Shown: piece by piece, positions 1 through 64,000 of the stretch | Position numbering within the stretch: the first letter of the stretch is position 1 | How the letters are laid out: the number at the start of each line of letters is the position of its first letter | Assembly: GCA_010093815.1 (NCBI GenBank) | Contig: ML996570.1 | Source: Pseudovirgaria hyperparasitica | Lineage: Eukaryota | Length of the DNA: 64,000 nucleotides | Strand: one strand, 5' to 3' | The notes under the pieces: model-generated | What the model was told of the DNA's origin: nothing | What the model saw: the letters and a program-made list of their open reading frames with translations, nothing else | The model's database searches: none | Made by a program: the position numbers and the translations under genes

Positions 1-782
1 TTTCGAGAACTAATGCTCTGAAGTTTCTTGAATGGAGTGAAGATTCCGGATGAGCGATCTCGTCCTGCAGACCTCGCGCCATCAAGCTGATACCGTTGTG
101 TCGCCGAGTATGGTCTACTTTGGACTGGGATCACACTGTGAGATGGAAATGGTGGTAAGGCTGTCAGCTTCTGCGGAGTATCGTTGGCCAGGGTCGGATC
201 GATGAGGGTCATGGAGCATGTGTCTTCATTGTTGTCCGTGGTCTGACGACTGCTGGCATAAAACATTGATCGTGCTTTCCGCAGGCCTGTCCGTACAGGT
301 TCTGAAGCGATGCTCCGAGTCGGCGTCGCTAGCGATGTCAGACTCATCTTGCCTCGCAAGTTTGGCCCACTGGCTGATGGTACGTGGCTCATTATCTGTG
401 GCGGAAGCCCTCCGGACATTAGGTTGCCGTTGCTTGTTGAACTTTGAACAGTATTACGTCGAGCAAGATGGGCTCTTGGATGTTCTTCAAGAGAGTACCG
501 AAGTGTTGATCCCCGTTTAGCAAGATGACTCCCTTCTGATCTTCGGCTTATGTTGCTCATCGTACGTGGCAGAGCAGTGCTTGCGGTTGTAGTCGTCAGC
601 CTAGTTGGTGTGACGCCTGCGTGGGCTCGTTCGTACGCAGTGGTAGCGGCGAGAAGAGCTTGCTGCTGTGCTACCCAGGGGTTGACATGATCTGGAATAT
701 TAGAACGCTGGTTGGGGTTTACCGTCGATACCGACTTCGACCTGCGAAGACGATTGGCGTTCTCGGGAAAGCTCGCAAGCAT
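1..782 (-). CDS. Hypothetical Ser/Arg-rich protein, 5' part only (runs off the window edge)
   Basis: Missing from the ORF track because there is no stop in the window. Manual translation from ATG at 782 is open for 260 codons: MLASFPENANRLRRSKSVST...HVNPWVAQQQALLAATTAYERA...LRKARSMFY. Divergent from the next gene. Confidence 0.75.
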   Translation of the reverse strand, partial: MLASFPENANRLRRSKSVSTVNPNQRSNIPDHVNPWVAQQQALLAATTAYERAHAGVTPTRLTTTTASTALPRTMSNISRRSEGSHLAKRGSTLRYSLEEHPRAHLARRNTVQSSTSNGNLMSGGLPPQIMSHVPSASGPNLRGKMSLTSLATPTRSIASEPVRTGLRKARSMFYASSRQTTDNNEDTCSMTLIDPTLANDTPQKLTALPPFPSHSVIPVQSRPYSATQRYQLDGARSAGRDRSSGIFTPFKKLQSISSR

Positions 783-1395
783 CTCCTCTGATGGTAAAAA
801 GCGTTGAGTACGAAAGGACTTGATCTAATTGATACAGTATCCAATTGAGACAGAAACTATGCGGTGAGCATGAGGAACAAACGTAACCCTGATGGGTAAA
901 GTGACAAGAAAAAGTCTGTTGAAGAGAGAAGGAAAAACGGCTGCTGTTGACGAGAGACATAAGCAGATACATGGCGTCCAAAGTAGTAACTACCTAAAGA
1001 AGATACACTGAGTTACTCTACTCCTTCTCAATGCGTCCTGGTCTGAAACGCAAGTCCTCTGACTAGACTTGTAGCTTCGTAGTGGAGATCATCAAGTGAA
1101 TTCGACTTCAGATGTAATGGATCTCGGAAAGGGTCGCAGATCACTCATCGCTGTGAGCGATCTCGATTCACTTCCGCTCTGCTACCACTCAACTTGATGA
1201 CATACGCTAGCCAATTGTTGAAACTTCCGTGCAATTCACTAGGACAAGCGGTGTATAATCGAGTGACGATGGAACATTTGCGAGCTCGAATACAAAAACT
1301 CCCAACATCCGGATCTTGTTCCATCTGGGCAATTCAGCCATCGCAATCTTTACACTAGAAGCTCAACCGCAATACCGTGTTGTGATATTTTGGTG

Positions 1396-2193
1396 ATGAA
1401 TCCAACGGCGAGCCAAACAGCAGGTTTTCCTGCGAACAATGCCATTGGGGCTACTTCTAGCAGAGCACGCAATGGAGTCGATGCACTTGAGAGACCGGAA
1501 TCCTCGCCAATCGCAGCCGCAGAAAAGGCCGAGGATAAATTCGTCCTTCAGGCGAAGTCTGACGAGACGGTCAAATCCAGAGCAGGGTTCTCGCATTCGG
1601 GAGCGGCGCTTCCTCCTATGATACCTGTTGAGTTAGCCACCGACGACACAAAGGTAGTCGTCGAACTTTCATCAGACGAAGATGCAAATGTACACTCCAG
1701 CCCAAGTAAGAAGCGACGTACAGCTTCTGGAGATGTGCGATATCACGAGCAGCGCATCAGCACAAGACGCCAAGGACTTGCTACCTCAACCAACAAGTCC
1801 CGAGGACGTGGGCGTCGTTCTGATGCCTCATCCACCACAGACGCTAGCATGAGCACTCGCGATTCGCTTCCTCTAGAGCCAACAACACCTCAGAAACGAC
1901 GTCGTCGTGCAGCCGTATCAAGAACCACCAGCAGCTTCGATGATGAGGATGAGGAATATGATCCGTTGTCTGAACCTAAAACACCACCAAGTATGGGCTT
2001 ACGCGAGAGACGCACACCCACTCCGCGAAGTGCTAAGGCCACGGCACAAGCGAGGATGGCTTATCTCGCCAAACTGAGTCCAATGAGATACACAGCAACG
2101 TTGCTTGCTGGCCTGAATGGATTCACTGATTGTACGGAGGAGGAGGTCGACCGTATCACAGAAGCTTTGGACGAAGTGGGATACGAGATCTAA
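1396..2193 (+). CDS. Hypothetical low-complexity, probably disordered protein with basic NLS-like patches
   Basis: 265-codon ORF from the first true ATG (1396); SPSKKRR and PQKRRRR motifs; short helical-looking C-terminus; no recognisable domain. Confidence 0.6.
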   Translation: MNPTASQTAGFPANNAIGATSSRARNGVDALERPESSPIAAAEKAEDKFVLQAKSDETVKSRAGFSHSGAALPPMIPVELATDDTKVVVELSSDEDANVHSSPSKKRRTASGDVRYHEQRISTRRQGLATSTNKSRGRGRRSDASSTTDASMSTRDSLPLEPTTPQKRRRRAAVSRTTSSFDDEDEEYDPLSEPKTPPSMGLRERRTPTPRSAKATAQARMAYLAKLSPMRYTATLLAGLNGFTDCTEEEVDRITEALDEVGYEI

Positions 2194-5100
2194 GCAGCGC
2201 AGGCAGAGATGGGTATCGGAAGGCAACTCGAGAAGATATATTACGGTGTTGATACACAGTTGGCTCATATGATGAGGAAAGTGTACGGCGATTTTAGGTC
2301 AGAATCTTTGCTTACGGCGATATGGAGTGGGAGATGTGGTATTTGCACGTTGATCTGTACCCAGTGTTGCCTGGAAGATGTATGAGCATCATCGTGTCGA
2401 CTACAGAGCGTATGTAGCTGATCATGCTCAAACATGTAGGGCTTAAGTGGACTATTATTAGCTGGTGTGTGCACGATGCAGTACCTATGAGACGTGGTGT
2501 ATGGTGAAAGGATTATCAAATGCACACCATTAAGCATCATTGCTGGAAGAGATATATCATACCTGTGACAAGGATTAGGTATCTGGTTTCCTCCGGTGAG
2601 ATATAGTCAACCAGCCTTGTATTGTACTATGTTCATCCAGATGGATCCATGTGCTACAGACTTTGCCGTCCTGTCTGCGTTCCTTCAGCTTCTCCTGTGG
2701 CAGTTTCCACTCATCCTTCCATGAATTTGAACTCTTGTGACTTCTATCTTGGCCAGTCTCAGACTGCCTCAGAGTGCATGATACAAGTTGCATATAATAG
2801 TATCTAGACAATGTGTTTCGCCTAGGACGTGGGCACGTTCGGCGCTGGATTGAATTGACGCGTTTCCTCATGGATCTTAGTTAGCGCCCGCTCCGCGCCC
2901 GCGGTACGTTGCAATCCGCAAACCCTCCTCACCAACAGCCCGCTTAAGTTCCTTTCCTGTCATCTGCTATGGACCGGCTAGTCTCAGAAGTGAGTGGATA
3001 TGGGATACACTGTGATGCTGCGATCGCCAAATGATAAGGATAGGACTCATTGCCGCCGCCATATTTCGCTCAAACTCTAGCGCATTTCACCGCCAACCTC
3101 GGCGGCAATATAAATCCACTCGCAATCCCCTTTCATCCATTCGATATGGCCTCGTGTCAAGCAAAACGAAACACCTGGAAAAGTGGGCGGCAATGCTTGA
3201 TGCCAGAATGCGAAGGTGAGTAGTTATACCCACCGGTTGTGGACTGCGACTGATCGTTAATAAAAGAGAAAACACGCCCACGACTATCTCCTTATAGTAC
3301 CACACGCCTTCGCCGTCAGACTCACACTATATAAGAATAGCGAACCAAAGCACACGCCTCCCTCCCCAATTAGCAAAAGTCCTGGCAAAGAGGCATGTCA
3401 TTGCTATTATCTTGCCGTGCAATAAAGCTAACTTGAGTCAAGCTCCTGCATAACAAAGGTTGGAAACGAGAACGATCGCATTCAAAAAGCCAAAGAAAAG
3501 GGTACGGCCTAAGGAGCTACAACAATCTCAAGCCACTGGCTGAAGATGGGAACATTTTCAAGGCGACTTACTGATCTGGAAAGGAGGGATCCACGTAGAT
3601 GAGGACTCTGTTTACCGTGGAGTTCCTCCTTCCCTTCACCTACCACGGTCTCCTGTCTGATGCAGTTTCCGTACCCCTAACCCCCCGCAGGAGATTTTTA
3701 AGGAGCTAATATATCCCAAATCAATTGCCTTATTCCTCCCATGCCACCGACAGGAAGTGCTCACTACTAGGGAGATGCGGGAGGGTACGAGGGATACCCA
3801 CTCTTGCTTAGTGAGGAAGCTACTGGGTATCTATTACTAGGACGTTGACGGAGGCGGACGTTCGACCTTCTGTATCTCTAGCAACGAGAAGCGCCAGAAA
3901 GCGCCATTGTTCTCAGTATCGAGAGCAGCAGCACGACGGAACGGAAGATGTTATCTTTGTTCCAGTGCTTTGAAGCCCTGAAGAGCTTATGCCCAATCTG
4001 CAACTTGTTTGTTGCTTCCAGTCGCCAATAATACCCTCTGGAATTTGATGGACAACGGCTTAGATGACTACCAGCCCGTGATAACGTGTACGATGTTCTA
4101 ACGCGTGCATCGTACCGATTCAGTCTTGCTTGGGAATGTTGTAGGCTCAACTCTCAGTCTCTCTCTTTCTCCCCAAGAATACTAACCTATTCTGGTATGT
4201 GTGCGTGTCACTGTGTATCTCACAGTAGCGTAAGCTGTACCACGGGGCACAATTGCAAAGACATGGTCGGTAAGCTAGTAACAAGATATATAATCTAACA
4301 TTGTTCATGGCTACTGAACTGCCTCGGCGTGAGCAATGCGAGCAATGTGGAAATGTAGAAAATGAAAGTAGCTCTCTTTCAGCCAGGCCAGACCAGGCCA
4401 GGCCGACGGTTAGTAGCGGGCCGTTTGCACGGAGAGCCCGGAGAGGACGAACTACCTAGGTAGGGTATTACTAGTACAGTAGGAGTATTATTAGTAAATA
4501 AAGAGATGCAAGGGAGTCAACAAGTGCGTGTCAAGCTAAAGATTCAATTCCTTCGAAAGCGGGCCGCTAATTACCCCGCTATCAGTAAGACAGCGACGAC
4601 GAGACGCGCTCAGTCGCATTGATTGGCTGCTTGTGTCGTGTCAAAACATGCTGGAATGATAACCGACGGCTTTCTTCCCTGTTTCCTCTTCCCTGCATCT
4701 TTGGGCTTGGGGGCCTTGGGAGTTCTCAGGTGCAGACTTACCCTTGTTCTAGTGGCTTTCTGGAATTCTGGGCCTGTCACGCTCTCGACTTTGGTCGCAT
4801 GTGTGTTCACTTGACCAAGAAGACGTGATGATAGCGAGAGGAGGGAAGAAAGAGAAGAATGGAAAGACGCGATACGCAAAGACCCAGTCGGTACCAGCTA
4901 TATCATGCCTATGTACGACCTGTGTGAAAGGCTGCTATGTGTGTGTGTGTGTCAAATCATTGCTGATATCTATCCATCGCCTAGTCGTCGTTCAGGCTCA
5001 CCGTCACGACGGCCGAGTCTAGCTAGGTAGGCCCCCCTCCCACTTGGACCTTTGTTTGGCCGGTAGAGCGCATTTGTACACATATACAGCATGTAATTAT

Positions 5101-5940
5101 TAGTGGGTAGCCATGGGTATGGTCATTCATGGGCTGTGCACGCCATATTGCTCGAGTCTTATCGCGGAATTCTTCTTGTTGCTTGTGCATCGCCGCATGT
5201 TCCGCCTCTGTGGAGGTCTGCCATGCCCTGCTACGCCCGCCAAGAAGCTGCTAGTTCTCGCCTCCCAGGGCTTTTCCGCCGCCACAATGGAAGATATGAA
5301 CTTTGGACGGCTCTCATTGCTGCCTTTGCGCGGGCCAAGCTCAAGGCTTTGCTCAAGGTTGCACCCATGAGTTGTGGTTGTACTTGTAGTTGCTATCGCT
5401 GGCCGGTCTGTGCCAATATGTAGCCGTGTGCCCCATGCCCTCTTGGGGAGGTCAGAGCAATCAGATTGAGACTGCGCTATAAAGCTCTCACCGGCCCTCA
5501 TCCGCCCGTGTCCACGTCGAATCTTTCGTATTCCAGTCGTCGTTTCGACACCTGGTCTCGTCTCCTCTCGTCTGGTCATCCCACTTCATCGTGCCAGTTG
5601 CGCTACTATATTGATATAGTGTGGTAGACGCCGGCGAGCTGTCTCGACCTTGATATCCCTTCCCTCCCTCCGTCTCTCCGCACCTCCGCTGTTAGCGACG
5701 AGCTACCCATCCACTACCCCACCGCCCACGCACGCCTCGCCTGACTGCGCTTGACGTTCCGGGCTGTGAATAGTCTCTCTCTCTCCACCACGCACCGCGC
5801 TAGTATCTGCTTGTCCACAGCAGCTGCTCATAACTCACACCTTTTCACACAGGCCCTCAGCTGTGTCTCTCATTTAAGCCTTGCAGCTCGCTGCTTGTAC
5901 AGGAATAACCTTACATCTTTCTGCCACTTGATTCCACACC

Positions 5941-7851
5941 ATGGCCATCTGGAACAGGAAGAACCACAGTGATACGGCCTCCGACGAGAGTCCGCAGCGC
6001 GCTCAGGAATTCGGAAAGTCTGAACAAGACTATCCTCAAAATGAGACCATCGTGCTGGCTGATGGCCAGCAAGAAATCTCAAATAAGGAGGGCACAAAGC
6101 TTCACCGTGGCCTCAAGGCCAGGCATATCACTATGATTGCCATTGGTGGTGCTATCGGCACTGGCTTGATTATCGGTACTGGTGCTGCTCTCGCGAAAGC
6201 TGGGTGAGTCTATCTGATGCGACACAGTTTTGTGTGTAAATACGGAATGAGCTGACCATATCTACAGACCTGGCTCAATCCTCATCTCCTACTCCATGGT
6301 CGGTCTTCTCGTCTTCATTGTCATGGCTGGTCTCGGTGAGATGGCTGCGTGGCTTCCTCTCGGTTCTGGTTTCTCTGGCTACGCTACTCGTTTCGTCGAT
6401 CCGGCTCTTGGTTTCGCTCTTGGCTACGTGAGTTTCCAATTCTCACTCCAGGCAGAATGTGAGCTAATCATTGTGCGCAGACCTATTGGTTCAAATATAT
6501 CATCGTCACGCCCAACCAGCTGACCGCTGCTGCTCTGGTAATCCAATTCTGGTGTCCACCTGAAAGAGTAAATCCTGGTGTCTTCATCACTGTCTTCTTG
6601 GTGGCAATCTTATGCATCAATTACTTCGGCATCAAGTTCTTCGGTGAATTTGAGTTCTGGCTAAGCAGTATCAAAGTCGTCGTCATTGTTGGTCTGATTC
6701 TGCTCTCCTTCATCCTCATGCTTGGCGGTGGCCCAGACAAAGATCGCAAAGGTTTCCGTTATTGGCGCAACCCTGGTGCTTTCAAGGAGCTCACGATCGG
6801 CGCCAACCACATCACGGGAGATACTGGTCGCTTCCTTGCCTTCTGGGCTTCAATGGTCACGGCTGTCTTCGCCTATCTCGGAACTGAACTAGTCGGTGTG
6901 ACTGTCGGCGAAGCCCAGAACCCTCGCAAGACCGTGCCACGCGCCATTAAACTGACCTTCTATCGTATTCTCTTCTTCTACGTTCTTTCTGTTCTTCTCT
7001 TGGGCATGAACGTGCCCTACAACTCCCCCGAACTGATCTTCGCCAACAAGGGTACCAATGGAGGCGCCAACAAGTCCAGTGCCTCTGCCTCGCCCTTCGT
7101 TGTCGCCATTCGTCTCGCAGAGATCCCACATCTACCTGGCATCCTCAACGCCTGCATTCTCATCTTCGTTTTCTCCGCTGCCAACTCGGATCTCTACATT
7201 GCGTCACGTACGATTTACGGTTTGGCTTCGCAAGGCAAGGCTCCTCGAATCCTGGCCAAGACAGACAAGCGTGGTGTGCCCATCTACGCGCTTGGCTTGT
7301 CCTCGCTCTTCTGTCTGCTTGCATACTTGAACGTCGCTGATGATGCTCGCGTTGTCTTTGGCTACTTTGTCAATCTCGTCACCATCTTCGGCCTGTTGAC
7401 ATGGATCAGCATACTCGTCACACACATCTTCTTCGTGCGCGCCCGAAAAGCTCAAGGTATTCCTGACAGTGCTATGCCTTACACATCTCCCGGTGGCATC
7501 TGGGGCACATACATTGCGCTCTTCTTCTGCTGCCTGATCGCAGTGACGAAGAATTTTGACGTTTTCATTCGCAACCCCAAGACCGCAACCAACGCTACCG
7601 GCTACGGTAACTTCGACTACAAGAACTTCATCACTGGATACCTAGGCATTCCGCTGTACCTGATCATGATTTTCGGATACAAGCTCTACTACAAGACGAA
7701 GGGCATTGCGCCACTCGAGGCAGACTTCTACTCAGGCAAGGCTGAGATCGATCGCGAGGAGGAGGAGTTTCTGGCCAGGAAGGCTGCTATGGGTGAGAAG
7801 ATCAAGGGAGGCAACTGGTTCTACAGGACATTTGTTTCGTGGTTGTTCTAG
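5941..7851 (+). CDS. DIP5: APC/YAT-family amino-acid permease, Dip5-like (dicarboxylic amino acids); 3 exons, ~597 aa
   Basis: LHRGLKARHITMIAIGGAIGTGLIIGTG, GEFEFWLSSIK, AYLGTELVGVTVGEAQNPRK motifs. GT-AG introns 6204-6267 and 6428-6480 with CTGAC/CTAAT branch sites join the three ORF pieces in frame. Confidence 0.9.
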
Positions 7852-8280
7852 ATGTGGTGGGATTTTTTATTGGAAAGGTTACATATGGGAAATGTATGTG
7901 TGGTGATGATACCAATTACGTAGGACGATTATTACGACAGGAAAAGTTGATGCGTATTCCTGAATGGACGCTAGAAGCGTGCACGTGTTTCAAAGTACAA
8001 AAGACGTCGTGGACAAGCCTGGTCTGATTGATGCTGACTGTGACGTGATGTGAAGCTTTTCTAGGTACCTAGTAGGCGGGGAACACTCCGTAAGACCTTC
8101 CCCGAATCCAACGGCGCCTGCTTCCGTGCATCAAACATCCATCAACCAACGGGAAGAGCAACTTGACGACGCGTCTCATTCCGCTTGATCCGATCGAGGA
8201 TCATGGCCTCGACGTTTCTGTTGAGGCATCCTGGCTTCTCAACTCCAATCTTTTCATATCTCTGAGATTCATCCGCTGAC

Positions 8281-10018
8281 ATGGACGGCGAATCTGACAA
8301 ACGCCAGACACCCTTGTCTCCCACTCCGGATTATCCCATGTCAATAAGAGTCCAAGAGAATCGAGCTCTTGGAGCCGGCCAAGGTATTCGACACAGCCCT
8401 GATTCAGACGACCTCCAACAGCGGCCTACATATGCACACAATTCTCACGTCTTCCATCATACACATACTCACGGCTTGACGAGACTTGCTCAAAAGCATC
8501 GCAAGGCCACGCTCGGCCCACTTCAGCAATGGGAGGAATGGGAGCAAGACGGCAGGGGACCCTATCATGAATACGTCCACAAATGCCTTGAAGCTGGATG
8601 GACCAATCTCCAGGTATATTAAGTACTGCCCCTGATCTAATCTTTACTGAAGTTGTAGGACCTTGACGACTACTTGTCGGTCGATTTCGAAGACTTGAAC
8701 CTGAAGATCTCTGTCATGGACATCAAGAACGACAACACAGCTCAGCACTACGAAGAAATGCATGACGACATAGAACTGGCAGAATTCATGCGTGAAGTGA
8801 AGCCATTTGGATGCAAGTCTCGTATATATGTCGTCGAGCAATCTGGCTACATATCAAGCAGTATCATGGAGTCTTTCGGTAGCGCTCTACAGCTCGATCC
8901 TCGCTTCTTCCAGTGGCATATCAGAGGCAGCAAGCACATGTTGTCTATTGCCACACGAAATCGGACGCCCTTCATCACACTGAATTTCAGAATCAGTGAT
9001 CCCTCGGGGGAGACGCCGACTGATACAAAGACATTCAAAGCTTCCATCTACGTATCACGTGCATCGCCCGATTTCTGGACAGGTCAGTTTTGTCTTACGA
9101 ACGTAAAACCGGCACAAGCTCATGCGTACTAGGCGTCGTGTTCATCAGCTCACATTCGAAGGTGATGTTGTCCAGCCACAGCTTCCTGACACCACCCACG
9201 TTCACACCGGACTTCAGCAACATTCCCACTCCACAGAAGCCGGGCCCCAAAACCTTTCGCGAACTCTACATCGAGATGCTCGCGAGCTCCAATCTTGCTG
9301 AAGCTGCCTTGTCACCTTTTGTCGCCTTCTCTCCGCTGTTCAAGCTCAACTGCTACACCTTCAACCAGCTGATGTACACCTTCCGCCAGGAGGATGCGAA
9401 AGTCGAGGGCGTTTCCGAACTCTATCCCGTCAACCTCACCGAGGAGATTCGCAGGTCCTTGGAAAGCGTCGAGCGCGGCGGCAGTCTAGGCTGGAAGGCG
9501 AGCTCGACCCCCTTTGAACAGGACACCAAAGAACGCCTCCGCGAGGACTTCAATTACGCATTGAAGTCGTCCGAGATGCTCTGGCAAGCCCGCGAGAAGT
9601 ACAACGACACGCACCACCGCCGCACAAACGCCCGCATTTCCGCGCTGGCCAACGCATTTGCCTTCTTGTACGCGTTTCTTTTGTTTCATTTGTCACAGCT
9701 ACACGTTGCTGACTCGTGCCGAATACTGACAGATTCTACAGCTTCGCCCCCATCTCGCTTATCTCCTCCATCTACGGCATGAATATCACTGAGATCTCGG
9801 GCGACGATAGCAATCCCCGGCTCTGGCAGTTTTTCGTCGCTGTCGCGGGCCTTTGTGTCGTTATTATGCTCATCATTGCCGTTAGTGCCTGGGTCCAGAT
9901 GGCGGTCCAGTTGCATCGCAGGGCGCGGTTCAAGGATATCTTGACGTTTGCTCTGGGTACCAGTATGGCGGCGACCGTACGGCCGAGGAAGGCGTCGACG
10001 GTCGTGTTGGAGTCTTGA
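8281..10018 (+). CDS. CorA-like (GMN-motif) divalent-cation transporter domain protein; 4 exons
   Basis: Introns 8614-8658, 9083-9132 and 9668-9741 join the ORF fragments in frame. C-terminal TM-'SIYGMN'-TM pair (FFAPISLISSIYGMNITEI...LWQFFVAV); upstream LDPRFFQWH motif. Confidence 0.75.
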
Positions 10019-10040
10019 GATGGACGTGCTGGTCTGGCTC

Positions 10041-10102
10041 GCTGGTCTGCTGGCTCGCTGGTCTGCTGGCTCGCTGGTCTGCTGGCTCGCTGGTCCGCTG
10101 GC
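10041..10102 (+). repeat. Minisatellite, 16-bp unit GCTGGTCTGCTGGCTC x ~4
   Basis: Direct tandem copies just downstream of the stop at 10018; no spacers. Confidence 0.85.
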
Positions 10103-10677
10103 AAGGTACGTATGGTATAGCATAATATACTATAGAAAGAAGAGGGAAGTAAACTGGAAAGCTCGTTCATGGGATGTTTGTTAGGGTTGGGTATATATCC
10201 TCAAGCATGGGCTTCCTTTTTTTGTGGTTTACGGTGGATACATTTAACGTCTTATGAAAATTTAAGAGAGCACACACCTAGGCATACTACTACTTACTAC
10301 TAGTATATACCGGCATCAGAGTTTTGGAGGTGGTGCTTAATGGAGATAGAAGATAGAAGATAGAAGATATTGAAGAAGTATATGTATGTGTATTATATGT
10401 ATGCATTGTCGTCTAGGATACGTGGTTGGATGTGGGCTATGGGATATGGAGTTATGATGTATCCAGGATTGTCGCTAGTACCTAGGTATGATGATTAACA
10501 AGTACGGTCAATAAGTTAATAGTGATATGTTGTCTTCCTGTGTATCGTCTATGTTATGCTGGGAGAGGTGAATGATGTGACTGAGTTCAATTGTGTTGAG
10601 TGAGAATGAAGCAGAAGCAGGGAGCCAAGGGGGTATCATGGATATGCATTACTACTACAACTGAACGGGAGACACTA

Positions 10678-12420
10678 CTACCAACAATCAAAATTCCCAA
10701 ACCCGCCCGCACTCTTCTTGACCTTCTTCCGCACAGGCTGCTGCTGTTGCAGTTCTCGATCATCCCCTTCGCCCCAACCACCCACAACAACGTCGTTCTT
10801 CCCCTTCTCCCTCCCCTTCTCCTCCTCAATCGCAGCCTTGAGATACTTCCCCACACCCGCCACAGCACCATCCGTATCCCCACCCACCACGCCATCCCGT
10901 CTAATCCTCTTCCCCGTCCACGTCGTCCGATCATCCTCCGTCCCGCCCTGCCTCCGCACCTCCTCGTCCGCCGCCTCCCTACTCTCCTTCTCCGCACGTG
11001 ACTTGAGAAACTCCTCAAACGGATCGACAAAGACGACGACCTGCTCGATGACGACATCGTCAACGGGTCTATCCTTGTCGTCTGTAGCAACGCTCTCGAT
11101 ACGGGAGAGGACGTCCAGCCCGCCGCCATCCGGGAGGACGCGGGCAAAGATGGTGTGTTTGCGATCGAGATGCGGGGTTTGGCGGTATGTGATGAAGAAC
11201 TGGCTTGTGTTTGTGTTTTTCCCTTTGTTTGCCATGGAGACGGTGCCTCGGGAGTCGTGCTTGAGCGGGCCGTCTGTTTCGTCGGCGAAGGGTTTGTTCC
11301 AGATGCTTGTGCCGCCGCGGCCGGTGCCGGTGGGGTCGCCGCCCTGGAGCATGAAGTTTCTGATGGAGCGGTGGAAGGTGGTGGAGTTGTAGTAGCCGCG
11401 TTTGGCGAGCTGGACGAAGTTCCAGACGGTTTTGGGGGCGAATTCGGGGTGGAGTTCGAGGGTGAGCGGGCCGTGTGAGGTGTGCAGGCGGGCGTAGCCC
11501 TTTGTTTTGATGCGTTTGGGCTTGAGCATGTATTCTTCGTCGGTGAGGATGGCGCGCTCGTTGGAGGTGTGTGGGGTGAGGCCGGTGCTGGTGAAGGAGG
11601 CGGCTGCTTTGCCGGTGGTGTGTTGGGCGGAGTTGTATGCTGGTTTTTTGATCTGGTTGAGGTGTGCGGGTGCTGCTGCTGTGCTGCCGGGTCTTGTCAT
11701 GGCCGTGGCTTGCGTCGCTGATGGCCCGGAATTGGCGGCCTTCTTCTCTCGTTCCGCTCTTGCCTTCGCGATGGCCTCTTTGGCCTTGACTATCTTCCCG
11801 GAGCTGCCGAGGGCGTCTGCGTTGACGCCGCTGCTCCGCTCCGCCTCTTGCGCGTCCGTCAGCGTCCTGACACCTTCTTGGACATATTTGAAGCTGCTCA
11901 AGTCCCTCGCGCCCAGATTCTGCGGGTCCTGCAGCGTGATCAGGTCCTTCCTCGTAAAGTCCTCCTCGCTAACCAAGTCCTTCCAGTTCTTTGCCTTTAT
12001 ATTCAACCGATCAATCGTATCCCACGTGAATACATTTCCAGTATTTCCGAGGGCCACAATATGGCTGTTATCCGTCAAGACGCGGTACGTGACAGGATCT
12101 ACAAACTCGCCGTCGTCGTTCTTCATGAAGTTCAGCTTGATCAGGTCGGCACTCTTCAAGGGCGTGCCGTTGATAGGGTTTGTGCCATGCTTCTTTAACC
12201 ATTCCAGTATGTTCTCCCAGTCGAATATCACTCCGTCGGATGTGCAGACCGGCTGTTTGAACGGCTGTAGGGAGACGGCGCAGAAATTGAATGGTAAGCG
12301 GCGGAAGTTTGCGCCTGGGATCTTGGCCTTTGAGGCACTTGAGCCTTTCGAGGCGCTGAACGCATCTTCAGAGGACCATTCTGAGTGGGTGATATATAGC
12401 TTGTCCGTACCTTTTCCCAT
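10678..12420 (-). CDS. cyp8: Peptidyl-prolyl cis-trans isomerase-like 2 (U-box/RING-like + cyclophilin; PPIL2/Cyp8 family), ~580 aa
   Basis: Family N-terminus MGKGTDKLYITHSEW (ATG at 12420); FRRLPFNFCAVSLQPF; cyclophilin core FHRSIRNFMLQGGDPTGTGRGG...SMANKGKNTNTSQFFITY...HLDRKHTIF. Intronless. Confidence 0.95.
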   Translation of the reverse strand: MGKGTDKLYITHSEWSSEDAFSASKGSSASKAKIPGANFRRLPFNFCAVSLQPFKQPVCTSDGVIFDWENILEWLKKHGTNPINGTPLKSADLIKLNFMKNDDGEFVDPVTYRVLTDNSHIVALGNTGNVFTWDTIDRLNIKAKNWKDLVSEEDFTRKDLITLQDPQNLGARDLSSFKYVQEGVRTLTDAQEAERSSGVNADALGSSGKIVKAKEAIAKARAEREKKAANSGPSATQATAMTRPGSTAAAPAHLNQIKKPAYNSAQHTTGKAAASFTSTGLTPHTSNERAILTDEEYMLKPKRIKTKGYARLHTSHGPLTLELHPEFAPKTVWNFVQLAKRGYYNSTTFHRSIRNFMLQGGDPTGTGRGGTSIWNKPFADETDGPLKHDSRGTVSMANKGKNTNTSQFFITYRQTPHLDRKHTIFARVLPDGGGLDVLSRIESVATDDKDRPVDDVVIEQVVVFVDPFEEFLKSRAEKESREAADEEVRRQGGTEDDRTTWTGKRIRRDGVVGGDTDGAVAGVGKYLKAAIEEEKGREKGKNDVVVGGWGEGDDRELQQQQPVRKKVKKSAGGFGNFDCW

Positions 12421-12883
12421 CTCGATCGTGTAATGCTTGACACTGGTAATAACCAGATCCGATGATTTGAACGAGCTACAACTTACGTATAGGTTCATGC
12501 ACAGAAGCTAAGCGTGACAAGATATCAGCCAAGACATGTATATATAGTCACAGAAAAATCTGCGTTAATTCACTTTTGGCATCTAGCATCGTGGTTCAAC
12601 TTCTGCTCTGTCGCACCAGCATTATAATTCATTCGCTATAGCTTCATTCATAATACTGTGATAGCTCACTCAAACGACATGATCGAGTTCAACATGAATG
12701 AGATGCAAGCTCAGACGACTATCAAACGAACGCCAGAGTCAGGCACCCAAATTGTTACTTGAACCGCTCAAGCTAGGTATCTTCAAAATCCGTCCATGGC
12801 ACCGAGAGCATGCCCAATTGATACTTCAAAACGATCGACAAATAAAATCAGGGGTAACGCCAACCCGTTCAAAGCCTACCAGA

Positions 12884-15109
12884 TCATCCTTCTTTCCGAT
12901 TGGCCTTCTTCCACAGCTTTCCAGCCTGCTGAGCTTTCCGATCCGGTCGACGTGTATGTTCTTGCTCAAATGGGTCAGAGGTAGTATACTCAACAGTCTT
13001 GTTGATCAGTATATCCTTCAGACCCTTCAAGTTCCTGATAAGGCGATCGGCATTCCTCCGTGCTTGCCCAATGCGAGCGTCCGTAGTGACGGCTATGCCC
13101 GAGACGATGCGCTGCCGAAAGGCTGTTGTCTTCTTCATCACTTCAGTCCTGGCCCTTGCTGATGCGCTATCGAGCCACCCGTCCACAACTGCTTTATACT
13201 CATTTATGATTGTCGACGCAGATGTTGAATTGAGACCGAACGACTTAGCGCGCCTTGTAGCTTGCAGGAAAAGCCTGGAGCCAAACCATGGACGACGAAG
13301 GCTGATCTCCGTCGTCTGGTTGATGAGAGGTTTTGAAGTTGTCCAGACTGTCACGTTGACCGCATCTGCCTTGGCTAAGTCTTCCAAGACCAAAGTGTAA
13401 GGCCCTTCGTGCTTTCTCGGCACGTTCACTTTTACATTCCAGTGTCCATGAGAGACCTTAATATTGATGCTCGGACGTCGTCGCAATTCTGCCCAGCAGC
13501 CAGGGGTCGTGAAGACCAGTTGGCGGCGGTCGTGCAGCTTGACACTGACCGTCTCGTTACATCCTGCGGTGGCGGACGTCATATCACGTAGAGGCTTCCC
13601 CAATGACTTTGACGTTGGTGCTAGGCCTGTCACAGCGGCAGTTGTTGCCGAAGCTATTGCAGTCGGGGTGGTGACGGCGACAGATACGGGAGACTTTAGG
13701 TTTGAGCTTTGCTGATAGTGTTCAGTGGCATATGGAATGGGCGGTTGCAGCAGCATAAGTATGGGCGACACCACGACAAAGAGGGTCATAATGATTGTTC
13801 CCAATGCTTGGAGACGTTGAGAGACAGTAGATTGGGCCCAATGTTCCCTCGCTGTCTTTGGAAGCTTCTGTTTCCAGGCGCCAAACGATCCTAGCAAGGT
13901 CTTTTCGTAAGTCTTGGGCAGGGAGAAGAGGAACGCAAGATGTTTGTTAAGTATGAAGTTACTCATGCTCAGGAAGTAGTCGATGCTCACGGGGTATGGT
14001 TCACAGACTTGAGCGCTATCTCCATCTGGACCCATGCGACCTTCAAGGATAAAGCGAAAGTATTTCGGCACAGCGTGATGTCGGTCGAATCCATCCAGAG
14101 GCCCTGCCACAGTTGTGTGGAGACATGGAATGCCCTGCCTAGCCAAAGCCCGGTACGCGAAATCAACACGAGCTCGACTAGAGTAGATGGGATCGGGATC
14201 CCGAAGAAATTCCTCATTCGTATGACAGAATATCGCTAAGTCTGGAACAATCTCACTGGTAGAAGGATATCCAGTCGAGAGTATACCTGACTGTTCAACT
14301 CCTATCCTCAAAGCTCGCTTTGAATCGTCGATAACCAAATCGGTGTGACTCGCTTGTCCTTTGGCGACGTAATGTATGTCGGTGACTTCTTCGTCATGTA
14401 TGTCGAAGGCGAAGCCGTTGCTGATTGCGAGGGCCGCGCTGACCTTTTCGATGACAGGCTGCTTGAGGCTTGCATCTCCGATATACAAGAGCCGGTATGG
14501 GCGATGCAGGCGGATATGATCTTTCGCTAGGTGCTGACCGACGGATAGAGAGACGAAAGGAAAACCAACGCCCTTGAGCTGTTCTGGCATGCTCGTAGTA
14601 TCCAACTCTAAAAGTGTTTGGAGTAGATCAATATTTTCATGTCCGAGTTCAACCTTGGTCTCCGAGATAGACAAGGCCGGAATGCTAGGCTCCGATAACG
14701 CTCGAGTTGTTAGCACACTGTCTATTCCTTCTGACGCAACCATGGACTCGCATGGAGTACGATGTGCTAGCATAGTCCCATCGACAACTTCTTCCTCATG
14801 CACAGCGTCCTCGTCTTCTTCTTCATCCCCGGAGCTGATACTTCTAACTTCATCTGCCGCCTGGTCGTCAGCGGACGTCACGGACGTTGTTTGACCATCG
14901 TCAGAAGATGCCTGGGAGATCTCCGAAGAGGACATAAGATCGTAGCTACTGTCGTCGAGGGCGTTTGGCATCTCTACAGGATGACGCTTGGGGGTGGACC
15001 GTGCCATTGTAGCATGGGCGTTTGGGTCGTTGACAGTAATATAAGGTGTCTGGAGAGAAGGTTGACTTCCAGGTTCTGTGTGTTCCAAGTCGTTAGCGGG
15101 AGTTGCCAT
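12884..15109 (-). CDS. Hypothetical 741-aa protein with acidic N-terminus and one predicted TM helix
   Basis: Long uninterrupted ORF; acidic Ser/Asp/Glu N-terminal region, globular-looking middle (RLLYIGD), hydrophobic segment LGTIIMTLFVVVSPILMLL. Confidence 0.8.
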   Translation of the reverse strand: MATPANDLEHTEPGSQPSLQTPYITVNDPNAHATMARSTPKRHPVEMPNALDDSSYDLMSSSEISQASSDDGQTTSVTSADDQAADEVRSISSGDEEEDEDAVHEEEVVDGTMLAHRTPCESMVASEGIDSVLTTRALSEPSIPALSISETKVELGHENIDLLQTLLELDTTSMPEQLKGVGFPFVSLSVGQHLAKDHIRLHRPYRLLYIGDASLKQPVIEKVSAALAISNGFAFDIHDEEVTDIHYVAKGQASHTDLVIDDSKRALRIGVEQSGILSTGYPSTSEIVPDLAIFCHTNEEFLRDPDPIYSSRARVDFAYRALARQGIPCLHTTVAGPLDGFDRHHAVPKYFRFILEGRMGPDGDSAQVCEPYPVSIDYFLSMSNFILNKHLAFLFSLPKTYEKTLLGSFGAWKQKLPKTAREHWAQSTVSQRLQALGTIIMTLFVVVSPILMLLQPPIPYATEHYQQSSNLKSPVSVAVTTPTAIASATTAAVTGLAPTSKSLGKPLRDMTSATAGCNETVSVKLHDRRQLVFTTPGCWAELRRRPSINIKVSHGHWNVKVNVPRKHEGPYTLVLEDLAKADAVNVTVWTTSKPLINQTTEISLRRPWFGSRLFLQATRRAKSFGLNSTSASTIINEYKAVVDGWLDSASARARTEVMKKTTAFRQRIVSGIAVTTDARIGQARRNADRLIRNLKGLKDILINKTVEYTTSDPFEQEHTRRPDRKAQQAGKLWKKANRKEG

Positions 15110-16131
15110 GCTTGGATATGCACAACGTCCTCAATGGTCCAGGGAAAGACAAGGTCCAAAGCGCAGTGAGTATTATTTGTTGCTTGGAGGACGTGGCCAT
15201 CAAACGCATATATGGATGGAGCATACATACATAAGCTAGCGGCGTTGGGTGCCTAGTCGATCCTCGCCTCGTAGTCAGTCACACTCAGCGCGTGGTGTCA
15301 GGTAGGTTGTGTAGACTGACAGGACACCTTGAAGTCAAGTGTTGAAGTCTAGTGAATCGTTGTAGCTGCTCAGATCAATAGCTGAGCATCAGTTGCAAGA
15401 ACGTTGACCGGGCTGAAAGACGGTAATGTCGAGCTTGGCTGACTGCTAAGTACTGAGGTGTACAACTGACTGCAGGTCAGGAGGAAGGTGGGGTGGGTTG
15501 GCATGGACCATGCCGCCCACGATTGATGGGCGATTCGTAGCTTCCTGCCCCGCCTCGAGATAACGTTAGATGGACACTAATCTATGTTGGCGATAGTGAA
15601 TGAAATGTCGCGTCTGATCGAGATACGCAGAGCATGCCCATGATACGTGAAAGGTACTCTCTCACATATCTGCCCATTATCATATGCCTTAGTGAGATAT
15701 GATTGCATTTATCTCCCTGTCACAGTTATTGAAGCTGTCAATTTCGTACGCTCTCGTGGGTGTAGTGGATGGACATGTCAAGAAGGCAGATATGGCTTGT
15801 AGCATTGTACCAAGCCCTGCCCTCTAAGTCAAAACAGCGCAATATGCTGCAGCTAGGAAAACCTATGTACATGGATTGAATCCTGTCTCAATCATTTGTT
15901 GATGATTCCGCTAAATATAGCGCCCATCGAAGTGCATCGTCGTGATGTGTAAACCCCTGAACGCCGGTACAAAGGAAGCGTGCGAAGGTATACTCGCCGC
16001 CACCATGACGATGCGCCGTCATTCGCTTGATCCAGTTCTTGCAGCCGTATGAAAACAGATTGATCTAGAAAGTGTATGTGCACAAGAATGATGAAGAATC
16101 AAACAAGTAACAAATGTCGACGTCCTGGTCA

Positions 16132-17856
16132 TCAAGGTGAGTCGAAACCACCAGCTACGTCGACCCATTCGTTGAAACAACTGCCCTCTTTGCCTTCGAC
16201 GTCTACAATATCGGTATCGCATTTACATCGGCAGCCCACTCCATTCTCTTTGGGCGGATCCCATGTTGCCCAGTAATCATCCTCCTCTTTCCGCTTCTTC
16301 TCATCTAATGTCGTCTTCTCCAGGTACGGCTCTCGCTCAAGCTGACGTGCAGGTGCATTCGCTGGACAGTGTTGAATCGTGGTATGTCGATAGCCAAAGT
16401 CTCGAAAGTAGTGTATGTCTCGAGGGCTCAGCAGTGCCCCTGCGGCCAGGGAGTGAATAGGTGCGTCCCCCCACTGGATCACAGTTAGTCTATGATCAGT
16501 GGAACCAACGTAGTACAGTACATACCCGTTCCATCCAGAACCCTCCACTTCGATCCATCATTTCGAAAAAGTCGTTATACTCCTTACTACGAAACCAGTC
16601 CAGGCGTGCAATCTCAAAATTGCTCCAGAAATGGCACATGTTGTATCTCTCACCCTCCATGGCTTCAAGATCGATATCTGCCATATGGCCGCTATTAGGG
16701 TCTGTATTGAGAATCTCTTCGGGTAGAGGTTTTTTCCCGTCGCTTGGCGGCTCTTCTGGAGTCTCTGGCTTCTCAACAAACATTTCCCAAAGGCCTTGCG
16801 ACTTCAATTTATTCAATCGTTTATACGCAGAGGCATATCTGAAAATGTTTGGCACGGTCTCTTTCAATTCTTTGACGGCAATCGTGAACCCATAGGTCTT
16901 ATTCTCCCGGATCATGTGCATGAAAGGATCACTGCATGCATATGAGTATGTGCTAAGATGAGAGTTGAGTTCAGTAGAGGTACTCACTATGTGATGTCAC
17001 AGAAGTATTTGATCTCGGGCTCCAATCGCCAATACCATTCGTACTTTTGCAGTAGCTCATGGTTGTAGAAGTACCTTGCTATCCGTTAGCCGCTCATACA
17101 GAGTGAACAATTGGCATCAGTATCTCACCCAGAATAATAGCGACACATGTGGTGATAGCTTTCCATGCCTCCGTACATGATCGCAGCGTCACCTTGCTTC
17201 GCAATACCTTCTTTTGCGACCTTCTCGTCCGCCCAGTCAGGGAAGCCCCATGCCGACTGTTCAATCTTACCCCATTCCACAGTCCCACTCGTGTAGTTCT
17301 CAACTGTTGCCTTGAATGTTTCGTTGAATTCGCCGTCGTTGAGGAAGACGTAAGGGTAGTGAAACCAGCGATTGAAGTGCCGCTCAATTGATTTTACGGA
17401 CTGCAGGACTCCATCTAACTCCTTGTTTCTTGCAAGAACGACAAAGGCGGCGTTTGCGCGGGGGGCCGATGTGTCTGGTTCTAAACAGCCTGTGACGAAG
17501 ACTTTATCATGCTTATCACTAATTCGCCTGCAATTAAGCCTGTCAGTCGTCTGCGGTAATATGGGACGTACAGCACGTGCATACCGTATGGTAGGGGGCG
17601 CTCCCGCAGGTACAAGCATGCGACCAGGAGATGAAGGATGTCGAACGAAGAGTACGATTATTAGGATTATGACGATGCAGGGAAATATGAGAACAATTCC
17701 AAGTGGGATCGATACTGAAGAATCTCCTTTTAGCCGAACACGACGTTGGAAAAAGCCGAGGCGTGGAATGGGCTTGTCTGCCTGTCGTGGAACGTTCTTA
17801 AAGGATGGTAGGGCACCATTGGGTATGCTCCGTGTGATGTTTCGCATAAAACTCAT
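16132..17856 (-). CDS. KTR5: GT15 alpha-1,2-mannosyltransferase (Kre2/Mnt1 family, Ktr5-like); 5 exons
   Basis: ANAAFVVLARN, FHYPYVFLND, ESYHHMCRYYSG, YNMCHFWSNFEI, GGFWMERWGDAPIHS motifs. Introns 17528-17584, 17075-17128, 16932-16987 and 16474-16525. N-terminal type II TM helix. Confidence 0.92.
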
Positions 17857-18579
17857 ATTGGCGGTATGGTGGAAACCAAGAATGAGAATGATTCAAGGCA
17901 CCGAGTCTCGTCAAGACTTCGCTAGCCTTTGGGGCCTGCTTTGTCGTCACTCTTGGGAGACGTTGTAGACCCGTATGCGTAAGCCCAGATAAAAGATGTG
18001 CTTGATATCGAAGGGATGATAGCCAGTCATCTAATGTCGAGAAAGAAGCAGACGTAGCGAGCGACACTGGGAAATGTCCAGCGAGATTACCAAAAGCGAA
18101 GTCCTAGTTCGATGCCGACAATCTTCGCCCAGGGGTCGTCAGTCACGAAAAGATAACTGGCGTAGCCACGCTGAGTCCGGTCCCGGAGCGCTTCAATGAA
18201 AGCTCCTCTTTGTCTTGGATTTTCCGATGTAATAGTACGGTGTAATATCATGACCAGCTCCGATTATGGAAGACCCAGTTGTCCAAAGTACTGCTTGGTG
18301 TGCGGCAAGTTGGTGGAGTTTGTATTCTAATTACTTGTAACATTTTCCAGGCCCATATGATTCCGCCAGCTCCTTAAAAAGCTCGGACCACTGATAACGA
18401 TTACAGTACTTGGACGGTGCTTCTGCAACCAAACGCGCCACTTGGACGACCAACCCCAACAGACATCGCATGATTCACAACCATTGAACACCTCCTGCAG
18501 ACTGCTACAAGACTGAGGAAGACTACTCATACCAAACATCTCGTGCTCTTTAGGTTCGTGGCTCAGGCAACCACACAAG

Positions 18580-19147
18580 ATGAGTATAAAATCGAAAAAT
18601 CTTGAATATGGTGAGCTCCCAAGTAGGCAGTTAGGCGCCGGCTCATATATGGGACATAGATTCCAACGAGCCCACGTTCTTGCGTCGTATGAGAGGCGAG
18701 ATTGGCGGACGAGTAGAGCCTGAGGGGGAACACTCAGCGGCTCGATTGAGCCGTCGCGGGAAGACCGAGAAAATTGATGATGATGCCCCAGCCTATGTCA
18801 TGGATGGGAGTAACGACACGCTTACGAAGGAGGAGTATGAAGCGCTTGTCTCTGAGAAAGACGCATCATCAACAGACCACAACAGTCTTGCCATACACAA
18901 GGGTTCACAGGGTGCAACTGGAGCTGGTGAACAGATACAGGGACCATTATCTGAAGATGCTGAGCTGTATGTAGCAGAAGCTGGTCGCCACTCTAAAAAG
19001 CGCAAGATCGGAAAGGTCATCAAGGATGCAGACGAGATTGACCCCACCTCAGAAGTCACCAAGACTGTCGCTCCTACAACCAAGAAAATTACAAGCAAAA
19101 CAAAGAAGGCCAAAAAGGCTATCAAATTATCATTCGACGTCGATTGA
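18580..19147 (+). CDS. Small conserved protein, DUF4604-like; 2 exons
   Basis: ATG 18580 and intron 18611-18659 give MSIKSKNLEYDSNEPTFLRRMRGE...DDAPAYV...KKAKKAIKLSFDVD, the EPxFLRR / LSF-D terminal pattern of this family. Confidence 0.75.
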
Positions 19148-19284
19148 GCCAATTTACGCGTTACATTCGTCAGTGGTCTTGATTTGTGCGCCATTGCTAG
19201 GCGGAATCCACCTCTTATCTTGAGATCCAAAGCCACGCAACATCGATGCTCGGCTATGCAAAAGCTGTCAAATGTATGACTCTT

Positions 19285-21147
19285 TCAAGTACGCCAAGAG
19301 TGAGCGTCGGAGTGATGTTCTTTGAAGAACCATGGAGACTTTCCCTCATATGTCTCCCCCGGGTGTTCAAAAGGTAATCTAAACACGGTCTCGAAGACTT
19401 TCGATGACACAGTCGCATCTGCCTCTTTATCAATGCTCTCTAGAGCTGACTCGGACATCGGAACCACCACGCCGCATTCCCAGTTGCGGCAATTCAGCTT
19501 CGGAATCTTCGTTGCGCGATCTCTAACAAGCTTGCCCCAGGCAGATTCGGAAAAGTTGGCGCTCCCGAGATAGGCCCATGCAATAGCCTTGCCCTCTCTC
19601 TCTCCACGTGCGAGAATCAGCTATTGATCCTGTCAGTCTTACCTCTATATTCAAATTTTGACCCGATGGACGGACCTTGTTATGGCTGAGAAGCCCGTTT
19701 CGAATGGACTTGTATTCACGCATGCACGCTTTCGGGAATTTTCCTGAATTCCAGTATTGCTTCTGCAACGTTATAATCCCGGCACTCTGTTTTCAGATCA
19801 ATCGGAGTCCATCAATATAATATAGACGCTCCCAGTCCAACTTACTTCGGGTCCATCTTTAATACTCTTCACGGTGCCCTCACTCGGGAAAAGAATCCGG
19901 ATCTTCGAGCGCAAGTGTTCGCTGGAGATGCTACTAGAGCTCTTGCTAGTGATGTCTTGTCCCATCGCAGATCGATAGAGACATTCCAGGATCTGGTCGT
20001 CCAAGGAACCAAGTGAGGCGCTGGCGTAATCGAGCGTGAGCTTTTCGCTGGACTGGAGGCTTAGTCTCTTGATGGAGTGCGACAGTCCTGGTAACCCCGT
20101 CCTGTGAACAGTCTCATCTGTATGAGAACCAGCACTTTAGTTTATTAGCGCGTGCAGGCCAAGGGCAGAAGTGCTTCCTTACACTGTGTGTGTAAATCCA
20201 AATTTCTTTGTTTCAGTAAAATCAAATTTCAAGAGCTTCTGACAGATGTCATTGTCTATGCCTAGCCTTCTCAAAAAGTAAAGAAACTCTTGCCCGAAGG
20301 GTGGAAGAGCTTCCTCATTGGTTTGTTGGCTTTGAAGGCGAGGAAGATCGATCATGAACACCAAATTTTCCATTGCCCCAGTTTCGCCCCAGTCGTATTT
20401 CATCAGGTTGGCAGTCGGAATGACAATCCGAACGTGCGTGCCGTGGAATAAAATAATGAACTTGCAATGCATAGAACTGATCTGGCCAGACATGTCGGGG
20501 AAGCACAGTCGGATATACTGAAAATTCTTCTTCGCATCTGACCTCCACTGTTCCTGGTCTTTTTTGTCTTTGAGTCCCATAGTGATTGTAATAAGCGATC
20601 TGATCGGTGCGAACTTCAATAGTAACCACTGTAGATCGATTTGAAAAGCACTTAACACAACGTCTTCGATTCTATTCTTCTGTATCACTTCTTCGATCTT
20701 GACATCATCAGACCGGTCGTAGCCAAATGCCCAAGTACGCTTGATGACACCCTTGGGAAAGGATCCGGGAGCGAAGGAAGTCATGGAGTTTTGTGGAGTG
20801 GCAGGTGAAGCTGGAGGCCGCCCTGAAGCAGGGTTGTCATCTCTAGTGTCGCTGAGGTCGACTATGACAGCTTTCCGCCGTTTAGAACCCTTACTATCTG
20901 TTGAGATAATTTCGATGTCTGGCTCGAGGTTTCGCTTCTTAACTGACCGAGCATTTCGTTCCGCAGCCAATTCCTTTAGATTCAGCCCGGCACCAGTAGG
21001 TTGGTTCTGTCTCCATGACTGATCCTTTGAGACATCCTCGACAGTGTTTCTTCGCTTCTCACCTGCATCTGGAGATTGAATATCTGCTTGTAAAGAAAGA
21101 GCGATAGCCCTTTCAATTTGAGCTTCCTCATCTTCTGAGGATGACAT
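19285..21147 (-). CDS. Tyrosyl-DNA phosphodiesterase 1-like phospholipase-D nuclease with N-terminal ubiquitin-interacting motif; 4 exons
   Basis: UIM-like EEAQIERAIALSLQ; two HxK motifs (SMHCKFIILF...PTANL; LSHNKLIL); WAYLGSANFSESAWG and RNWECGVVVP. Introns 20135-20182, 19787-19845 and 19621-19675. Confidence 0.88.
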
Positions 21148-21507
21148 GATGAGATTTCGTTCAAGCGTATCTACGTACGAGCGTTGTGATAAGCATGATC
21201 TGACGAATCTAACCGGCAAGGTCGAGATCAGGCAAGTAGTGATCGATCTCATAAACACTAATATGCTATCCAAAATTCATTTTAGTGACGATATGACCTC
21301 ATTGTAGCCATGACGCGCGGTTTCAGCTCCAGGTCCTAGGTTGGAGCTAGCTCCGCGCCAAGAGACGCGCGTGCACGTGAAGAGAACTGTGGCGTCATGC
21401 TAGATCTAGCTCCAGCTCTCTAGGTATGAATTAGATTAATTTCAGTCGCGGAGCTTGCGTCATGCTATTTTAAAAGTGCAACTGCACGTAGTTACGATGT
21501 TGCAACT

Positions 21508-23940
21508 ATGGCGGACCATAACCCTCGCACGCTCGTCTTACTGATACTTCTCATTATCTACTTCACTAGCACTCCGGAGACTCAGCATACGACCGCATTG
21601 TTCCGCTTGAACAGTACTGAAATAGTCGCGAAAGAGTACTCAGAGCTCTCGGTCCTAAATTCCACACATCACGGCGATTTTGATCCTGTACAAGAAAAAT
21701 GGCTTGGCATGCCTGGGCTGCGTAAAGAGGATGGATTTGAGTGGAGCCTGTTCAGAGGTGTGAGAGAAAAAGCATACCAGCAAGCTACCTATATCTTGGG
21801 AGATAGAGTCAGAGGTGCTCTCGGAAATGGCTTGCTAGCGGAGCAGCGCCCCATACTGTACAAGAATACAACAGGGTCTATCTATGGAGATTGGAAGCGT
21901 TCCGACATAGGAAAAGAAATTGAGCACAAACCTGTGAATCTGTCTGCGACAGCTCCGGACTACTACTGGGTGAATGGATATGACCGTAATATGAGTTCAT
22001 CATATGGTGGTACCATTGAAATCGAGTTCACTGAGCTTGATACTGACAGAACGGCCCGGAATGGCTCAGTAAGAGAGATATCTGCTCAAATCGAAGTTGA
22101 AGATGTCAGCGGTCTGAATGCTCAATGGACAGCTATATTACACGGAATTCACTATGTCAATTCAGGTCATGTCTTGCTTACAACTACCAGTGAAAAGTAC
22201 TCAATAAACCCTTGTGCCATTATGCATAGCTGACTTTAGAGCAGATTTGCAGGCATCTTTGCTTTACCACATATGGCTTTGACGAACAACATGTTTGCGA
22301 TGGCCCAAGATCTGCTCAATGATACCATTCATCGAGAGATTCAGAAGCATTCTGGGTCTCTGAAACATCGTGCTTTCATTGACCCCAATCCATGGTCTTC
22401 AGTACCTGGAAAGGTCGACGAGGAAGGCCTGTCTAGTCCTCACTGCGAGTACGTTCTATATCTTCAACAACACCTAGTGGAGGATCAAGATGTCGAAATA
22501 GACTATCTCGACTTTGTAGAGACTGAATTGCGTTATCCAACCGGAGCTCAGCTCAAGCAAACACCGAAGCTAGTGTATTCTATGGTAGCCTTTTCGCCAG
22601 ATTGTGGCTTCGTCATCGAGTCGAAGGGAGCCCCAGATACATTCACCGCCTCGAGTAATCACCTACAAGGCTATAAAAAGGAGGCGCGAATATTGGCATT
22701 CCGACACGTCGTTGAATTCCTGGCATGCATTTTCGTCGCTCAAGTCTTCTTCCTTCTGAGACAAATGAAGGACACATCTACGCCTTCAACGCGCCATCGT
22801 GTCAGCTACTATAGCATTTGGATAATTGCCATGGGTGACGCCTTCTGGTCCATGTGCCTTCTACTATTCGGACTCGTACATGGCTCGTTGTTCTACACGA
22901 CGTTTGCGACCTTTTTCCTCGGCTTTGCATCGGTCTTACATCTTAGCGTTCGATTCATACTAGACATCTGGAGTGTCCAGTATACGGAACGTCTGAGGCA
23001 AGAGAGACAAGAAAGAAACAGCAGGCCGGTGACTGCCGACATTCCCAGTCAAGACATGCAGAACGCAGAGGGACTACCTTTACCAGGTACTACAGTGCAA
23101 GACACAGGCGCAACACCTATTGTTCTTCCTTCTGACCAAGATGTTACTGCGGAGGCGCAAGTTCCGAGCAATCCCACGACGGCAGAAAGCGCAGATGCAA
23201 ATCGCCAGTTTATGTACATGCAATTCGTTCTTTCGATGCTTGTCTTGTTCATTCTTACTGCATTTGCACTCAGCTGGCCATCAATCTTCCGCAACGCATT
23301 TTTGAATATTCTCAACTTTGCATACTTATCCTTTTGGTGCCCCCAGATCCATCGAAACGTCGTCCGCAATTGCCGGAAGGCTTTGAGATGGGACTTCATC
23401 ATTAGCCAGAGCGCCCTGCGTCTGATACCTATCAGTTATTTCTATGTTGTGAAAGACAATGTACTATTTTCGACAAAAGATATACATATGATGTATGTAT
23501 ATCTTCTTTGGGTTTGGCTGCAGATCTTTGCGCTTCTGAGCCAAGAGCACTTGGGTCCTCGATTCTTTGTACCCAGCAGCTGGGTCCCGCCAGCCTACGA
23601 CTATCATCCAATTCTCCGTGAGGATGAAGAAAGCATGAACCTTCCTATAGGCTCTGACCAGGTTGCAGACGCGGATGTTTCCTCGCTACCGGCAAAAACG
23701 GGCGGCGAATCAAAAGAAAAAGGTAAACGTGTATACGATTGCACTATATGTGCGCAGGATGTTGAGGTCACTATCATACCAACTGGAGTCTCTCAAGACT
23801 CACTCACCACGAATTTGCTTACTCGCCGAACGTACATGGTCACGCCTTGTCGACACATCTTTCATAAGCCTTGTCTCGAAGGCTGGATGCGCTTCAGGTT
23901 ACAGTGTCCAAATTGCCGGGAGGCTCTCCCTCCACTTTAA
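21508..23940 (+). CDS. TUL1: Golgi transmembrane RING-H2 E3 ubiquitin ligase, Tul1/Dsc1 family; 2 exons, ~794 aa
   Basis: Intron 22197-22244 restores LTTTSEKFAGIFALPH. FSPDCGFVIES motif, multiple TM helices, SFWCPQIHRNVVRN, C-terminal CTIC...YMVTPCRHIFHKPCLEGWMRFRLQCPNCREALPPL. Confidence 0.93.
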
Positions 23941-24699
23941 AGTCTGCATGTAAATAGTTAATACCGCATACATATGGCCCTAAGTCCAATCTGCAAATAT
24001 GGTAGTGCATAGTATTGCACGGGTCATGCTTACCTGCTTCTGGATTCTTTTTACTTGAAGTATCCGGTTCGCTATGTATTAGATGATTCTGGACTTGATC
24101 CCGTACAGGTTCACAAATGCTGTAGATTACTGCTATGGAGCGTGGAACTAATTGTAACTACAGTAAATACATGTAAGCTTCCCTGTAAGGAACATCCGAA
24201 AGTAAAGGCGAAGCACGCTCCGGTCCTACGTACCAGCATGCTCTGCATGCTGAGAACAAGAAGCAATCCGTGGATTCGAAGATTTGTTGTGGATATGACG
24301 CACGCCGCCTCGGTTTGAGTCATAATTTTTGTTATACACAAAGTTAACGAAGTCTTTTTTTTAAGTATTATTCCTTAAAATTAATACTTAAACATTTCTT
24401 GTACAAACTGATATTGATTGTTGTGCTTCACGAGTCTTTCCTCATGGCTTGGGACTTCGCCTTGGTAGCCCTGCAAGTATACTACTAGGTACCAATGTTA
24501 TAGATTCACGTAGCTCAAATGCGGCGATGTTGTTGGTAGTACTGAAGTGGACGTTGCAATATTCCAGCTCTGTGTTTACGTGGTTTTAGTACGATGAAAG
24601 CGATGCAGCTAAAACGTAAGGGTCCGCTTACCGCTATACTTAGTTCAGCTCTGATACTACCGCGGACGGTATGTGTCAGCAGGCCACACTTTTTTTTGC

Positions 24700-25316
24700 T
24701 AAGGGCACACACCTTAAAAGCATACTTATATATATTAAACCTACTCTCCCCCTCTCTAAATATCCCTCTCTTTATATATAATACGTGCCTATCTATATAT
24801 ATTTTCTCTCTTTATATAATAGTATAATAGATAGTCTATCTCTAGATAGAGATTATCTTAAAATATACCTCTAGTTATATCTAGAATAATCTCCTAGCCT
24901 AGATTAAGCGTATATATAGTATTATAGTATTCTATTATATACTTAAGCGCTATTTCTCTATATAGAAGATTTAAAAGGACTCTTCTTTACTTCTCTCTTC
25001 TATATAAGAGAGTCTATAGAATAGAATCTATACTCTTACCTTTAAACTAGCTCTTCTAGATACTAAGATTATTTAGATTCTCTAAGAAGAAGGGTTTAAG
25101 ATCTTATAGAGTTCTCTATATTACTATTATATAGATATAGATATTATATAAAAGGTATAAGATATTAATATATAATAGACTAAAAGTAAGAAGGTAATAT
25201 AGCTTATATAGAAAGGCTTAGAGTTAGAAGTAATTAATAGATTTAGTTAAGGCCTACTCTATATATATTTTCTAGAAGCTAGAGTCTAGATTATATAGTA
25301 TCTATACTCTTCTATC
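24700..25316. repeat. Unidentified RIP-degraded host sequence into which element A inserted (continues at 61264-61559)
   Basis: RIP composition; joined to 61264-61559 by the CTATC TSD of element A; no motif recognised. Confidence 0.5.
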
Positions 25317-25531
25317 TATTAAGGGTAGACTCTAGGTATACTTAACGCTAGCGTACTACGCCTACGCTACTACTCTCTCCTTACTTAATGGAGCTAAGTA
25401 AGCCCCTTTTTAATAGTATACTCCGTCCCTTATCTTAAGGAAGCTAAGTAGACTCTAGCTTCCTCTCTTATTAAACTTACTATATTCTATAAATACTCTT
25501 ACATCTATATATATATTATATTCCTATAATA
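25317..25531 (+). repeat. 5' LTR of element A
   Basis: Colinear with 61044-61258; TA...TA ends (RIP of TG...CA). Confidence 0.93.
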
Positions 25532-27957
25532 TTAAGTTCGATTCTATTTTACTCTCTAAGTACTTTACTATAGACTTCGGAGATAATACGTAGAGTAATA
25601 CTAGGGGCGAGCTAGGCTAAGACCTAGATCTAAATATAGGGTTATAAAGCGCTAAAGAGGCGATCTTTAATCTACTATAACGCTAGTAAGCCCTTAAATA
25701 AGAGATTCTTACTATAAGAAACTAAGCCTTCTAGAATTAATCGAGCCCCGCTATAAATAAACTACTAAAGTCTCTACTTAAAAAGATAACCTTAATCCCG
25801 TAAACTAACTAGAAACTATTAGGACCTAGGGACTAGAAACCGCCCTTCTAGGACGGTAAAGTAGCTACCTTCCGAGACTATCTATTATAGTTATATAGCT
25901 TCTATAAGGTATGATCCGCGCTTAAGCTAAAGCTATCCCTAGATTACTATTAGAATACTATCTATAATACTCTACTAGTGTAAGAATAGGGTTATTAGAT
26001 AGTAGTATAGTTAGATAGAATAATAGGGTATATTCTATTATAGAACGAATTACTACCGAACCCTTTCGGTAGGAATCCGAGAGTATATATATAAAGGGAC
26101 GCCGATCTATCTAGTACGTAACTATTTACCGCCCTTTATATTACCTCCTAACCCTATTAGCTAAGGTATATATAGGTTAGATCCTACCTAAGGCTAAGTC
26201 CTAATAATTATCCCTTCCCTCTAGGAAGCTACCCTTAGCGACCTAGATTATTATCTATCTCTATATCTCTATTCTAAGTCTCGTAAGACCTTAGTTATTC
26301 TCTACGCTTCGTCTTAGATATTTACTAATATTTACTAATCTAAGATTTATATAAGCGTTTTTCTAATAAACTAGATTTTATCTATTCTAACTTCTTATAT
26401 AGGTAAGATTATCTAATTAGGCCTAGCGTATCACGTAATATAATTAGGTAAGCCCGGGTACTACCTATATTAAAATCTTTTCTTAGAAATATTCCTTTCT
26501 TTAAAAAACTTCTTAACTCTTTATAGAGTTTTTTAGATTATTAGATATATTACCTAATCCTTATAGATATAGATTTATATAGATTTACTATAATTTAGTA
26601 CGATTTACGTAATTTACTAATTTTCGTATTATCCTTAGCTAGTAATAGTATAATTCGTAATAATCCGTATAAATCGGTAATAATTATAATATGGTTTTCT
26701 AAAATCTTAATACTCTAAAGTAATTAGTACGGAAATAGGCGCCTTTAAATAATCTCTATCTTATATACGTTACCGATATATCGAAAGCTATTAATCTACC
26801 CTAACCTAGGCCGGGCTCTAATAATCTAGCTATATATTATTATAGTTATCGCTTTCCGTCGTATATTACTTACGGTAGTACTAAATCTATAATATATAGT
26901 ACTTATATAACTAAGAAGCGTTATTACTTATAGGTATTTAAGTAAGTTTAAAGAACTTTACGTAGGTTTACTTATATTAGTATAGATTACTACTAGGCCT
27001 CTAGTAACCCCTACTAATAAGGAGCGTAGTACTACTAATTATAACGCCTTAGAGAAGGCTTTCTACGAGCTATATATCTAAGGTAAGGGTTACGTCTAGA
27101 AGTACGATTCTAATAAGATCCGTAAGGATTTATCGGAATCTACTATAGCTATTATTACCGCGATTACTAGGTATTATTATTTTTCTTAAATCGTTATAGA
27201 TTCTTACTAATATATATTAATCTCTATAATTATAAGGATTATAGACGTAGGATAGTAGTCTAATAGGTTATAGGAGGATTCGGGAATATATTTAAAAGGG
27301 TAGTCTACTCTTCTAACGAGGTTGATTTCTAAAGAGTAGGAATTAAGTATATGCGGCCTACTTATATAGTAGTCTCGCTTATTCTAGCTAGCTTAACCTA
27401 GGTCCACCTATCACGGACCGTACTAGACTATAGTAGTCTAGTTAAGTCTATCCTAGTATTAGCCCTAATAATATTCTTCTTCTTCTTATGCTTCGCCCTA
27501 AAGTACTTAGCTATATATAAATCCGTAATTCTATAAGCGTTATATTTATACGCGTATCTAATTAAATCTATATAACGTTATCGATAGTCTTTATATTAGT
27601 AAACTTAAGCTCTAGTTTACTTTTATTTATACACGCACTTATCCCTTACTTTATAGCTACTACCTTAGAGGTAGCTCCGCGGGTTATATAACCGCTATAT
27701 TAACTAAGCTTATATTTAGTTCTCTTATTCTAAATTTTCTTCTCTAGTATATCTACCTTACTCTTAAGGTAAGTTATTAATTTATATACTATCTCCTTTA
27801 GTTTAAATCCGTTCGGGTCTAGAGTAGTCCATTTTTATTAGAGCTAGTTCTATATAATCTATTCGCGTTATTATGGTTACTAATTTAGCTTCTTTAATTA
27901 CCTTTAAGACTAAATAAGTATTCTACTCTTAGATCTCTAGCTAACGTATATATATAG

Positions 27958-29262
27958 ATATCTAATACTAGTTCTATTTCTAAGCCTACCTCCTCCTCTC
28001 GCAAGACTCACTCTAAAGAAATTATCTCTACCCCGGCTATACTAGCTAAAAAATCTACTTATCGTAGTAGTATAAAGGCGCGCTCTAAGTTAGAGAAGAA
28101 GATAGCTAAGGCTACTACTACTATTACTACTAATATAGCCACTAGTCACTCTAATCTAGGTAATTCTAGTACTAGTATTGCGGAAGAGGTGGCTATAAAG
28201 CCTACCTACACCTACTCGCGCCGTCTATCTACTCTACCTCCTTTAGAGGATAAAGAAGATCTCGTCGTAGACGATAATCGAGAGTTTACGCCTTCGCCGC
28301 CTCGCTCTAAATACTATTTCTCTTTTCGGTCTAATATAGACTAACTTAGTTACTCTAGATCCTTTTAGAACCTTAATATTTACTCTAAACCTAGCCCTAG
28401 TAATAATAAGGCCTAGGTCGCCGAAGATACTAAACGTAGTCGCGGTTTACGCTATAGGAAAATAGCGAACTACGGTTTAATATACTTTAAGTATATTAAG
28501 GCTTACGCCACCGGCTCTAAATATCTCTTCCGCTCTAACTCTAGTATTAGCTACTACTCTACTAACTACGATAGGCCTATATATCTAATCTTTAAGCTCC
28601 CTACCCGCTACCGCCGCTATACTATCCTTAGTAAAGTTTATCTTTAGATAAGTCTATTAGGCTATTTTAGTCTAGGGTAATCTAAAGTCGTCTATACTAA
28701 TACATTTTTAGGTTTCTATTTATATATAAGATATATATAACGATCTTCGCGTCCGTGAGACTCTCGGTAGTTCTAGTAGTTATCTAGCTTCTATACGTAG
28801 GGAGTTTAGGGAGCGCTATAAGCTCTTCCTAGAGGTTATTAAAGTATAAGTTTAGAAACCGTTAATTATTATTAACCTTAGCTTATAATTTTTAGTCGCC
28901 GCGAGATTCCTAGCGCTTAGGCTATCTATTCTAGGGAGTTGGTTTTAGCTACTAAGGCCGTAGAAGAGATTCGTACTATTCCTTCCCACCCGCCTTATAC
29001 TACTAACGGGTCTCATAAGAGATCTACTAGTTCTCCTTCTAAGTTACCTTATAAGAGGGTATATATTCTATTCTAGATTATTCTAGACCGCGTTAGCTAA
29101 CTTTAGGTCTAGTCGCTCCGCTCTAGCGCTTAGTTATTATCTTACTAGGCTCTAACTAAGCGCGTAGTTACTCTAGAGGATAAGGTCTCTAACCTCTGTC
29201 GCTCTATTACTTAGTTAGTTCATTCGCTATACTCTAAGAGTAATAATAAGATAGAGGAGTAG
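27958..29262 (+). pseudogene. Antisense spliced accessory gene of C (~380 aa; Ser/Thr/Lys-rich N-terminus, Zn-cluster-like motif, coiled coil)
   Basis: Exons 27958-28647, 28712-28845, 28896-29058 and 29107-29262 total 1143 nt in frame. Branch-site/AG signals present. Donors of introns 1 and 2 read ATAAGT; the intron-1 donor is intact GTAAGT in the D homologue. Confidence 0.75.
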
Positions 29263-29799
29263 CTCTATGGCTCTATTTACTAGGGTTTCTATATAGTGTA
29301 TGTTGGCTCTATCTACCTAGTTTCTATCCGTTTTAGTCCTTTTTAGACCGTTTAGATACCTATCTACTAGTTTTCTAGTAATTTAATTCTTAACTTAATA
29401 ATATTATATACGTTCTTATTTATTCTATAACTATTAAATTTTAGATTCTAATTTCCTTTAAGTTACTTAAGTATAGGTATTATATATAAATTAGTTTATC
29501 TCTCTAAATTATATTAGAGTACCTAAACTAGTGGCCTAGTAGTTATCGGTTTAGATACTCTAACCTTTTATATTATATATCACGAGTTTAATTCCGTAGT
29601 AGAGTACCTTTTTAGTTTCTTAGTCCTATATTCTTCTCGTGTATAATAGTCTATATTAGTCTATTCTAGACTTCTCTATATTATTCTATTATAATATATC
29701 GCGTTGCGTGCCTATACCGGTTATTTATATTTTCTTCGCGTTTAGTAACCGTATATCGCTTGAATTATAGGGCTGCCTTATAGAGTTTTCCTAGTATAC

Positions 29800-32700
29800 G
29801 TTTAGGATTCGTGATTTAATACTTCGTTCTCTATGGTATCCTTCTTCTTTCTACGACGGCCCTAACGGCGCTAGGTTTATAGTAGTAACGTGTTATCCTA
29901 TAACCTCTATTTATATATAGCTATCGCGGTACTTAAGATATATACTATAGGTTCCTAGGTATCCTTATCCTTAGTATAGTTCTTCTAATAGATTTAATAC
30001 TTTTGGATACTATTCTCGTTAAGCCTATGTTTAATAATATAGTCTACTTCGTATACGTCTAGTCTATCTTAGGGTATAATAGAGTATAATTACACGTTCG
30101 TACGTTTATATACGTTAGATCGAAACCTTTTAAGTAATAAGACGTGGAATACGTTATGGACTTTTATATCGTTTCCTAGGTTAAGCTTATAGACTCTTAT
30201 ACCGATATAACGTTTAATTCGGAAGGGACTAGCTATTTTATAATCGAGCTTTTTATTTACTTATAATGTTCGTATATTATAGATATTAAGGAGGACTTTA
30301 TCTCCCTCCTCGTATACTTAATCTTTAACTAATCTATTATAGTACTTTATATATAACTTATTCGCTTACTAGATTATTACGTGATAGTTACGTACGGTTT
30401 TAAAGATTTTAATCGCTAGTTCCTACGCGTAGACGTTAACATCTATTATTTAGTCGAACTAGACCGTGTAAGGTTCGAAACCTATCCTTAGACTACGTTC
30501 TAGGTTCGTCTAGAAGGGCGTAACACCTATTATACTATAACGACTATTATTATACGCGAATTCTACTATACTTAGTAGAGAGGCCTAGTCGTCTTATTCG
30601 AAATTATAGAATGTATAAAGGTAGGCCTCGAGCGTTTGGTTCTATCGCTCTATCTAACCATCTATTTATAGATGGAATACTATTAACATGTTTCTATTTA
30701 TACCAGCCATTTCATAGAATAACGTCTAGAATTTAGACGTGAATATACTCCCTCGGTCCGTAACAATCCTTTTTAGTATACCATGGACCTTAATAATCTT
30801 ATTCTAGAATACTTATACTAGTTCTTTTAATATAATCATCTTCTACATAGGGACATACCTAGATATCTTTATAAGTCTATCCACGATAATAAGAATTAAA
30901 TTATAACTTATTCTAAGTATCTCGCTTAGAGGTAAGTTAACTATAAAATCTATAGTAATATCTTTCTATATAAAGAGGGGGACTAGTAGAGGCTATAAGT
31001 TCCTATATAGCTTATACCTAGGTACCTTTATTCTTTAATAAATCGGATAAGTAGCTATCTATTCTTTAATATACTTAGATATATCTTCCTAAAAATAGTA
31101 CTAACGAATCGAGCTTAGGGTGCGTATATACCCGAAATGTCCTACTAGGTTAGCGTTATAGTATCGGCTAACTATAGTAAATCGTGCGTTACCTATTGGT
31201 ATATAGTACTTTCTATTATAGTAGAGTAAGCCGTCTATAAAGGTCTACTTATAGTCTACTTCGGTCCGTAATAACCTATCTTACTATATTTTACGTAACT
31301 TTAAAACTATTAGGTCTGTCTTTTATAGATCCACGATTAACTAGGCGAGGTCTACTTAATATATACGCTAGGTACCATCGCCCTCCCTAATAGCGCTAAT
31401 AAATGGCTCGCTAGGGACTTCGGTACCGTGTCTTTAGTTACCGGCTTCGGTCTTATAAATTTAATTACCGGTATTAGCGTTAGTATCTCGCTAATTATTG
31501 AATAACTTATTATCTAACCTCGTCCTTAAGAGTTAGGCCTATAGCTACTCTAGGACTCTATAGCTACTATAACTCTAGGCGCCTTCTTTATAGTTAGGTC
31601 TTCTTAATATTCTATTAGCTAGGTTTATACTTCTAGATTAATAGTAGATTATAAAGTAGAAATTTATAAGCTACTTAGCCTATTAAACCTATCGATGATT
31701 TAAAACTATCATGCTTATAAACCCCTTTAAGTTATAGTAATTAGTTAGTAACTTAACGTTATACATAGTACCTTTAAGATAATATCGCCACTACTTAAAC
31801 GACTCTACTATTACTAGTAGCTCTTAGTTATAAATAGTATATCTAGTCTCGACGTCGGCTATCTTACGCGAGAAGAACGTAACTAGATACTATTAGACCT
31901 TTTTAGACTCTATTAGTCTAGGCTAGGAGAGTATATCTAAGATTATAAATTCTAATATATTAGTTTTAACGTGAATAGGTTTAGTTAGGTTAAAGTGCAC
32001 TAGTAATAGGGCGGTTATAAATGCTTCTTTAATCTTCTTAAAGGATGTTCTTTCGACCTTAGTTAATTTAATAGGTTATAATTTAATATTATACTATTTC
32101 TATCTACCACGGACCGTAATAGACGAGTCGGTAGTAGTAGTATACGTATTAAGTGGTGCGGCTAAACGGAAGAAGTGTTTAATAAATTTTCGGTAGTAGT
32201 TAGTAAAGCTAATAAAGACACGTATATGTTAAATAGATTTTAGTTTAGGCTAGTCTATAATAGTAGTAACTCTATCTCTCTCTATAGTTATACCTTAATT
32301 AGTAATAACGAAGCTAAGAAAGTTAATATAGTCCTAATGGAACTCGTATTTAGATAGCTTAATATATAGCTTATACTTTTCTAGCCTATCTAGGACTATA
32401 CGTACGTGCTAGATATACTCCTCCTCGTTATCTAAGAAGATAAGGATATTATCTAGGTACATAATATATATTATATCGAGTAGGCCTACTAGCGCGTTAT
32501 TAATATATGCTTAGAAGGTACCTAGCGCGTTAGTTAGTCTAAAAGGGACTATAGTATACTTAAAGTATCTATAACGGGTTCTAAAAGCCGTTTTCCATTC
32601 ATCGCCTTCCTTAATACGAAGGCGATAGTAGATGTTACGTAGATTAAGCTTAGTAAAGATCTTTACGCGTCCTAGTCTATTAATAGACTTAGAGATAAGA

Positions 32701-34960
32701 GGTAGTAGGTAACGATTCTTTTATATAATATTATTTAGGCTACGGTAGTCGATATATAGACGGAGGCTCCTATTCTTCTTCTTTATAAAGAGGATTAGAG
32801 CTCCGGCTAGAGATATACTAGGCCTAATCTATTCTTGCGTAAGGTTCTTTTCGATATATTCTTAAAGGGCTTATAACTTAGGTTCTAAAAGAGAGTAGAT
32901 AGGTCTATATAGAGGTTACTAGCTATCTTCGAGATTAATAGTAAGGTTAGTAGATTAGTATTAAGGTAGTTTAGAGGAATCGATCGCTAACGCGATATAT
33001 TAGTATATTTTATACTAATATAGTAGGTTTTCGTCCACTTTAATACTAAGCTCGCTATTTTACGTAAGTAAGAGTACGTAGATAGTAGAGATCGCCTTCT
33101 TATAATCTTTCTAGAATTATTTATCGTCGATAAGCTATACTAGTTCCTATTAAGGTAGGTTTATGCGCTAGCTAGCTATCTTCTTAAGGAAGTCTAGTTT
33201 TAGATTATATTTCTTAAGCTATAGTATACCTAGAATTATATCGAAGGGACTATCTACCACGATAAAGGTTAAGTAGTAGAGTTTCTATTTCCCTCCGCTA
33301 TCCTAGATGCTATATTTAATAGTATAGGTACCGTATGACTTAATAGGACCGTTAATACTATAGAACATAGTATCTATTAGAGCTTAGATATCGGCGTTAA
33401 GTTCTCGTGCTCGTTAGGTTAATATAACGTTAGTAGCCGACCTACTATTAAGTATTATAGTCTAATATTATCCACGAGGGACCTTAATAGATCTAGTCTA
33501 TAGTTCGATATACTATTTAGCGGATTACCCCTCTATTATAGTCGCGTCTATAAGTCGCGAGGGTTTCTTATAGACTATTAGTTTTTTATATTCTATGCTA
33601 GGTAGTTAGGCGCGATGTATTCTAGCTACTAGTACTTATAGTATATAACTAGTTAGTTAGTTATATTAGCACTCGGTAGCTTCCCTAAACGGTACTTAGG
33701 TACTATATAGTCTATTCTACTATAGGTATAGTAAGTAACTTTAGGTCGTTTATACAAGTCAGTCCTTATATCTTAATATATCAATTAGTAGAGAGATCCA
33801 CAATACAATCCGCGTGGTTTTAAATTTAAGGCGTGGTAGTAGCCTTATAACGTCCCGCGAGATCTATTACTAAATCGGTTTTAGTTAGACGATTTTACGT
33901 TAGATTAGATTATTAGAGATAGTTATATACTAGCGCGGCGTTAATTATTTATTATATACTAGTATCGCTCCGCGAGGTTTATAAGAGCTTAGAGGTCTAT
34001 AGGGATTATTATTATAAGGTTAAGACGGTCCTTTATATTTAGGGCGAGAGACCGTTTAAAGTCGTCGTACTATCAAATTATATAATCTTCTTTAGCTTCT
34101 CTCTAGAGGGGCCGAAGGTATTTAAGGAGTTATAACGGTAACTAATTATCTCGTTATCGAGTCTTAAAGATATGGCCCTAGACCTAGTCGCGTTATTTAG
34201 CCCTATCGCTAAAATATTAGAGAAGAAATTCGGTGAACGTGTCCTAGTTATAGGTATTCTTAGAATGTTTAATTCGGTATACTATCTAACGTTCTAAAGG
34301 CGTTAGGTTAAGGTAGTTCTAGGCGAATCTAATTTTATTACTATCGTTTATAAATAGATGGAAGAATCGGCTATATTAGTAAGCCTATACGTGGAAACTC
34401 TTTCTACTTTTACTATTAAAGTAAGATAGTTTCTTAGGTCGGGGTAATTAGGATAGTAGTAGACTAGGATAGATTATTTTAGTTAGTATAGGTCTATATA
34501 AATATAGATTAGTCGTTACTAGAACTAAAGCGCGTAATATAGCTTTAAGTCTCGTAGTACGTTCTCGAGCTTTATTAAGTTCGCGTAGTTATTACTTAAG
34601 TTAAATCTATTATTATCTCTCTTCGTGTAGTCTAGTATATACGTTATTATAAGGTGTGGTTAACGTTAGGCGATTCTAATAGATTAACTTATTAACGTTA
34701 ATAAGGTCTAGTCTTATATTAAGGTTAGGTCTAGTATAGTTCGAACTAGACTAAGATAGAGTATAATAGACTCTATCCTTATATTCTATAATATCTTCTA
34801 TAGTTATACGGAATATCGTGCGAGTTATTAGTACGATAGCCTATAAGATATAGTTATTAGTAGGGGTAGTTATAGGTAGACTATTCTTCTCGTTTAGGTT
34901 AGGAGAAGGTCTACTATAAGAGGCGGTACCACGAGTGTTATAACGAGTAGTTAGAGCTAT
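29800..34960 (-). pseudogene. gag-pol of element C (gag CCHC knuckle, protease, RT, RNase H, integrase, chromodomain), RIP-disrupted
   Basis: Minus-strand [27 protein letters not shown] (~32575-32660) and YLDNILIF (~32440-32460); colinear with the pol of D. Ends approximate. Confidence 0.9.
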
Positions 34961-35890
34961 TTCTATAAACTACCGTCGTGCTATATAAAGAGGAATTAAA
35001 ATATAAGGATTATAGACGTAGAATAGTAGTCTAATAGGTTATAGGAGGATTCGGGAATATATTTAAAAGGGTAGTCTACTCTCCTAATAAGATTAATTCC
35101 TAAAGAGTAGGAATTAAGTGTATACGGCCTACTTATATAGTAGTCTCGCTTATTCTAGCTAGCTTAACCTAGGTCCACCTGTCACGGACCGTACTAGACC
35201 ATAGTAGTCTAGTTAAGTCTATCCTAGTATTAGCCCTAATAATAATAGTGCTAAAATCTCTACTACTTCGGACTTCTTTCTATATACTAGCGATATTAAA
35301 ATTCCTAGAAAAGGTTCTAGTAAAAAGGCTAAGGTTCCTTCCTTACGCGTGCTAAAGAGCTATAAATTTAGAGAAGATAGCTCTAATCTAGAAGTTTCTA
35401 TACTAAAGGTATATAGTTCTATACCGATCGTTAAATCTTTTTACTAATTTATATAATTCTTAGCGTGCCCGCGCCGGTCCGTCTCTCTCTATTCTAGGTT
35501 CTACTACTCTATAGGTTTCTATAGAGGAGTTTATAGCTATAAGGCGCGCTATATAGAATTTATAGCGTCGGAACGAAAGGCTAGAGACTTATATTATAAA
35601 GCTCTATACTATACTAAATAAGAACTAGCAAAAGGAATTAGATGTAACTATCGCGGTAATTAGTACTTCTACTCCTACTCCGACTTAATTAGTTTAGATC
35701 TATACTAATTAGTACTAATATATCTCTTTTATCTAGTATTTTTAGTTTTTTAGTTTTAATTTTAAAGTAATCTTACTTCTTCTAGATAGATTAGTACGAG
35801 TTTATAAAGATCTATATAGATCTTTATATTTTCTTTTAGCTTTCTTAATTTTATCTTTCTTTAATAATAACTTCTTTAATCTCTTTAGTA

Positions 35891-35931
35891 ATCTATACCG
35901 ATCTATACCGATCTATACCAATCGGCACCGA
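35891..35931 (+). repeat. 10-bp tandem repeat ATCTATACCG x ~4 in the 3' region of B
   Basis: Directly visible; lies between the pol end and the stop of the antisense gene. Confidence 0.75.
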
Positions 35932-36059
35932 TTTTCGATATCTATTTCTCTCGGTAAATTATTTTTCTAAGTCTCTTTTTTAGTTAAATTTTTTAAAGTT
36001 CTAAGTTTAAACTTTCTAAGGAAGTTCCTTAATTCCTTAGAATATTTTAAAAATCTATG

Positions 36060-39000
36060 TCTCTTTTACCTTCTTTCTTTTAGGCGGCTATCCTTAGTAC
36101 TAAACTATACTAAAAAACGTCGAATTACCGTACTTTAGTATAATTCTCTACGATTCCGCGGCTTCCTTTACTAATCGCTACTTATATACTAATATTGCTA
36201 CTTTACTAATGTTTATTATAGGTTCCTAAGTATCTTTATTAGGATTATATCCTTTCTAATGAATTTTATATAGCTATATACTATCTTCGGCGCGTTACTA
36301 GCTAAGTATCTACTTAACTTTATAGATATCTATACCTTCTTACGTAACTACTTTATATAGTATCTATTTAGAATAATCTAGTAATAATAAGGTATAAAAT
36401 AGCTCGAGAAGCGTAATATAGAATATATTATATATCTTTAATATAGGAGGGAGTTATAACTCGTACGCCTAGTTATTAATTACACGAGTAATCTTATATA
36501 GATCTATTATCGTATAGTTAAGCTTCTTCTTTAGCCTAATACTATGAATATTCTTACTATTTAGTAAAACTTTATCCCTAATATTAAAGATCATGGGTTT
36601 TCTGCCCTTATTATAGTGCGATTTACTATAATTTATAGTATCTTATAGTAACTTTATAACGCTTCTTTACGTTTAGAATAGTTCTATAGTAATTTCTATT
36701 ACTTTAATATTAGATTATTCTACTTTAAACTAAGTCCCTAAGAACTATATATTATAGTTCTAACCAAAGTTTACTTCGAACGGACTTACGTAGGTTAATA
36801 TATATCGGCTATTATTATACGCGAATTCCGCGATATAGACTAACCTTATCTAGTTATTCTACTTATAGTTATAATATATATATAAATACGCCTCGACTAT
36901 CTAATTCTACCGCTCTATCTATCTATCTATTTATAGCTAGAACGTAGTACTAAGTTTCTACTTAATTCCTAGTGTATAGTAGAAATCCTTCTAAAATTTA
37001 GACGTTATCTATGGACCTCTATCCGAAACTATACCGTTCGGTATACCGTAGAGCCGGACTACGTTATAGAGTAGTATATCTATAAGATCCGGTACTTAGA
37101 TTATCTTTCTTATAGGGATATAGTATAATATCTTTATAAATCTATCTAGAACTACGAGTAAACTATTATAAATATACCTAGAATACTTACTTAGGGATAG
37201 ATCTATAATAAAATCCATGGATAATTCCTTCTATGCCTCCTTTAGCATAGATAATAGCCTTAATTCGCTATATAGTAAGTGTCTATATACTTTTATATAC
37301 TAGTAAACGTTATATATTTTTACGTAGTCTTTTATATATTTATAAAGACCTAGCTAGTCGTACATTCTTTAGATTAAATCGACCGTCCTTATAACGCTAA
37401 AGTACCCTACTAACGCGTAATTATACTATTCCCTTAAAATATCAATTTATAAGCCGCCTTCTAGTATATAGAGTCGGCCTTAGAAGTAGATCGCGTCTAA
37501 TTATTATTCCTACCTTAATAACTACGGCGGATCTATAGCGCTTCCTTTTATACTTATAACTTTCTTTACTAATATATCAGAATTCTAGGTAGATTTAATT
37601 AAGTCTTTAAGGGTTTTCTTAGTTTCTTAGACGTTTATTTAGATTACTTAATACCCGCTCTAATTCCCGCGGAGAATCGCCGAAAGTATCCTAGCTTCTA
37701 GTATTCTATTAGATAACTAGTCTTATAGTATCTAAAGTATAGTATAGTCTAACTTATACCGACTATCTACGTTATTCTATAACGATTTCTTATAATCTTT
37801 ATACCGTAATAGAGGATTAGCTTTATTCTCTCTTCTAGCTTTATATAAGATTTTAAAGTTAAATATTAATATCTACTTAGCCTAACGTACTTATTAGCAA
37901 TTAAGAACCTTAGTCAATATAAAGTAACATAGATTTATATAATCCGATAATAATTTAATCTAATATATAGAGCCTTCTAAATAATATTACTATTACTTAA
38001 AACTCTTAATAATTATAAGTAGTTTCTAGTTATACATGTTATAACGTATCTCTATATCCGCTATTTTATAGAAAAAGAAAGCGACCGGGTACTATTATAC
38101 CTTATCTTTCGTATCTTTATATAGTTAACTAATAATTCTAGTAATTACGAATTCTAACGCGTTAGTTTCGACCCGAATATACTTCTTAGAATTAAAATAC
38201 CTAAGAATCGGCGTAGTTATAAAGTAATTCTTTAATAATCGGAACGTATCTTACGCTTCCGGCGTTAACTATATCCCGACCGACTTAGCTTTACGCTATA
38301 CTCGCCTATCTATAGAGATTTTACCGCTATTCTCTATAAGTTTATTAAGTAGCGCCGTAATTTATAAGAAGCCTATAATAAATTTATAATAATAGTTTAT
38401 AAAACCTATAAATATTCTAATTTAACGTATAGTAGTAGATTCTAGCTATTCTATAATGGTCTTTACACGCTCCGGCTCTATTTTTAGGCCGCTATATATT
38501 ATAATAAAGCCGAGAAACCTAACTTCTTATTAGTAAAACTTATATTTAGATAATTTTATATAGAGTTTATACTACCTTAGATAATTTAGTATTAATTTCA
38601 CGTGTTCTTTATAATTCCATATACTATTAGAGTAAATTAGTATATTATTAAGATAAACTACGTAAATCACGTTAAGTAATTCTATAAGTATAGTATTAAT
38701 ATATCCTTAAAACACTCCTAGCGTATTTATTAGCCCGAATAGTATAATAGTATACTTAAAATAACTATATCTAGTCCGAAATGCGGTTTTCTACTTATCT
38801 CCGCGATGAATTTAAAGCCGGTAATATATATCTTATAAATCTAGCTTTGTAAAGTACTTTACCTTCATTAATTAGTCTAAAGATTTACTAATTAGCGGTA
38901 ATAGATAATAATTCTTCTTAGTTACTATATTTAGTATCTAATAGTTAATATATAGACGTAAACTTCCGTCTTTCTTCTTCACGAAGAGAATAGATACGCT

Positions 39001-41100
39001 AGCTAATAACGTACTATAACGTATCTAGCCTCTTCTAAGGTATTCTTTAATATATTTATAAAGAACTTCGAGTTCTAGTCTTAAAAGTAGGTAAAGTAGA
39101 CTATAAGGGACGTCTACTCTCTCTTCGAGCTTGATCTTTAGCTTATACGGCCCGTAATTAGGGAGAAGTGATGTATCTTCTACCGAAAACATATCTATAT
39201 ACTACGAATATACGTCGGGTAGCGTGTCTTTACCCTGATTATTACTATCGTCCTCGTCTTTATTAATAATTAATAAGAATATAAGATAGATTAGCGACGA
39301 TTAGGTCCGTATAGCGAGGTTCTATATCTCCTTACTAATAGTTATAACTTACTAGTATAATTTACCACGGTATCGTTAGAACGTTAATATCTTCTTCTAA
39401 AAATTAAGGATAGGGTTTAGGTATCTAAGCTAAGGCATCCCTAGAATTATATTCTATTAGCTAATATTAGCTACGATAAATTTATTAGATATCTACTATT
39501 TTATTATCTTTAAGTTATGAACTTCGTAATTCGTTATAGCTTTATCTAAAGTTCTAACTTTATATCTATTAACTACGATAGTTTAGCTAACTTTACCGAG
39601 ATTATATAATAATCTATACTCCTTTACGAGAATTAATAAAATATAGTTATCTTCTATACTAGTGTCTACTAGGGTCTATATAGTTTTATTACTATTTACT
39701 ATAGATAACGATACTTTTAGTAATATTAGGTCTTTACTCGCTAGAAGGCGCTACGGCTTCTCCTAAGTATATATAATTTAGCTAAGGACGCGGTTAGATC
39801 TCGTGTACTAGCCTATTCTTTTTTCGGATTCTTATAGTTAGGCGAAATATATTCTATTTCTCTATACTTATAGTAACGAAGTACGCTATAATCCTACTAT
39901 TTTACGATAGGCGTTATATTTAAGTCTATATCTTATCCTTTTCCGCGTTAAGAAGCACCGGCTTAATTATTTTAGTATCCTCTTAACGCGTTTCTACTCT
40001 AATTTACGCTCTTCTAGTACTAATCGCGGTAAGGTTACTCTTAATCGAACGTATTTAATGGACCTCGTTTCTAATCCGTATAGGGTTTATTAGTTTTACC
40101 TAGAGAGCTACGTTCCTTAAGGATACGGTAGTATTTATTAGCTTTCTTCTCTAATTCGTATAGATAGTTAAAACTTAATAATACTATCCCTAGTCTTTCG
40201 CGGATTAACGGAAGTAGTACTTCGCGAAACTAGAATATATAAATATTTTTCTATAGTATAGGGATATTATTCTATAGGTTTTAGAGGTATTATAGTAGTT
40301 AAGTAGATGTCTAGTTCGGTTATTATACTATACTTCTTAACTTAGATAGTACCTTTCTTTCACGTTCTCTATCCGTTCTAAGGGTGTTTAGTATAAATAT
40401 AGCTAAATATTCCTAGGTTATCATAGATAGTAGCTATACTTCCTTCTATCTATCCTATTAATCACAGAATTATAAGTCTAGGTATCGTTCTCCGAACGAA
40501 ATACGTTATACTTTAGTAGAAAAGAGTAGAGGGTTATCGAGAAAGTACTTTTCGTAGTCTCTCTTCTAGTCTTTCTACTCCTTTTAGTTCTTCTCTATAA
40601 ATATAGTCGGGTCTTTAGATTTTAGTATACCTAGGGAAGAAGTAGAGTAAATTAGTAACGAAGCGGCTAGGTATATAGTGGATTATTATAACTCTAATAG
40701 TAGGTAAACTAATTCCGCCTAAATTAGTATAGGAAGTCGTCTACCTACTATCGTTCGGCGTAGTTCCTTAAGAGACTCCTTAAGTTCTTATCTCTTTATA
40801 AGGAGTTTCGCGCGTTCTATCTATTCTTTAAGGGTTTAAATCTCTCGAGCCTAATTTACGACGTATTTCTAAAGTTTAGTAATGGTTTATTATAATATCT
40901 TACGTGGCTCTGCCACGACTCGTTATCCGGCTTTATATTATTAGAAGTTACTTAGCGTATCTACTATTTCTTCGTCTAAAAGCTCTATAATTTAGTCTAA
41001 TATTTCTACTTCTCGGTTAGAAACGGCTAGGATTAATACTAATTATAGAGGATCCCTATTATTTAATATAGTATTACTTATCCCTATAGTAGATCGTGTT
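36060..41100 (-). pseudogene. gag-pol of element B with chromodomain, RIP-disrupted
   Basis: Minus-strand FTKLDL...KTAFRT (~38770-38855), VVYLNNILIYS (= YLDD, ~38630-38660), integrase GPY-like region, chromodomain IYKVK*IL...YKIH*KGYNPNKDT*EP (~36210-36330). Ends approximate. Confidence 0.9.
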
Positions 41101-41704
41101 AACCTTCTCGGTTCTAGTTAGACTATCTTAACTATAGTACTATATAGGGAGTAATTCGAATATAAGAATAGGGTTATTAGATAGTAGTATAGTTAGATAG
41201 AATAATAGGGTGTATTCTATTATAGAATGAATTACTACCGAACCCTTTCGGTAGAAATCTAAGAGTATATATATAAAGGGACGCCGATCTATCTAGTACA
41301 TAACTATTTACCGCCCTTCACGTTACCTCCTAACTCTATTAGCTAAGATACGTATAGATTGGGTCCTATCTAAGGCTAAGTCCTAACAACTAGCGCGTAA
41401 GAGAAACTAAATATAATACTTCTAGAAAAGAGGAGACTCTATAAAAGGTAAGGACCCTAAAGCCTTCTTTATATAACTCGAGTATATATTTATAGATAGT
41501 AATAAGAAGGCTAAGGCCTTAGAAAAGCTTTCGTTACTTAAATATATAAATAGCTAACCTTAGTATAAATACTAACTTAAATTTAATAGGCTTCTACTAA
41601 GTACCGGTAGAGATAACTAGAAAGATAGCGTAAAAATTAGCTATCTCTAAAATACCTTCTTAAACCCCGCTTATATATATATAGCCTCTATACTAAGGAT
41701 TATA

Positions 41705-44700
41705 TAGATTTAAAAAAACTTCTTACACCCTAACGGACCAAACTAGTCAATTCGGGGTAAAACAGCGATTTATATATATCAAACGATAGAGCACACCGAG
41801 TATAACAACCTCCGACATACGTATATACGTGTAGCGTATAATACGCGACGATACCGACGTGTAGAGACACTATATATATACGCTCGAAGACTCTTCGATA
41901 ATATGAGCATAGACTATATCTAATAAACGCCGACACGCCGACCCCCTTTTATTAGTTAAGGGCTACCCTTAACTAATAATTATAGCGGCCTTAGGTACCG
42001 ACGTACCTCGGCTTCCACCGGGTATACCCCTAATACTAGTACGGTAGAAACGGCTATATAGCGGCATATCCTAGGATAATTAAACCCCCGTCTAATTAAC
42101 GACGAATAACTAAGGGCGTATAACGCTATAGATAATAGAGACGGAGGGGACCCCGCCCGGGGAGACCCTCCCGGATAAGATTAACTACTAGGTAGCACGT
42201 GTAGAGGGGGAAGTCGAGAAGGGAGAAACGGCCCTCCTTAGTATTTTCCGGAACCTTATCTAGAATATTAGAGAGCTTACCGTAGGAGTAAAATAGGCGC
42301 CGGAACTAGACCCGGAATCTAGACTAGATCGCATAGAGGCCAGCCTATAGAGGATCTAGGAGGGCCTTACCTAGGGAAAACACCCTAGCACGTGGGTATA
42401 GGTCGCCGCACCTATAAGCGGAATAGCCATGTTAGCTAAAATACTAAGGGTACCTATAGACGGGGCATGTAGTATATAAGTCGCTATCTAGGATAAAGAA
42501 GTACTTATATAAGTCTAGTAAGCGTCCCTAAAGGATATTATAAATAAGATTAATAAATAGAAAGGGATATGGTTAAATGTAGTGGCCGCTAAACTCACTC
42601 TAGGAGGTATAGTACTAACTACTACCACTAACACGGCCTAGTAGACCATCTTACGCGACCCGAACGTAATTAACGACATCTTCCCTAGCGCGTCCGTCCA
42701 CGTAACCACGTACCCGATATAGATATATACCGTCCCCGTCCGAGGACACGTTATTAGAGAAGACGATATCGAGCGAATAGAGCGATCTAATAAACCGAAG
42801 TACCCTAGGATTAAGATCGCGAAGGCGTAGTAGAAGAACGTCTAAGGGATCAAGATAAAATTAAAAAAGTACTCTACTATAATAGTAGAGCTTAGGGACC
42901 CCGCTCTCGCCTATAGAATAATATAGGAGGGCTTCCTAGCTGAAGGAGAGCTACTTACGGCGGAACTATGGGATAGGGCATGGGTAATAACGCAATGCTT
43001 TAACTATTAAGGATATGGGTATACTAGGTAGAGGTGCTCTTAGAAGACCGCCTGTGGGTGGTATAAATAGGGCTATAATACTAAGGAATACCCTTATAAG
43101 ACGTAGAGCGATGAGACGCGAGATAGGGACACCGCTAAGTACTCTAACTATAACGGGAAATACCTATCCTAGTCGGTAACGTGCACGAAACGTAAGTAGG
43201 TCGTAGAATATATTAACGCGATAAAGATAAGAGGAGCGAGGTAGATATACTAAGCTATAAGGCCCTTGCTGCCCTCGCCGCTATCCCTAACTTTACTTAT
43301 AAATCTAGTAACTACCCCCCGAAGGGGAGAGGATAACGCGTAATAGTATACTATATAGAGAAAGATAGGCCGACCCCGGGGTATACTTAAAGCCGCTACC
43401 GCGTGAGGATAATCACGCCTTAGCGCTACTAATATATAGACTCGAACTTTCCCTAGCACCTAATAAGGGTATAAGATATACTTATTATTATATAGGCGAA
43501 CGTATAACATAAACAAGAAAACTAAGCGACGCTCCTAGAAGAGACAGGAGCCGTAATAATAGCTATCTAGGAACTATATAAATACTACTAAACTAATAAG
43601 CCAATAACACACCTAGGATACTATACTATCCACCCTATAGGCCCGGATAGAAGAGTCATGTTTTATATATATAAGTTGATCCCGCTCTTAGAATAGTCTT
43701 ATACTAAATATAATAACCTCTAGATAACACTATATCTCTAGATAAGTATAGGGCCTCTCTATATCTATAATATCTATAATTAATAGCGATCGCTTACGCT
43801 AGACGATATACTCGAGGGCACCACGACGCCGGGATAATACATCCTCCTAGGCGACTTTAATCTCTACTATAGGTAGTAGGGAGGCCTAGCCGTCGCGAGA
43901 GAAGAACTTAGAGTAAGGGAACTATATACACGGTGCTACGACTTCCTATACCTCCTTATATCTATAGGGTAGATTACCTAGAGGAAATATAAATAGGACG
44001 AGAACGGGTCTACGCTCGACCTTACCCTCGCCACCGAGCATATTAGCCATAGAGTATAGTACTACCGCCCGAGCCGGATATAGACGGACTCCGACCACGA
44101 ATGTATGGAAACCGTAATAGACGTCTCCACTCTTAACAAATAACGTAGAAAATAGCTATAGAAGGATACTAATTAGGATAAATACCTAGAGGACCTAGAA
44201 TCGGTAATTCTAGACCCCTCTATAGTCGACGTATCTAACGGCCTAGCCATAGATAAGGCCGTGTAAGTCCTCCTTTAAGTATACTAAGCCATAAGAGATA
44301 AACACGTGCTATACCGAACGTATAGACCCCTAGAAGCGAGGGGTATACCTTAAATATAAGAGTATAGAAGAGACGCCCGTAGACTATATATATATGTATA
44401 CTATATCCGGATAACTAAGGCGTGGGAAGAGTAGAAGGAAGTAGTACGATATCGTGATAGGGCCCTCCGTAATAAACGATGAAAATAATAGTATATAATT
44501 ACCAATAAATACACACGGTAAGCCGTAGGGCTATGGCGTATAGTAAAGTAGACTAAGGGTATAGACGCGCCGACGCCGCCGCCACTAATACCTCCCCTAA
44601 TATACTAAGAGAGGGTTACTCTATAAGCCCGGAGAAGACGGAGATCTTATATAAAGTTATGTTTTCCCTCCCGGAGCTAGTAGACCTATTAGATATTAAT

Positions 44701-46990
44701 AATACTAAATATCTAGATATAATTAATATCCTCTAAGAGGTTACTACGGAGGATATACTTAACGCCGTTAAAGTACTCCCGAATGATAAGGTACCCGGAC
44801 TAGATAGAATACTAAATAGGTACCTTAAACGCACTATACTAGCTACCCTACCGCTTATTAGTTATATATTTTAAGCATGTATTAAGAACGGATACCACCC
44901 CTAAAGCTTTCGGGCCGTCTATACTATTATACTCCCGAAACTAGGGAAGAACCCTAGCTCCCTAAAAGGATAGAGGCTAATTGCCCTCCTCTTCTATCTT
45001 GGGAAGATACTAGAGGCTACGATCGCAAAGAAGATAAGCGCCGCAGTATAGAAATATAACCTTCTTCTAGTAAACTAGAAGGCGAAGGCTAGAAGCTCCC
45101 TAATTACCGCTATCTAATATATCCTTAAAGTCGTCTAGACCGTATGGAAGTAGGGACGTGTAGTAACGCTACTCTCCCTCGATATGGCCGGCGTATTTGA
45201 TAAAGTAAACCACACGAGACTTATCTATAACTTACGGAAGAGGCGTATACCCGCGTAGATTACGCGGTTTATATAGTTCTTCCTCGCCGAAAGAGTTACC
45301 TAGATATATATCCCCGGATATCGAAGTAAGTACGAGAAGACGGCTTACGGCATCCTATAAGGAAGTACTATCTCCCCGATTCTCTTCCTCTTCTTTACTA
45401 TAGACCTTCTCTAGGGAATATAATATATAGAGGTAGTAGGATACGTAGATAATATATACCTTCTAGCTATTAATAATAATACTAGCTAAATATATAGACG
45501 ACTCGAATAAGACCACGGGAGATGCGTCTAATAGGTAAAGCGCCACGGAGTAAAGTTCGCCCCTGAAAAGTACTAACTCATATACTTTATTAACTGCCGT
45601 GGGAAATAGGCTACTAGGGAAGGCGAGTGACGCCCTAGAATAGACGCCTTCGACGAACCGCCGATATAAAGTATACACGCACTTAGCGTTATGATTAATA
45701 ATAAGCTTAAATAGGGACCATAGGTAGCATACGCCGTTTCTAGGGCCCTCTAGGTAGAAGCCGCTATACGACGGATTATAGCCTCCATATAGAGAACCGC
45801 CCGGGATAAGGCACGCTAGCTATATATATCTATAGTACGACCCGCCTTTACGTATAGACACGAGTACTAGTATACGGCCCTTATATAGACTAGGCGAACG
45901 AAGCTTAAATCCATATAGAACCGTATACTCCGTCTTATATTAGGCGTATATAAAGCTACTAACACGGTGCTACTACGACGCGAGATAGACGTTATAAGTA
46001 TATATAACTTCTACTAGATATAGAGGGTGGTATACTTTACTAGATAATAAGCATAGGAACGTGTAGAAAATATAGAATATACCTTCGCCGCGCTACGCGC
46101 GCGGGTTAGCGTATACTACTAAGTACTCTTATATATAGGCCGGACTCGACTACGGTATAAGTGCCCGATAGAAATAGACTCGAACTAAGTGGTATAAGAG
46201 ATTAGGGATAACCTAGACGCCCTCCTAGACTAATAGAGCCTTCGAGAGCTTAGACGAAGTATATAGTTATAGATCTAAGATAAGTAGAAAGAGATACTCC
46301 GGGCCTAGTGGGCCTCCTAGTAGGATAGATACCTAGAGTGGATCCGAGGACCATAGAAGGAGCTGAGTAAATAGATATATAAAGGGCTTATAAAGGCCTA
46401 GGTATCTATACTCCTCTAAGCCTAAACGGGCGCTATAGAACTTCTATACTACCTCTATAAGAGAGGCGTCCCTAACGTGTCTCTATAGTATAAGGCGTGC
46501 GGCCGGAGAGGTATAATACGCCACTATCTTATAATATACCCTAATCTTTACACGTAAAGGTAGAAGCTTATCCACACGATAAGAACCTCCGATATCGTAT
46601 AATAGCTTAATAAGTACCCTAAGGAAGTCGCCCGGTGGATGATTATATACCTACTACTCCTCTAATTCTAGTAGACCCGGAAATATATATCGGAAGGAAC
46701 CCGGTATACATTAGAGGAAACCCGGCATATGCCGGAAGAACCCCTTAACTAATAACCTCCGCACCTATACGTGCTGCCTAAGGGTAAAATAACGGTAATA
46801 TAGGCTATAGGCTAATAGGTGTACCCTATGGCTATATACTTAAGAAGAAATAAAGGTTTAACGAGATGTAATTATTAATATAAGGAAGTTTTCCCCTCTT
46901 AGGTTTCTTCTTATATAGTAGCTTAGACTAGAGGAGGCATAGGCCTATAGAGTACTACTCTACCTAGTTATACAATATTATTATTATTAT
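41705..46990 (+). mobile_element. Full-length non-LTR retrotransposon (Tad1-like LINE), RIP-inactivated, inserted in gag of A
   Basis: ORF1 zinc knuckles (QCFNY*GYGY...C; CGWY...). ORF2 APE motifs IAI*EL, ILLGDFNL, STLDLTLAT, DSDH. RT motifs KVPGLD, *RLIALL..LGKILE, LSLDMAGVFDKVNH, GIL*GSTISPILF, GYVDN. (ATT)n tail. 16-bp TSD TATACTAAGGATTATA (41689-41704 / 46991-47006). Confidence 0.93.
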
Positions 46991-48172
46991 TATACTAAGG
47001 ATTATAGACTACTATAGCTTCGCGGAAGAGGTCGAGAGAATTATAATAAACTTAGAAGATACTAAGTAGTTTAAGGTAGCTAATAAGAAGTAGAAAAAGA
47101 ATATAGTTACTATAATAAAAAGCACGGTAGCTATAAGGTTATATAAGTATTATACTATAGCTAAAAAGAATAAGAATAGAGATACTATTATAGGCCCCGT
47201 ATATATAAGCGGAGACTAGAAGAAAGGATTTAGATTCCGCCGTAAGACGGAGGAGATACTAAAGGTAAAGTAGATTAACTAAGTAGAAAGGAATAGACGC
47301 TAGAAAGAAGGACTCTACTTCCGTTATAGGGTATCGGGATACTAGATTAAAGGCTACCCGTATACTAATCCCTCCTTAACCTCTAAAAGAATTATAAAGA
47401 TTAATTAAGTTAAAATTATATCTCTATTAGAGATTAAAGATAATCTTATAGATTCTAGTAATAAGTACTTAGGAAATATATAACTTTCTCTTAAAGTTAA
47501 GAGTAGAGAGTAGAGAACGTACTAGTAGATAGATAGGCCGAGTTCTAAAGTATAATAGATAGAAACCTTATATATACGGATATAGTTCTCTAAAAAGCTA
47601 TTAGGACTTTTACGCTTATTAACGAAGGCTACTAGTACTACGCTATAATTTAAGAAGACCTAATAGAAGGTCTAGAACTCCCCTATATAAATTATAGAAA
47701 ATATATAATTAAGGGAGTAACGGACACTATAAACGACTCCGAAATTCGTAGAGTCGTCGCGTTTCGTATAGAGATAGATAATTATAGATAAGATATCTAC
47801 GCTTATATAGTACCTAACTTAGCCTTCCCGCTTATTCTTAGAAATCCTTAGAAAGTATATAATAAGGTATAGACCGCGCCTAATAAGCGATAGTGTTAGG
47901 ACGGGAACTATAATAGACCTATATAGACCATTCTAATCCATGCAGCCACGTAGTGGCTAGAGCTAGGTTAAGTCAGCTAAGTTAAGCGAGGTTACTATAT
48001 AAGTAGACCGCATAAACCGATTTCTACTCGTTAGGAGTTAACCTCGTATAAGAGTAAGATTACTCTATAAATACATTTCTATATCTCTCTATAAACTATT
48101 AGACTACTATCCTACGTCTTCACTCTTTATATTTTAACTCCTCTCTATATAGCACGACGGTAGCTTATAGAG

Positions 48173-51100
48173 ATAGCTCCTACTACGCGCTATAATACCC
48201 GTGGTACTACCTTACACGAGAGACTCTCTCTAAATCTAAACGAAGAGAATAGTCTCCCTACGACCACCTCCACCGATAAGTATACTCTATAGACTATTAT
48301 ACTAATAACTAGTATAGTATTCTATATAACCGTGGAAGATTACCTAGATAATAAGGAAGGAGTCTATTATACTCCATCGCGGTCTAGTTTATACTATACT
48401 AGACCCATTCTTACTATAAGACCAGACCCTATTAACGTTAATAAATTAATTCGTTAGAACCGACTAATATTAACCACGCCTTACGACGACGTATATACCA
48501 AGCTATACATAGAGAGGTAGCGTTAGACTTAGCTTAAGTAGTAACTTTGCGAACTCGACGAAGCGTAAGAACGAACCGCTAGACTCGAAGCCGTACTACG
48601 CGCTTTAGTACTAGTAGTAACTAACCTATACTAATATAGACTAACTTAAGCCGAAATAGTCTAACTAAGTCTATTACTATCCCAGTTGCCTCGGCCTAAG
48701 AAACCACCTTACTTTAATAGTAAAACCAGGAGGAGCTTTTATAAATAGGCTTACTAGTATAGCCGATTCTTCCATCTATTCACGAACGATAGTAATAAGA
48801 TTAGATTCGTATAGAACTACCTAGACCTAACGCCATCTAAACGTTAGATAGTATATCGAATTAAATACCCTAAGGATGTGTATAACTAGGACACGTTTAC
48901 TAAATTCCTTCTTTAATACTTCGGCAATAGAGCTAAGTAACGCGAATAGGCTTAGAGCCATATCTTTAAGACTTAATAGTAAGAGAGATAATCCCCGTTA
49001 TAACTTCTCGAATACCTCTAACCTCTTTAGAGAGAAGCTAAGGAAGATCGTATAGTTTAATAATGTGACGACTTTAAAAGGTCTCTTAACCCGAGCGTAA
49101 AGGAACGCATTAACCTTATAACGTCTATCCCTACCGACCTTTAGGTACTCGCGAATCTTATAGAACGACATTAGCGTATAATAAATAACTAATATCGTAT
49201 AGGCGTATAACTATCCCTATTAATCTAATCTAATACGAAATCGTCTAAAGAGGACCGGTTTAGTAATAGATCGCGCGGAACACCTCGTAGACGCTACTAC
49301 TCTACGAACTCGAGAAGACGAGGCCCGTACCACGGATCTTTCTACTAGTCGATATATTAAGACGTGAGAAACGACTCGTATAAACGACCTAAAGTTACCT
49401 ACTATACCTATGGTAGAATAGGCTATATAGTACCCGAGTGCCGCTTAGGGAAACCACCGAATACTAATATAGATACTAAGTTAGTTATATACTATAAGTG
49501 CTAGTAGCTAGAATATATCGCGCCTAACTACCCGGTATATAATATAAAAAACTAACTATCTATAAGGAACCCTCGTAACTCGTAGATATAACTAAAATAG
49601 AGGGATAACTAGCCAACTAGTATATCGAACTATAGGCTAGGCCTATCGAGATCCCTCGTAGATAATATTAGACTATAATACTCGATAGCGGTTTAGCTAC
49701 TAACGTTATATCGACTTAACGAGTACGAGAACTTAACGTCGATATTTAAGTACTAATAGGTACTATCTTCTATAGTATCGATGGTCCTATTAAATCGTAG
49801 AGTATCTATACTATTAAATACGGTATCTAGGACAGCGGGGGGAAGTGGAAACCCTACTACTTAACCTTTATCGTGGTAGATAGTCCCTTTAATATGATCC
49901 TCGGTATACTATAGCTTAAAAAATATAACCCGAAACTAGACTTTATCTAGAAAACAGCTGGCTGGCGTATATACCTACTATAATGGAATCTAGTATAGCT
50001 AGTTAACGACGAATAATTCTAGAAGGACTACGAAAAGGTAATCTCCGCTATCTACGTCCTCTTACTTACTTAAAATAGAGAGCTTAGTATTAAAGTGGAC
50101 GAAAACCTACTATATTAGTATAAAATATACTAATATATCGCGTTAGTAATCGACTCGTCCGAATTACCTTAATACCAATCTACTAACCTTACTATTAACC
50201 TCGAAGACGGTTAATAACCCCTACACGGACCTATCTACCCTCTATTAGAACCCGAGCTATAGGTCCTCCGAGAATATATCGAAAAGAACCTTATATAAGG
50301 ATAGATTAGGCCTAGTATATCCCTAGCCGGAGCTCTAATCCTCTTTATAAAGAAGAAGGATAGGAGTCTCTATCTATGTATCGACTACCGTAGCCTAAAT
50401 AATATTACGCGAAAGAATCGTTATCTACTACCTCTTATCTCCGAGTCTATTAATAGACTAGAGCGCGTAAAGATCTTTACTAAGCTCGATCTATACGACG
50501 TCTACTACCGCCTATATATTAAGAAGGGCGATAAGTAGAAAACGGCGTTTAGAACCCGTTATAGATACTTCGAGTATATAGTAGTCCCTTTTAGACTAAC
50601 TAACGCGCTAGGAACCTTCTAAGCGTATATTAATAACGCGCTAGTAGGCCTACTCGACATAACGTGCATTATATACCTCGATAACATCCTTATCTTCTCT
50701 AATAATAAAGAAGAATACATCTAGTACGTACACGTAGTTCTAGATAGGCTAGAAAAACATAAGCTATATATTAAGCTATCTAAATGCGAGTTCCACTAGG
50801 ACCACGTTAACTTCCTTAGCTTCGTTATTACTAATTAAGGTATAACCATAGAAAGGGATAGAGTTACTACTATCGTGGACTAGCCTAAACTAAAATCGGT
50901 TTAAGATATACGTGTCTTTATTAGATTCGCTAATTACTACCGAAAATTTATTAAGTATTTCTCCTAGCTAGTAGCACCGCTTAACGCGCGTACTACTACT
51001 ATAGATTCGTCTATTACGGTCCGCGGTGGATAGAAATAGTATAATATTAAATCGTAGTCTATAGAATTATTAGAAGGCGAAAGGGCCTCCTTTAAGAAAA

Positions 51101-53320
51101 TCAAAGAGGCATTTATAACTACCCTATTACTAGTGCACTTTAACCTAACTAAACCTATCCGCGTTAAAACTAACGCGTTAGGATTTATAATCTTAGGTAT
51201 TCTCTTCTAGCCTAGACCAACTAAGTCTAAAAAGGTCTAATAGTATCTAGTTGCGTTCTTCTTACGTAAAATGGTCGATGTTAAGACTAGATATACTATC
51301 TATAACTAAGAGCTACTAGTAATAGTAGAGTCATTTAAATAGTAGCGATATTATCTTAAAGGTGCCATGTATAACATCGAGTTACTAACTAATTACTATA
51401 ACTTAAAGGGGTTTATAAGTACGACGGTTTTAAACCGTTAATAGATCTAATAGGCTAAGTAGCTTACGAACTTTCACTTTATAATCTACTATCGACCTAG
51501 AAGTATAAACCTAGCTAATAGAATATTAAGAAGACCTAACTATAAAGAAGGCGCCTAGGATTATAGTAGCCATAGGGTTCTAGAGTAGCTATAGGCCTAA
51601 CTCTTAAGGACGAGGTTAGATTTTAAGTTATTAGGTAATTAGCGAGATACTAACGTTAATACTAGTAATCGAATCTCTAAGACCGAAGCCGGTAACTAAA
51701 GACGCGGTACTAAAGTCCCTAGTAGGCCGTTTATTAGCGCTGTCGGGAAGGGCGATAATACCCGGTATAAATATCTAATTAACCTCGCCTAGTTAATCGT
51801 GGATCTATAGAAGATAGACCTAATAGTTTTAAAGTTACATAAAATATAGTAAGATAGGTTATTACGGACTAAAGTAGACTATAAGTAGACCTTCGTGGAC
51901 GGCTTACTTTACTATAATAGAAAGTACTATATACCGACGGGTAACGCGCGATTTAATATAGTTAGCCGATACTATAACGCTAACCTAGTAGGACACTTTA
52001 GGTATGTACGTACCCTAAGCTTAATTCGTTAGTACTATTTTTAGAAAGATATACCTAAGTACATCAAAGAATAGATAGCTACTTATCCGATTTATTAAAG
52101 AACGAAGGCCCCTAGGCATAAGCCATATAGGAATTTATAGCCTCTTTTAGCCCCCCTCTTTATATAGGAAGATGTTACTATAGACTTTATAGTTAACTTA
52201 CCTCTAAGCGAGATACTTAGAATAAGTTATAATTCTATTCTTATTATCGTGGATAGACTTATAAAGATATCTAGGTATATCCTAGTATAGAAGATGATTA
52301 TATCTAAAGAACTAGCGTAGGTGTTCTAGAACGAGATTATTAAGGTCTATAGTATACTAAAAAGGATCGTTATAGACCGAGGAAGTACCTTCACGTCTAA
52401 ATTCTAGACGTTATTCTATGAAATAGTAAGTATAAATAGAAATATATCTATAGCATTTTATCCTTAGACGGATAGCTAGACAGAGCGATAGAACTAGACG
52501 CTTAAGGCCTACCTACGCGTATTCTATAATTTCGAGTAGAATAACTAGGCCTCCCTACTAAGTATAGTAGAGTTCATATATAATAATAGTCGTTATAGTA
52601 TAATAGGTATTATACCTTTCTAGACGAACCTCGGACGTAGTCTAAGGATAGGTTTTAAGTCTTAGACGGTCTAATTTAATCGAATAATAGACGTGAACGT
52701 CCACGGTTAGGAATTAGCGATTAAAATCTTCGAAACCGTACGTAACTATCGCGCTATAATCTAATAAGTAAACGACTTGTATACGAAGTACTATAATAGG
52801 TTAGCTAAGGATTAGACGTATAAGGAGGGCGATAAGGTCCTTCTTAATATCCGTAATATATGAATATCGCGAGTAAATAAGAAGCTTAATTATAAAATGG
52901 CTAGTTCCTTCTAAATCAAACGTTATATCGGTATAAGAGTCTACGAGCTCGACTTAGGAAGCGATATAAGAATCTATAATATATTCTACGTCTTACTACT
53001 CGAAAGATTTCGACCTAACGTATATGGCCGCATGAACGTATAGTTATACTCTATTATACCCTAAGATAGACTAGACGTATTCGAAGTAGACTATATTATC
53101 GAATATAGAATTAATAAAGATAGTATTTAGAAATATAGAATCTATTAGAAGGACTATACTAAGGACGAGGACACCTAGGAACTAGTAGTATATATCTTAA
53201 GTTCTATAATAGCTGCGTATAAGCAAAAGATATAGAATAGCGTATTATTAATATAAGTATAGCGACGTCGCGGTCGTCGTAAAAAGAAGAAGGATACCGT
53301 AGAGAACGAAGTGCTAAACT
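48173..53320 (+). pseudogene. gag-pol of element D, RIP-disrupted
   Basis: Gag knuckle ~49490-49530; protease ILDSG (49680); [15 protein letters not shown] and IYLDNILIFS (~50670); RNase H TNALGF and *ELLVIV; integrase FYP*TDS*TER; chromodomain FEVDYIIEYR...*KDYTKDEDT*EL (~53080-53190). Ends approximate. Confidence 0.92.
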
Positions 53321-53704
53321 AGGAAATCTAGACGCGCACTAGGAAAACTCTATATAGTAGCCCTATAATTTAAGCGTTGCACGGTTACCAGACGCGAAGA
53401 AAGCGTAAATAACCATTTTAGAAACGCGACGCGACACACTATAATAGAATAACATAGAAGAGTCTAGAATAGACTAACATGGACCATTACACACGAGAAA
53501 AACATAGGACCAAGAACCTAAAAAAAGGAAAATTAGAATGTAGAAACCGATAGTTATAAGCTAAGCGAGCGCATATATAATATCGTTAAGTTAAGAATTA
53601 AATTACTAGAAACTAGCCGACGGGTATCTAAACGGTCTAAAAAGGACTAAAATGGATAAAAGCTAGGTAAATAGAGCCGGCGCGTACCACCTATAGTAGA
53701 TCTA

Positions 53705-53822
53705 GAATATATAGAGCCAGGCATAGAGCTAATATATAGAGCTAGGCACAGAGCCAACACATAGAGCTAGACCATAGAGCCAATATATAGAGCTAAACCT
53801 ATAGAGCTAGAACTATAGAGCT
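53705..53822 (+). repeat. ~13-bp degenerate tandem repeat (TAGAGCYAxxxxA) x ~9 in the 3' region of D
   Basis: Directly visible; the equivalent position in C (~29263-29320) has only ~3 degenerate units. Confidence 0.8.
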
Positions 53823-55132
53823 ACTCCTCCATCTTATTATCCGTTCTAACCTCTAGTATAGTTCTCTCTAACCGTACGACATAGCGGCGGAGGACGACGA
53901 CCTTAGCCTCTAGAGTAATAACCCGATCCGTTAGAGCCTAGAGGGAAGAGTCTTAAGCGCTAGAGCGTAGCGACTAGGTCTAAAGTTAGCTAATATAATC
54001 TAGAATAATCTAGAAGGGAATATATACCCTCTTACGAGGCGACTTAGAGGGAGAAATAATAGATCTCTTATAAGATCCGTTAGTAGCGTAAGACGGATAG
54101 GGGGGGATAGAGCGAATCCTCTCTACGGCCTCTATAGCTAGAATAGACTCCCTAGAATAGGTAGCCTAGGCGCTAGAGATCTTGCGGCGGCTAGAAAAAT
54201 TAATAGGTATTAAAAATAATTAACGTGCTTATAACTTATACTTTAATAACCTCTAGGAAGAGCTTATAGCGCTCCCTAAACTCCCTCTATATAGTAGATA
54301 GGCGGCTATAAGGACCCCCGAGGGTCTCATAGACGCGAAGGTTATTATATATATCTTATATACGCATAGGAATCTAAGAATATATTAGCGTGGACTACTT
54401 TAGATTATACTAGATTAAGATAGCCCATTAGACTTACCTATAGATAAGTCTTACTAGTCATGGTATAGCGGCGGTAGCGGGTAGATAGAGTAAAGATAGG
54501 GCGTATAGGCCCGTCGTGGTTAGTAGAGTAGTAGCTAATACTAGAGTTAGAGTGAAAGAGATATTTAGAGCCGGCCGCATGGCCCTTAATATACTCATAG
54601 TATATTAAACCGTAGTTCGCCGTTTTCCTATGGCGTAAACCGTAACTACGTTTAGTATCCTTAGTGACCTAGGCCTTATTATTAGTAGGCTAGGGTTTAG
54701 AGTAAATATTAAGGTCCTAAAAGAACCTAGAGTAACTAAATCGGTCTATATTAGACCGGAAGAAAGAGCGGCAAGGCGGCGGCGTGGGTAAGCGCGAGGG
54801 CTTGCGATTATTATCTATAACGAGATCTTCTTTATCCTCTAGAGAAGGTAGAGTAGACGGCGTACGCTTTAGAGCGAGAGGAGAACCTATAACTACTTTA
54901 TCTATAAGTTTAGTACTAGGATTACCTAGATTAGAGCGACTAGTAGCTACATTAGTAGTAGAGGCAGTGTAGTAGTAGCCCTAGCTACTCTCTTCTCCGA
55001 CTTAGAGCGCGCCTTCGTACTACTATAATAGGTAGACTTCTTAGCCGGCGTAGCCGGGGAGGAGGCGATACCTTTAGAGCGAGTCTTATGAGAGGAGGAG
55101 GTAGACTTAGAGATAGGACTAGTATTAGATAT
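53821..55132 (-). pseudogene. Antisense spliced accessory gene of D (orthologue of the C gene)
   Basis: Colinear with 27958-29262. Intron-1 donor GTAAGT intact at 54437. Last exon has the same length and frame (...ALTDRVITLEAKVVVLRRYVVRLERT...KMEE*). Confidence 0.75.
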
Positions 55133-55854
55133 CTATATATATACGTTAGCTAGAGATCTAAGAAAGGAATATTTATCTACCCTTAACGGCGATTAACGAA
55201 GCTAAATTAGTAACCGTAATAACGCGAATGGGTTATATAGGACCGGTTCTAACAAGAATGGACCACTATAGACCCTTCTAAACCTAAACTAGGGAAGATA
55301 GTATATGAATTAACGACTTACCTTAAGAGCGAGGTGGATATACTAGAGAATAAAATTAAAGGCAAGCGAAGCTAAATATATACTCGACTAAAGTAGTAAT
55401 TACGTATCCTAGGTAGTAGCCATAAAGTAAGGGATAAGCGCGTACATGAACTAGTAAAAGTAAACTAGAATCTCGAGTTCACCTATATTAAGGATAGTTA
55501 TAACGTTATAGGAACTTAGTTATAGATATATAGGTACACGATAGATTATAGAGACTTAGGATTATATATACTTAAGTACTTTAGGGCGAAGCATAAAAAG
55601 AAGAAGGATATTATTAGGACGGGAACTATAATAGATCTATATGGACTATTCTAATCCATGTAGCCACGTAGTGGCCAGAGCTGGGTTAAGTTAGCTAAGT
55701 TAAGCGAGGTTACTATATAAGTAGACCGCATAAACCGATTCCTACTCGTTAGGAGTCAACCTCGTATGAGAGTAAGATTACTCTATAAATACATTCCTAT
55801 GTCTCTCTATAAACTGTTAGACTACTATCCCACGTCTTTACTCTTTATAGATAG

Positions 55855-58800
55855 TACTACTATAGCTAAGTAAAGCGATAGATAAACGAAGGTCTTAACT
55901 ACTATAAGCTAGGGACCGCTAAAGAATAGGCGGACCCTATAAAAGAATATAAGAACTCTAAAGGGGCCCTTATAGTAAACACGGTATCCGCGGAGAATAT
56001 CTATAAGACGCTAGAGAAGAAGAAAGAGCTTTTACTAGAATAGATACGGAAGATACTACCCCTATAACTCTAGAATATAGCTCTACTATTTTCTAAAAGG
56101 GAAGCGGATAAACTCGCGCCGTACTAGCTAGGTATTAATTATAAAATTAAGATATATAAGAAAGCGGACGGGATACTAATAGACTTACTATAGAGGCGGC
56201 TATTTAGTATAGTAAAGGACGAGCTCCTTATACTAGTAAAACTTCTAAGAGACCTTCTAGTAAAAGGGCTAATTTAGTATACTATATTAGAAGCTATAGT
56301 CTCTATATTATTTATAAGAAAGCCTAGTAGAGAACTCCGGTTCTATTATAACTACTATACCTTAAATACTATTACTAAGCCCGACTAGTACCCCTTACTA
56401 CTAATACTAGAGACCCTCCGAAATCTAACGGATACTAAATAGTTAACTAAGGTAGACGTTATCGCCGCCTTCTACTAGATCTATATAGCCTCTAGTTATA
56501 AATATAAAATAGTATTTAGAACTTAGCTAGGGTTATTCGAATAGATAGTATACCTATTTAGGTTATTAGAGGCTCTAGTAACCTTCTAACGGTATATTAA
56601 CTTCTTACTATAAGAATAGCTAGATAACTTTACTTTAGTCTATATAGATAATATAATTATCTACTTAAATAGGTTAAAGGAAGACTATTTTAGTAAAGTA
56701 TATATTATTCTTTAGAAGCTCTAGGACGGAGGCCTCTACCTAGACCCTAGGAAAAGTAAGTTTACTTATAAAAAGATTAAGTACCTTAGGTTTATTATAT
56801 ATACTAATAGAAAAGGCGTAGGCCCTAATCTAGAGAAGCTAGAAGTAGTAAAGAACTAGTAGAAGCTAAATACCTAGAAGGAAGTACGACGGTTCCTTAG
56901 GTTCTATAACTACTACTAGATATTTATTATAAACTATTCTAAGCTAGCCGGGCCTCTTACGGTACTTACTAGTAAGAATACTCTATTCTCCTAGAGAAAG
57001 AATAAAGAAGAGTTATTCTAGGCCCTAAAGGAGAAGTTCTTAGAGGCCCTAGTTATAGTATACTAGGACCCTTATTAGAAGATATTCCTTAAGACGGACT
57101 ATAGCGGGCTCACGCTTAGAGAAGTACTACTTTAGGAAAATAAAAGAACTCTTAGACCCGTTAGATTTTTCTTACGGAAGCTAAATAAAGTAGAGATTAA
57201 CTATAATATCTATAATAAGGAGATACTCGCTATAATCTTCTACTTAAAGTTCTAGAACCCCAAGTTAAAAGTATATAGTCCCTTTACTATATAGATAGAT
57301 TATAAGAATCTTAAATACTTTATAACGAAGTATTATCTATTAGAATACTAAATATAGTAGTATAAAACCTTATCTAGGTACTAGTTCTTCTTAGTTTACT
57401 AACTAGAATCTAAAATAGTTATCTCTAACGCTCTATTAAGACGGGAATAAGATATACTTAGAGTAGACGATAAAGAGTCTAGGTTCCGTAGATTTCTAGA
57501 CCCTAAGAATATAAAAGATTAGCCGGTCCCTAAGGTAAGACTATCGGCGGCCTATACTACTAACTTACTATTTAAGAATATATTACTAGGGACTAAGCCT
57601 ACCTACGAAGAGCCGGCTTCCCCGGGACCTTTCTAGAACTACTCTCTAAATAATCTATAGACTATAATAGTAGAAAAGGACTTAATATACTAAACTATAC
57701 TCCGTATAGTAATAGAAGGAGTATAGTTATTTCTAAGCGAGGTAAAGCTAAAAGTCTAAGTAGTAGATTATAGTATTAGCTTAGAGGGCTACCTTAACTA
57801 CTATAGAAAATTATAGATACTAGGCGTAAAGGTAACTATAGAAGCCAAGTATAAAGTACTAGAGCCTAGCGATTTAGAAGGGGACGTCCTTTGGACTAAG
57901 CTTATCTAGTCTATATATAACTCGCCGCTCTACGGCTACCTAGACTAAGATTCTACTACTTCTATACTAGCACGAAGCTTCTACTAGCTACTATAGGTAA
58001 GATATATAAGATAGTTTCTATGAAATTATAACTACTATAGGCGGAATAAGGTATAGCGGGAATAAAAACACGGACTTCTAAAGTCTCTCCTAGTCTCTAA
58101 TCATTTCTTCTAGAAGATCTTAATAGACTTTCTTACTAATCTACCCGGCTTAGAAGGGAACTACTATTTATAGATTATTAAAGACCGCCTAAGTAAGACT
58201 ATAGTATTATAAGCGATATCTACTATAAAGGTAGAGAAATACGCTAAGGCGTTTATAGATTACTAGGTAAGGTACTACGGCATGCCCTTAGCAATAATAA
58301 GCGATTAAGGAATAAACTAGACTAGCTATTTCTAGAAGACCTTTTATAGTCTTACTAGAGTAACCTAAAGACTAAGCTCTATATACTATCCTTAAATAGA
58401 TAGAGGCCTAGAGAGAATAAACTAGAAGGTATAGAGCTATCTATAAAACTTTATTAATTAGGAATAGTCTAATTAGAAAACCTAGCTTCTAACTATATAA
58501 CTAGTACTAAACGCGCGCTACTAAGTAGAGCTAGAAATAAGCCTATTCTTCGCTATCTATAGATATAATCTATTATCCCCCGTGCCTCTACGGATAGAAG
58601 CTAACTCTAGTTTCTCGCTCTCTACTAAATAAAGAGTAGAAACCTTTATAAAAAAGATAAAGAATATTACTAAGCTATATTAAGTAAATATAGTAGAGGC
58701 CGCCTAAAAGTAAGAGAAGTCCACGAATAGAAAGTAAACTCTAGTACTAGTATACTATATAGAAGATAAAGTATAGCTCGATTTAAGAAACTATATAATA

Positions 58801-59237
58801 AGTTAACTAAAGAAGAACCTAGACTTAAAGCACGCGAAATATACTATAGATAAAGTTCTATTACTAGTATCCGTTAGACTAAGGGGGCTTCCTAGTAATA
58901 TCTACCCGGTATTCTATATAGATCTACTTAGACTAGCTAGCAAAGACCCTCTACCTAGATAGAAGACTAATAATAAATAACCGGACCCTATACTTATTAA
59001 GATATATAAAGAGTAGTAAGTTAAAGAGATATTATATACTAGGAATAAAGGGCGAGGATAGAGAAGAGAAGTCCTAGTAAAATAGGCTAGATACCACGAC
59101 CTAATATAGAAACCCTTAGTAAATCTAATAGATACCGCCGTATTAGATAAGTTCGAATAGAAGTTCGGACCTGCTAAGATAAATAACGGCCTACTAGAGT
59201 AGTAGACTATAAAGAAAAAGAAGATATCCGCCTAGTA
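55855..59237 (+). pseudogene. pol of element A (RT, RNase H, integrase, chromodomain), RIP-disrupted
   Basis: LTKVDVIAAFY*I (~56445), VYIDNIIIY (= YxDD, ~56640), YNIYNKEILAII (RNase H), integrase YYP*IDRGLER, chromodomain E**VKEIL...VLVK*ARY...*KPL (~59010-59125). Confidence 0.9.
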
Positions 59238-59369
59238 ACCTATAGAATACACGGATAAAGAAGAGGAAGACTATATAGTCTTAAGAGAGAATAGAAAAGA
59301 AATTCATTCTATAGAAAAAAAAAAAGAAAAAAAAGAGAGAGAACTAAACGCTAAAGGAAAAGGCCTAGA

Positions 59370-60650
59370 GGCCGGCATATTCTAATAGGTCTATAGGTTA
59401 GCCTAATAGGGCCCTAATACTAATACTAGAGGAATACTACCCGTACTATAATAGGAGGTTAGTAAGAGAATTTAACTAGAGTCTAGGATTAAACTTACGT
59501 TTAACCCTACTAGGCTATTATATTAGTTATCTAAGTAGTTACCTAGAAGGCGATAGTACTAAAAGCGTGGTTAGTAATTATTCGTCTAGGGAGTCCGAAT
59601 AGTCTTATACGGGAAGTAGACTAGCTACTTATAAAGGCTATAAAGCCTTTATAGCTTTTAGGACCTAGGCGAGGTCCTTATAGGCGTCTAGTCTAAACTA
59701 ACTATTAGCCGGGCGTTAAAACACGGAACTAGAAGAGAAAAGAACTTATACCCCGGTATTAGTCGACTAAGTCTATACTATATAAGTAATATAAGTAATC
59801 TCCGGCCTAAAATACTAAGTTAGTAGTTATTATAATAAGAGTTCCTGAGTTAGCTTATAGGTTCTAGTAATTTACCCTTCTTAGGGTATAACGAGTATAG
59901 AAGCGACTTTAGTTTAACTAAGTAAATTAGTAGAGCCTAACGTGAATAACACGGAGTCTAATACTTACTACTTAGTTAGCGTAGTCTTTACTAGCTAGGG
60001 CATAGCCCTAGTAGTAGATAATATTATTTATCTATAGAACCCGAGCATTAGTAACTAGACTCTAACTAGACGAGAAGAGAGAATCTAATCTTACGATAGA
60101 GAAGGACGAGGTTATTAAGGTCTAGAAAAATAGAAGGGAAACTATACCTTTATACTTAGGACCCTTAAAATTATAAATAGACCTTCGTGAATAGAATATC
60201 GTAAATAGAATATCTATAATATATAAATATCTATTTACGTACGACTCTAAAAATATATAAATAACCCTTATTCACGTACTCTTAATGGACGAGTAAATGG
60301 TCCCGGCGTATACGATAATAGGCACCCTATTAACTAAGAAGTACCTGGTAAGGGATAGATTAATATAAAAATAGTTCTTAATCGAAGAACTAAACCCTTT
60401 CTTCTATATACTTAATAATAGGTCTAAGGCCTAAGAAGATATAGGGCTAAGGCCTAAGGAGATATAGAGCTAAATTAAAGTAGACGCACGGATGGTAAGT
60501 CTAGTAGAATTTTACTAGACTTACTACGTGAATATATATATTAAGTCTAAGTAGCCTAGCTTATAGGGAGTACTATACGCGGCGGTAATAGAGGCTACTA
60601 CCATCCTATAATAACGATTATTACTACTAGAGTAATAATAGACACTACTA
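59370..60650 (-). pseudogene. Antisense multi-intron accessory gene of element A (product unresolved)
   Basis: Up to 8 short (51-67 nt) minus-strand intron-like units: 60470-60524, 60345-60411, 60214-60279, 60032-60094, 59918-59968, 59807-59858, 59693-59749, 59446-59498. Four retain GTAAG donors; most show CTAAY branch sites and YAG acceptors. Gene ends approximate. Confidence 0.65.
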
Positions 60651-61043
60651 TATTAGGAAGCTATTCTTAGATAGACGGCTATCTACCTAGTACTAGGGGG
60701 ATATAGATATAAAAGGAGCTACTAATATAGAAATTAAACTATCTTCTATAAATAATCTATAATAGATTTAATAGATAGATTCTTTTAATAGAAGATATAT
60801 ACGCCACGATCTAATAGCGGGCGTTAAGTCTAGTCGCTAAGGCCTATATTAGGGGGCGTCGTATATAATAATAAGTATTACCACGAGCTAATAGTAATTA
60901 CTACTATAATAACTAGGTATAGAAGAGCGGCTTTATTAAGGGTTTTCTAGGAAGCCGGTAGAAATTAGCCGGATAATACTTACTTATAAGTGGTCCGTAG
61001 CTAGGGTAAGATATAGTAATAAATAAGCGGAGGGAGGGAATAA

Positions 61044-61258
61044 TATTAAGGGTAGACCCTAGGTATACTTAACGCTAGTATACTACGCCTATACTACTAC
61101 TCTCTCCTCGCCTAATAGAGCTAAGCGAGCCCCTTTTTAATAGCGTACTCCGTCCCTTATCTTAAGGAAGCTAAGTAGACTCTAGCTTCCTCCCTTATCG
61201 AACTTACTATATTCTATAAATACTCTTACGTCTATATATACATCGTATTCCCGTAATA
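61044..61258 (+). repeat. 3' LTR of element A
   Basis: Colinear with 25317-25531; preceded by PPT, followed by TSD. Confidence 0.93.
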
Positions 61259-61559
61259 CTATCTATATATAAAGACTTATTCTAAGAATCTATCTAGAGA
61301 TTAGCTATTTTAGACTATAAAGATCTTAAATCTAGAGGGCGTATAACGCCGCTATTATAATTTTTAGTACTATAGAGGCTAGTATATTATAAAAGGTTCT
61401 AATTATATCTAGAGTATAGATAGATACTATAAGCTTAGCTTATATAGTATTAAGATCTATACCTATATAGATATATATTTAAGATATATTATCTAGGCCT
61501 ATATTAGTATCTTATCTACTATAGTAGTTAGTTATCTCTTTTAGTTTCTAGAAACTTTA

Positions 61560-62106
61560 TATAAGAATAGAGTTATTAGATAGTAGTATAGTTAGATAGA
61601 ATAATAGGGTATATTCTATTCTAGAACAAATTACTACCGAACCCTTTTAGTAGAAATCCGAGAGTATATATATAAAGGGACGCCGATCTATCTAGCACGT
61701 AACTATTTACCGCCCTTTACGTTACCTCCTAACCCTATTAGCTAAGGTATATATAGATTAGGTCCTACCTAAGGCTAAGTCCTAATAATTATCCCTTCTC
61801 TCTAGGAAGCTACCCTTAGTAACCTAGATTATTATCTATCTCTATATCTCTATTCTAAGTCTCGTAAGACCTTAGTTATTCTCTACGCTTCGTCTTAGAT
61901 ATTTACTAATATTTACTAATCTAAGATTTATATAAGCGTTTTTCTAATAAACTAGATTTTATCTATTCTAACTTCTTATATAGGTAAGATTATCTAATTA
62001 GGCCTAGCGTATCACGTAATATAATTAGGTAAGCCCGGGTACTACCTATATTAAAATCTTTTCTTAGAAATATTCCTTTCTTTAAAAAACTTCTTAACTC
62101 TTTATA
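61560..62106 (-). mobile_element. Element B copy 2: 3' LTR (61560-61787) + PPT + start of 3' region, interrupted by a LINE
   Basis: Matches 25979-26525; the remainder presumably lies beyond the LINE, outside the window. Confidence 0.92.
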
Positions 62107-64000
62107 ATAATAATAATAATAATATTGTATAACTAGGTAGAGTAGTACTCTACAGGCCTATGCCTCCTCTAGTCTAAGCTACTATATAAGAAGAAACCCA
62201 AGAGGGGAAAACTTCCTTATGTCGATAATTACATCTCGTTAAACCTTTGTTTCTTCTTAAGTATACAGCTATAGGGTACACCTATTAGCCTACAGCCTAT
62301 ATTACCGTTGTTTTGCCCTTAGGCAGCACGTATAGGTACGGAGGTTATTAGTCAAGGGGTTCTTCCGGCATATATTTCCGGGTCCACTAGAATTAGAGGA
62401 GTAGTAGATATATAAGCATCTACCGGGCGACGTCCTTAGGGTACTTATTAAGCCATCGTATGATATCGGAGGTTCTTATCGTATAGATAAGCTTCTACCT
62501 TTACGTGTGAAGATCGGGGCATATTACGAGATAGTAGCGTATTATGCCTCTCCGGCCGCACGCCTTATACCATAGAGACACGTTAGGGACGCCTCTCTTA
62601 TAGAGGTAGTATAGGAGTCCTATGGCGCCCGTTCGGGCTTAGAGGAGTATAGATGCCTAGGCCTTTATAAGCCCTTTATACATCTATTTACTTAGCTCCT
62701 TCTATGGTCCTCGGATCTACTCTAGGTATCTATTCTACTAGGAGGCCCACTGGGCCCGGAGTATCTCTTTCTACTTATCTTAGATCTATAACTATATACT
62801 TCGTCTGAGCTCTCGAAGGCTCTATTAGTCTAGGAGGGCGTCTAGGTTATCCCTAATCTCTTATACCACTTAGTTCGAGTCTATTTCTATCGGGCACTTA
62901 TACCGTAGTCGAGTCCGGCCTATATATAAGAGTACTTAGTAGTGTACGCTAACCCGCGCGCGTAGCGCGGCGAAGGTATATTCTATATTTTCTACACGTT
63001 CCTATGCTTATTATTTAGTAAAGTATAATACCCTCTATGTCTAATAGAAGTTCTATATACTTATTATATTTGTCTCGCGTCGTAGTAGCGCTATATTAGT
63101 AGCTTTATATACACTAGAGATAAGACGGAGTATGCGGTTTTATACGGATTCGAGCTTCGTTCGCCTAGCCTATATAAGGGCCGTATACTAGTACTCGTGT
63201 CCGTATGTAAAGGCTAGTCGTGCTATAGAGACATATAGTTAGCGTGCCTTATCCCGGGCGGTTCCCTACGTAGAGGCCGTAATCCGGCATATAGTAGCTT
63301 CTACCTAGAGGGCCCTAGAAACGGCGTATACTACCTATGGTCCCTATTTAAGCTTATTATCGATCATGACGCCAAGTGCGTGTATGCTTTATATCGGCGG
63401 TTCGTCGAAGGCGTCTATTCTAGGGCGTCGCTTGCCTTCCCTAGTAGCCCATTTCCTACGGCGGTTAATAAAGTGCATAAGTTAGTACTTTTCGGGGGCG
63501 AACTTTACTCCGTGGCGCTTTGCCCATTGGACGCATCTCCCGTAGTCTTATTCGAGTCGTCTATATATTTAGCTAGTATTATTATCGATAGCTAGAAGGT
63601 ATATATCATCTACGTATCCTACTACCTCTATATATTATATTCCCTAGAGGAGGTCTATAGTAAAGAAGAGGAAGAGGATCGGGGAGATAGTACTTCCTTA
63701 TAGAATGCCGTAAGCCGTCTTCTCGTACTTACTTCGATATCCGGGGATATATATCTAGGTAACTCTTTCGGCGAGGAAGGACTATATAAACCGCGTAATC
63801 CACGCGGGTATACGCCTATTCCGCAGGTTATGGATAAGTCTCGTGTAGTTTACTTTATCGAATACGCCGGCCATATCGAGGGAGAGTAGTGTTACTACAC
63901 GTCCCTACTTCTATACGGTCTAGACGACTTTAAGGATGTATTAGATAGCGGTAATTAGGGAGCTTCTAGCCTTCGCCTTCTAGTTTACTAGAAGGAGGTT
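62107..64000 (-). mobile_element. Second copy of the Tad1-like LINE (3' 1.9 kb visible)
   Basis: Reverse complement of ~45060-46990; (ATT)n tail at 62107-62125 abuts the B copy 2 sequence. Confidence 0.93.

Follow-up and report, generated by a model that had tools for sequence, protein, structure and literature searches.

The spacer between pol and the polypurine tract (PPT) of two related chromovirus families is likely to have once held a true antisense accessory gene, which carried three introns and would have coded for a leucine-zipper protein of about 380 residues acting as a regulator of the element. The window, i.e. the whole stretch of 64,000 nt that was analysed, contains three RIP-degraded Ty3/Gypsy chromovirus copies, here called B, C and D. 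C (27231-35244) and D (47889-55849) are two RIP-degraded copies of a single family, while B (25981-41392) represents a second family and is interrupted by C; the integrase and chromodomain of B and D are 38% identical over 439 residues. All three copies are dead. The gene can be recognised in both copies of the first family and, in less complete form, in B.

Placement of the gene in C was based on the mapped LTRs, the PPT, the target duplication and the pol domains. The 3' LTR of C (27228-27473, minus strand) is paired with a copy at 34999-35244 to which it is 95% identical, the insertion into B is flanked by a 5-bp target duplication (ATAAT/ATAGT), and the PPT occupies 27474-27487 on the minus strand, where the plus strand reads TTCTTCTTCTTCTT. 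On the far side of the spacer, a degraded chromodomain (29927-30050, minus strand) forms the C-terminal end of C pol, directly after the integrase SH3 domain. Pfam matches of C pol were SH3_Tf2-1 (E 2.3e-12) and Chromo (E 0.019; 15.3 bits, which is under the Pfam cut-off of 25.1), and the chromodomain-like stretch, picked by eye and RIP-degraded, could be aligned across B, C and D, which places these elements among the chromoviruses. The C gene (27961-29262) lies between the PPT and the chromodomain (~29927), on the strand opposite to gag-pol, and its frame starts about 490 nt inside the LTR boundary. At about 2.3 kb the spacer of C and D is longer than that of B (about 1.6 kb), and in D it contains a 25-nt tandem array repeated 3.6 times (53706-53795). 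The 3' LTR of B (25981-26525, minus strand), which recurs in part at 41160-41392 and once more at 61562-62106, is unrelated to the LTR of C and D.

The frame of C consists of four plus-strand exons, which when joined give 1140 nt or 380 codons. Exon 1 (27961-28647) has 229 codons and begins with ATA, possibly a RIPed ATG. It is followed by intron 1 (28648-28711; 64 nt, phase 0; donor ATAAGT, CTAAT branch, TTTTTAG acceptor), exon 2 (28712-28845; 134 nt), intron 2 (28846-28895; 50 nt, phase 2; donor ATAAGT), exon 3 (28896-29058; 163 nt), whose product ends in PYKR, intron 3 (29059-29106; 48 nt, phase 0; donor GTATAT, GCTAAC branch, TTTAG acceptor) and exon 4 (29107-29262, including the stop codon), which holds the leucine-zipper heptads. 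In D the corresponding exons lie on the minus strand at 54438-55129, where the reading frame departs from that of C at a 5-nt indel near 54965-54969, and at 54240-54373, 54028-54190 and 53821-53979, the last including the stop codon and the leucine zipper. The intron 1 donor of D is GTAAGT in place of the ATAAGT of C, that of intron 2 is ATAAGT in both, and that of intron 3 is GTATAT. With CTAAT or CTAAC as branch site, TAG at the acceptor and phases of 0-2-0, three introns of fungal size and signal restore the frame in both copies. These findings bear out the preliminary description, which had proposed, between pol and PPT, a four-exon antisense frame, as well as LTRs of B unrelated to those of C and D.

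The end of exon 1 is rich in Tyr. Residues 160-229 of C exon 1 contain 13 Tyr in 70 positions, as against 7 in the 159 that precede them, the N-terminal part being rich in Ser, Thr and Lys; nine of the Tyr at the exon end are common to C and D. The exon closes with Y-RR-Y-TILSKV-Y-L-stop in C and with Y-ST-Y-ITKKRY-Y-L-stop in B. A DNA pattern for Y-x2-Y-x6-Y-L-stop plus donor, composed after the three sites had been seen, matches in the window only at 26895 (B), 28609 (C) and 54435 (D); the chance expectation is 0.02, and none of 100 shuffles reached three matches. The motif immediately ahead of intron 1, as claimed earlier, is thus present in all three elements. The proposal that RIP converted Cys to Tyr agrees with the integrase and gag zinc motifs of the same elements, where, of 21 Cys positions assigned by eye with the consensus as guide, 19 are now Tyr and two are still Cys. 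RIP made every Gln and Trp codon a stop and nearly every Cys a Tyr, and the Tyr-rich end of exon 1 was probably once rich in Cys and/or His.

The last exon forms a heptad repeat in each element, as had been predicted, with hydrophobic residues at 10 of 10 a/d positions in D (five heptads) and at 8 of 10 in both C and B. The heptad score was equalled by none of 5000 shuffles for D, by 19 of 5000 for C and by 63 of 5000 for B. Pfam returned sub-threshold coiled-coil matches only (DUF7310, E 0.014; Lzipper-MIP1, E 0.042). Because of its C-terminal leucine zipper the protein would be expected to dimerise. In bZIP proteins, a basic region with invariant Asn and Arg stands directly ahead of the heptad Leu repeat. 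Here the stretch before the heptads is Ser/Gln-like, with Arg at the expected Asn site and no Pfam bZIP match, and assignment to this class was rejected.

In B, the stop-free end of exon 1 (26805-26933, plus strand; 42 codons) is followed by GT, and the frame upstream of 26805 is stop-rich, with no open exon 1 there. Exon 3 is interrupted by the insertion of C: its first part (27171-27230, plus strand) continues in frame in the second (35250-35408, plus strand), which ends in SILK before a GTATAT donor, and removal of C and the target duplication rejoins a stop-free plus-strand frame of 85 codons. Intron 3 has, besides this donor, a TACTAAT branch and a TTAG acceptor, and exon 4 (35464-35628, plus strand, including the stop codon) begins with RARAG and carries the heptads; it has 54 codons, and last exons across the elements have 51-54. 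The B motif and donor are collinear with those of C, lying 1887 nt against 1927 nt from a shared pol landmark, an anchor that was picked after viewing the sequences. The last 44 codons of exon 1 of B and D align without gaps at 13 of 44 identical residues, a level reached by 8 of 76,734 AT-block windows, the B, C and D windows themselves included. Significant similarity between B and C/D is confined to this stretch; tblastn of the C and D peptides against B gave nothing significant overall, the best collinear match having an E of 0.27. As to the features described earlier, intron 3 follows basic residues in both families (PYKR at the end of exon 3 in C; SILK, then RARAG, in B). The 0-2-0 phases stand for C and D and were not confirmed in B, where the splice sites chosen here put intron 2 in phase 1, and the four-exon frame of B stands as regards motif and donor, the 85-codon frame, intron 3 and the last exon, and not as regards upstream exon 1.

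It could be argued that no gene ever existed and that RIP composition, or the shadow of a sense-strand feature, produced the frames, since RIPed DNA is of low complexity and the reverse-complement frame of C exon 1 is itself rather stop-poor (9 stops in 228 codons). However, over the 228 codons of the plus-strand frame at 27961-28644 there are 3 stops, as against 13 and 42 in the remaining two frames and a mean of 0.097 stops per codon in the AT block, and none of 2000 composition-preserving dinucleotide shuffles had as few as three. Over its whole length the spliced frame of C is interrupted 10 times in 379 codons, in each case by TAA or TAG, and codons for Gln, Trp and Met have disappeared from it; the element's own integrase is denser in stops (29 in 439 codons). 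Together with frame changes that fall at canonical introns in two copies and a heptad periodicity seen in three elements, this makes such an artefact extremely improbable. Among 380 sites compared at each codon position, C and D differ by 21 transversions at first, 19 at second and 35 at third positions, and this third-position excess is small, a weak signal of selection. A fragment of a host gene may instead have been captured once by C/D, the likeness of B being a coincidence or a separate capture with no shared ancestral gene. Transduction-like capture accounts for some additional ORFs according to an excerpt of PMC11963269, and capture would fit the restriction of significant similarity to 44 codons, the closed upstream exon 1 of B and a fourth Gypsy element of the window (~55.9-61 kb), in which no Y-x2-Y-x6-Y-type motif was found. 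Yet B and C/D agree in strand, in position relative to pol, in the motif, in where intron 1 falls, in the intron 3 GTATAT donor after basic residues and in a zipper exon of 51-54 codons, and a search of 1.84 billion proteins with exon 1 turned up no homologue of host type. A profile of C and D exon 1 gave 0 matches at E ≤ 0.001 against 1,835,955,588 proteins, a null that RIP damage makes uninformative; a word-indexed search with C exon 1 gave no match, and Pfam, searched up to E ≤ 10 with exon 1 of both copies and with exon 2 of C, gave no family. On balance, we regard host capture as unlikely.

The preliminary description had gone further in reading the product as a Gal4-like Zn(II)2Cys6 DNA-binding regulator, with the motif as one RIPed half-cluster. 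In favour of this, the C-x2-C-x6-C-like spacing fits either half of the cluster and is common to B, C and D, the loop is basic, with RR and K in the C/D family and KKR in B, Cys did become Tyr through RIP in these elements, and a coiled coil follows downstream as in Gal4. The Zn(II)2Cys6 cluster (PF00172) has six Cys spaced C-x2-C-x6-C-x5-12-C-x2-C-x6-8-C. Only three candidate positions, all Tyr, fit this spacing here, and the second half is absent on both sides of the motif. Downstream, both C and D have Leu at the Cys5 position, and two Tyr in exon 2 of C would originally have been Arg and not Cys, because D has CGT or CGC (Arg) there; upstream, just one Tyr pair is shared, and it lies 17 residues from the motif, beyond the allowed 5-12. 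Pfam gave no Zn_clus match either, a weak point since RIP damage would mask a true member. In Gal4-type proteins the cluster is N-terminal, with the coil closely behind. Here, in an atypical order and spacing of domains, the motif occupies residues 217-227 in a protein of about 380, and some 120 residues separate it from the start of the zipper. The Gal4-like identity finds no support here, and we consider it very unlikely.

The accessory gene that we favour would lie antisense to gag-pol, have three short spliceosomal introns and code for a product of about 380 residues, consisting of a Ser/Thr/Lys-rich N-terminus, a module that was probably rich in Cys and/or His (now Tyr) and a C-terminal leucine zipper. 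Introns that are antisense to an element go unrecognised in its genomic RNA and so survive reverse transcription, and for this reason the introns of such a gene would persist. By analogy with the antisense genes of other retroelements, the product would most likely have worked as a dimer in the nucleus, regulating how its own element is expressed or completes its life cycle.

For LTR retrotransposons of plants and of Botrytis (brtn of Boty), accessory genes in antisense orientation are already known. The antisense brtn gene of Boty-like retrotransposons was reportedly described by Zhao et al. in 2011 (Virology 417:248). Excerpts of four papers (PMC8365987, PMC7264820, PMC4227169, PMC5987419) present brtn as an additional antisense gene of Boty-like Ty3/Gypsy elements in Botrytis cinerea and Sclerotinia. 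As described in these excerpts, and compared by description only, brtn resembles the present gene in being an antisense extra gene between pol and the 3' LTR of fungal chromodomain Gypsy elements and in occurring in more than one element family. The host here, unlike those of brtn, is not helotialean and is nearest to Dothideomycetes, its Cyp8 protein being 65-68% identical to Dothideomycetes proteins. Antisense ORFs between pol and the 3' LTR are also found in the plant Gypsy elements Grande, RIRE2 and Retand (TRP28 domain), according to excerpts of PMC7264820 and PMC11963269. They share with our gene, in these excerpts, position, orientation and conservation among copies; a role in regulation, in the nucleus or through DNA binding, is likewise suspected for them, and tandem repeats are reported in the spacer of Retand, as in D. 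In contrast, the plant elements are mostly not chromoviruses, neither TRP28 nor any other Pfam domain was found in the gene described here, and, set against the excerpted descriptions, its interruption by three introns also differs.

HBZ of HTLV-1 is an antisense, spliced, leucine-zipper retroviral protein. Like our gene it is read from the minus strand close to the 3' LTR, is spliced and has a C-terminal leucine zipper, and it offers the best functional analogy for the antisense gene, although the latter is without a canonical bZIP basic region, host and element class differ, and the likeness drawn is one of architecture. HBZ is also mentioned in an excerpt of the review PMC11963269.

It is possible, though doubtful, that a whole clade of ascomycete chromoviruses, perhaps including Boty with brtn, shares by inheritance a single antisense gene with introns, whose product would be a dimeric, metal-binding leucine-zipper protein regulating LTR transcription or silencing and thereby a fungal counterpart of HBZ that long predates the retroviral one. 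To what is known from plants and Botrytis our observations add that an antisense gene was also present in chromoviruses of a fungus nearest to Dothideomycetes, that it was common to two families just 38% identical in integrase, and that it carried introns and a leucine zipper. The shared gene, its introns and its zipper together point to a dimeric nuclear regulator rather than to a structural protein.

The AT-rich block at 24-63 kb of the window has a GC content of 0.29-0.43 as against about 0.50 in the adjoining ordinary genes, and RIP indices were extreme in its elements, with TpA/ApT at 1.6-1.8 (0.70 in the genic part) and (CpA+TpG)/(ApC+GpT) at 0.12-0.22 (1.23 in the genic part). RIP ends sharply near 24 kb. 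The genic flank (10678-12498, 6598-7851, 20179-21273 and 22273-23940) encodes ordinary host proteins, namely a U-box cyclophilin (Cyp8/PPIL2-like), an amino-acid permease, a tyrosyl-DNA phosphodiesterase and a RING-type membrane E3 ligase. The Cyp8-like protein shows 65-68% identity to named proteins of Dothideomycetes (among them Coniosporium, Saccharata, Macrophomina and Phyllosticta) and 70% to the best of the unnamed hits; by these identities, the host is an ascomycete nearest to the Dothideomycetes and no relative of Botrytis.

Three Gypsy-type elements, here called B, C and D, were analysed within this block. Element C (27231-35244) has gag-pol on the minus strand, LTRs at 27228-27473 and 34999-35244 that are 95% identical, and a polypurine tract (27474-27487) adjoining the 3' LTR. 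It is surrounded by a 5-bp duplication (ATAAT/ATAGT), indicating that C was inserted into another element. Element D (47889-55849), whose LTRs are 93% identical, belongs to the C family but is inverted, and over 5.6 kb it is 82% identical to C. The LTR of B (25981-26525, 545 nt; partial copy at 41160-41392) is unrelated to that of C and D, and its pol lies at about 36.2-39.2 kb on the minus strand. Over 439 residues of integrase plus chromodomain, B and D are 38% identical, as compared to 77% for C and D. In Pfam, the pol of C matched a Tf2-type SH3 domain (E 2.3e-12) and, weakly, a chromodomain (E 0.019, below the cut-off), while a chromodomain-like stretch picked by eye could be aligned in all three elements. 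On the basis of these domain matches and this alignment, we consider B, C and D to be RIP-degraded chromoviruses of two families.

Other elements share the block. On the plus strand, 55850-61040 is occupied by a fourth Gypsy element that is more divergent, with its reverse transcriptase at 56200-57444, an integrase at 57916-58473 that is about 30% identical to that of D, and what we read as a chromodomain-like end near 59.0-59.3 kb. In the spacer of about 1.7 kb after its pol, neither an antisense gene nor a copy of the tyrosine motif described below was recognised. A LINE-like element (41400-47001 and 62099-64000), whose plus-strand frame is that of a non-LTR reverse transcriptase, is less RIPed (GC about 0.41) and interrupts the 5' LTR of B at 41392. 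Its second copy is inverted, 91% identical over 1.9 kb, and abuts another B-type LTR (61562-62106). The two B-type LTRs also resemble each other in their left flanks (25317-25534 and 61044-61261; 89% alike), a possible sign of a rearrangement or duplication.

The preliminary description had proposed a four-exon gene with intron phases 0-2-0 on the strand opposite to gag-pol, between pol and the polypurine tract, and in C and D this was borne out. The frame at 27961-28644 of C, opposite to pol, contains 3 stops in 228 codons, compared with 13 and 42 in the remaining two frames; the mean of the AT-rich block is 0.097 stops per codon, and none of 2000 shuffles had as few stops. The frame shifts three times, each time at a short intron (64, 50 and 48 nt), and the phases are as proposed in both elements. 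The donor of intron 1 is GTAAGT in D and ATAAGT in C, that of intron 2 is ATAAGT in both, and that of intron 3 is GTATAT; the altered donors are the expected RIP products of GTAAGT and GTATGT. In all three introns the branch site is CTAAT or CTAAC and the acceptor ends in TAG.

When joined, the exons of C comprise 1140 nt, or 380 codons, with 10 internal stops, each of them TAA or TAG. Codons for Gln, Trp and Met are absent, which for Gln and Trp is expected if RIP created the stops from CAA, CAG and TGG. Stop density is lower in the antisense gene (10/379) than in the integrase of C (29/439). The exons are the same in D, where exon 1 also carries a frame-shifting indel of 5 nt. Transversions, which are not produced by RIP, number 21, 19 and 35 between C and D at codon positions 1, 2 and 3, and the excess at third positions points weakly to purifying selection in the past. 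Directly after the antisense stop codon, between the two convergent genes, D carries a tandem array (53706-53823; a 25-nt unit repeated 3.6 times, with sub-periods of 13-14 nt). C is without this array, and has an extra stretch of its own of about 150 nt at 29460-29608.

The same architecture had been claimed for B, and here it was recovered in part. The spacer of B is interrupted by C; on removing C and the duplication in silico, we obtained an 85-codon stop-free plus-strand frame spanning the junction. This frame stops before a GTATAT donor; the intron there is 55 nt long (branch TACTAAT, acceptor TTAG) and leads to a last exon of 54 codons. A 42-codon open stretch of B ends in Y-ST-Y-ITKKRY-Y-L-stop followed by GT, with residue spacing and junction as at the end of exon 1 in C and D (Y-x2-Y-x6-Y-L-stop, then the donor). 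The DNA pattern of this site, which was composed after the sites had been seen, has three matches in the window (B, C and D) where 0.02 are expected, and the site is collinear, lying 1887 nt from a common pol landmark in B and 1927 nt in C. Without gaps, the last 44 codons of exon 1, which include a pair of Tyr 28-29 residues before the last Tyr, share 13/44 identities between B and D and 11/44 between B and C; 13 identities were reached in 8 of 76,734 windows of the AT-rich block, the three true windows counted in. Against this, numerous stops interrupt the frame of B upstream of 26805, no placement of intron 2 in phase 2 was found, and tblastn of the C and D peptides against B gave no significant collinear match beyond the 44-codon stretch. 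Taken together, it is probable that the gene of B is homologous to that of C and D.

The last exon was confirmed to be a coiled coil. In B, C and D alike it forms a leucine zipper, with hydrophobic residues at 10/10 a/d positions over five heptads in D and at 8/10 in both C and B; of 5000 shuffles, 0, 19 and 63 reached the counts of D, C and B, respectively. In Pfam, the last exon of D gave coiled-coil matches, all sub-threshold. Ser, Thr and Lys abound in the N-terminal 160 residues, and residues 160-229 contain 13 Tyr in 70, as against 7 in the 159 before, nine of them common to C and D. It had been suggested that the Tyr of the motif are RIPed Cys, and known-type zinc motifs in the same elements, positioned by eye from the consensus, served as an internal calibration. 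In B, C and D, both Cys of the integrase zinc finger are Tyr, and the gag knuckles retain 0/6 Cys in C, 2/6 in D and 0/3 in B, so that RIP has indeed turned Cys into Tyr, with only 2 of 21 known Cys left. Given this loss, the Tyr-rich module was quite possibly Cys/His-rich once, Tyr, Cys and His being indistinguishable in these copies.

The more specific proposal of a Gal4-like Zn(II)2Cys6 cluster was not supported. Such a cluster has six Cys at fixed spacing, and only three positions fit. In the downstream half (exon 2), the position of the fifth Cys is Leu, and for two of the Tyr in C the codon of D is CGT or CGC, so that these residues were formerly Arg; in the upstream half, the nearest Tyr common to B, C and D is 17 residues off, where 5-12 are allowed. 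Pfam gave no match to a Zn cluster, though RIP could mask one. Among the 12 papers listed in a literature search, none named Zn2Cys6 along with the retrotransposon terms. The stretch preceding the zipper is likewise no bZIP basic region. A CCHC knuckle (C-x2-C-x3-H-x5-C) was considered for C and D and rejected, its spacing being one off the retroviral form and the motif being absent from B. In view of the missing Cys positions, the lack of a Pfam match and the lack of a bZIP basic region, we drop the term Gal4-like and retain that of a putative dimeric, possibly metal-binding regulator.

Relatives of the antisense gene were sought in several ways. A word-indexed protein search with exon 1 of C gave 181 candidates, none at E <= 0.01; an exhaustive search of 1.84 billion protein representatives with a profile of exon 1 of C and D gave no hits, and a stop-free 76-residue stretch had no usable match in the ESM Atlas. 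Among metagenomes, 80 loci with related integrases (23-37% identity) were kept. The two closest ones checked, L006 and L012 (35-37% identity; contig sequence of L012, 13161 nt), are strongly RIPed, with TpA/ApT at 1.7. No match to the antisense peptides was found in the 80 loci (best E 0.79), and the motif with its donor, in Cys or Tyr version, was absent from their minus strands. From the 47 loci that extend 1.5 kb or more beyond pol, 25 minus-strand frames of at least 142 aa downstream of pol were picked; ten are parts of other inverted retroelements, one is a Tc3-type transposase and one a host gene, and the remaining 13 gave no match or weak sub-threshold ones. A six-Cys pattern at locus L009 had no Pfam support and was taken as chance in GC-rich DNA. 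Since every Cys, Gln and Trp is altered in the query, these empty searches say little.

The original observation was largely right, and of its interpretation the outline stands, that of an element-borne antisense regulator gene, while the zinc-cluster label is wrong or unproven. As every copy in the window is dead, the regulatory function of the protein is something that we infer. Comparable genes have been described elsewhere. Boty-like Gypsy elements of Botrytis and Sclerotinia carry an extra antisense gene, brtn (Zhao et al. 2011, as related in papers citing it), and a BRTN-like transcript has been reported in Monilinia. In plants, Gypsy families such as Grande, RIRE2 and Retand have antisense ORFs in the same spacer, which are suspected of DNA binding and have been likened to retroviral HBZ (PMC7264820, PMC11963269). 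The gene of B, C and D is a further case of the same sort, notable for the class of its host, for being shared between two deeply diverged families, for its three introns and for its zipper.

Follow-up and report, generated by a model that had tools for sequence, protein, structure and literature searches.

A RIP-mutated antisense accessory gene with a probable loop-extended cysteine cluster in a Ty3/Gypsy chromovirus of Pseudovirgaria hyperparasitica

Element B, a Ty3/Gypsy retrotransposon in the 64,000-nt stretch of DNA analysed here (the window), carries antisense to its gag-pol a four-exon accessory gene of about 270 codons. On balance, the explanation we favour is that this RIP-killed gene encoded a protein with a loop-extended cysteine cluster, a zinc-binding nuclear dimer that would have regulated its own element. 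The headline claim of the initial annotation, in which selected TAY codons of exon 1 were read as TGY to give a near-canonical, compact six-cysteine Zn(II)2Cys6 cluster (C-x2-C-x7-C-x7-C-x2-C-x6-C), is unsupported; the gene and its cluster are real in a loop-extended form, and represent a variant of a known, poorly studied kind.

Element B and its antisense gene

The first part of the window, up to about 24.5 kb, is genic fungal DNA, beyond which lies an AT-rich block with a RIP signature; the CA+TG index is 0.02-0.05 in the region of 26778-26933, compared with about 1.2 in the genic part. CpG sites within 24500-64000 and in the B copies were mutated to TpA as well as to CpA/TpG (of 231 TA-type sites, 53 trace back to CG), and hence Arg codons too end up as Tyr or stops. 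Element B, on the minus strand, is a Ty3/Gypsy chromovirus, having LTRs and a target-site duplication, reverse transcriptase before integrase, and a C-terminal chromodomain. Pfam searches with its pol returned RVT_1 (6e-19), SH3_Tf2-1 (6.8e-9) and rve (8e-4), a less mutated B copy matched Chromo (6.3e-5, below the curated cut-off), and PF00385 is present in the nearest intact pol proteins. The accessory exon occupies the plus strand in the interval that separates pol from the 3' LTR. The features of the element and of its antisense gene are as follows.

25974-25978 and 41389-41393: target-site duplication ACTAG of element B, the element ends being read directly
25979..26206, minus strand: 3' LTR of element B, 228 nt, from self-BLAST and comparison with full copies
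26691..26933, plus strand: exon 1, running antisense to gag-pol, 81 codons from a probable start (ATG in 37 of 99 copies)
26934..26985, plus strand: intron 1, 52 nt, phase 0, two codons past the last Cys
26986..27170, plus strand: exon 2, 185 nt, phase 2 at its end; B subfamilies differ strongly here
27171-35248, plus strand: intron 2 of B, containing element C
27231..35241, minus strand: element C, Gypsy, nested in B intron 2, with duplication ATAAT and its own four-exon antisense gene at 27958-29262 (plus strand)
35249..35408, plus strand: exon 3, 160 nt; in this frame, stops at any one codon affect at most 10% of copies
35464..35688, plus strand: exon 4, 74 codons plus stop
35900..41100, minus strand: B gag-pol with reverse transcriptase, integrase, Tf2-type SH3 and chromodomain (Pfam)
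41161..41388, minus strand: 5' LTR of element B, 228 nt, from self-BLAST and comparison with full copies

The exon models of B and C were read by us from mutated DNA. That of B comprises exons of 243, 185, 160 and 225 nt (270 codons; phases 0, 2 and 0) and GT-AG introns of 52-62 nt, and its exon frames hold few fixed stops, with a single one in the frame of exon 1, the fewest of the six frames (2-5 in the others). The C gene (exons of 690, 134, 163 and 150 nt) has the same phases and intron-1 position. The initial annotation had considered 26778-26933, which is the 3' two-thirds of exon 1; the exon most likely does end at 26933, immediately before a GT donor. Our first model placed intron 1 at 26942-26996 (phase 2), which is less likely, as its donor reads GC in three copies and the other donor matches that of elements C and D, the latter an inverted relative of C. 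The switch to 26934-26985 preceded examination of the intact element L188, described below. Exon 3 is basic (in the least mutated copy, 12 of its 53 codons are K/R), and in exon 4 a simple count, made without a control, found 7 of 8 a/d positions of a heptad pattern to be hydrophobic. We regard the antisense four-exon gene of B as very probably real.

Plant retrotransposons are described as carrying additional antisense genes in the space from pol to the 3' LTR, and Botrytis and Sclerotinia have such genes under the name brtn (PMC7264820, PMC8365987, PMC4227169, PMC5987419), and one of these sources presents their role in LTR retrotransposons as an open question (PMC7264820). The B gene matches the brtn-like class in position: its host is a fungal Gypsy element, and the gene lies antisense in the interval from pol to the 3' LTR. 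Botrytis brtn likewise resides in a chromodomain-bearing element. This comparison is one of described position and orientation, and the portions of the brtn descriptions available to us do not mention a cysteine cluster. The plant aORF-3R of Grande, RIRE2, Retand and PvRetro13 shares the same position and orientation; its hosts are plants, and nuclear localisation and a regulatory role have been proposed for the plant proteins (PMC7264820). Our searches of openly accessible literature listed no paper on a zinc-cluster-like protein in antisense retrotransposon genes.

Several other elements were observed in and around the window. Element C is inserted 2 nt (plus the 5-nt duplication) upstream of the B intron 2 acceptor. 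A RIP-mutated LINE (endonuclease and RT) is present at about 42000-47000 and again at 62099-64000, where the second copy splits B copy 2, whose sequence picks up again near 933985 of G000:C6. Another Gypsy element (RT_RNaseH, rve), distant from B by RT, lies at about 55900-61000. Elsewhere, locus L145 (G000:C8:587100-596300) holds two neighbouring B copies in opposite arrangement, one of them partial.

Ancestral codons of exon 1 across the B copies

B loci were collected by DNA search, by a degenerate pattern (109 matches, 100 of them in the matches listed; none in the control) and by a search with a divergent copy. A first count gave 102 distinct copies among 111 loci, and the final count, used below, 119 copies distinct by aligned sequence (112 main and 7 divergent). 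The translation quoted by the initial annotation for 26778-26933 (plus strand) was reproduced, and the Tyr codons at 26838, 26847, 26871, 26895, 26904 and 26925 do have the spacing that it gave. Tyr nevertheless makes up 8.6% of six-frame residues in the RIP region. Near-canonical Y/C spacings numbered 4 in this 39.5-kb region with stops allowed, against 5.2 +/- 1.9 in 20 simulations, and 1 without stops, against 0.3 simulated. The Tyr spacing alone is thus weak evidence for a cysteine cluster.

Codon counts across the copies overturned the register, showing that the choice of Cys among RIP-made Tyr codons by their spacing is unsafe. The third proposed cysteine, at 26871, reads CAY in 40 of the 119 copies and TGY in none, and CAY at one of the six positions is what the initial annotation itself had named as counting against the compact reading. 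T>C was also seen at 26871 in two DNA sequencing runs of one sample, for which the rows listed held no new entry at either 26838 or 26895. At the remaining proposed positions, TAY was found in all 119 copies at 26838 and 26895, whilst TGY occurred in 12 copies at 26847, 4 at 26904 and 2 at 26925. The ligand codons of exon 1 are listed below.

26757..26768, plus strand: upstream C-x2-C (codons 23 and 26), absent from the initial annotation; TGY in 10 (26757) and 5 (26766) of 119
26835..26849, plus strand: middle group; only TAY at 26835 and 26838, Cys in a single copy at 26841 and in 12 at 26847
26871..26873, plus strand: His codon, previously read as the third Cys; CAY 40, TGY 0 of 119
26895..26927, plus strand: C-terminal half [?]-x2-C-x5-H-C; 26895 TAY only, 26904 Cys, 26922 His (CAY in 3 of 119), 26925 Cys

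TGY at 26757 and 26766 was kept mostly in the least mutated copies. By mutation rank (1 being the least mutated), the copies that kept it were 1, 2, 3 and 13 at 26904, 1 and 3 at 26925, and 3 at 26841 (TGT). As the retained TGY and CAY codons sit in the least mutated copies, and non-RIP back-transitions are rare there (the five least mutated show them at 1 of 272 control sites), we take them to be ancestral states. In the accessory frame, six codons retain TGY; the other five frames of this stretch average 1.6 such codons (Poisson p about 0.006, or 0.013 if the rate is taken over the whole region). Of 109 CA/TG-derived sites, 35 survive in just one copy, and among the 69 invariant TA sites very roughly 40-70% are estimated to be fully mutated. 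An invariant TAY is therefore compatible with an ancestral Cys, many CA/TG sites probably having been fully mutated. In B copy 2, which continues outside the window, each of the ten codons read is TAY, so this copy says nothing about ancestral Cys. Codon 26862, considered as a third Cys (x4), aligns to GCG, GTA or ATA in five divergent copies and was rejected.

The B cluster reads C-x2-C-x24-C-x-C-x7-H-x7-[?]-x2-C-x5-H-C, six Cys and two His being seen in copies of exon 1, and its spacing by choice of middle ligand is C-x2-C-x24/26-C-x17/15-[C?]-x2-C-x6-C. We consider this extended register to be likely. What stands of the earlier proposal is that exon 1 encodes a cysteine cluster, including its C-terminal half (x2-C-x6-C); the near-canonical compact form does not.

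Related elements, homology and divergence

The cluster of element C, and the antisense gene of the intact element L188 (IMGVR_UViG_3300031425_000001), are located as follows.

28483..28647, plus strand of the window: element C cysteine cluster C-x2-C-x19-C-C-x17-C-x2-[?]-x6-C, with an intron two codons later
439-3 and 6931-6490, minus strand of L188: unbroken four-exon antisense gene with open frames

The expanded spacing (x19, x18) previously given for C and D was borne out, with TGY kept at 28483, 28492, 28552, 28555, 28609 and 28639 among 46 distinct copies. No TGY was seen at 28618 in these copies, nor in a wider count of 98, in which 28609 and 28639 had 6 each. C/D also carry a His at 28504 and an adjacent C-C. 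The blank in B (26895, the first Cys of the second pair) is TGY in C/D, and the blank in C/D (the second Cys) is TGY in B. The suggestion that B and C/D are compact and loop-extended variants of one fold holds insofar as the two are probably one module, but B is not compact, its first loop (x24-26) exceeding the x19 of C/D. The contrast disappears because 26871 is His and the first C-x2-C lies at 26757-26766. The family-specific DNA targets also suggested in the initial annotation are conjectural.

Outside the B and C/D families, 37 Gypsy loci were obtained via pol, and three of these, from two distinct elements, had an antisense cluster; many of the outside contigs end soon after pol, and absence of the cluster there means little. 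L188 is an intact, circularly assembled Gypsy element that has a 123-nt terminal repeat. Both its gag (417 aa) and its pol (1122 aa) are open, and pol includes a chromodomain. The antisense exons of L188 measure 252, 146, 190 and 192 nt (phases 0-2-0), and the eight Cys of exon 1 are arranged as C-x2-C-x8-C-x7-C-C-x29-C-x2-C-x6-C. B, C/D and L188 therefore have in common the slot, the phases 0-2-0 and an intron two codons past the last Cys. Were phase frequencies equal, any one pair would agree in all three phases by chance about 1 time in 27, but of the three models compared, two are our own. In an RT tree, B and C/D were sisters (98/98), and L188 fell within the same 19-row clade (99/98); the RIP-mutated rows were flagged for biased letter composition, which makes the closest joins less sure.

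Sequence similarity between the modules was not detectable, with hhalign probabilities of 0.04 for B and C/D, 0.39 for B and L188 and 0.11 for C/D and L188, nor did like-numbered exons exceed a z of 1.7 in exon-by-exon comparison. The best local match of B with L188 comprises five residues around the middle Cys. From slot, exon structure, cysteine pattern and the RT tree, we infer that the B module is homologous to those of C/D and L188. An alignment search gave no intact homologue of B exon 1 among 291 candidates, and a search of 1.84 billion representatives gave two matches, both to long repeat proteins lacking the motif. There was no match in 76 viral-contig stretches, and the best E in 16 metagenome loci was 0.13. 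L188 exon 1 retrieved only L188 itself from the viral contigs, and the best Atlas value was 0.84, giving leads only. The other outside element with a cluster (loci L153 and L154) is a distant Gypsy element with an intact many-intron antisense gene behind pol (about 7000-9186, minus strand, in L153). An internal exon of this gene encodes C-x2-C-x8-C-x12-C-x2-C-x9-C, without an intron two codons past the last Cys, and its RT is distant; the L153 exon had no homologue among 287 candidates and no match in Atlas or Pfam.

Divergence was measured between main B and five divergent copies. Transversions in pol at codon positions 3:1:2 numbered 12:5:3, whilst the accessory exons had no third-position bias. 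In accessory exons 1, 3 and 4, transversions affected 5 of 115 sites at 4-fold positions and 18 of 515 elsewhere (p 0.59), and thus no signal of purifying selection on the accessory gene was present in this comparison. With the first intron-1 model, exon 2 had transversions at 6 of 29 synonymous (4-fold) sites and 22 of 142 others, or 28 of 171 sites, against 2 of 173 in the introns. The limits of this diverged patch roughly match those of exon 2, which fits either a swapped patch or fast, diversifying evolution. Expressed for exon 2 (26986-27170) against L102, L133, L204, L205 and L206, transversions affect about 16% of sites, and about 1% in both introns and pol.

Zinc-cluster membership, proposed function and alternatives

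The Zn(II)2Cys6 motif is defined as C-x2-C-x6-C-x5-16-C-x2-C-x6-8-C (PMC2447501). The x6 between second and third Cys is absent from all three families, B having x24-26, C/D x19 and L188 x8 or x16. The third-to-fourth spacing, expected at x5-16, is x15 or x17 in B by choice of ligand, x17-18 in C/D and x29 or more in L188, and of the three Cys in the terminal C-x2-C-x6-8-C, two were seen in B, a complementary two in C/D, and all three in L188. Pfam searches with three B copies matched no family, Zn_clus included, and the best PDB match had an E of 0.1 for B, with none for C/D, the mutated queries lowering sensitivity in both searches. The exons of L188 and L153 did not match Zn_clus either. 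As the x6 loop and the Pfam match both fail, the B protein falls outside the Zn(II)2Cys6 family under this definition, though it may still work like a member. Single-sequence AlphaFold models of these two intact exons were of low confidence (pLDDT 48 and 52) and gave no usable fold.

Two C-x2-C pairs, a second half of the form x2-C-x6-C, stretches of basic residues and, downstream, a coiled coil recall the Gal4-type cluster, which has a coiled-coil dimer arrangement. The modules differ from it in the loop lengths above, where Zn(II)2Cys6 proteins have an invariant x6 bearing the residues for DNA recognition, in their extra Cys and His, and in matching neither Pfam nor PDB. We put a six-Cys binuclear, Gal4-like fold for B at somewhat below an even chance. 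Under the explanation favoured here, exon 1 would hold C-x2-C, a loop of 24-26 residues, C-x-C, His and then [C?]-x2-C-x6-C, codon 26895 presumably being Cys, as in C/D and L188. Such a cluster would likely bind zinc, and the basic exon 3 together with the coiled-coil exon 4 make a nuclear dimer plausible. There is about an even chance that the dimer would bind the LTR DNA or chromatin of its own element, as an activator or anti-silencing factor, and similarly that this binding would regulate transcription or silencing of the element. A more ambitious proposal, which we hold only tentatively and think rather doubtful, is that one chromovirus clade (B, C/D and L188) possesses an undescribed loop-extended zinc-cluster and coiled-coil protein acting as an element-specific DNA-binding activator or anti-silencing factor, in which the 0-2-0 scaffold and cysteines are fixed while the other residues, exon 2 above all, evolve very fast. 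If true, this would be a fungal counterpart of retroviral accessory proteins. L188, as an intact natural member with a defined exon scaffold, could be assayed for zinc, fold and LTR binding.

Three other explanations were weighed. The gene may be real and its domain composed of two separate zinc sites of the cross-brace type, drawn from seven to nine Cys/His and acting by protein or chromatin contacts. Spare ligands exist in every family (six Cys and two His in B, the C-C and His 28504 in C/D, eight Cys in L188), and Pfam matched L188 exon 1 only to a PHD variant, below threshold and across 14 residues (E 0.018). However, the extra ligands are not aligned between families, and what B, C/D and L188 all share is limited to the two C-x2-C pairs, a middle Cys and the final x6 Cys; we consider such an arrangement unlikely, though the foremost of the alternatives. 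Less probable again is a compact C-x2-C-x7-H-x7-C-x2-C-x6-C site starting at 26838, to which the upstream C-x2-C would be an extra. The TAY-only 26838 could have been Cys, given that roughly half of the invariant TA may be fully mutated CA/TG, the His is compatible with the divergent subfamily, and the distant L153/L154 exon has a fairly compact intact cluster (x8, x12, x9). Against this, C/D and L188 lack a C-x2-C at the matching place and each have one upstream C-x2-C, and the His breaks the Zn(II)2Cys6 definition regardless.

The remaining alternative denies a protein function altogether, the locus being an antisense, possibly spliced RNA or a decayed spacer, and the Tyr/Cys pattern a product of RIP and chance. 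Tyr spacing at chance level, the failure of the searches to find homologues, and the alike transversion frequencies at 4-fold and other accessory sites all accord with it. The clustering of retained TGY codons in one frame does not, nor does the diverged exon 2, which is without a frame-breaking indel in four of the five divergent copies, and we judge this explanation very improbable. The gene for a loop-extended cluster protein is further favoured over it by the intact element L188, in which the same exon scaffold occurs with open frames.

Follow-up and report, generated by a model that had tools for sequence, protein, structure and literature searches.

Two sister chromodomain retrotransposons

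The window analysed here, a single stretch of 64,000 nucleotides, is AT-rich beyond ~24.5 kb and there carries two related LTR retrotransposons in opposite orientation. Element D (47889..55849, plus strand) was identified by its LTR pair, by domains on a C-family copy and by RIP indices as a RIP-inactivated chromodomain Ty3/Gypsy element; element C (27228..35244, minus strand) belongs to its sister family. The D LTRs (47889-48131 and 55607-55849, plus strand) are 93% alike over 243 nt. Between them, on the plus strand, lie a gag-like region (approximately 48200..49450), whose frame was taken from an excess of third-position transversions and which has no Pfam match, and pol (approximately 49520..53330), comprising a protease region, RT, RNase H, integrase and chromodomain. 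C and D are 81% alike over gag-pol and 76-78% alike over the 3' part. The C-family copy matched the Pfam domains RVT_1, RNase H, Integrase_H2C2, rve, SH3_Tf2-1 and Chromo, with the rve and SH3 matches below curated cut-offs and Chromo (PF00385) at 31.2 bits against a cut-off of 25.1. This domain set, in which the chromodomain lies downstream of the integrase, indicates that C and D are chromodomain Ty3/Gypsy elements, and the two LTRs and the order RT-RNase H-integrase that characterize Ty3/Gypsy elements are present. RIP was heavy (TpA/ApT 1.8-2.0; (CA+TG)/(AC+GT) 0.17-0.24).

Other features of the window were also recorded. The D copy lacks ~150 nt near 53524 relative to other D copies and to C. 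More distant Gypsy-like elements (~60% in pieces of pol) occupy 35245-41392 and 55850-62106, and neither matched the exon profiles of the gene described below. Another repeat, of higher GC content, is present as two inverted copies that are 93% alike (45058-47008 and 62092-64000).

An intron-bearing gene antisense to gag-pol

Antisense to pol, in the interval from the chromo-integrase to the 3' LTR, lies a gene of four exons and three introns (~383 codons), which we modelled from an alignment of natural copies (30 D and 30 C). In D it extends from start to stop over 53821-55132 on the minus strand, the same limits as in the first-pass annotation. Exon 1 (54438..55132, 232 codons in the D family) encodes a basic N-terminus, a Ser/Thr/Pro linker and a Cys-bearing region. 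It is followed on the same strand by intron 1 (54374..54437, 64 nt, phase 0), exon 2 (54240..54373, 134 nt, with an LFLEVIK block at its end), intron 2 (54191..54239, 49 nt in D and 50 in C, phase 2), exon 3 (54028..54190, 163 nt), intron 3 (53980..54027, 48 nt, phase 0) and exon 4 (53821..53979, 159 nt), which contains a heptad repeat forming a putative coiled coil, ends in TAG and exists as three alleles in the genome. The gene of element C occupies 27958..29262 on the plus strand (exons 27958-28647, 28712-28845, 28896-29058 and 29107-29262). Exons total 1152 nt in D and 1143 nt in C, and the frame agrees at all 1143 shared columns; two exon indels distinguish the families, of 6 and 3 nt and both in frame, which is weak evidence given a chance of 1 in 9.

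Splice signals in the 60 copies are canonical, with GTAAGT, GTGAGT or GTATAT donors, GCTAAC-like branch sites and YAG acceptors, and nearly all variants are of the RIP type. Stops in the gene frame number 12.3 per copy in D and 10.8 in C; the other five frames have 17.9-75.2. Frame-breaking indels are each confined to 1-4 of 96 copies; a private one-base deletion near 54969 is carried by the window's D copy and by no other of the 30 D copies. Of the 96 copies, 22 begin with ATG and the others with ATA, and all 96 end in TAG. This TAG could itself be a product of RIP, since three internal stops are fixed as well; a 25-nt tandem array that lies just behind the stop codon in D-family copies (53706..53823), and that C does not have as an array, varies in length among copies and suggests that coding ends at the TAG. 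At the other end, a 189-nt intron (55133..55321, minus strand; GCTAAC-type branch, TAG acceptor and, in 57 of 60 copies, a GTAAGT donor) directly abuts the start codon. It is either a 5' UTR intron or follows an unmapped upstream exon, so the 5' end of the model is provisional. By eye, a possible 21-nt exon precedes it at ~55342-55322 (minus strand), and the coding start may be further upstream. A hidden intron within the Cys-bearing region was considered and rejected by eye: its sole acceptor is C-specific, and it would shift the frame.

The region gave 45 DNA matches in the genome with the D query and 43 with the C query, of which 40 candidates were scored for each, and in a protein-level search all 127 scored candidates were close matches, with no weaker host paralogue seen. 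Whole elements were present around the fetched matches. The copies were located by the antisense-gene region itself, and the 127 therefore do not count elements that lack the gene. We are highly confident that this is a real gene. Its splice signals are conserved, and on our reading its transcript would have come from the side of the 3' LTR and been spliced on the antisense strand.

The first-pass annotation had described the C and D copies as sharing their exon structure and splice positions, and these are indeed common to both families in the 60 copies. It had also given their last exons the same length, which they do not have (159 nt in D and 156 nt in C, one codon apart). The heptad peptides that it quoted are present, and at seven heptad core positions the second base is T in 95-96 of 96 copies, with no transversion at codon positions 1 or 2; an eighth quoted position is not kept, being S, L or P in 8, 19 and 1 C copies. 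The LFLEVIK block reported as identical lies inside an identical run of 54 nt. The window copies share 11 identical runs of at least 18 nt, however, including one of 46 nt that is mostly intron, and the block alone is therefore weak evidence of constraint.

Constraint on the encoded protein

RIP yields only transitions, and we therefore counted purine/pyrimidine differences, which are RIP-proof. The comparison used 29 D and 28 C copies for the antisense gene and up to 21 copies per family, some of them partial, for gag-pol; three mosaic copies, one of D (L017) and two of C (L057 and L058), were dropped from the family counts. A site was taken as four-fold degenerate where a natural copy of each family shows a four-fold codon. 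As the first-pass annotation had noted, many differences between C and D are ones that RIP cannot cause: about 75 transversions are fixed over the 1143 shared coding sites. By codon position they number 20/19/35 (P=0.011), giving dN 0.055, dS 0.100 and omega 0.55 (95% CI 0.31-1.06; within-gene Fisher P=0.057), whereas the shifted frames give omega of 1.3 and 1.8. Positions 1 and 2 are less changed than four-fold sites across the element (39/758 versus 75/842, P=0.0035) and less changed than the LTR (P=0.003), but not significantly less than four intron cores (P=0.09-0.10).

A larger set of 96 copies, which leaves out 19 loci with partial matches only, gave shared transversions of 23/22/44 by position (P=0.0012; against four-fold sites, P=0.001). 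Transversions confined to single copies served as a control and were distributed 13/14/20 (9/10/13 after removal of two divergent copies), which in this set is not distinguishable from the shared class (P=0.47), so that the control gave no additional support.

Together, these results support protein-level constraint while the elements were active, and we regard purifying selection on the product as quite likely. The constraint is moderate, because the omega interval extends to 1.06 and the intron comparison gave P=0.10. A dN/dS near 1 with frame-breaking indels, or divergence like that of introns and UTRs, had been named beforehand as outcomes that would tell against the proposed constraint. 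The estimate falls below 1 and frame-breaking indels are rare, but the interval includes 1; likewise, change at positions 1 and 2 is below that of the LTR but not significantly below that of the introns. The earlier proposal that the gene was functional in active elements nevertheless agrees with the codon-position pattern, with the comparison to four-fold sites, with the lowest stop density of the six frames and with an exon-4 allele described below.

Where the gene changes faster than pol

The gene had been called more divergent than RT and faster evolving than pol. The first point is borne out by a total transversion divergence of 0.070 against 0.013 for RT. The second applies to replacement sites only: dN is 0.0004 for RT (dS 0.071), 0.009 for the whole of pol (dS 0.077, omega 0.11) and 0.030 for gag (dS 0.165, omega 0.18), and positions 1 and 2 of the antisense gene are more changed than those of RT (39/758 versus 0/446, P=2e-8), pol (P=6e-12) and gag (P=0.028), whereas its four-fold sites are no more divergent than those of RT (P=0.64), pol (P=0.42) or gag (P=0.14). 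Among the three coding regions gag has the highest four-fold-site divergence, a hint of a mosaic history.

Most change sits in the low-complexity linker and at heptad positions outside the core. Per-site change at positions 1 and 2 is highest in exon 4 (0.120) and in the linker (0.108), which spans codons 61-125 and is 34% Ser/Thr/Pro. In the other parts of the gene it is 0.018-0.033, and the Cys-bearing region, at 0.029, is conserved. Omega is 1.19 for the linker (CI 0.34-32) and 0.36 for exon 4; no segment has an omega significantly above 1, in a comparison of only two families that has low power. The transversions are clustered (23 close pairs versus 9.3 expected), and isolated ones are distributed 10/10/20 by codon position. 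Realignment of one linker cluster with a -3/+3 indel pair halved its transversions from 12 to 6, so the linker dN is probably overstated. In exon 4, four-fold divergence is raised relative to the remainder of the gene (6/23 versus 11/167, P=0.008), a difference that we describe as five-fold and that is better explained by a segment that is older or was exchanged than by positive selection. Together with the spread of a chimeric gene, described below, this pattern is more in keeping with relaxed constraint on a modular protein than with conflict with the host.

Exon-4 alleles and exchange between families

A third exon-4 allele was found in three copies (L119, L120 and L132), on genes that are otherwise C-like or mosaic. 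Compared with 27 C copies it differs at 1/2/11 sites by codon position (P=0.0007; four-fold comparison, P=0.008), and it keeps the heptad core at seven of seven positions, although a number of its changes at codon position 3 alter the amino acid. Two further copies (L117 and L126) carry this allele with a deletion.

Five copies are recombinants of a common structure: their LTRs and gag come from C, their pol is mostly that of D, and their antisense gene is a chimera, C-like at first, then D-like over ~54459-54056, then C-like again. One of the five is cut short and one is variable in pol. The gene mosaic itself is carried by six copies (L105-L109 and L136), and two other, single mosaics occur in the genome. 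Because the recombinant was amplified, C and D must have been co-active and the chimeric gene spread with it; these copies show that the pol of one family worked with the LTR and gag of the other.

Features of the predicted protein

The N-terminus is basic (21% Lys/Arg). The Cys-bearing region (~codons 172-232; 54438..54620, minus strand) contains six codons, 178, 181, 201, 202, 220 and 230, that encode only Cys or Tyr, with Cys in 6, 11, 2, 2, 7 and 8 of 96 copies, and two, 191 and 223, that encode Tyr in all 96. The zinc-finger cysteines of the integrase are Tyr in 35 of 35 copies, which indicates that RIP hides cysteines in these elements. In fungal dimeric DNA-binding proteins a Cys cluster flanked by basic residues is combined with a heptad that stands apart from it, and the basic N-terminus, Cys sites and C-terminal heptad of this product appear to resemble a dimeric zinc-cluster DNA-binding protein.

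The likeness to Zn(II)2Cys6 (Gal4-type) factors lies in the Cys-rich region, basic flank and coiled coil. Their domain (PF00172) has the spacing C-x2-C-x6-C-x(5-12)-C-x2-C-x(6-8)-C, and the six Cys/Tyr sites depart from it. The second half of the region would fit C-x2-C-x6-C if codon 223 was once Cys; the first half has x2/x9 in place of x2/x6, a CC pair lies within the 28-residue spacer, and the heptad is more than 100 codons downstream. Pfam, including PF00172, gave no match in sets of 37 and 12 members beyond sub-threshold single matches, in a search that RIP-driven Cys-to-Tyr change weakens. DUF3716 (PF12511), a Cys-rich fungal domain, had six profile matches in the genome and none at the 127 places of the gene.

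Wider searches found no close intact relative. Word-based protein searches at near and longer lengths returned none among 4599 and 2067 candidates, and a profile search of 1.84 billion representatives returned none at E<=0.001. No homologue was found in viral contigs or at 15 pol-relative loci of a viral collection, all of them distant. A first metagenome scan with an integrase query found no relatives; a second, built on pol relatives from databases, kept 79 loci of 608 matches, all distant (the best 25 listed are 33-43% identical to the C/D integrase), and gave no exon-profile match in them. The search with exons 2-4 covered the fetched loci and the window. Heavy RIP blunts such searches, and these blanks therefore do not show absence. 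The predicted structure was uninformative (pLDDT 50).

Relationship to known antisense genes

Genes that lie antisense in the stretch from pol to the 3' LTR have been reviewed (PMC7264820), and the available text of that review lists Boty of Botrytis and Sclerotinia, with function unknown. The Botrytis gene, brtn (2011, Virology 417:248), is cited in the accessible parts of PMC7264820, PMC8365987 and PMC4227169; the last two place it in chromodomain BcGypsy1/Boty elements, and a supplementary figure of PMC8365987 covers brtn and other extra ORFs. The C/D gene belongs to this already described brtn-like kind: it runs antisense to gag-pol in a fungal chromodomain Gypsy element, behind pol and ahead of the 3' LTR, and, as brtn is described in most copies, it is recurrent (127 matches) and not a one-off capture. 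The likeness is one of position and orientation, and the C and D copies differ from those of the brtn comparison in being RIP-mutated.

Position and orientation are likewise shared with the plant aORFs-3R (maize Grande gene23, rice RIRE2, Silene Retand and PvRetro13 ORF2), which belong to plant lineages. According to the portions of PMC7264820 available, some plant products have a reported nuclear localization or SMC-like domain, and the plant proteins are conserved about as well as other element proteins, whereas the C/D gene is far less constrained than pol. Like family D with its 25-nt array behind the stop, plant elements with antisense ORFs carry tandem repeats, Retand being the example given.

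Interpretation

The reading that we favor, at slightly better than even probability, is that two sister chromoviral Gypsy families encoded an accessory gene whose product would be a nuclear, dimerizing Cys-cluster regulator of the element. In the active era the gene would have been transcribed antisense, spliced and translated, and RIP later inactivated it. The protein may have been a nuclear dimer, with the basic N-terminus serving nuclear import or DNA contact, the Cys cluster binding zinc and DNA, and the exon-4 coiled coil joining the subunits; it might then have regulated the transcription or life cycle of its own element in trans. For DNA binding and nuclear regulation taken by themselves, which we read from sequence features, we put the chances at about even.

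A functional accessory protein of another sort, such as one that binds RNA, serves the particle or targets integration and has its Cys sites in a different metal-binding fold, is rather unlikely. Basic, low-complexity N-termini occur in RNA-binding proteins too, the Cys spacing is non-canonical, and the zinc-cluster and DUF3716 profiles found no match; against this, the combination of Cys cluster, basic flank and separate heptad is the fungal dimeric DNA-binding layout. Some plant antisense products are moreover nuclear, as the available text of PMC7264820 reports. Somewhat less probable is the suggestion of the first-pass annotation that the gene was a host-conflict or family-specificity factor under diversifying selection, for example a silencing suppressor or a protein whose coiled coil paired only within its own family. 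The excess of replacement change over RT and gag, the existence of three exon-4 alleles and the raised four-fold divergence of exon 4 would agree with it. However, no segment has an omega significantly above 1 and a C/D chimera was amplified, which leaves host conflict unsupported. The third exon-4 allele differs mostly at third positions, the changes are clustered and the fast, low-complexity linker is of uncertain alignment, gag is fast too, the Cys region is conserved, and five of the six copies with a chimeric gene have common breakpoints along the element.

We consider it improbable that the elements had captured a host gene, which then decayed as a passenger, or that the region was retained for its antisense RNA, the codon pattern being residual or partly due to chance. 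The short, host-like introns would suit such an origin, as would the omega interval that spans 1, the intron comparison and the indistinct single-copy control. Every one of the 127 candidates, though, was a close match with no weaker host paralogue, both family-separating exon indels are in frame (itself a weak point) while frame-breakers are rare, and the exon-4 allele pair gives an independent signal of constraint. The gene anatomy and the moderate purifying selection are the parts of the favored reading that the data show. A more far-reaching possibility, which we hold to be unlikely, is that these chromoviruses carried a non-canonical zinc-cluster regulator of their own with the coiled-coil exon as a set of exchangeable alleles; recombination between the co-active families would then have rewired which copies' proteins paired and so controlled cross-family activation or repression, in the manner of a retroviral accessory regulator.

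What antisense extra genes do in LTR retrotransposons is, according to the available text of PMC7264820, an open question, and since the copies here are dead the present analysis narrows it without answering it. In the literature, so far as its text was available, we found no selection estimate for a fungal antisense gene of the brtn-like kind. These data add a RIP-proof measure of protein-level selection on such a gene, together with a map of its conserved parts, and they document exons that were exchanged between families that kept spreading.

What the first reader, a model, noticed from the sequence alone, without database searches (positions are those of the whole stretch)
59370..60650. 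Element A carries a different, ~8-intron antisense gene in the same slot
Seen: eight intron-sized units, all on the strand opposite to pol, separated mostly by 58-120 nt exons. Examples: GTAAGT...ACTAAC...TAG at 59498-59446 and GTAAGT...ACTAAT...TAG at 59968-59918. No CxxC-x6-C pattern was found, and RIP leaves more than one plausible frame, so the product is unresolved. Inference: the pol-3'LTR interval is a general antisense cargo slot in these chromoviruses, filled independently with different intron-rich genes.
Basis: partly seen in the sequence, partly recalled or inferred. Interest (0 to 1): 0.75.

Follow-up and report, generated by a model that had tools for sequence, protein, structure and literature searches.

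The report
Dead antisense zinc-cluster gene in retrotransposon
The stretch is a mutation-riddled copy of a small, intron-rich gene that a family of fungal retrotransposons carries backwards between its polymerase gene and its end repeat, and intact relatives show that it encodes a roughly 124-residue protein with a six-cysteine, zinc-cluster-like start.

Summary
On the strand opposite pol, window 60094-59391 carries six intron-sized units, not eight, separated by exons of 63, 59, 57, 84 and 60 nt.

The evidence is homology. Nine metagenome loci (seven distinct elements) with at least 800 nt beyond an intact pol end all carry the same antisense gene in this interval. It has a TATA box, a 5'UTR intron and five coding introns of 45-83 nt (41 of them, 39 starting GT). 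The spliced frame is 124 codons, open in 3 of 7 non-mutated relatives. Variation falls on third codon positions.

A DNA profile built without the window hits 59811-59412 (E 2.8e-28). The window copy is dead from RIP, the fungal repeat-induced point mutation process. ATG reads ATA, all six Cys codons read Tyr, there are 15 stops, and three donors read AT.

The product begins with C-x2-C-x6-C twice, which is Zn2Cys6 spacing.

Annotated hypothetical proteins of Rhynchosporium and Coleophoma match the spliced product. Pfam gives no match, and function is inferred.

The kind is known: antisense extra genes between pol and the 3'LTR, including brtn of Botrytis Boty. Homology to brtn could not be tested.

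The parts
55849..59236 (+). Element A pol, from residue ~112 onward (RT, RNase H, integrase, chromodomain), heavily RIPed. Its first ~112 residues lie at 47555-47890, in front of the nested element B2.
   Evidence: Pfam RT_RNaseH and rve on the frame starting at 55852. tblastn of P0008 covers 55849-59190 and 47555-47890. The alignment with intact pol proteins places the C-terminus at about 59236.
59237..59390 (-). Tail-to-tail gap between the pol stop and the stop of the antisense gene, with a T-rich run on the minus strand. Presumed 3'UTR and polyadenylation region of the antisense gene.
   Evidence: Position only, from the alignment with relatives. This is inferred.
59391..59445 (-). Exon 6, the last coding exon. 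The homologous end of the frame is near 59397, and the next in-frame TAG is at 59393-59391.
   Evidence: Alignment columns and coordinates. The RIP-collapsed nhmmer match ends at 59397.
59446..59498 (-). Intron 5 (53 nt, GTAAGT..TTACTAAC..TAG).
   Evidence: It aligns with intron 5 of all relatives.
59499..59558 (-). Exon 5 (60 nt)
59559..59608 (-). Intron 4 (50 nt). The donor now reads ATAAGA; the branch site is TTACTAAC.
59609..59692 (-). Exon 4 (84 nt). It holds the codon that is TAG in four non-RIPed relatives (also in the RIP-like L020), TGG or CAC in others, and ATA here.
59693..59749 (-). Intron 3 (57 nt). The donor now reads ATAAGT.
59750..59806 (-). Exon 3 (57 nt)
59807..59858 (-). Intron 2 (52 nt). 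The donor now reads ATAAGC.
59859..59917 (-). Exon 2 (59 nt). It carries the second C-x2-C-x6-C, now Y-x2-Y-x6-Y.
59918..59968 (-). Intron 1 (51 nt, GTAAGT..CTACTAAT..TAG).
59969..60031 (-). Exon 1 (63 nt). The start codon ATG now reads ATA, and the first C-x2-C-x6-C now reads Y-x2-Y-x6-Y.
60032..60094 (-). Intron 0 (63 nt, GTAAGA..TACTAAT..TAG). It ends directly before the start codon and lies in the 5'UTR, as in the relatives.
60095..60154 (-). Presumed 5'UTR exon, a pyrimidine-rich block and a TATAAA box (60154-60149). These align with the CCTATATAG box and CT-rich block of the relatives.
   Evidence: Sequence and alignment. The transcription start is inferred.
60155..61026 (.). Rest of the pol-LTR interval, upstream of the antisense gene. 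No homology with relatives and no supported exons.
   Evidence: Poor alignment. No other copy in the window.
61027..61040 (+). Polypurine tract (GCGGAGGGAGGGAA)
   Evidence: Sequence
61044..62106 (+). 3' LTR of element A. Another copy lies at 25317-26525, and a fragment at 41160-41392.

Best explanation
Window 60154-59391 (minus strand) is a RIP-destroyed copy of an accessory gene that belongs to this clade of fungal Ty3/gypsy chromoviruses. The gene lies between the pol stop and the polypurine tract, tail to tail with pol.

Its layout is a TATA box, a short 5'UTR exon, an intron that ends at the start codon, and six coding exons split by five short introns.

The introns lie on the strand opposite the element's genomic RNA. 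They are therefore not splice substrates in that RNA and are copied unchanged at each retrotransposition. This follows from orientation and is an inference.

The spliced mRNA encodes about 124 residues. The N-terminus has six cysteines in Zn2Cys6 spacing. A conserved helical, alanine- and valine-rich tail follows.

The most likely role is a small nuclear, zinc-dependent DNA-binding regulator made by the element. It would act on the element's own transcription or on its host silencing. Antisense transcription across the pol 3' end may have a further effect. All of this role is inferred and not shown.

In this window the gene cannot work. The start codon, all six cysteine codons and three splice donors are mutated, and 15 stops interrupt the frame.
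For: Family part:
- The own-genome DNA runs hold 627 and 489 short contigs at least 80% alike across 58900-61300. All 30 bins are covered, and differences are almost all transitions. The interval is therefore a multi-copy part of family A.

Relatives:
- The pol C-terminus hits intact pol proteins (41-48% identity, E down to 3.7e-122).
- Sixty-five related loci were fetched.
- All 9 loci of the closer group that have at least 800 nt beyond the pol C-terminus carry the gene: L001, L002, L003, L004, L005, L006, L009, L017 and L020. These are seven distinct elements. L013 and L025 also carry it next to another copy.

Gene structure:
- Exon lengths are 63/59/57-60/84/60 nt, with indels in multiples of three in the non-RIPed relatives. 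Intron lengths vary freely from 45 to 83 nt.
- Of 41 introns, 39 start GT, 40 have AG at the end, and 38 have a CTNAY branch site.
- The spliced frame has no stop in L009, L013 and L017, and one shared TAG in L001, L003, L004 and L006.
- Pairwise differences by codon position are 0.326, 0.287 and 0.526, with the same pattern in all six exons.
- L004 lacks intron 1 precisely, with the frame kept.
- NCBI gene models give the same spliced protein: P0019 (124 aa, Rhynchosporium graminicola), with P0018 and P0020-P0022 as relatives.

Window copy:
- nhmmer with a profile that excludes the window hits 59811-59412 on the minus strand, E 2.8e-28.
- After collapsing C to T and G to A, the hit is 60029-59397, E 4.1e-25.
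- Against the relatives' majority base, 296 of 534 columns are identical. Of 238 mismatches, 126 are C>T or G>A, against 22 in the reverse direction. After the collapse, 444 of 534 columns agree.
- RIP indices: TpA/ApT is 1.89 and (CpA+TpG)/(ApC+GpT) is 0.13.

Cysteine spacing:
- C-x2-C-x6-C, then ten residues, then C-x2-C-x6-C.
- UniRef names P0019 'Zn(2)-C6 fungal-type dom...'. This is the source's own label.
Against: - No RNA evidence was available. No listed sequencing run is on record as RNA.
- Pfam finds no Zn_clus or any other family on the fused exon 1-2 of L004 or on P0018-P0022.
- No solved structure is similar by sequence; the best E-value is 0.37.
- The AlphaFold model is unreliable, with mean pLDDT 49.9.
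- Four of the seven non-RIPed relatives carry an in-frame TAG at codon 74-75.
- Introns are as conserved as exons: 61.6% against 62.0% pairwise identity. Some constraint other than coding therefore also acts on this stretch.
- How the NCBI gene models were made is unknown, so they may be ab initio predictions.
Confidence: 0.88

Rival explanations
1. Chance. RIP enriches TA-containing words (GTAAGT, CTAAC, TAG), so the intron-like units are by-products of mutation and no gene is there.
For: Only 2 strict units were found. A loose pattern is not enriched (2 against 2.67 in shuffles). Strict units also occur antisense inside pol, in the tile starting at 57307.
Against: With RIP-tolerant donors there are 7 matches on the minus strand against 0 on the plus strand, and none of 1000 shuffles reaches 7. 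Every unit coincides with an intron of unmutated relatives. The stretch matches their gene at E 2.8e-28.
Confidence: 0.02
2. The conserved stretch is a cis-acting part of the sense-strand RNA or DNA, or a non-coding antisense RNA. The spliced reading frame is incidental.
For: Introns are as conserved as exons. All introns share one consensus. Four relatives have an in-frame TAG. No protein family matches.
Against: Third-position bias appears in all six exons, and also after the TAG within the TAG-bearing subclade. Exon indels come only in threes while intron lengths vary freely. The frame is open in three relatives. Six cysteines are invariant across relatives. GT-AG signals are kept on the minus strand.
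Confidence: 0.06
3. One reading: each chromovirus family filled the pol-LTR slot independently with an unrelated intron-rich host gene, and A's gene is different from the CxxC-x6-C gene of the other element.
For: No nucleotide-level match of the A-clade gene profile in the slots of elements B or C, even after the RIP collapse. None was found in the more distant chromovirus loci L026-L065. No host paralogue with other domains was found.
Against: A's gene has the CxxC-x6-C motif twice in unmutated relatives. B's slot has an antisense Y-x2-Y-x6-Y exon ending at a donor-like site, followed by a 64-nt intron-like unit, in both B copies. That is the same arrangement as exon 2 and intron 2 of the A gene.
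Confidence: 0.15

Closest known systems
brtn, the additional antisense gene of Boty-like retrotransposons of Botrytis cinerea and Sclerotinia (Zhao et al. 2011, Virology 417:248). The paper itself is not held. I saw it only as cited in passages of PMC8365987, PMC7264820, PMC4227169 and PMC5987419.
   Same: It is a fungal Ty3/gypsy element with a chromodomain, carrying an extra gene between pol and the 3'LTR on the strand opposite gag-pol (passages). The database relatives found here come from Rhynchosporium and Coleophoma. By my own recall, not from any call, these belong to the order Helotiales together with Botrytis.
   Different: Homology could not be tested because no brtn sequence was on hand. 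No protein named BRTN was among the 5 hits of the P0018 search. I could not see in the passages whether brtn has introns or a cysteine motif.
Antisense additional ORFs between pol and the 3'LTR of plant LTR retrotransposons (aORF-3R: maize Grande gene23, rice RIRE2, Silene Retand, Phaseolus PvRetro13). Review PMC7264820, passages read. PMC11963269, search listing only.
   Same: Same slot and same orientation, present in most copies of a family, with its own promoter upstream of the ORF in Grande and an unknown function.
   Different: These are plant, mostly non-chromovirus lineages. According to the review, no sequence similarity to other proteins is reported for them. Here the gene is split by six short fungal introns and starts with a Zn2Cys6-spaced cysteine motif.
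Fungal Zn(II)2Cys6 binuclear-cluster DNA-binding domain (Gal4 type, Pfam PF00172). The spacing rule is recalled, not taken from a call.
   Same: Six cysteines spaced C-x2-C-x6-C-x10-C-x2-C-x6-C at the N-terminus, with basic residues in the second half. UniRef's label for P0019 names this domain.
   Different: No Pfam match at E up to 10. The first half is acidic and not basic. The protein has about 124 residues, without the usual linker, dimerisation region or fungal transcription-factor middle domain. It is encoded by a mobile element.

Membership tests
Antisense accessory gene of an LTR retrotransposon (aORF-3R) | Lies between the pol stop and the PPT/3'LTR | tested here: met
   pol ends at about 59236, the gene spans 60154-59391, and the PPT is at 61027-61040. 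The placement is the same in L001-L020.
Antisense accessory gene of an LTR retrotransposon (aORF-3R) | Encoded on the strand opposite gag-pol | tested here: met
   All nhmmer hits are on the minus strand of loci oriented with pol on plus. In the window, pol is on plus and the gene on minus.
Antisense accessory gene of an LTR retrotransposon (aORF-3R) | Present in most copies or relatives of the family, not a one-off transduction | tested here: met
   Present in 9 of 9 closer loci with at least 800 nt beyond pol. The interval is multi-copy in the own genome.
Antisense accessory gene of an LTR retrotransposon (aORF-3R) | Transcribed from its own promoter and, here, spliced | not testable with these tools
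   There is only a conserved TATA box and CT-rich block, the precise loss of intron 1 in L004, and annotated gene models. No RNA run was listed.
brtn family of Boty-like elements | Sequence homology to BRTN | not testable with these tools
   The Zhao et al. 2011 paper is not held. No BRTN-named protein was among the hits.
Zn(II)2Cys6 fungal-type DNA-binding domain | Six cysteines spaced C-x2-C-x6-C-x5-12-C-x2-C-x6-8-C | tested here: met
   Seen in L001, L003, L004, L005/6, L009, L013, L017, L025 and in P0018-P0020. In the window all six are Tyr codons.
Zn(II)2Cys6 fungal-type DNA-binding domain | Match to the family profile (Pfam PF00172) | tested here: not met
   No Zn_clus (PF00172) match at E up to 10 for L004 exons 1-2 (no family at all) or for P0018-P0022, where only two weak, unrelated sub-threshold rows appeared. 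Only UniRef's own name for P0019 points to this domain.
Zn(II)2Cys6 fungal-type DNA-binding domain | Binuclear-cluster fold, zinc binding and DNA binding | tested here: inconclusive
   The AlphaFold2 model has mean pLDDT 49.9, so no fold search was made. No PDB sequence match was found.
Chromovirus (Ty3/gypsy with chromodomain) | RT, RNase H, integrase and a C-terminal chromodomain in pol | tested here: met
   Window: RT_RNaseH at 1.5e-14 and rve at 0.0067. Of the 13 closest full-length relatives, 11 carry PF00385. The window frame aligns to their C-terminus.
RIP-mutated repeat | TpA/ApT above 0.89, (CpA+TpG)/(ApC+GpT) below 0.7 (thresholds recalled), and a C>T/G>A bias against relatives | tested here: met
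   The indices are 1.89 and 0.13 in the interval. There are 126 C>T/G>A changes against 22 in the reverse direction. Copies differ almost only by transitions.

The most novel reading that the evidence does not exclude
A clade of fungal chromoviruses encodes its own zinc-cluster-type DNA-binding regulator from an antisense gene. The gene's six introns survive retrotransposition because they face the wrong way in the genomic RNA. The five coding introns are near-copies of one another (introner-like), and each carries CGG/CCG-type half-sites of the sort zinc-cluster proteins bind. The protein could then bind its own gene or element, forming a self-regulating circuit. In one subclade, a conserved in-frame UAG with continued downstream constraint would be read through.
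Probability: 0.12. Interest if true: 0.8.

Novelty: new member of a known kind. Interest (0 to 1): 0.62.

Why it matters
Antisense extra genes in LTR retrotransposons are known from a handful of plant families and from Botrytis Boty. Their products have no recognised relatives and no known role.

This case gives a worked gene model:
- a promoter motif;
- six introns and an open 124-codon frame;
- a coding signature in the pattern of variation;
- annotated counterparts in sequenced fungi;
- a cysteine motif that suggests a testable activity, namely zinc-dependent DNA binding.

It also shows that in RIP-saturated repeats a real gene can be hidden. Cys codons read as Tyr, GT donors read as AT, and the ATG reads as ATA. 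Unmutated relatives from metagenomes can recover such a gene.

For this particular locus the gene is dead, so the locus matters only as a marker of the family.

Tried and rejected
- Whole genome: none is held.
- Earlier notes of the scan: nothing by place, sequence or words.
- RNA evidence: no RNA holder was listed. The four runs laid were DNA-type contigs. Two runs from another sample under the same species label held next to none of the stretch.
- Hard-stop test (TGA) for frames: useless, because TpG is almost gone (0-2 TGA per frame, even one in the true pol frame).
- ORF listing of the window interval: only short frames.
- Pfam on six-frame translations of 55850-61000: nothing on the minus strand.
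- Pfam on L004 exons 1-2 and on P0018-P0022: nothing meaningful.
- Word-indexed protein search with the 41-residue fused exon, longer proteins: none.
- Profile of exon peptides: MAFFT stacked exon 2 on exon 1, so the alignment could not serve as a 41-column profile. The single 41-residue piece was searched instead.
- PDB by sequence: nothing below E 0.37.
- AlphaFold2 of P0019 with 6 rows: pLDDT 49.9, so no fold search was made.
- ESM Atlas: unnamed Ascomycota clusters at 0.87-0.88, leads only.
- Host-intron comparison in the GC-normal part of the window: only 3 candidate introns, uninformative.
- True C-x2-C-x6-C in the RIPed 40 kb: none in any frame.
- Literature: searches found no report of a zinc-cluster or multi-intron antisense gene in a fungal LTR element. 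led to brtn. The primary brtn paper is not held.
- One literature search failed on a term's syntax and was not repeated.

Full report
**Setting**

The window has a GC-normal part (1-24000) and a 40-kb AT-rich part. The AT-rich part consists of nested repeats with extreme RIP indices. In the studied interval TpA/ApT is 1.89 and (CpA+TpG)/(ApC+GpT) is 0.13.

Element A's pol lies on the plus strand. Residues 1-112 are at 47555-47890 and the rest at 55849-59190. It is split by a nested copy of another element, B2 (47889-55849), whose sister copy B1 is at 27228-35244.

Aligned with intact relatives, pol ends at about 59236. A polypurine tract lies at 61027-40, and a 1.06-kb LTR follows at 61044-62106. 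The finding therefore sits in a 1.8-kb interval between pol and the 3'LTR.

That interval has no second copy in the window. In the genome's own DNA runs, however, hundreds of short contigs at least 80% alike cover all of it, differing almost only by transitions. It is a regular, multi-copy part of family A.

**Checking the observation**

The two quoted units exist as stated.

A strict intron pattern finds only those two on the minus strand and none on the plus strand. This is marginal: shuffles give a mean of 0.196, and 27 of 1000 reach 2. A loose pattern is not enriched. Frame tests are powerless here. RIP has removed nearly every TpG, so every stop is TAA or TAG and could derive from a sense codon.

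Once GT>AT at donors is allowed for, the minus strand of 59370-60150 gives 7 matches. These are six distinct units. The plus strand gives 0, the 98 other tile-strands of the RIPed region give 0-3, and none of 1000 shuffles reaches 7.

**Relatives**

The RIPed pol C-terminus, read with X at stops, still finds intact pol proteins at 41-48% identity, with E down to 3.7e-122. An alignment of these proteins retrieved 65 loci from metagenome contigs.

The closer loci are not RIPed; GC is about 0.5 downstream of pol. They have the same long pol-LTR interval. In L002, for example, the LTRs are at 707-878 and 7410-7581, gag at 895-2160 and pol at 2157-6017.

Aligned on the minus strand, these intervals show a gene:
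- a CCTATATAG box and a CT-rich block;
- a short exon of CAA/CAG repeats;
- an intron ending 0-1 nt before an ATG;
- exons of 63, 59, 57-60, 84 and 60 nt, plus a last exon;
- five coding introns of 45-58 nt (two outliers of 79 and 83 nt), each with GTAAGT, GCTAAC and YAG.

**Evidence that it is coding and spliced**

- Exon length changes in the non-RIPed relatives are multiples of three, while intron lengths vary freely.
- Of 41 introns in nine relatives, 39 start GT, 40 end in AG, and 38 have a CTNAY branch site.
- The spliced frame is 124-126 codons. It has no stop in L009, L013 and L017. It has one shared TAG in L001, L003, L004 and L006.
- Pairwise differences among seven relatives are 0.326, 0.287 and 0.526 at codon positions 1, 2 and 3. 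Position 3 is the highest in each of the six exons.
- L004 lacks intron 1 exactly, with the frame kept. A spliced transcript copied back into an element would leave this pattern.
- A full scan of 1.84 billion proteins with the 41-residue fused exon 1-2 of L004 found one protein, P0018 (E 2.2e-4). Searching with P0018 found P0019 (124 aa) and three more. All are 'hypothetical' or 'uncharacterized' proteins of Rhynchosporium graminicola, R. secalis and Coleophoma crateriformis. P0019 and P0020 correspond to the spliced exons (P0020 stops after exon 5), and P0018 corresponds to them without exon 3; P0021 and P0022 match only the later exons. How those gene models were made is unknown to me.

**The window copy**

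A DNA profile of the gene built from the seven aligned loci L001, L003, L004, L006, L009, L017 and L020, without the window, hits the window once, at 59811-59412 on the minus strand (E 2.8e-28). After collapsing C to T and G to A in both profile and target, the hit extends over the whole coding region, 60029-59397 (E 4.1e-25). Nothing else in the window matches, including the slots of elements B and C.

Mapped through the alignment, the window has intron 0 at 60094-60032. The exons lie at 60031-59969, 59917-59859, 59806-59750, 59692-59609, 59558-59499 and 59445 to about 59391.

Against the relatives' majority base, 296 of 534 columns are identical. Of the 238 mismatches, 126 are C>T or G>A, against 22 in the reverse direction. 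After the collapse, 444 of 534 columns agree.

The damage is as follows:
- ATG reads ATA;
- all six Cys codons read Tyr;
- 15 stops interrupt the frame;
- the donors of introns 2, 3 and 4 read AT.

**The product**

The product starts with C-x2-C-x6-C in exon 1. Ten residues later comes C-x2-C-x6-C in exon 2. This is the spacing of fungal Zn2Cys6 clusters; the rule is recalled, not taken from a call. UniRef's label for P0019 names that domain.

The two exon peptides align to each other.

Pfam finds nothing. PDB sequences give nothing. The AlphaFold2 model is unreliable, with pLDDT 49.9.

I therefore say it works like a small zinc-cluster protein at moderate confidence. I do not file it as a member of PF00172.

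**How it most likely works**

Shown: the gene's position, orientation, exon-intron structure, coding constraint and family-wide presence.

Inferred:
- It has its own TATA-type promoter.
- Its introns persist because they are antisense to the genomic RNA.
- The protein is a nuclear regulator of the element, or of the host's response to it.
- Antisense transcription over the pol 3' end may itself matter.

In this window nothing can be expressed as a protein.

**Comparison with what is known**

Antisense extra ORFs between pol and the 3'LTR are described for maize Grande, rice RIRE2, Silene Retand and Phaseolus PvRetro13. Outside plants they are described for Boty of Botrytis and Sclerotinia, as the gene brtn (passages of the review PMC7264820; passages of PMC8365987, PMC4227169 and PMC5987419).

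The primary brtn paper is not held, and no BRTN-named protein appeared among my hits. Whether this gene is brtn therefore stays open.

My full-text searches found no report of a zinc-cluster or multi-intron antisense gene in a fungal LTR element.

The slot idea stands for the A clade. Independence does not follow.

Element B's slot shows, on the strand opposite its pol and in both copies, a Y-x2-Y-x6-Y exon ending at a donor-like site, followed by a 64-nt intron-like unit. A second shared unit lies further on.

The A-clade profile does not detect B or C. It also does not detect the more distant chromovirus loci L026-L065, several of which have more than 1 kb beyond pol.

**Unexplained**

- The in-frame TAG at codon 74 in one subclade has the same third-position bias after it as before it. 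The values are 0.20, 0.15 and 0.35 after, and 0.25, 0.20 and 0.42 before.
- The five coding introns share one consensus. Alignment scores between different introns of one element lie 1.7 to 5 SD above shuffles (about 4-5 SD in three of the four elements tested).
- Introns are as conserved as exons.

**Verdict**

This is a real feature, correctly spotted and partly misread. It is a RIP-killed copy of a conserved antisense, six-intron accessory gene of a fungal chromovirus clade, encoding a small Zn2Cys6-like protein. It is a new member of a known kind, and possibly the brtn family.

Noticed in passing
window 41400-47100 (+) and 62099-64000 (-): A non-LTR (LINE-type) element with Exo_endo_phos_2 and RVT_1 domains, less RIPed (GC 0.40-0.45). 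A 1.9-kb inverted copy (91% identity) abuts the end of element A's 3'LTR.
   Followed up: partly
window 47889-55849 and 27228-35244: Two copies of another chromovirus, B, with 243-246-nt LTRs and 76-82% identity to each other. Copy B2 is inserted in element A's pol at about residue 112. A third, more distant element has its pol at 39231-36517 on the minus strand.
   Followed up: partly
window 28609-28711 (+) and 54476-54374 (-); also 29051-29112 and 54035-53974: In the pol-LTR slot of element B, on the strand opposite its pol, both copies share a Y-x2-Y-x6-Y exon ending at a donor-like site. A 64-nt intron-like unit follows, and a second shared 62-nt unit lies further on. This may be a RIPed relative of the A-clade gene. 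No nucleotide homology to the A gene was detected.
   Followed up: partly
L001, L003, L004, L006, L009, L013, L017: introns of the antisense gene: All five coding introns share one consensus: GTAAGT, a CGG..TCCG stretch, a T- or A-rich run, then CGTCGCTAACCG and TAG. Scores between different introns of one element lie 1.7 to 5 SD above shuffles (about 4-5 SD in three of the four elements tested). This is an introner-like pattern, and the CGG/CCG words resemble zinc-cluster half-sites.
   Followed up: partly
L001, L003, L004, L006 (and the RIP-like L020): codon 74-75 of the antisense gene; window 59609-59692: An in-frame TAG where L017 has TGG, L009 and L013 have CAC, and the window has ATA. 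Third-position bias continues after it within the TAG-bearing subclade.
   Followed up: partly
L004:6240-6362 (-): Precise loss of intron 1, with the reading frame kept. It looks like the trace of a spliced antisense transcript copied back into an element.
   Followed up: yes
L004 1-127 / 6886-7012; L017 1-71 / 6747-6817: These contigs begin and end with identical direct repeats of 127 and 71 nt. A full-length element RNA (R to R) or a collapsed LTR assembly would look like this.
   Followed up: no
window 59187-8, 59252-3, 59596-7, 59904-5, 60094-5, 60200-1, 60615-6: At seven CpG dinucleotides of this copy, most other copies in the genome read TpA, a change on both bases. This suggests stepwise RIP through TpG or CpA.
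   Followed up: no
L020 5466-7110: This relative's antisense gene carries 9 stops, a Cys>Tyr change and a GC donor, with lower GC (0.46). It appears to be a partly RIP-like mutated copy among otherwise unmutated metagenome relatives.
   Followed up: no
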